IMG/VR virus record: IMGVR_UViG_3300030044_000019
Span: 51,650-71,649 of that record
Reading direction: 5' to 3' (one strand)
DNA: 20,000 nt
Origin: an uncultured virus (IMG/VR IMGVR_UViG_3300030044_000019)
Taxonomy: Duplodnaviria > Heunggongvirae > Uroviricota > Caudoviricetes
Each line of letters begins with the position of its first letter. Position 1 is the stretch's first letter. Both the position numbers and the translations under genes were made by a program. Below, piece by piece: positions 1-20,000 of this stretch. A model generated the notes under the pieces. The model ran no database searches and was not told the origin of the DNA. It saw only the letters and a program-made list of their open reading frames with translations.

Positions 1-280
1 GTTTCATTGAACTTACCACATCCTTTGTATCTTTGCAAGCTAATTCTAACATATAGAGTTTCCTAACGAAAAAGCCAAATTTTGCATTAAGTTTTCCGTT
101 AGTGAGCAGATTGTCTATATAATTTAATGCATCATTTATGTCCATCCACGAATTCCAACACGCATTTGTTAGGCCTTGTATATGAGCCCAGTAAATTTCT
201 CGTTCTGTTCGATTGCCAATAGAACTGAGTCTGTATTTAGCTATGGTATGCAATCGTCCCTGTAAAAATTCCTTATCCAT
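1..280 (-). CDS. hypothetical protein, runs off the window edge (MDKEFLQGRLHTIAKYRLSS...)
   Basis: Read by hand: ATG at 280, AGGGG SD upstream, frame open to position 1; starts right after the recombinase stop. Confidence 0.75.
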   Translation of the reverse strand, partial: MDKEFLQGRLHTIAKYRLSSIGNRTEREIYWAHIQGLTNACWNSWMDINDALNYIDNLLTNGKLNAKFGFFVRKLYMLELACKDTKDVVSSMK

Positions 281-281
281 A

Positions 282-818
282 TCAGATCCCCTTAATCGCA
301 TTATCAATTGCGCCCTGGTCAAAGCTCAAGTAGCTCACCGTTGAATTAATAGATTTATGTCCAAGCGCCCTTTGGGTATTTATGAGATCTCTTCCTAAGG
401 CTTCAAATACATTTTTAGCTAGAGTCTTGCGCATTGAATGACTAGATACTTTACCTTCAATCCTTGCATCAGCTACAGCTTTCTTAATGATTCTGTGTGC
501 TTGTGCTCGTTTAATAGGGAATAGACTATCTTGTGGTTGCATAGTTATAACTCCCATTGCTTCAAGTGCAGCTTTAGCTTTATCATGTAGAACCACCGTA
601 CGGCTGTTGTGTTTCCCTTTCATAGACGCTCGCTTAACCGTAACCGAGTCTTTAATCTTTCCATACTGAACTACATCTTGCACAGTAATTGAAAGCAGTT
701 CACTGATACGAAATCCAGTCTTGCATCCAAGTAGGAATAGGCACTTATTACGTTGGCTAGTAAAGCTATCGAGCATCATCTTAACTTCTTTATCGTTCAG
801 CGGTTTTGAACCAATCAT
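282..818 (-). CDS. tyrosine recombinase/integrase, catalytic domain only (178 aa)
   Basis: Full catalytic set: TGFRISEL (R), MKGK (K), HSMRK (HxxR), LGHKS (H), TVSYL (Y); no separate N-terminal arm/core-binding domain. Confidence 0.92.
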   Translation of the reverse strand: MIGSKPLNDKEVKMMLDSFTSQRNKCLFLLGCKTGFRISELLSITVQDVVQYGKIKDSVTVKRASMKGKHNSRTVVLHDKAKAALEAMGVITMQPQDSLFPIKRAQAHRIIKKAVADARIEGKVSSHSMRKTLAKNVFEALGRDLINTQRALGHKSINSTVSYLSFDQGAIDNAIKGI

Positions 819-844
819 TTTAGATACCTCTTGTTTACTATTAA

Positions 845-860
845 TGCTATCTTTGTGCCA
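845..860 (-). promoter_or_regulatory. sigma-54 -24/-12 promoter P1 (recombinase)
   Basis: TGGCACAAAGATAGCA (GG-N10-GC); perfect IHF consensus AATCAA-TATC-TTA at 865-877; G-N13-C boxes at 904-918 and 923-937. Confidence 0.8.
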
Positions 861-925
861 ACCTTAAGATATTGATTCTATTGGTTATACGTTTTACTAA
901 TCCGTATAACTTTTAGTCAGTTGTC

Positions 926-1135
926 TTATTCTTGTTCAGCATCCACTTCGAATTCAATCACCGTCACATAATCGCATCCATTCTTCCAGTAATGTGTATC
1001 GGCTTCAATCCAACCATCTTCAAAAGCTGTATCTTGGTTGAGTGCTGCGGCCTTTGCTTTACTAAAAGTAGAATAAACACCTACTGCTTGTCCACCCTCA
1101 TATCTTTCACCACGTTCAACAACATACACTTTCAT
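926..1135 (-). CDS. small hypothetical phage protein
   Basis: 69 aa ORF with AGGAG SD; MKVYVV...GVYST...A pattern common in phage early regions. Confidence 0.8.
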   Translation of the reverse strand: MKVYVVERGERYEGGQAVGVYSTFSKAKAAALNQDTAFEDGWIEADTHYWKNGCDYVTVIEFEVDAEQE

Positions 1136-1184
1136 AAAATTCGCTCCTGTATTATTTTAAATTACAATTCGAAATTTGACCCAT
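1136..1184 (-). repeat. 49-bp bipartite element, copy B1
   Basis: plus strand AAAATTCGCTCCTGT...TTGACCCAT, same spacing as the other copies. Confidence 0.7.
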
Positions 1185-1188
1185 ACCT

Positions 1189-1557
1189 CTAGAATTCGAA
1201 CTTTTCACCTTCTGCAGATTCAATTACTTTTCCAGAGCAGACACGCCTATTTCGTATATTTTGTTGTGGATTAACAATCCTACAATTTTCAGGAAGGTAG
1301 TGCCCATTCGAATCGATTCTATCTAACTGATAATGGCGACTATTAGAAATAAAGTCTTCTTGGCTTATTCCTCTTGCCACTAGCTCTCTTTCAAACCACA
1401 CTCTGAAATTATAGATGTCTTCAATCCAGTGAGAACAAACCCTAATGTTTCTGGCGCCGTAATTTTTATAAGAAGTATCAGTTTTCCTGTAACATCTAGC
1501 CATCATCGAATCGTATCTTTTTCCTACGTAATAATTAAAATCTCTTTTTCTTCCCAT
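1189..1557 (-). CDS. HNH-type homing endonuclease-like protein
   Basis: RCY..Y.NYG.R.IRVC..W..F..W...LDRID.NG.Y.PENCR...Q..N phage HNH signature. Confidence 0.75.
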   Translation of the reverse strand: MGRKRDFNYYVGKRYDSMMARCYRKTDTSYKNYGARNIRVCSHWIEDIYNFRVWFERELVARGISQEDFISNSRHYQLDRIDSNGHYLPENCRIVNPQQNIRNRRVCSGKVIESAEGEKFEF

Positions 1558-1558
1558 C

Positions 1559-2650
1559 TTATTCTCCTACACTTGGATTAAAACTAGCAGGTACACTCCA
1601 AGAAGTAGAACCTGCGGCCCAACCGTGTGGTTCAGCCGAACTACAACCAGCCTGCCACGATAGTGTGCGGGTATGAGTAGTGGTATTAGTATTGATTGAA
1701 AACTTACAACCCGATTCGTCTGTATCTTGATAGCTTCCATCTGGAATAAAGGATAGACGAGTGTCTTGCCCAGCCATTGTTTGGGAAAAATCAGCAAGTA
1801 AATCTCCATTGCTAAACAAAATTAGCTCTTCTTTCCATGCGCTTGAAGCTAATCCACACGGCGCTATAAAAGACATAGGAGTGAGTCCAGAATTACCAGC
1901 TGGACCTTGAGGACCTACAGAACCCTGTGATCCAGTAGCTCCGACCAAACCATTGCAAATCACTTTTGGCGTAGAGACTACTCCTGCATTAGTTACGACC
2001 ACCACCTGGCCACCAGTAGAACATTGAGCAGACGTAGCCACTGTAACACTCACCGAAGAACTCGTGCCATTTTGTCCAGAACTTCCGGTAGCACCAACAT
2101 TTCCTTGCAAGCCTTGCTGTCCAACAGCACCATTACATACCAATGTTGTAGATGTAACTGTATCCGATGTCGCATTGTAAAATCCACTATTGGAAGGATC
2201 GGTAAAGGTAATCAGTTGAACACCCCCTACCCCATTGCACGCATTTGGTAGTTGGGTAGCCTGTAGTCCTGCTCCCAAGCCCTGAGAGCCATTTTGTCCA
2301 GCAGTCCCTGCCTGACCAGCAATCCCATTACTAACCGTAGTTGTGGTTCCATCTGGGCATGTAATAGTAGATGCGCCATTCACTTCTGACACCGTACAGT
2401 TTTGTGACTTAGAATTGACCAGTGGGACTGTAAGGCTAATCTCACCACACCCTGATACTACGCTGATAAAGACAGTAAGTGAGATAATTTTTAACATACT
2501 GGTTGCTCCATTTTTGTTAGCTTTTTTGTATATCCGGTTCAATTCCGAGAAAGTAAAATGTCCTGCAATCTGTGTAGCTTTTGCATGTGTTACAGTTCTA
2601 CCCATTTTCTTAACAATCCAATAAATCATAGAGATGTTCTTGTTTTGCAT
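1559..2650 (-). CDS. collagen-like (Gly-X-Y) Cys-repeat putative lipoprotein
   Basis: Three Gly-X-Y runs alternating with C..GG...CNG modules; lipobox VSGC after a hydrophobic stretch starting at Met52 (alternative start 2497 with GGAG). Confidence 0.75.
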   Translation of the reverse strand: MQNKNISMIYWIVKKMGRTVTHAKATQIAGHFTFSELNRIYKKANKNGATSMLKIISLTVFISVVSGCGEISLTVPLVNSKSQNCTVSEVNGASTITCPDGTTTTVSNGIAGQAGTAGQNGSQGLGAGLQATQLPNACNGVGGVQLITFTDPSNSGFYNATSDTVTSTTLVCNGAVGQQGLQGNVGATGSSGQNGTSSSVSVTVATSAQCSTGGQVVVVTNAGVVSTPKVICNGLVGATGSQGSVGPQGPAGNSGLTPMSFIAPCGLASSAWKEELILFSNGDLLADFSQTMAGQDTRLSFIPDGSYQDTDESGCKFSINTNTTTHTRTLSWQAGCSSAEPHGWAAGSTSWSVPASFNPSVGE

Positions 2651-2659
2651 ATATTCTCC

Positions 2660-3142
2660 TTAGAAGTTATAACCAAGTCCAAGCCACGCGTTGCCTCTTA
2701 CTGTAGCGCCAAGCGTTCCTCGAATAGCATCCGAGAAATCTCGTTGAAGCATCAAGCCTACGTCTGGTTGGTAGCTATTGTTAGCTGTGTAAGTTGTACT
2801 AGTGTAGCTAGTAGTCAACTTATTAGGCGTCATCATGCCCACAAGTGAAATGGAGGTTTTCCTTTGGGCTTCCCTGATCACTACAGGTCTAGTTTGTCGA
2901 TGTTGTTGTGGCTGAACGATCGTAACAGTGTTATTAGTAGTTGTGTTGGTTGTGGTATTTGTGATCACGGTGCTAGGCTTTTGCGGCGTTGTAGTAGCCT
3001 TCTTTTTTGGCAATGGACAACCGCAGGATTTAGTCAGTTGCGGATTAGCATGACAAACCGTTGGAGCTTGGCCACATACTTCGTATGCGAAGGCTGATTG
3101 ATTAAGAAGGATTAGACTCAGACCGACAATTACTTTTTTCAT
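2660..3142 (-). CDS. secreted/outer-membrane protein with Thr-rich linker and C-terminal beta-strands
   Basis: Signal peptide MKKVIVGLSLILLNQSAFA; 4-Cys head; T-rich linker; ends WLGLGYNF (beta-signal-like). Confidence 0.6.
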   Translation of the reverse strand: MKKVIVGLSLILLNQSAFAYEVCGQAPTVCHANPQLTKSCGCPLPKKKATTTPQKPSTVITNTTTNTTTNNTVTIVQPQQHRQTRPVVIREAQRKTSISLVGMMTPNKLTTSYTSTTYTANNSYQPDVGLMLQRDFSDAIRGTLGATVRGNAWLGLGYNF

Positions 3143-3177
3143 TATGGACTCCTTTGTTAACTTACATTTCTATATAA

Positions 3178-3193
3178 TGCAACCAAGATACCA
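3178..3193 (-). promoter_or_regulatory. sigma-54 promoter P2
   Basis: TGGTATCTTGGTTGCA; IHF-like AATGAA-TAGT-TTA 3199-3211; G-N13-C boxes 3236-3250 and 3255-3269. Confidence 0.75.
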
Positions 3194-3267
3194 ACTAATA
3201 AACTATTCATTTCAACTATTGAACAAAACCAGACTGAAGAACTTTGATACAGTTGTAGTATACTTAT

Positions 3268-3705
3268 TCACTTGTACAGCTCTAGTTCTTGGTAATATCG
3301 ATACTTATTATTAATATAACAAGGCGTATCACCAAAGACAGACGGAAACATAATACTTACAGGGCAATTATTAGCGTCCACGTCCTTAATATGTTGAAGT
3401 CCCATAGCGCAATGTCCAAGCTCATGAAACACAAGTTGTTCCTTCAGGTCATCGCCTATTTTTGCCCAATAAATGGGATCGATTTGGATAATTCTACTGC
3501 CGTCGTCGTACAAGCTACATTGGCCTACCCTAGGTAGGGTAAGTGAAACAAAACCCGCCGATATGTTGTCAGTTCTAACGCCTATGTATTGTGTGAACTT
3601 AGCAAAATAAGGAACCAGTAGTGGATCTACATGCGCAGGCATTGTAGGTGCGGGTTGTTGACCGCAACCACTTAGCAATAGCAGGAATAAACAAATATAT
3701 CGCAT
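3268..3705 (-). CDS. lipoprotein zinc metallopeptidase (metzincin-like)
   Basis: Lipobox LSGC; HELGHCAMGLQH zinc motif; SIMFP Met-turn; TAATG overlap with the upstream gene suggests start at 3705. Confidence 0.8.
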   Translation of the reverse strand: MRYICLFLLLLSGCGQQPAPTMPAHVDPLLVPYFAKFTQYIGVRTDNISAGFVSLTLPRVGQCSLYDDGSRIIQIDPIYWAKIGDDLKEQLVFHELGHCAMGLQHIKDVDANNCPVSIMFPSVFGDTPCYINNKYRYYQELELYK

Positions 3706-3923
3706 TAAGGCTCCCATTCTTTCAAGTCTTCTTCAGTTACTCTTTTATCTTGAAGAGCTAAGAGAATTTGTTTGGCTCTATTTCGGCGTGCTATAGCCGT
3801 TTGTTTTATATTTGAATTGTCTTTTACTACTAAAAGATCCAGATAGTCCTTATAAAGGGACATTGCGGCTATGAGCACCTTCAAATCCTTTTTTTTCGCG
3901 TAAAGTACTTTTATATGTTTCAT
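3705..3923 (-). CDS. hypothetical protein
   Basis: 72 aa ORF, AAGGG SD, directly downstream of the tRNA. Confidence 0.7.
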   Translation of the reverse strand: MKHIKVLYAKKKDLKVLIAAMSLYKDYLDLLVVKDNSNIKQTAIARRNRAKQILLALQDKRVTEEDLKEWEP

Positions 3924-3940
3924 ATCAATACCCTTAAAAT

Positions 3941-4017
3941 TGGTCCGCCGCCTAGGAATTGAACCTAGGTCAAAGCCTTATAAGAGCCTTTGGAGCGACC
4001 AGCCCCGACCACGGCGG
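3941..4017 (-). tRNA. tRNA-Ile (anticodon UAU) with atypical D-arm
   Basis: Acceptor CCGCCGT/GCGGCGG + A + CCA; T-arm CTAGG-TTCAATT-CCTAG; anticodon stem AGGCT/GGCTT with loop CT-TAT-AA. Confidence 0.85.
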
Positions 4018-4022
4018 TATAT

Positions 4023-4071
4023 AAAATTCACTTCTGTAAATATTTAGTATAATTAGATACGTTTAATCCAC
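4023..4071 (-). repeat. 49-bp bipartite element, copy B2 (5 nt upstream of the tRNA)
   Basis: AAAATTCACTTCTGTAAAT (19 nt identical to 5516-5534)...TTAATCCAC. Confidence 0.7.
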
Positions 4072-4289
4072 CCCTCGATATCCGATTCTCTAAGAAATCT
4101 TTGAAGCCTATCGTAATTTCTTACTCTGAGATTAATTTTATCACGATTTCTATCACAGTAGTTTTTATTTCTAATTTTATCGCATAATTTACATTTTAAA
4201 GACAAGCCATCTTTTTTCCTGCTTTTGTCGGACCCAAATTCAGTTTTGTCTAACCATACGTTACAAATCTGACATAACTTTTTCTTCAT
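4053..4289 (-). CDS. zinc-ribbon protein (CxxC...CKLC), resembling the N-terminus of phage HNH proteins
   Basis: CQIC...EF..D..RKKDGL..KCKLC; AGGAGA SD supports start at 4289. Confidence 0.7.
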   Translation of the reverse strand: MKKKLCQICNVWLDKTEFGSDKSRKKDGLSLKCKLCDKIRNKNYCDRNRDKINLRVRNYDRLQRFLRESDIEGWIKRI

Positions 4290-4305
4290 ATAATTCTCCT
4301 TTTCA

Positions 4306-4707
4306 TTACCGCACCACATAATAACGGCCATTGGAAAATGTGTAACAGTTATGTGTCAAAGCCTCAGCTTCATTCACTTCCGTAAACTGTCCAATCTTCT
4401 CCGAATTGCCTGCTACATAATGCAACACCGCTGTATCGTCATTGTGAACTTCGAGCACGCTTTCTTGGTTAAACAGTGCACCCAAGTTCAAAGCGATCGA
4501 GAGATTCTCGGCGTGGTCCTTGGCGCTATCGGCATAGAGCATGAAAGTGGATTCAGCTACATTCTTATAAACTCCCTTGACTACTGCGAAATTGCTACCT
4601 TCGCGCTTAAGCAGATTAAGAGCCTTGATATGATTTTGGTGATTGATACTGTCAGACTTGCCAGAAAGTTCAGCGGATACGAATACTTTATTTGATTTAG
4701 TCAACAT
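4306..4707 (-). CDS. S-adenosylmethionine lyase (T3 gp0.3 SAMase-like), anti-restriction
   Basis: Motif order VSA, N..NH, G.Y..E, QESVL, A.L.Y, G.F.EV, CYT...RYYV matches T3 SAMase as I recall it. Confidence 0.8.
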   Translation of the reverse strand: MLTKSNKVFVSAELSGKSDSINHQNHIKALNLLKREGSNFAVVKGVYKNVAESTFMLYADSAKDHAENLSIALNLGALFNQESVLEVHNDDTAVLHYVAGNSEKIGQFTEVNEAEALTHNCYTFSNGRYYVVR

Positions 4708-4739
4708 TTGTTTTTCTCCTTGGTTACGGTACTAAGTAA

Positions 4740-4755
4740 TGCTATCTTCATGCCA
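4740..4755 (-). promoter_or_regulatory. sigma-54 promoter P3 (SAM lyase)
   Basis: TGGCATGAAGATAGCA; IHF-like AACCAA-GCAG-TTA 4760-4772; G-N13-C boxes 4799-4813 and 4817-4831. Confidence 0.8.
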
Positions 4756-4818
4756 CCGCTAACTGCTTGGTTTTATTACTTCGTGACAATTTTTGTCTGG
4801 TTATTATTTAGACAGTGT

Positions 4819-5244
4819 TTAGTTGTTGGTCAGTAACCTCCAAATAATAAAGTAGTGGGTTAAATGATGCGCCAGCTGATCAGTGCCTAATGCGAACCAA
4901 AAATAAGTATTTCCTTTCAAAGCGTCTTGATCATTGGCTTGTACAGCAGCTGCGTAAGTATCCTTTGTAAGAGCCTTCCATCGTCCACCAAGCGTAGGAC
5001 TAGCCTTGATCCTGTCCACCACAAAGTGCACTGACATATCTAGTAGCGCCAGCCAAAAAGCACTTTTAGGTTTAAAGTATGAGGCAATTAAAAATGTACC
5101 CATACCGTGTACAGCTACATGCGCTAATAGCGGTAATATAAAGTTAGGAGACTTCTTAAACTTGCCCAGCATATACTGTGTCTGCAAAGGAAAGTCTGCG
5201 AGAAAATGTTTGGCTTGATAAAGAATAAGCAATAAGTATACCAT
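4819..5244 (-). CDS. DUF3307-like membrane protein
   Basis: HFLADFPLQ, H.AVH, HFVVD, DQLAH motifs with hydrophobic helices. Confidence 0.8.
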   Translation of the reverse strand: MVYLLLILYQAKHFLADFPLQTQYMLGKFKKSPNFILPLLAHVAVHGMGTFLIASYFKPKSAFWLALLDMSVHFVVDRIKASPTLGGRWKALTKDTYAAAVQANDQDALKGNTYFWFALGTDQLAHHLTHYFIIWRLLTNN

Positions 5245-5256
5245 TAACCATCTCCT

Positions 5257-5505
5257 TTAACTATTTTTCCACGAGACGCACCAATCAGACAGGGGCTCTT
5301 TTGTTACTTTGTACCCTTTTGCTGTCAACTCTTCCATTATTTTGGGGAAAGTATTGAAATATAAAGATAAAAAATAGATCGAGGTTTTACCTTGGCTAAT
5401 AGCCACTTGGATTCCGCCAACAACGCGATCTGTATAGCATTTGAGTTCATTAAGTTCCGAAACTCTTTTAGCTTCTTTCGCATCTAGTAGTTCTTTTAAA
5501 AGCAT
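5257..5505 (-). CDS. hypothetical protein
   Basis: GGAGG SD before ATG 5505; ends ...L..KGYKV......VSW. Confidence 0.75.
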   Translation of the reverse strand: MLLKELLDAKEAKRVSELNELKCYTDRVVGGIQVAISQGKTSIYFLSLYFNTFPKIMEELTAKGYKVTKEPLSDWCVSWKNS

Positions 5506-5515
5506 ATTTCCTCCC

Positions 5516-5564
5516 AAAATTCACTTCTGTAAATTACAACAATTTATAATTCTTTTCGATCCAC
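5516..5564 (-). repeat. 49-bp bipartite element, copy B3
   Basis: AAAATTCACTTCTGT...TCGATCCAC. Confidence 0.7.
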
Positions 5565-5911
5565 GTAGCTATAGCCTTAAAACTAGCGCCTTCATCGTTT
5601 ATATGGGCTAGATCAACGGACATAAATTTGCGGGTGCCGCTTCTAACAGTGATAGTTTTACTAATATTATTAATGTCATCCCGAATTTTACCACTGGCAG
5701 ATTTAATGTCGCACTTTTCTTGCATGCCAGGGAGATCTAGTATCGCTCTTCCTCGGATCAACTCCTTGCTATAACCGTTAATATCGGCGAGCACTCCTAA
5801 GCAACAATGCTCAATTCCAGCACCCGGATTTTGGCATAACTTACTAGCCCCCTGCTTATACTTCCCGCTCCTCAAAGCCTTAACCCAGCGCATCGCGTTC
5901 TTCTTTAGCAT
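5534..5911 (-). CDS. conserved phage hypothetical protein
   Basis: WVKALRSGKYKQG..L....CCLGVL...ND.G.SF..IA.WIE pattern; AGGAG SD. Confidence 0.8.
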   Translation of the reverse strand: MLKKNAMRWVKALRSGKYKQGASKLCQNPGAGIEHCCLGVLADINGYSKELIRGRAILDLPGMQEKCDIKSASGKIRDDINNISKTITVRSGTRKFMSVDLAHINDEGASFKAIATWIEKNYKLL

Positions 5912-5926
5912 ATCATTCTCCTTTGT

Positions 5927-5975
5927 TAAAAACACTTTTATAAATTCCTACAGACACATGTTAAAATTGACCCTG
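5927..5975 (-). repeat. 49-bp bipartite element, copy B4
   Basis: TAAAAACACTTTTAT...TGTTAAAATTGACCCTG. Confidence 0.75.
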
Positions 5976-5979
5976 GGGA

Positions 5980-6489
5980 CTAGGCTGCTTGCAATTTTAG
6001 ATCCTTACCAAGGCTCAGTAGGTATGTGGTTGCGGCCTTAGCAGCTTTTCTGGCTTTTACTCTATCGGCTAAAGGATATTCTTTTAAGTACGCACGTAAA
6101 ACCTTGGCATAATGTTTTTTGTCAAATCCAAGCTCGATAGCAAGATAATACATACCATATTGAGCGATAGCCTCTTCTGTGTGGTATGTTTGTGTGTTTA
6201 TACGCGCTATTTTTCTCGTAACGCTTTTTCGATTGAGCCTCTTCTCATGGCCCGTCCAATGAATGAGTTCGTGCAAAAGGGTTACGTTGATATTCCAAGG
6301 CAATGTTCCTTTATAAGTATCAAGCGTGTTAATTGCTATAACATCAAACCGAGAGCTATACGCGCCTGTTGAATAACCGAGCATTCTTTTAGACATAGTG
6401 TTTTGGACTTTATAGAAAGGAACAACGTGCGCGCCGCTCGATTTAATTAATCTCTGTACTTTGGCATGGATTTTTTTAAACTGTTGCAT
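5980..6489 (-). CDS. zincin-like metallopeptidase domain of the ArdC C-terminal (MPTase) type
   Basis: TLLHELIHWTGHEKRLNR...Y..EE.IA motif characteristic of ArdC/polyvalent-protein MPTase. Confidence 0.8.
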   Translation of the reverse strand: MQQFKKIHAKVQRLIKSSGAHVVPFYKVQNTMSKRMLGYSTGAYSSRFDVIAINTLDTYKGTLPWNINVTLLHELIHWTGHEKRLNRKSVTRKIARINTQTYHTEEAIAQYGMYYLAIELGFDKKHYAKVLRAYLKEYPLADRVKARKAAKAATTYLLSLGKDLKLQAA

Positions 6490-6499
6490 ATTGCCTCCT

Positions 6500-6548
6500 A
6501 AAAATCACTATTGTGTTAATCCAGATATATGTGTCAAATTTAACCTAT
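6500..6548 (-). repeat. 49-bp bipartite element, copy B5
   Basis: AAAAATCACTATTGT...TGTCAAATTTAACCTAT. Confidence 0.8.
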
Positions 6549-6557
6549 AGGGCCTGC

Positions 6558-7160
6558 TCAATGTTGGCATGGATCGGTATTGGTCCTAGTCGCATTATCG
6601 TCTGTTACTGGCGTAGGAATAACTTGCGTCGGCGTGGGAGTCGGTACCGGACTAGGTAGCGTCAAAGTCAATGCTTGATTGCAAGCGGTTACAGCGCCAC
6701 TAGCCGTCAAGTAAACACTATTGAGAGTAATGCTACTAGTTTTAGGTCCCAAGACATTTCGCAGTGCTTGGGTTGTCAACACTAAGTCGCCAAAGTAAAC
6801 TGTTATGCCGTTGTTCACTTGGATAACCTTGTAATTGCTAAACGTCAAGCCTTTGACTGTTAGTTTATAATTAGGCAATGCCGTGCCGGCTGCTATCGTC
6901 TTGTTAGGTAGCGTCAAAGTCAATGGGATATCAGTCAAAGCAGGGTCAAATGTGACTCCCTGGAATGCACTGGTACAACCTGCGTCATTACTGACATTCC
7001 CGACTAATGAACTCGCAAGCGTACTAGTTTCTAAACGGAAGTCGGCATAGTTTTGGGTTAGGCTAGAATTGACAGTCTGTTGCGCTAATGCCAAAGTTGC
7101 AGCCGATACTAAACCTAGAGCAACCATACACTCGATTAAAGAAAATCCTTGGTTATTCAT
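6558..7160 (-). CDS. type IV prepilin-like protein
   Basis: Class III signal MNNQG/FSLIE with Glu5 and hydrophobic helix; Cys-containing beta domain; Pro/Thr tail. Confidence 0.85.
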   Translation of the reverse strand: MNNQGFSLIECMVALGLVSAATLALAQQTVNSSLTQNYADFRLETSTLASSLVGNVSNDAGCTSAFQGVTFDPALTDIPLTLTLPNKTIAAGTALPNYKLTVKGLTFSNYKVIQVNNGITVYFGDLVLTTQALRNVLGPKTSSITLNSVYLTASGAVTACNQALTLTLPSPVPTPTPTQVIPTPVTDDNATRTNTDPCQH

Positions 7161-7171
7161 ATGTGTTACCT

Positions 7172-7220
7172 CAAAATCACTTTTGTGTGTCAGCTCAAAC
7201 CTATGTCAAAATTGACCTAT
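7172..7220 (-). repeat. 49-bp bipartite element, copy B6
   Basis: CAAAATCACTTTTGT...TGTCAAAATTGACCTAT, followed by ATCCC. Confidence 0.8.
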
Positions 7221-7224
7221 ATCC

Positions 7225-7767
7225 CTAGGCTGCTTTAGTGTTAACCCAAAATACATTCCCGTGACGGTCTTGTTTAAACACATTAGGATAGTATCCTGAC
7301 TTTTCCATGTATTGCTCAATAAGGTTATTCCTTTGAGTATCATCATCGTATTCATGATTTTGAATAACCCATTTTCCCGAATCCGTATCTAATACATCGC
7401 CGTCGTCATTGATAATCAAGTTACCACATTCCAACGTGTAAACCGTCCCTACTTCCCAGTCAATATAAGCGCATTCCAAGTCATTAACATGCGCTTCAAA
7501 TGCTTCGCGTGCCTCTGTAGGGATTTGGTCTAGGGCACTGCGCACGTATGCCCAACGTCTAATCTCACCGTGGCTATCAGTATCATACTCTTTAGTATCG
7601 TTCAAAGCCTTAAGTGTGTCAGTTACTACGCCAGACCAAGTTGATTCAAATGCTTTGACGTATTCGTTTCGCAATTTGTTTTGAATGACTGACGATTTTT
7701 CATTGTAATCCTTGGTCAGTGTGGTTAGTTGATTCTCAAGTTTTGCAATCGTATTAGATTTAATCAT
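7225..7767 (-). CDS. hypothetical protein with acidic C-terminal half
   Basis: AAGGA SD before ATG 7767; ends KAA. Confidence 0.8.
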   Translation of the reverse strand: MIKSNTIAKLENQLTTLTKDYNEKSSVIQNKLRNEYVKAFESTWSGVVTDTLKALNDTKEYDTDSHGEIRRWAYVRSALDQIPTEAREAFEAHVNDLECAYIDWEVGTVYTLECGNLIINDDGDVLDTDSGKWVIQNHEYDDDTQRNNLIEQYMEKSGYYPNVFKQDRHGNVFWVNTKAA

Positions 7768-7778
7768 ATGTTCCTTTC

Positions 7779-7827
7779 GAAATTCACTTTTAGTAATCAT
7801 TGAAGACATGTGTCAAAATTGACCTAT
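7779..7827 (-). repeat. 49-bp bipartite element, copy B7
   Basis: GAAATTCACTTTTAG...TGTCAAAATTGACCTAT, followed by ATCCC. Confidence 0.8.
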
Positions 7828-7982
7828 ATCCCACTTAGTTCGTCTTTAAATACCCATGTACAGATATAGGACCACGTACACCATTCGATTAGAATCATTC
7901 CAGTATCTGAATGCCGCCGAACTTTGCCGCGTTTCAAATAGGCCGGATGGCTGCGGTCGATGCATACTATATATTTACGCAT
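7824..7982 (-). CDS. small hypothetical protein (52 aa, MRKYIVCIDRSHPAY...)
   Basis: Read by hand; GGAG SD; fills the gap; below the ORF-track cutoff. Confidence 0.65.
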   Translation of the reverse strand: MRKYIVCIDRSHPAYLKRGKVRRHSDTGMILIEWCTWSYICTWVFKDELSGI

Positions 7983-8229
7983 TTTGATCTCCCTGGACTA
8001 TTTCAAATGACAGGGAATATTTGAAAGGTAGGAATTCGCCGCTAGCCGCTTGATAACTCCCATACAATTCATAGCCGGTGCCTTCCGGATGCATTTCGGC
8101 TTTGTTACACTCCAATAGCTTAGCGCCTAGTAATTGTTGAATTTCAGACCAATTCATTATCTCACCGTCAAATATGCTTTTAGTTCTGTAATCTTTACGT
8201 TCAAGCCAAACTTTATATTGACCATTCAT
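7975..8229 (-). CDS. hypothetical protein
   Basis: 84 aa ORF, AGGAG SD. Confidence 0.75.
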   Translation of the reverse strand: MNGQYKVWLERKDYRTKSIFDGEIMNWSEIQQLLGAKLLECNKAEMHPEGTGYELYGSYQAASGEFLPFKYSLSFEIVQGDQNA

Positions 8230-8231
8230 AT

Positions 8232-8396
8232 TTAACTCCTATCTAACTCAGCGCATGCTAGTCTTATATTATCCGCTTTATCTTTAAAATCTTTACGCTC
8301 CCGGTAATTAGAGCATTCAAAAGCTAATTTTTCAAGATAATCCGCTCTATCCCGAGCCGCTTCCAATACTTCATTTAGAGCATTTTGTTTATTCAT
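8232..8396 (-). CDS. small hypothetical protein (54 aa, MNKQNALNEVLEAARDRADY...)
   Basis: Read by hand; AAGGA SD; fills the gap. Confidence 0.7.
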   Translation of the reverse strand: MNKQNALNEVLEAARDRADYLEKLAFECSNYRERKDFKDKADNIRLACAELDRS

Positions 8397-8405
8397 ATTA
8401 ATCCT

Positions 8406-8999
8406 TTACAGTTTTTTAAGAGCTTTTGCAATAGCCTTTACAAGCTTTTGTTTCAATTCACTTTTGGTTTTGAACTTGATTTCTTGCTCCAAATCAGTTT
8501 TGTTACTCCAACGAAAATAGGGCGCGTCGTTGTCCCATCCCGAGTGTACCAGTAGCACGCCATTCCCTTCATACATAAGCCGAATTCTAAAAGCTTGACC
8601 ACAATAGTCGTTATTGAGAGTGTTGTCTAGGGCTTCGTAAAGATCATTTAAATGACTTTCATTGTTAGGATCTAATTCAGGGTTATCAGCAAGTGTATCC
8701 TTCCAAATACTTTCATATTCTTCTTCAATTCTATTCTCAATGCTAGTGCTTGTATGTTCTCCGGAACCATGTAAAAACCCTGTAGTCGTAAAGGCTATAA
8801 AGTCGGCACCTCCTCTATTTCGATCATGCGCCCAAAAACCATCTCTTGATTCGAACTCTAGTGGCTCAACTACGGTATTATAAGCGTCAAATGGTATATC
8901 CAAATCCTCCAAACTTTCCAAGAGGATATCCTGATAGCCCTTTGTTACCACGTTGTCATATTCTTTATTAGTTTTAGTCAGTTTAGCTAGCTTGCTCAT
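8406..8999 (-). CDS. hypothetical protein with acidic core
   Basis: 197 aa ORF, AAGGA SD. Confidence 0.8.
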   Translation of the reverse strand: MSKLAKLTKTNKEYDNVVTKGYQDILLESLEDLDIPFDAYNTVVEPLEFESRDGFWAHDRNRGGADFIAFTTTGFLHGSGEHTSTSIENRIEEEYESIWKDTLADNPELDPNNESHLNDLYEALDNTLNNDYCGQAFRIRLMYEGNGVLLVHSGWDNDAPYFRWSNKTDLEQEIKFKTKSELKQKLVKAIAKALKKL

Positions 9000-9011
9000 T
9001 TTTATTTCCTT

Positions 9012-9209
9012 TCAATCATTTACGATTTGAATACGACTATTTAAAATGCTTCCAAGTTCTAATTCTAGTTGTGGCGTTTCAAGTGTGTCATAATAAGCTT
9101 CTTCGGAATCATTGAGTATTTCCTGTAGTTCTTCCTTCGAAAAACTATTGAATTTTTTACTTTCAATGAGCAATTGAATCGCTTTAGAACGACTAATTAA
9201 TTGTGTCAT
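9012..9209 (-). CDS. small acidic hypothetical protein
   Basis: AGGGG SD before ATG 9209. Confidence 0.7.
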   Translation of the reverse strand: MTQLISRSKAIQLLIESKKFNSFSKEELQEILNDSEEAYYDTLETPQLELELGSILNSRIQIVND

Positions 9210-9210
9210 A

Positions 9211-9906
9211 TTAAACCCCTTTCGCGATTGATACAGACATGTACATAGGGAAATTGTTAAGTCCACCATAAGTTTTAAACCAACTAGCGTAGCCTGACAA
9301 CTTGTTTTTTACATAGACAGGGGCTTTTTCATTGAGAGAAAAACTCAAACGTTTATTTTGTTTACACCATGACTGACGATGCCCTTTTTCTCTCAAGTAT
9401 TCTTTAAAAGCAAGAGATTGACCCCTAGCACTACCCTGAGTTACAACTACAGGGATATTCAAATGCTTAACCAAACTAAAGACGCGTGGTTCAGCGCGAC
9501 CAAACATTTCAACACTGTCAAACTCGACACAACTAAACTTATGACCAATTGCAGCTAACCTTTCAACCCCTGCAATTAAATCCCCTTCGATTACTTGACA
9601 CTTGAGACCTTTTAGCTGGACAAAGCGACGCAGTTTAGCCGCAAGTTTAGGGCACCATTCAAATACCACGATATTAGCGTCTTGAAATCCCATTTTGCGA
9701 TAACGGATAATGTGTCTCAATAGACCGCTTGGATGCCCGACCAAAATTGCGCAGTGTGTAGGACTATTTTTATTCAATCGTCTAAGGATTGGTCCGATAA
9801 TTTTGTCTTCATAAGATTCGCTAGTTGTTTTTCCTAGCGAGTTCGTGGACTTGTTAGCAAACGACGATTTATGTGTCTTAGACAGGATATCGAATTTATA
9901 AGCCAT
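9211..9906 (-). CDS. putative class I SAM-dependent methyltransferase-fold protein (divergent)
   Basis: Strand pattern AILVG / IVVFE / QVIEGD / FSCVEFD like Rossmann MTase beta1-beta4; no canonical GxGxG. Confidence 0.5.
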   Translation of the reverse strand: MAYKFDILSKTHKSSFANKSTNSLGKTTSESYEDKIIGPILRRLNKNSPTHCAILVGHPSGLLRHIIRYRKMGFQDANIVVFEWCPKLAAKLRRFVQLKGLKCQVIEGDLIAGVERLAAIGHKFSCVEFDSVEMFGRAEPRVFSLVKHLNIPVVVTQGSARGQSLAFKEYLREKGHRQSWCKQNKRLSFSLNEKAPVYVKNKLSGYASWFKTYGGLNNFPMYMSVSIAKGV

Positions 9907-9948
9907 TGTAAAACTCCTTTGTTATTGTTTCGTTATGCATCTAAGTAA

Positions 9949-9964
9949 TGCATGGGGAATGCCA
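9949..9964 (-). promoter_or_regulatory. sigma-54 promoter P4
   Basis: TGGCATTCCCCATGCA; IHF-like TATTCA-ATAG-TTA 9969-9981; boxes 10009-10023 and 10028-10042. Confidence 0.8.
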
Positions 9965-10044
9965 TAGCTAACTATTGAATATAGTTCAGCATACCATTTT
10001 AGCATGGTGTATAGCGCGTTATCAAATGTATAATGCTTAGTCGA

Positions 10045-10443
10045 TTAGTTCAGTCTATAAATGAAATACTCACCTTGCTCATGTTCTTCGAAGTCGTATT
10101 GACCAATGAAATGCCCGCGTCCATCCGATAATACAGCGTCGTCAACGAAATGGGCTTTGTCATTGAGTAGCTTAAGCAATACAGGGTTAGCATCCTCGCA
10201 AAGCTCTTGTATTTTTTGAATACAACTTTCGTCAAGGTCTGATATATGAGCTTCCAAAAACGATGCGCGGAATGCCCACACAGAGTCAAGGATAGCCTTG
10301 GTTGCATATTCGTCGGCTTCATTGTCTGTTAGGACTAGATATTCTTCGCGTCCATTTTCAAATGCATTATCGTCGTATCTCATGCATTCTACTTCGTTTA
10401 CTTCGCATTCCAAAAACCGTGCCAATGCTTCAAGTTTATTCAT
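10045..10443 (-). CDS. acidic phage protein, DNA-mimic/anti-restriction candidate
   Basis: By hand count about 31 D/E vs 11 K/R in 132 aa; DGRGHF..YD.EE...YFIYR tail. Confidence 0.6.
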   Translation of the reverse strand: MNKLEALARFLECEVNEVECMRYDDNAFENGREEYLVLTDNEADEYATKAILDSVWAFRASFLEAHISDLDESCIQKIQELCEDANPVLLKLLNDKAHFVDDAVLSDGRGHFIGQYDFEEHEQGEYFIYRLN

Positions 10444-10457
10444 ATCAATCCTTTCGA

Positions 10458-10658
10458 TTAAGCAGCCTTCCGATATTCAATGCGTTCAATAGCCACGATT
10501 ACATTGTGAACGTCAAGCGCCGCATATAACCCTAGTAGTCGTTGCAAGGCTTCATTTTTGGCGTCATAATCCCCTAGCTTGACAGCGCTAGCAAGTTCTA
10601 AGCGTACGTTATCAATAGCCTTCAAGACTTCGATTTCATTTGTCAATTTGGTGCCCAT
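10458..10658 (-). CDS. hypothetical protein
   Basis: 66 aa, AGGAG SD, ends KAA. Confidence 0.75.
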   Translation of the reverse strand: MGTKLTNEIEVLKAIDNVRLELASAVKLGDYDAKNEALQRLLGLYAALDVHNVIVAIERIEYRKAA

Positions 10659-10660
10659 AA

Positions 10661-10807
10661 TTATCTCCTACCCAGTATTTGAATGCGTAACGCCGCTTGC
10701 ATAGCTTCTTTCAATGTGGGAATCCAGGTAGTCATTTGAACATAACCGAAATTTGGATAGATCAAAACCCTATAACCCCTACCATCTGGCTCAATTACAG
10801 TCTTCAT
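10661..10807 (-). CDS. small hypothetical protein (48 aa, MKTVIEPDGRGYRVLIYP...)
   Basis: Read by hand; AGGAG SD; first gene after P5. Confidence 0.7.
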   Translation of the reverse strand: MKTVIEPDGRGYRVLIYPNFGYVQMTTWIPTLKEAMQAALRIQILGRR

Positions 10808-10846
10808 ATTCGTTAGCTCCTATTCGTTCGTTATGTAGATAGGTAT

Positions 10847-10862
10847 TGCATAGGGAATGCCA
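10847..10862 (-). promoter_or_regulatory. sigma-54 promoter P5
   Basis: TGGCATTCCCTATGCA; box GTTTAAGTATTAGCC 10915-10929 plus a weaker one at 10934-10948. Confidence 0.8.
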
Positions 10863-10951
10863 AAACACTAACCCGCAGTCATTGGGTTATTTAATAGGTT
10901 AATGAATAGGAGATGTTTAAGTATTAGCCAGTGTGTAGGGCGATATACAAC

Positions 10952-11176
10952 TTATAGCTTTTCTCCAATGATATCAGTAATGAATGAAATCAATTGTGGG
11001 GAATAACCCCTAGCTTCCAAATCGTATTTGATATCCTCAATGACTAGGTTAACTTCTAAGTCATAGGCCAATGAGCTAGGCCTACCCTCGCACCGATAAC
11101 ACCGATCCTTATCAAAGTATCGTGCATAACCATTCATGGCACCATTACATTTAAAGCATGTAAAATTAAATCCCAT
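10952..11176 (-). CDS. small zinc-finger protein (CxxC...CxxC)
   Basis: CFKC...CYRC; AGGGG SD before ATG 11176. Confidence 0.7.
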   Translation of the reverse strand: MGFNFTCFKCNGAMNGYARYFDKDRCYRCEGRPSSLAYDLEVNLVIEDIKYDLEARGYSPQLISFITDIIGEKL

Positions 11177-11209
11177 ACCATAACCCCTTTCAGTGATACA
11201 CAATGTATG

Positions 11210-11755
11210 TCAATCCTTTCGAGTTACAGCTTTGACGCCTATTTTAATCAAGTCTTTATAAGTGGCATACAAGGATATGTTTAAACCCATTTCGACCGCC
11301 TGTTTTTTAGTAACTTTTAACCATTCTTTATGGGTTTTTAGTTGACATCCTATGGATACATTTTGAGGTGTTACGGTTATAGGGTAACTTTCACAATGAA
11401 ATACATAGCAATGCTTCTGTAAAGACACCCGAGCATCCCCAGACACCCATGCATTCCCAGACACCCTTGCATTCCCATACACCTGAGCATTCCCAGACAC
11501 CCGAGCATTCCCATACACCTGAGCATTCCCAGACACCTGAGCATTCCCAGACACCCATGCATTCCCAGACACCCATGCATTCCCAGACACCCATGCATTC
11601 CCAGACACGTCTAGATGTTTTTCACTCTCAATGTATCCGCCTAAAGTACCCGCTATAATCGAGCCGATATTAATTAATGCCTGAATTCTATACAGCGTCC
11701 TACCATCCCAGGATAATTTAGTGTCTTCTTTAATTAACTTATATTTTTTATTCAT
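11210..11755 (-). CDS. hexapeptide-repeat (VSGNAW) beta-helix phage protein
   Basis: KYKL...TLYRIQAL...G.LGGYIE.E..L followed by 10 hexapeptide repeats. Confidence 0.85.
   Translation of the reverse strand: MNKKYKLIKEDTKLSWDGRTLYRIQALINIGSIIAGTLGGYIESEKHLDVSGNAWVSGNAWVSGNAWVSGNAQVSGNAQVYGNARVSGNAQVYGNARVSGNAWVSGDARVSLQKHCYVFHCESYPITVTPQNVSIGCQLKTHKEWLKVTKKQAVEMGLNISLYATYKDLIKIGVKAVTRKD
11423..11608. repeat. 18-bp tandem repeat, about 10 copies (coding)
   Basis: AGACACCYRWGCATTCCC units. Confidence 0.95.
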
Positions 11756-11901
11756 ATAATCCTTTCAATGAAACACAATGCTAGTAAAACCGAATAGATA
11801 TAACTCATGTGGATCGGAGTTACCCGCCAAATAGAATCCAATGCAATTCATATAATCGATTTGGTCACACACTGACTTGAACACGACACACTGCGTAGAA
11901 T

Positions 11902-12054
11902 TTAACACACTAGACTCCCTTCAACAATAGCAACCCCGTCAATTTCGGAACCAATTTGAGCAAGGATATATGCTAGGTCATACTTATGGAATACTCGTTC
12001 AGCTATAGGCCCTTCAATCAAAAAATCATATTCAAATACTGTAATTTTATTCAT
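11902..12054 (-). CDS. small hypothetical protein (50 aa)
   Basis: Read by hand; AAGGA SD. Confidence 0.6.
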   Translation of the reverse strand: MNKITVFEYDFLIEGPIAERVFHKYDLAYILAQIGSEIDGVAIVEGSLVC

Positions 12055-12072
12055 ATAATTATCCTTTTAAGT

Positions 12073-12198
12073 TTAAAGAGCTTCACAATAGTCTACTAAA
12101 TCTAATCCAATTAGATCTAATAGAATATCAATATCTGTAGAATCACAGTATAATTCAAATCTTATACCGGTATATAGTTTTACTTCATAGGTATTCAT
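12073..12198 (-). CDS. small acidic hypothetical protein (41 aa)
   Basis: Read by hand; GAGG SD; ATGA overlap with the upstream ORF. Confidence 0.6.
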   Translation of the reverse strand: MNTYEVKLYTGIRFELYCDSTDIDILLDLIGLDLVDYCEAL

Positions 12199-12314
12199 TG
12201 GAATATCCTCAATACAACCAAGGTAACCGTGATCAATCCTAAATACCACGTAGTTACAAGGCTATCTAGCCTATTCAATTTGGCATCGTTTTTAGTTTCA
12301 AAGTAGACTCTCAT
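12195..12314 (-). CDS. small membrane peptide (39 aa)
   Basis: Read by hand; AAGGA SD; hydrophobic C-terminal half; first gene after P6. Confidence 0.6.
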   Translation of the reverse strand: MRVYFETKNDAKLNRLDSLVTTWYLGLITVTLVVLRIFQ

Positions 12315-12348
12315 ATATTTCCTTTCAATCGGTTATGGTACTACTTAT

Positions 12349-12364
12349 TGCATGTGTTAGGCCA
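12349..12364 (-). promoter_or_regulatory. sigma-54 promoter P6
   Basis: TGGCCTAACACATGCA; boxes GGTTAAGGATTAGAC 12406-12420 and a weaker one at 12425-12439. Confidence 0.75.
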
Positions 12365-12437
12365 AAACGCTAGCCCGAAACTATTGGGTTATTATACTGA
12401 ATAGTGGTTAAGGATTAGACATGTGTATAAGCGATAG

Positions 12438-12824
12438 TTACCTAACAGCTTTCAAAGCCTTAGCCACATACTCCAATAGATAGACTTTGGGCGCAAACCA
12501 ACTAGTTAGAAATGTGTGATAGTTGCATCCAATAGTTAAAAGTACAGGTACAAGCGACACAATCGTCACAATAATAGGCAAAAAATACACGTCGTCATTG
12601 AAATTTAAGCCCCCGTTTTTATTGGGATAAGTTTCGGCCTGTTTAGCTAGCCGCCACACAGATACAACTATCCCAGTTAATAAGAGAGGTATCAACCAAA
12701 GTAAACTTGATTCAATACGCGCCAAAGTAATCAATTGCTTAGCAATATCAGGAGCTTGGGCCAAGACAAAATCCTGAGTGTTATTGAGGATACCGAGTAG
12801 TTTTTTGAGTAGTTCGTCAGTCAT
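12438..12824 (-). CDS. two-helix membrane protein
   Basis: Two hydrophobic segments; DFVL.QAPD...Q and W.APKVYLLEY patterns; AGGAG SD before 12824. Confidence 0.75.
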   Translation of the reverse strand: MTDELLKKLLGILNNTQDFVLAQAPDIAKQLITLARIESSLLWLIPLLLTGIVVSVWRLAKQAETYPNKNGGLNFNDDVYFLPIIVTIVSLVPVLLTIGCNYHTFLTSWFAPKVYLLEYVAKALKAVR

Positions 12825-12840
12825 TTGATTTCTCCTTTGG

Positions 12841-13059
12841 TTACTTAATCCTGTCACACGCCGCTTGCAATTTGAGCATATCCGCTTCCATCTCCCGAGC
12901 CGTCTTCATATCCTCAAAGGTAGCCGCCACTATAGCAGATACCCTAGAATCGCGGTATAGCTTTTCCAATACCCTCCCAGACTCAAAGGTTAGATATACA
13001 CCTCCCATGCGATGCGTATCGGCTCCTAAACGCAATTCGTAGCGTATCACAGTATACAT
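12841..13059 (-). CDS. hypothetical protein
   Basis: 72 aa ORF, GAGG SD. Confidence 0.7.
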   Translation of the reverse strand: MYTVIRYELRLGADTHRMGGVYLTFESGRVLEKLYRDSRVSAIVAATFEDMKTAREMEADMLKLQAACDRIK

Positions 13060-13062
13060 GCT

Positions 13063-13287
13063 TTAACCCTCTTGACTATATCGATCAAATACATGGTTAG
13101 CCGTAGTTATAGAATCGCCTTGATATAGATATTGTTCATTCAGCGCACCAAATGACTCCCTTGACTCAACATGGACCACATAGCGGTTATTGGTATCCAA
13201 GGTCATTCGGTAGCGGTATATCGTGCCATTAACTAGGATAGCTGGACTAGACTTTAAAACAGTATGGCCATTGAGTAATACAGTCAT
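13063..13287 (-). CDS. hypothetical protein
   Basis: GAGG SD before ATG 13287. Confidence 0.7.
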   Translation of the reverse strand: MTVLLNGHTVLKSSPAILVNGTIYRYRMTLDTNNRYVVHVESRESFGALNEQYLYQGDSITTANHVFDRYSQEG

Positions 13288-13297
13288 ATAGTTACCT

Positions 13298-13501
13298 CTA
13301 TTCAATTACAATGCGGGAACCAAAAATCACATATTCCGAGCCACCAAGCGATACAGCCGGTTTTTCAAAATGGGCATGGCAATATCTAATAAATTCATTA
13401 GCTGAATCCAGGTTAGGCATAGAAATTTCGTCGTCTATTGAGATACCCGTCAAAAGGCCTGTAATGAAATACTTAGAGAACTTTACTTTAAATGTGGTCA
13501 T
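13298..13501 (-). CDS. hypothetical protein
   Basis: 67 aa, GAGG SD; first gene after P7. Confidence 0.75.
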   Translation of the reverse strand: MTTFKVKFSKYFITGLLTGISIDDEISMPNLDSANEFIRYCHAHFEKPAVSLGGSEYVIFGSRIVIE

Positions 13502-13527
13502 AATCGTTACCTCTTATCTATATACTT

Positions 13528-13543
13528 AGCAAGTGGTAGGCCA
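13528..13543 (-). promoter_or_regulatory. sigma-54 promoter P7
   Basis: TGGCCTACCACTTGCT; boxes at 13583-13597 (weak) and GTATGATACTTAGGC 13602-13616. Confidence 0.75.
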
Positions 13544-13610
13544 ATGCCAAATAGCGTATATTCGAATTAAGCTCATTTAACTGGCTATTGGTTTAATAGC
13601 CGTATGATAC

Positions 13611-13934
13611 TTAGGCATGTTTAGGGCACCATGTGGAATGGTTCGCAAAACCGTGTTTTTCCATACCGCATTCGCAGACTTTCAGTTTGATCTCAAAGCT
13701 TTTAGTACTGTGATGACCGAAGTCAATCGATATGTAGCCTGGACAATTCAGACCGTTAATTGGAGCTGTATACAATACAAGTTCAGATTCGTCAAAACCA
13801 CTTGACTTTTTTCCATTGGTCCATTTAACACTGTAATAGTAGTTACCTAAATATAAACTTTTGCCTACAATAAAACCAATATCATGTTGCGTAGCTCCAA
13901 CTTTACATACGCAGTCATTCAATTCAAATGCCAT
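13611..13934 (-). CDS. SH3/KOW-like protein with C-terminal CxCG..H..WCP zinc motif
   Basis: F..ND.V...G.I....Y.VKW...ESEL, then CECG...HSTWCPK. Confidence 0.65.
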   Translation of the reverse strand: MAFELNDCVCKVGATQHDIGFIVGKSLYLGNYYYSVKWTNGKKSSGFDESELVLYTAPINGLNCPGYISIDFGHHSTKSFEIKLKVCECGMEKHGFANHSTWCPKHA

Positions 13935-13938
13935 ATAT

Positions 13939-14016
13939 TCATTCCCTTTCTATCCAAGCTATTACAATTACAGGCGAAATTAACAATAGTGTCCAAAACG
14001 ACATATAAATGAGCAT
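13939..14016 (-). CDS. very small hydrophobic peptide (25 aa)
   Basis: Read by hand; AGGGA SD; fills the gap. Confidence 0.4.
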   Translation of the reverse strand: MLIYMSFWTLLLISPVIVIAWIERE

Positions 14017-14019
14017 GAG

Positions 14020-14142
14020 TTATTCCCTTGCCCGCGCGATAACCACTAGATGCGGGTTAAGGCAAGCATTGCAAATACCGTGCTTAAGCCAGTAGGGTTT
14101 AAAATATACGTTACATTTAGAGCAAGCTAGTTTTTTGGTCAT
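14020..14142 (-). CDS. mini zinc-finger protein (40 aa, CSKC...CNAC)
   Basis: Read by hand; AGGAG SD. Confidence 0.65.
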   Translation of the reverse strand: MTKKLACSKCNVYFKPYWLKHGICNACLNPHLVVIARARE

Positions 14143-14143
14143 A

Positions 14144-14296
14144 TTAAAATCTCCTCGTACGCGTGTATAGATATCCAATGCCTAATACGCATCCTATGGT
14201 AACAATGTAACTAGAAGCTTTGACAACGCTATTAGAGCGGGTTGTGTGTGGTTTAGTCCAGAGAGCGAATTTACTAGCTTTAAATAGTTTAATCAT
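14144..14296 (-). CDS. small basic protein (50 aa), probably near-leaderless
   Basis: Read by hand; ATG about 3 nt after the predicted P8 start site; no SD. Confidence 0.55.
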   Translation of the reverse strand: MIKLFKASKFALWTKPHTTRSNSVVKASSYIVTIGCVLGIGYLYTRTRRF

Positions 14297-14309
14297 GGTA
14301 GTAACCTAT

Positions 14310-14325
14310 TGCAGGCATAGTGCCA
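14310..14325 (-). promoter_or_regulatory. sigma-54 promoter P8
   Basis: TGGCACTATGCCTGCA; boxes at 14369-14383 (weak) and GGCTAATACTTAGAC 14388-14402. Confidence 0.8.
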
Positions 14326-14541
14326 AATGAAAAACAATGCGAATTCAAGGTTATCAGTCTAAGCGATTGTATAGTGCGCTAGATACTGGCTAATACTTAG
14401 ACGGTTACATAACGCTGAATGGCCAATAGCGTCGATTAGAGGGGATATGTGAGAGTGAGGGGAAATAAGACAAACCTTATGGAATGCATAAAACAAACAT
14501 TATGGGATAGCTCATTACAGGACTTGAGCGCGTTAGCGGGA

Positions 14542-14579
14542 CTTTACAAGTCTTTACAAGTCTTTACAAGTCTTTACAG
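14542..14579. repeat. 10-bp direct tandem repeat CTTTACAAGT x3.7
   Basis: Seen directly. Confidence 0.95.
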
Positions 14580-14776
14580 GGAGTGAGTTAAATAGCTGAT
14601 ATTATTAGATTATATTGAGTAATGTGTCTAAGGTAGAAGTTTTTGGCTTAAGTGATACTAGAATCTTTATAGCGTAGTGTGTCCAAAATATGCCAAAACG
14701 CTGTGTTAGGTCATAATTCATCTAACCCAGTTTAAAATGCATGTTATGTACCACAAAATTTTATACTCTCACCTTA

Positions 14777-14801
14777 GCCCAAGGCTTCACTGACCTTGGG
14801 C
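14777..14801. other. GC-rich hairpin, possible terminator
   Basis: GCCCAAGG-N9-CCTTGGGC; only a weak T-tract. Confidence 0.45.
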
Positions 14802-15446
14802 ATTGTTGCGTCTAGTGTCTGCCATTTAAACATAACACAAAACTTTAGTCAACTATAGATACTGTGTCATTTTCTACATAGGATACGTTCTCTTATTTTG
14901 TATCCTACTGAATTCAATCAAATCAATGAGTTATAAAAACCAAGTTCGGCGTATGTGGGTTATCGTCGATTGTTAACAAAGCTCAACATGGTGCAAGCGT
15001 CGTATGGGTGCATGAGTGTAGTGGCTACATTGCCCTTAGCGAACCAATGGAAACGCAATGGCGGTCAATTATGCGCGTCCTATAGGGAATGGCGTAGCGT
15101 AGTAGGGATGCGTTAGGAATGACACAGATTGATTGTATGGTTAGTAGTCGTTCGAGTGTCTAATTGACCTAGTGGTGGGTGTAATAAAACCGGGTGTGTC
15201 GTCTAGTTTATGTGCATAAACCCAATAGAGTAGCAAATACGTGTAGTTACGCCGAAGGCCCCTCAAAAAGTCCTATGTATGGGTAATTACTCAGAAATTG
15301 GTCGAACCGGGGAATTGAGTCATTACAATAGGTTAACCCCAATATAGTTGCCCATGCAAAAACTCAAAAAATAATTTCTAAAATTCTAATGCCTTATATG
15401 ACACCCTCTTAAAATTTTCCCAGAAATTTTTCTCCAATATTTTCAC

Positions 15447-15785
15447 CTACTTATACAAACTCCCCTTCAACTTCCCCACAAACTGTTGCTCAGCTAGACC
15501 CCCAATTTGGTATTCTTCCAGCCAATCAATGTCCTTCCGATCTGAAAAGAACACTTCACATAAACCAGAAGGATAGACTTGAAGTTCCAAATGGTTGTTG
15601 TTATTGGGAAAATCCCAACTAAAGCATACCACATCGTCTTCGGTGACACAGCAGTCTGGCACGATGGTTATTCCCAAGACCTTTCTAAATTCTTCAAAAG
15701 CCTTTTCAAAATGAGGATTGGTAACGCCGCAATTCTCTCTCAAATTGACGAAATACTTAGCTATTTTTTCTTCTCTATTTTCCAT
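15447..15785 (-). CDS. hypothetical protein (start uncertain, up to 15812)
   Basis: ORF track; P.....D..V.FSW......LEL pattern. Confidence 0.7.
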   Translation of the reverse strand: MENREEKIAKYFVNLRENCGVTNPHFEKAFEEFRKVLGITIVPDCCVTEDDVVCFSWDFPNNNNHLELQVYPSGLCEVFFSDRKDIDWLEEYQIGGLAEQQFVGKLKGSLYK

Positions 15786-16032
15786 GCGACTCAACCTGTT
15801 CATTAATTTCAAAAGGCCATTTTTCGAATTGTGATTCCATCCAATGACAGGACAGCACTTTCATATTTTTACGCCCCAGTTTTTGTCCTTGGCAGTCGAT
15901 TGCTTCCAAGGTTATTTGTGAAACACCCTTATAGGTTTCCCAATCGACAACCCTCCATAGTGGATCAGAGCTGTATCCTTGCGCAAAAACCTCACCCTTG
16001 GCAATACTGGTAGAGTATGGTGTTATTCTCAT
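15775..16032 (-). CDS. hypothetical protein
   Basis: 85 aa; AGGAGG SD; ATGA overlap. Confidence 0.7.
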   Translation of the reverse strand: MRITPYSTSIAKGEVFAQGYSSDPLWRVVDWETYKGVSQITLEAIDCQGQKLGRKNMKVLSCHWMESQFEKWPFEINEQVESHGK

Positions 16033-16238
16033 ACGAACTCCTCCTTATGGTCCCACTCACACCCATCCAAATGCTCCAAGAACCCCTCCTGGGAGAACTT
16101 TGCCCCACAATATCCACAGATGTAGTAATCTGGAGTTCCGAAGTTGGCTTGGTTCTGGATAACGGCTTTCTCTAGGCAGTCCTCGCATACTCCGGCGACT
16201 TCTGTTTGGCAGGTAGGACAAAGATGGGTTTTACTCAT
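16029..16238 (-). CDS. small zinc-binding protein
   Basis: CPTC..CEDC..CGYC..HLDGC. Confidence 0.7.
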   Translation of the reverse strand: MSKTHLCPTCQTEVAGVCEDCLEKAVIQNQANFGTPDYYICGYCGAKFSQEGFLEHLDGCEWDHKEEFV

Positions 16239-16486
16239 TTTTGAGCACCCTTATGTAAGCCCCAAAGTTCACTTTCCTTAATCAAAACGTTGATGCTATT
16301 GCAATTCGTGAAAGTAATAAGATATTTATTTTCATATTCCATACCGCTCTGGAGTATTCCGTATACATAACCTTCACAGCTTTGGTAAAAACCGGCTGTA
16401 ACAAAAACATTTTCACCGTAATGAAACTTAGGCTCATTACCAGAGCATCCGGCTAACAAAAAGCTAAGTAAAATTAAGTATTTCAT
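16235..16486 (-). CDS. small lipoprotein, KOW/SH3-like
   Basis: MKYLILLSFLLAGC lipobox; GGAGG SD. Confidence 0.75.
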   Translation of the reverse strand: MKYLILLSFLLAGCSGNEPKFHYGENVFVTAGFYQSCEGYVYGILQSGMEYENKYLITFTNCNSINVLIKESELWGLHKGAQK

Positions 16487-16646
16487 TTTTATCCTCCGTG
16501 AACCTTACATTTTCTCGTAAACGCTGGACCTTCCCCACACTCGCAGAATCCCTCCTGAGCCATCCCCGGCCTGAGAGGGGAATATGTGGGTCCGGTGAAA
16601 ACCGTATTTTCTTCTTTCCCCAACACTTACTCACCTTCATCTTCAT
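16464..16646 (-). CDS. hypothetical protein
   Basis: 60 aa ORF filling the gap. Confidence 0.45.
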   Translation of the reverse strand: MKMKVSKCWGKKKIRFSPDPHIPLSGRGWLRRDSASVGKVQRLRENVRFTEDKNEILNFT

Positions 16647-17052
16647 CTTCTCCCCATCCCTGGTTAGGATCGCTTTCCGACCGGGTTGTAGGCAGCAACC
16701 CCAGATAACACCCCTTGTGGTAAGCTGCTATCCCACTTCTAAGGTCGTATCCATGCATCAATTCACAAACTCTTTCCCAAACTAGATCCCAGTGGCCCTC
16801 ACCCTCCATCCTTTTCTCACGCATTGGAATCTGTGGAGTTGGATCTTCCCAGTTCTGGCTTTCAGAATCTTCTGCCTTTTCTAGGATAGAGTAGCCTTCA
16901 ACAAAGCACGATCCGTAGGAGTTATATTGACCTTCCATTTTTTGAACAACTTCGCCGTCTTTCAATAGGAACAAAAGACACTCGTCCCCTGAAAAGCTAG
17001 TTGATTTGATCCCCTTATCACATTCTTTACATAGCCAACTAAAACAACCCAT
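16627..17052 (-). CDS. conserved phage hypothetical protein
   Basis: MGCFSW.C..C...Y..YG...H..C...S..DPNQGWG pattern; GGAG SD. Confidence 0.8.
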   Translation of the reverse strand: MGCFSWLCKECDKGIKSTSFSGDECLLFLLKDGEVVQKMEGQYNSYGSCFVEGYSILEKAEDSESQNWEDPTPQIPMREKRMEGEGHWDLVWERVCELMHGYDLRSGIAAYHKGCYLGLLPTTRSESDPNQGWGEDEDEGE

Positions 17053-17107
17053 TATTTATCTCCAATAAGGCCCAAGGCGAGCCAGCAGTTAAGTGTTGTT
17101 GATCGAA

Positions 17108-17368
17108 TTAGTCTGTCTTTTCTTCCGGATACTCTACTTCATATTCCAAGTCGTTTATCCTCTGACCCATCCATCTGATTTTAACCCCTAGAATTGAATT
17201 TACCTCTCTAGCGTCTTCCAGTTCCTTTAGCCAGCAAGCTAGAAGCCTACAGAACATGTCCATTTCCAAGTTATCATATGGGGGCCAATTGCCTCGTCTG
17301 AACTGCTCTATACAATCGCTCAAAAGATAGGGGTTAAGTGGCGGACCACATTTGATTGGATTAGTCAT
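17108..17368 (-). CDS. hypothetical protein
   Basis: 86 aa; TAATG overlap. Confidence 0.7.
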   Translation of the reverse strand: MTNPIKCGPPLNPYLLSDCIEQFRRGNWPPYDNLEMDMFCRLLACWLKELEDAREVNSILGVKIRWMGQRINDLEYEVEYPEEKTD

Positions 17369-17547
17369 TAGGTCCCTGCCCGGTCATAGCAAAAGCCCAA
17401 AAAGTAAGAAAGCACAATGACACACAAAGGTATTCCTAAAATAGGATGATTGTAGAGCAAATATACCAAAGCTAATGTGAAAAATATCAGAAGTCCTATT
17501 GCTATCAGTGCACCTAAGCCGAACTCGAATCTTTCTAAATGTTTCAT
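17368..17547 (-). CDS. small two-helix membrane protein (59 aa)
   Basis: Read by hand: MKHLERFEFGLGALIAIGLLIFFTLALVYLLYNHPILGIPLCVIVLSYFLGFCYDRAGT. Confidence 0.7.
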   Translation of the reverse strand: MKHLERFEFGLGALIAIGLLIFFTLALVYLLYNHPILGIPLCVIVLSYFLGFCYDRAGT

Positions 17548-17548
17548 A

Positions 17549-17767
17549 TTACAAGTTATCCAGTTCTAACAGAGCTTGTGTGATCAACTCTCTATTTTTC
17601 CCACTTTCAATTAGCAGTGTCCTAACAATATCTTTTATAGAACCGTATTCCATGGCCGTCAAAATAAGTTCCTCAGTATCCATACCTCCAGACACTTCTA
17701 GAACCATTCCGTAAGCCCCCGAACGCTTGGTTGTGATGCCATCTATATAATCGAATTGTAGTTTCAT
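17549..17767 (-). CDS. hypothetical protein
   Basis: ATGA overlap at 17764-17767. Confidence 0.7.
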   Translation of the reverse strand: MKLQFDYIDGITTKRSGAYGMVLEVSGGMDTEELILTAMEYGSIKDIVRTLLIESGKNRELITQALLELDNL

Positions 17768-18006
17768 TCTTCTTCCCTCACAGTTATCAGCACTTTCGTA
17801 CTTAAGCAATCCCCATATTCGTCTATTCCTGGATATGTCACGGCTATTTGCTTTCTTGATAAATGTATTTGTCTAAGAATATTGTAAAACTCTTCTTTTT
17901 GACTTTCATCAATAGAGCCGAATAGTTCCAACTTGAAAAAGTGTTTATAGGGAGATGTTTTACTATCCGTAAGACTTAGACTTTTGATCATTCCTGTGAC
18001 TTTCAT
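17764..18006 (-). CDS. hypothetical protein
   Basis: 80 aa; ATGA overlap. Confidence 0.7.
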   Translation of the reverse strand: MKVTGMIKSLSLTDSKTSPYKHFFKLELFGSIDESQKEEFYNILRQIHLSRKQIAVTYPGIDEYGDCLSTKVLITVREEE

Positions 18007-18257
18007 TCTTCATACCCCTCACGTACATAAGTAGCTGGAAAAGCCCCTCTAGTATTCTTATCGGCCAGAGCATACCAACACGCGTAGCCATCTTTGGGAA
18101 TGGCTTTAAACCACAAGTGTTCGGGCTTGCCCATAGGCCAATTAGGATAAGCTTTGTGGCACGCTTCCATAAACTCTTTAAGAGGGTGATGACCTTTAGA
18201 CATGAGGATATAGTCGTCTTCTCCAACATTTTCTATTTTGAGAGGGTAGGTTTTCAT
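18003..18257 (-). CDS. hypothetical phage protein
   Basis: 84 aa; GGAGG SD; MSKGHH....F...GAFPAT pattern. Confidence 0.75.
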   Translation of the reverse strand: MKTYPLKIENVGEDDYILMSKGHHPLKEFMEACHKAYPNWPMGKPEHLWFKAIPKDGYACWYALADKNTRGAFPATYVREGYEE

Positions 18258-18258
18258 C

Positions 18259-18480
18259 TCACACCTCCCACGTATTATCCACTACACCAGCCGAAGCTAG
18301 CTCAATCATCAATCCAGTACCGTTATGTAGTCCTCTTACAGCCTCTTCAAAAGTCATGTAACTAGCCCAAGTTCTAGCACTATACCCGCAATCAATTTGG
18401 ATATGCTCCATTATGACGTAAGGACCGCCATAGTGCAAGTTTCGATTGTCAAAGTGAATCGCATACTTTGGGTGGGTCAT
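18259..18480 (-). CDS. hypothetical protein
   Basis: 73 aa; ATGA overlap. Confidence 0.7.
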   Translation of the reverse strand: MTHPKYAIHFDNRNLHYGGPYVIMEHIQIDCGYSARTWASYMTFEEAVRGLHNGTGLMIELASAGVVDNTWEV

Positions 18481-18641
18481 TCGGCACTCTTCTTAAATTT
18501 CAAACAATGTTTGCAGGTTACATTCGACCAATAGGTGGCCATTTGAACTTTACGAGTTAGAGAATAGCAGTCTTCTACGTATGCACCGCAATAGCTCCAC
18601 CACTCCGGATATACCCCAAATCGAAATTTATGAATTTTCAT
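18477..18641 (-). CDS. small Cys/His protein (H...CG...VTCKHC)
   Basis: ATGA overlap at 18638-18641; GGGAG SD. Confidence 0.65.
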   Translation of the reverse strand: MKIHKFRFGVYPEWWSYCGAYVEDCYSLTRKVQMATYWSNVTCKHCLKFKKSAE

Positions 18642-19117
18642 CCCGGCTCCCACCCTTCTTTTGGGTCCATGTGTGGAATACGTATCCATTTGCAACCTTC
18701 TTTAAACTCTTCATCTGCCGGAAATAATCTAATTTCATTGATCTGGTTTCCGCAATTCATCCCCCACGCCAACCACCTTACCTTGGGCTTAGGTTCTTCC
18801 CACTCCTTTTCGGTGAGGTCCAGATCGTATGGTACTGTTGGAATGGAGTTATAATGACCACGGGATGTCCACGTAGCCGTATCCCATCCTCCATGGATGT
18901 CTAAATATGCTCCATGAATCGTAAAAGATCCTGGTAGATCTATCGCGTATATCCTTGCGCGAGCACCGCTTGTTGTAAAGTAGTCTTTGCCTGGAACCCA
19001 TTTAGGTTTCATAGTATCCATCTCCTCAACGCATACATTGCATGGCAGCAAAAGTCCTTGGGATCGTCCGCAATCTTGGGTTACACAAACGTGATGTTTA
19101 CAATCGTAATGTGTCAT
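18638..19117 (-). CDS. hypothetical protein
   Basis: 159 aa; T.SG.RARIYA.D....IHGA...W...G...YDL pattern. Confidence 0.75.
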   Translation of the reverse strand: MTHYDCKHHVCVTQDCGRSQGLLLPCNVCVEEMDTMKPKWVPGKDYFTTSGARARIYAIDLPGSFTIHGAYLDIHGGWDTATWTSRGHYNSIPTVPYDLDLTEKEWEEPKPKVRWLAWGMNCGNQINEIRLFPADEEFKEGCKWIRIPHMDPKEGWEPG

Positions 19118-19148
19118 ACTCCAACTCTATCCTTATAGTTATAAAAAG

Positions 19149-19601
19149 TCAAGCATTCATTTTAGTAGCTTGCTCTTTAAGCATTTTTACTTTTTCATCA
19201 TGTTCTGCAGTCCACTCGTGCAAAGTTTTCTGGTCGAACTTCGCGTAGGAGCGAATGTATTCAGCTTCTGATAGATCGTCACTCTGACTTACTCGAAGAT
19301 TAAATTGCCATATCAAACTTTTGCAATACCCAATGAGTTTATTCATGTGAGGAAGATTTGGAAATTCGTTTATGTTTAAATCGCCCAAAATAATCGCTTG
19401 ATCGACATAAATTTTCGCTATGGCTTCATCTTCTTTAGCTTCTTTAGATAGACTGTATCCTTCGTATTCTTGAATCTTACCCCACATTTCTTTAGCGATC
19501 TCACCTTGAATATCTACAACAGAGAAAGTTCCCAAAGGGCGTCCCCACCGATCAGTATCTTCTACAATATAAGGCATTTTAGCTATTCTTATCATTTCCA
19601 C
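19149..19601 (-). CDS. hypothetical protein
   Basis: 150 aa ORF. Confidence 0.75.
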   Translation of the reverse strand: MEMIRIAKMPYIVEDTDRWGRPLGTFSVVDIQGEIAKEMWGKIQEYEGYSLSKEAKEDEAIAKIYVDQAIILGDLNINEFPNLPHMNKLIGYCKSLIWQFNLRVSQSDDLSEAEYIRSYAKFDQKTLHEWTAEHDEKVKMLKEQATKMNA

Positions 19602-19942
19602 ATCCCCTTATTCCGTTTAGTTACTGAACTCCTGTTCAACCACATAAAACCCAAGTACTTAGGATAGCTGGTGAATTTGATTACCATCCCTTTACCTCGG
19701 AATTCTACTATAGACGCGTGTAATTGCGAGTCTGTATCATGACTAAAGAAAGATCCAGCCCACGTTGGATTACGAGGGTCCCATGAAATGGATTGAAATT
19801 GTTTAATAAAGTCCTTGTAGGAGCCGTAGTCCCAAGCAGTAGTTTCAGTTATGGTCATACTTCTATGTACAAGATAGCTGATACCGTAAAATATTGAAAA
19901 AACAAGAACGAATAGCGTCAATATAAAATATAAAAGTTCCAT
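19592..19942 (-). CDS. membrane-anchored hypothetical protein
   Basis: N-terminal hydrophobic helix; AGGAG SD. Confidence 0.7.
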   Translation of the reverse strand: MELLYFILTLFVLVFSIFYGISYLVHRSMTITETTAWDYGSYKDFIKQFQSISWDPRNPTWAGSFFSHDTDSQLHASIVEFRGKGMVIKFTSYPKYLGFMWLNRSSVTKRNKGMWK

Positions 19943-20000
19943 AATTACACCAACTCCTTTATATATGAGACGAGGTCGGGCGCTACTCCGACTAGAGGAC

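Follow-up and report, generated by a model that had tools for sequence, protein, structure and literature searches.

Nine sigma-54-type promoters in an uncultured phage carry an upstream box layout also found in Bdellovibrionota chromosomes

RNA polymerase carrying RpoN (sigma-54) binds its promoter and stays closed until an activator acts. For IHF-dependent bacterial promoters of this kind (Klebsiella nifH with NifA, glnHp2, Pu and pspA), the accessible part of the source describes an activator site, a GG-N10-GC core and an IHF site between the two, with a usual distance of 100–140 bp from the enhancer to the -12 region (PMC2709558). A similar arrangement was found here in an uncultured, Mx1-related phage of roughly 166 kb from peat, within a window of 20,000 nt (the whole stretch of DNA analysed). 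Unlike those bacterial promoters, it is phage-borne, is present in nine copies in 14 kb with no activator encoded beside it, and has boxes nearer the core than the usual range, the proximal box ending ~42 nt before TGG. In the searches made, the phage box sequence matched no named activator. Among phages, Pseudomonas phage YuA provides a similar case, its P015 being a host sigma-54-type promoter in a lytic phage; it is one sigma-54-like promoter among mostly sigma-70-like and phage-specific ones, and the accessible text names neither an enhancer nor a host regulon for it (PMC10914365). Mx1 (OR576727.2), the nearest cultured phage by capsid (52.6%), is of similar size and likewise has GroEL, DNA polymerase III alpha, a helicase followed by a sigma-like gene, and a long small-gene block. 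It differs in showing no excess of gene-facing spacer-8 sites (3 versus 1–3 at other spacers), in having a box at none of its 13 core matches, and in its host, Myxococcus, which belongs to another phylum. The promoter type is textbook; what is new is the box-plus-sigma-54 layout common to the phage and to Bdellovibrionota genomes, and no paper linking phage sigma-54 cassettes to a host regulon was found.

The window was scanned for TGGY-N8-WGCW (GG-N10-GC spacing). The original prediction had placed eight such cores in intergenic gaps, and all eight were recovered on the minus (coding) strand at 845–860, 3178–3193, 4740–4755, 9949–9964, 10847–10862, 12349–12364, 13528–13543 and 14310–14325, at the predicted distances of 26, 35, 32, 42, 39, 34, 26 and 13 nt before a start codon, respectively; positions 15447–20000 were free of the pattern, as had been stated. 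Three further matches lie at 1937 and 5228 (within genes) and at 14738–14753 (non-coding, minus strand). The raw count was modestly high (11, 4.87 expected, reached by 4 of 200 shuffles). Placement, not raw count, is the decisive evidence that the cores are real: with a hand-curated gene list of the window, nine intergenic minus-strand cores were counted at spacer 8, against a mean of 0.29 in dinucleotide-shuffled intergenic DNA, and none of 2000 shuffles reached nine. Intergenic minus-strand matches were absent at each of spacers 4–7 and 9–13, as were intergenic plus-strand matches at spacer 8. The nine sites fit the form TGGCAY-N5-(T)TGCW, with GG at -24, GC at -12 and exact 10-nt spacing. 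Seven of them stand 26–42 nt ahead of a start that has a ribosome site, the exceptions being 14310 and 14738. At 14310, the first promoter of the gene block, the next ATG is at about +4 from the predicted transcription start, so the 50-aa ORF would be either leaderless or not a gene. The ninth core, at 14738, sits in a non-coding stretch of 1.15 kb, the next start being 441 nt away, and a similar hairpin-plus-core is present in G003. This core had been missed earlier, and so had the IHF sites, the palindromes upstream of the cores and an unrelated second motif family in the same block.

Each core lies within a larger promoter that has one or two 17-bp palindromes (approximate consensus TGTCTAA-N3-TTMKACA) 40–62 nt upstream, all on the minus strand; IHF sites were scored against WATCAR-N4-TTR (PMC2709558). 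The 845 cassette precedes a tyrosine-recombinase-like gene (282–818, minus strand, 178 aa, catalytic domain only, PF00589 E 4e-20; homologues in G002 and G003) and combines an IHF consensus without mismatch (865–877, ending 4 nt before TGG) with tandem palindromes at 903–938 (903–919, score 16.0; 922–938, score 8.4; gaps 42 and 61). One-mismatch IHF-like sites are present in the 3178 cassette (3199–3211, gap 5), which precedes 2660–3142 and has tandem palindromes at 3235–3270 (3235–3251, score 9.7; 3254–3270, score 7.9), and in the 4740 cassette (4760–4772, gap 4), which stands directly before the gene for an S-adenosylmethionine (SAM) lyase of anti-restriction type (4306–4707, minus strand, PF23780 E 9e-23) and has tandem palindromes at 4798–4832 (4798–4814, score 11.5; 4816–4832, score 11.6). 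At the other six sites an IHF match was absent or weak. The 9949 cassette, before 9211–9906, has a best IHF match with two mismatches and tandem palindromes at 10008–10043 (10008–10024, score 5.1; 10027–10043, score 11.8). No IHF match was found at 10847, before 10661–10807, where the palindrome (10914–10930, gap 51, score 12.7) is one helical turn farther, or at 12349, before 12195–12314, with tandem palindromes at 12405–12440 (12405–12421, score 10.7; 12424–12440, score 6.5). Single palindromes accompany 13528, which precedes 13298–13501 (13601–13617, gap 57, score 8.1, the weakest of the eight), 14310 (14387–14403, gap 61, score 13.7) and 14738 (14816–14832, gap 62, score 8.9).

Box gaps step by about one helical turn: they were 41–44 in 24, 52–55 in 6 and 85–86 in 2 of 51 hand-picked promoters, which were chosen by eye after their sequences were known and include same-genome copies that share ancestry. 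An upstream box was present in 1 of 139 coding controls. With a palindromic matrix whose training set was confined to relatives, at least one box scored above 8 at 8/8 window sites, and the summed score was reached by none of 1000 shuffles; with the ninth core included, 9/9 sites scored above 8. Of the sigma-54-like matches, 9 of 19 in G000 had a box; the rest of G001 (88 kb) had 11 such matches, all without one. Across the clade, 23 of 107 non-coding matches had an IHF consensus with at most one mismatch whose end lay precisely 4 nt before TGG, compared with 0 of 112 coding matches.

The second motif family, motif B (GGTYAAWWTT-N26-AGTGWWTTT), is unrelated to the sigma-54 core and heads five genes of the block. 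Its copies, all on the minus strand, are at 1137–1181 (weak), 5928–5972 (before 5534–5911), 6501–6545 (before a zincin/anti-restriction-like gene, 5980–6489), 7173–7217 (before a prepilin-type gene, 6558–7160) and 7780–7824 (before 7225–7767). The proposal that anti-defence transcription runs on sigma-54 is supported by the SAM lyase behind 4740 and qualified by 5980–6489; the 'early' label of the block we infer from gene content. Similarly, sigma-54 in place of sigma-70 describes the 14-kb block and not the remainder of the phage, which has strict sigma-70 promoters at 13 distinct places and encodes a 348-aa sigma-70-family protein that shares 35% identity with the 'putative sigma factor' of Mx1. 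The search for sigma-54 activator or RpoN genes that had been called for found none in the records covered: PF00158 (activator) and PF04552 (RpoN) were absent from G000/G001 (159.3 kb, ~96% of the phage, with ~6.5 kb unseen; longest contig on record 165,790) and from 29 relatives (16 at least 90% complete). Pfam scans of 229 phage ORFs likewise found neither, although searches by family may overlook a phage protein that has diverged, one having missed a phage sigma that another search found; most small genes of the phage had no family. The activator is thus most likely the host's, and of the two sources originally offered for it the phage finds no candidate in these records. Relatives retain the box-plus-core layout while the genes behind it are swapped, early-gene families being mostly unshared among 12 records. 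This retention and the full enhancer layout support the view that these are RpoN promoters needing an activator.

The layout was also found in bacterial chromosomes. A search of 185,579 genomes gave 24 occurrences of tandem boxes plus core (eight Bdellovibrionota, eight bacilli, eight others), with mean phage-matrix scores of 23.0, 15.8 and 14.0, respectively. The eight Bacillus loci, with genes for ornithine aminotransferase, P5C and proline dehydrogenase, and permeases downstream, are presumably RocR/SigL promoters of the rocA, rocD and putB type, so their retrieval serves as a positive control. They resemble the phage sites in having tandem 17-bp boxes 40–44 nt before a sigma-54 core, and differ in their TGCAAA-type inner sequence, lower phage-matrix score and metabolic targets. 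A single box plus core was present in 94 of 401 Bdellovibrionota genomes, compared with 6 of 401 when the box spacing was changed by +1, and, with a looser pattern, in 31 of 41 genomes of the genus of G107. The host consensus was TGTCTAAAATTTAGACA; host and phage matrices agreed, and one host box was letter-identical to the G007/G019 phage box. By a crude rule, genes downstream of host boxes looked exported in 52 of 62 cases versus 22 of 94 controls. Five of five genomes tested had rpoN, and 11 of 11 had 8–23 activators each. A second sigma-28-like paralogue had the layout in 6 of 9 loci, flagellar fliA in 0 of 10 and rpoD in 0 of 5, and TGGCAY-N6-TGCW was not seen, by eye, among 140 attack-phase promoters; the fliA loci and these promoters gave no sign of membership of the attack-phase FliA regulon. 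For the prepilin-type protein (6558–7160, minus strand, 200 aa, PF07963), used as a host marker, the top three Atlas clusters (0.95, 0.92, 0.92) were commonest in Bdellovibrionota; IMPDH, Rrf2 and metallopeptidase searches gave no host signal for Bdellovibrionota. The box could also be used to predict hosts within a large group of uncultured phages.

It is very likely that these sigma-54 promoters are fired by a host activator, and quite likely that a Bdellovibrionota host shares the phage's enhancer; that the nine sites are host sigma-54 promoters and the phage host most likely a Bdellovibrionota predator is likely. Counting against the host assignment, Mx1 infects a myxobacterial host, and a Bdellovibrionota host is what we infer rather than observe. 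Mechanistically, host RNA polymerase with RpoN would bind the observed TGGCAY-N6-TGCW motif and, as is established for such complexes, stay closed; a host enhancer-binding protein would occupy the palindromes ~70–105 nt before the start; host IHF, where its site is present, may bend the DNA between box and core; and the activator would open the promoter, allowing the small-gene block, SAM lyase included, to be read. The phage would in this way have become part of a host regulon whose products are mostly exported. Since the phage boxes match a host promoter set, a host activator probably decides when phage genes switch on, possibly when the predator enters prey. By placing an entire gene block under a single host activator, the phage would hand its start signal to the host's state, and the host regulon lends indirect support to the original suggestion that infection may be gated by host developmental state.

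As activator of the phage cassettes we tentatively propose the Bd3063 family, a candidate with partial support. Bd3063-type proteins are sigma-54 activators by domain; a search at E 1e-12 gave a single match per genome in 62 of 121 genomes, and the recognition helix is conserved across the phylum, being of the LG(I/V)T(I/V/L)KTLYNKLH type in 32 of 32 loci read. At their own promoters, 12 GAF-type members had 32 boxes (0.96 expected), 16 Bdellovibrio-type members had 1 (1.1 expected) and 3 other members had none. An intact GAFTGA loop is needed to act on sigma-54, according to the accessible part of PMC11839083; the loop is intact (GAFTG/GSFTG) in Bdellovibrio-type and order-of-G033 members and lost or degenerate in the 12 members with boxes.

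That the host box-plus-core regulon is the prey-entry programme we put at slightly below an even chance. Of its targets in the genus of G107, the aglR-aglV operon (aglR-aglV-ExbD) is conserved best; it relates the phage layout to the B. bacteriovorus predatosome, with its operon Bd0412–Bd0420 and regulator Bd3063. For that gene set the accessible text names no sigma factor, motif or activator (PMC2797640), and the link to sigma-54 is our own. Similarly, no sigma factor or motif was named for Bdellovibrio prey-entry genes in the accessible literature searched. Three targets were mapped to counterparts in B. bacteriovorus. B. bacteriovorus induces the aglR operon on prey entry (counterparts Bd0420/0419/0418 up 5–8-fold, near silent in attack and growth phases), and 25 other ExbB-family loci, some operon-internal, had no sigma-54 core within 1.5 kb upstream; both findings, like the attack-phase promoters lacking the core, argue against an activator tied to a general state such as growth onset, envelope stress or nutrients. 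We nevertheless regard such an activator as a plausible, if less than even, prospect, since the second target, the Bd2839 counterpart, rose only 1.3–1.4-fold and the third, a leuB-like gene with a box-plus-weak-core match, was not induced, its counterpart Bd1264 being a growth gene (1.3-fold on entry, 5.6–6.8-fold in prey-free growth). Further, the layout was present at 0 of 8 DacB loci in 5 genomes, though DacB genes are described as classic prey-entry genes. Many Bdellovibrionota lineages are not known as predators. A general-state activator is compatible with the core of our explanation; the trigger alone differs.

If prey entry is the trigger, a fuller scenario, which we offer as doubtful but possible, is that a large-phage clade of predators wired its first genes to the prey-entry switch. 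A host activator not described before (candidate, the Bd3063 family) would turn on the invasion programme through sigma-54, and the phage with it; a phage in a starved, non-dividing hunter would wait for its host to have entered prey and be close to growth, and some relatives would shut the circuit with an added stand-alone copy of the activator's DNA-binding domain. In that case the phage cassettes would expose the master enhancer of prey invasion. Because the DNA box of the activator is readable and could be followed to genes of the host, two questions can be put to the test in a laboratory strain, namely what controls prey-entry genes in Bdellovibrio and how, in a three-member system, predator phages time their growth.

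It is unlikely that the sites form a decoy array, soaking up host RpoN polymerase and activator to damp the host regulon, with phage transcription secondary. Extra sites in gene-poor stretches on both strands of G005 (16 strict core matches, 11 forward and 5 reverse) and of other relatives, the remoteness of the ninth core from any start, and stand-alone Fis-type HTH proteins in 6 of 18 records, which could compete at boxes, would fit a decoy; however, 8 of the 9 window cores, all on the coding strand, face a gene at 13–42 nt, their distances to box and IHF site are fixed, and nine copies per genome would be a small sink before replication. We consider it improbable that a phage factor reads the motif, be it the phage's own sigma-70-family protein or an unrecognised activator acting with host RpoN. 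The 348-aa protein, the unseen part of the genome and the small genes without a family leave room for one, but such a factor would itself need to be produced beforehand, Mx1 has the sigma homologue without the cassette, GG-N10-GC with IHF sites and palindromes is the RpoN layout, and in uninfected-looking host loci these boxes precede host genes at an unchanged distance. Functionless inheritance of one duplicated cassette spread by recombination is very improbable: the 10847 and 12349 cassettes (62 nt in common at 73%) and seven near-identical copies in G019 are clear duplicates, but divergence between phages affects spacer DNA, with sequence and phase preserved in core, IHF site and boxes, and bacterial chromosomes share the layout.

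All eight of the -24/-12 sites that the original prediction had placed in the window were confirmed, and a ninth sigma-54 core was found at 14738. Across the whole window the core count was only mildly high (11, with 4.87 expected). Intergenic cores on the coding strand numbered nine at a spacer of 8, with none at spacers of 4–7 or 9–13, and when the motif was compared with shuffled DNA, nine intergenic cores were reached in 0 of 2000 shuffles. Generic sigma-70 promoter and terminator scans of the window gave no more than chance. The cores are accompanied by upstream elements. With the IHF consensus WATCAR-N4-TTR, as given in the accessible text of PMC2709558, a site ending exactly 4 nt before TGG was found at 23 of 107 non-coding core matches vs 0 of 112 coding ones (Mx1, G011 and G013, all phage relatives, left out of the count); within the window, only three sites had an IHF match with ≤1 mismatch. 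Further upstream than the IHF site lies a 17-bp palindrome (the box), often in tandem. In 51 promoters chosen by eye, the palindrome gaps clustered at 41–44 (24), 52–55 (6) and 85–86 (2), with 1 of 139 among coding controls. A matrix made from the 43 promoters of relatives only gave a box scoring >8 at each of eight window sites, and their summed score was reached in 0 of 1000 shuffles; a box was present at 9/9 window sites. At core matches elsewhere the box was found at 0/11 in the remaining 88 kb of G001 (a second, longer record of the same phage), 0/13 in Mx1, 0/28 in G011 and 0/8 in G013. A PilR-type name for the box (TGT-N11-ACA) was rejected, that string not being found in the literature searched. 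We conclude that the sigma-54 feature is real and larger than first noted. Judged by sequence, the layout of these cassettes (boxes plus core, with or without an IHF site) is that of enhancer-dependent RpoN promoters, and they pass every sequence test for the classical type except IHF at all sites.

Conservation was examined in relatives, of which 11 were retrieved whole and two in part, along with Mx1. The strict form TGGCAY-N6-TGCA gave 67 matches, clustered and distributed over 12 of 18 long relatives, vs 6 for the reversed control; it was absent from G011, G013, G014, G015, G017 and G018. Most early-region gene families were common to ≤3 of 12 records, and therefore the promoter is the conserved unit. 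Myxococcus-type wiring of the promoters was rejected, since Myxococcus phage Mx1, the nearest cultured phage (capsid 52.6%), lacks the cassette. Capsid relatives in IMG/VR number 65, at 56–100%, and the phage DNA is present in peat metagenomes.

The window is the terminal part of a 71.6-kb virus record (G000), whose SAM-lyase gene is 100% identical in G001 (150,858 bp). Combined, the two records amount to some 159.3 kb; for the phage's proteins, the longest recorded contig measures 165,790 bp. The left 14 kb of the window consist of small genes, all on the minus strand, encoding a recombinase catalytic domain, SAM lyase, a zincin (anti-restriction family match), a prepilin-type protein and many unknowns; we infer that this block is the early region. 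The recombinase (282–818), a tyrosine recombinase reduced to its catalytic domain, stands behind the best-formed cassette and has homologues in relatives G002 and G003. The prepilin-type protein (6558–7160) might be built into host type IV pili or block them. At 3941–4017 (minus strand) lies a tRNA-Ile with anticodon UAU, which would read AUA directly, and an 18-nt tandem repeat coding for a YdcK-type beta-solenoid (11389–11640) is an assembly breakpoint. A 1.15-kb stretch without genes (14297–15446) holds a 10-nt tandem repeat (14542–14578) and a hairpin preceding the ninth core. The contigs of several relatives start or stop next to their promoter clusters, which makes this stretch a possible site of a genome end or origin. 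A long terminal repeat spanning the block was rejected, as contig depth did not double, contigs being a poor test of it.

An enhancer-dependent promoter had been expected to need an activator from host or phage. A check for phage activator or RpoN genes revealed no such domain in G000, G001 or 29 relatives. Among the phage's own genes is one for a sigma-70-family protein with a homologue in Mx1. Strict sigma-70 promoters occupied 5 places in the part of G000 beyond the window, and 8 in the remainder of G001. A second motif of the block, motif B (GGTYAAWWTT-N26-AGTGWWTTT), has a fixed spacing and stands ahead of five block genes, immediately upstream of their ribosome sites (1137–1181, 5928–5972, 6501–6545, 7173–7217 and 7780–7824); it also occurs, with the exact spacing preserved, in five relatives (G002, G003, G004, G007 and G010). 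In five host genomes it gave 2 matches vs 4 control matches. An ordinary sigma-70 promoter was rejected, since the relatives do not keep TTGACA and the spacing is unfit; motif B is possibly a phage-sigma promoter or else an operator.

The pattern of tandem boxes plus core matched 20 stretches in IMG/VR and gave 24 matches among 185,579 prokaryote genomes. Bdellovibrionota, which make up about 1 in 100 species, account for 8 of the 24. Eight matches in bacilli lay upstream of arginine and proline catabolism genes and differed in the inner box. For a single box plus core, 94 of the 401 Bdellovibrionota genomes gave a match, and 6 did so when the box was lengthened by one base; the host consensus is TGTCTAAAATTTAGACA. 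By a crude rule, 52 of 62 downstream host genes were predicted to be exported, vs 22 of 94 controls. One recurring target is a DUF7844 plus Lnb_N exported protein (L225–L227, L229, L240). These host genomes carry rpoN and many activators, and the available parts of the respective sources report rpoN (PMC3464611) and IHF (bioRxiv 2025.09.24.678257) in B. bacteriovorus. The prepilin-type phage gene also points to this phylum; searches with IMPDH, Rrf2 or prepilin sequences, and a metallopeptidase Atlas search, did not name the host. We infer a Bdellovibrionota host, and on present sequence comparisons the phage cassettes appear to match an undescribed Bdellovibrionota enhancer. For Pseudomonas phage YuA one sigma-54-like promoter is described in the accessible text of PMC10914365. 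In the accessible portions of the literature searched (including PMC12316311, PMC12622784, PMC13689555, PMC5430801 and bioRxiv 2025.09.24.678257), to which subscription papers and preprint supplements may add, we found neither a phage sigma-54 regulon nor a sigma-54 motif for Bdellovibrio prey-entry genes. What is new here is the apparent use by a phage of enhancer-dependent sigma-54 promoters together with their match to this host enhancer.

When the host regulon acts was approached through its targets. With a looser pattern, 31 of 41 genomes matched in the genus of G107 (a Bdellovibrionota genome), a recurring target being an ExbB-ExbD-ExbD operon that fits Bd0420-0419-0418 by order, annotation and a 149-aa second gene; searched over the 1.5 kb upstream, 25 other ExbB-family loci yielded no core. 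According to the accessible parts of two studies, Bd0420-0419-0418 rises 5–8-fold on prey entry (PMC2797640) and is barely transcribed in attack or growth phase (PMC3627812). Against prey-entry timing, the target assigned to Bd2839 from its position increases just 1.3–1.4-fold, the leuB target is a growth gene, and in a prey-entry test with DacB the layout was found at 0 of 8 loci. Three mapped targets are a small sample from which to judge the timing. An SLT target was left unmapped because its neighbours do not match those of Bd3575, and mapping found no B. bacteriovorus counterpart of the RNase H neighbour target (L295 family). Bdellovibrio phages reportedly grow only in a three-member system, according to work of the 1970s. 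An attack-phase regulon with flagellar fliA as target was rejected: attack-phase promoters lack the core, and the target, placed by a quick version of a sigma tree, is a second sigma-28-like paralogue outside the flagellar cluster (L263–L271). Tandem boxes and core preceded this gene in 6 of 9 loci, all from one order (that of G033, a Bdellovibrionota genome), vs 0/10 at flagellar fliA and 0/5 at rpoD, and a sigma cascade is possible.

Stand-alone Fis-type HTH proteins are encoded by 6 of 18 phage records (L353–L359; G003, G005, G006, G009, G014 and G015), this phage not among them; they need not act on these boxes, because 2 of the 6 lack the strict motif. When one of them was used as the query against hosts, the search pointed to an activator family that is present as a single copy in 62 of 121 genomes and has a helix that hardly varies. 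The family's Bdellovibrio member (351–352 aa) adjoins a recombinase gene, like Bd3063. In the accessible part of PMC2797640, Bd3063 is 2.1–2.2-fold up on prey entry (t-test 0.073). The phage HTH proteins were not clear copies of this family, whole-domain scores being mixed (2 of 7 clearly closer, 2 nearer other activators, 3 about level). Boxes crowd the own start, over the ribosome site and first codons, of 12 GAF-AAA-HTH members (32 vs 0.96; L362, L363, L387, L388, L390–L392, L395–L399), and these 12 no longer have the GAFTGA loop and possibly repress the regulon; 19 other members lack such crowding. Beside 30 other activator genes no box scored >12, and 0 of the 12 readable had one >8 upstream. 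The Bd3063 family is a tentative lead for the activator of the boxes.

Host-like regulators also occur in the early regions of relatives: a lone receiver domain (three records; L134:15076–15411), CarD (L131:4028–4483), a PhaR-type DNA-binding domain (four records; L130:14980–15282) and a cold-shock protein (L194:421–651). Elsewhere the phage itself encodes an Acb2/Tad1 sponge domain (L009:18134–18352), a PagL-like protein (L008:10179–10664), an Rrf2 regulator (L008:11188–11523), an mCpol domain protein (L002:10961–12637) and an ice-binding-like domain (L002:782–2617).
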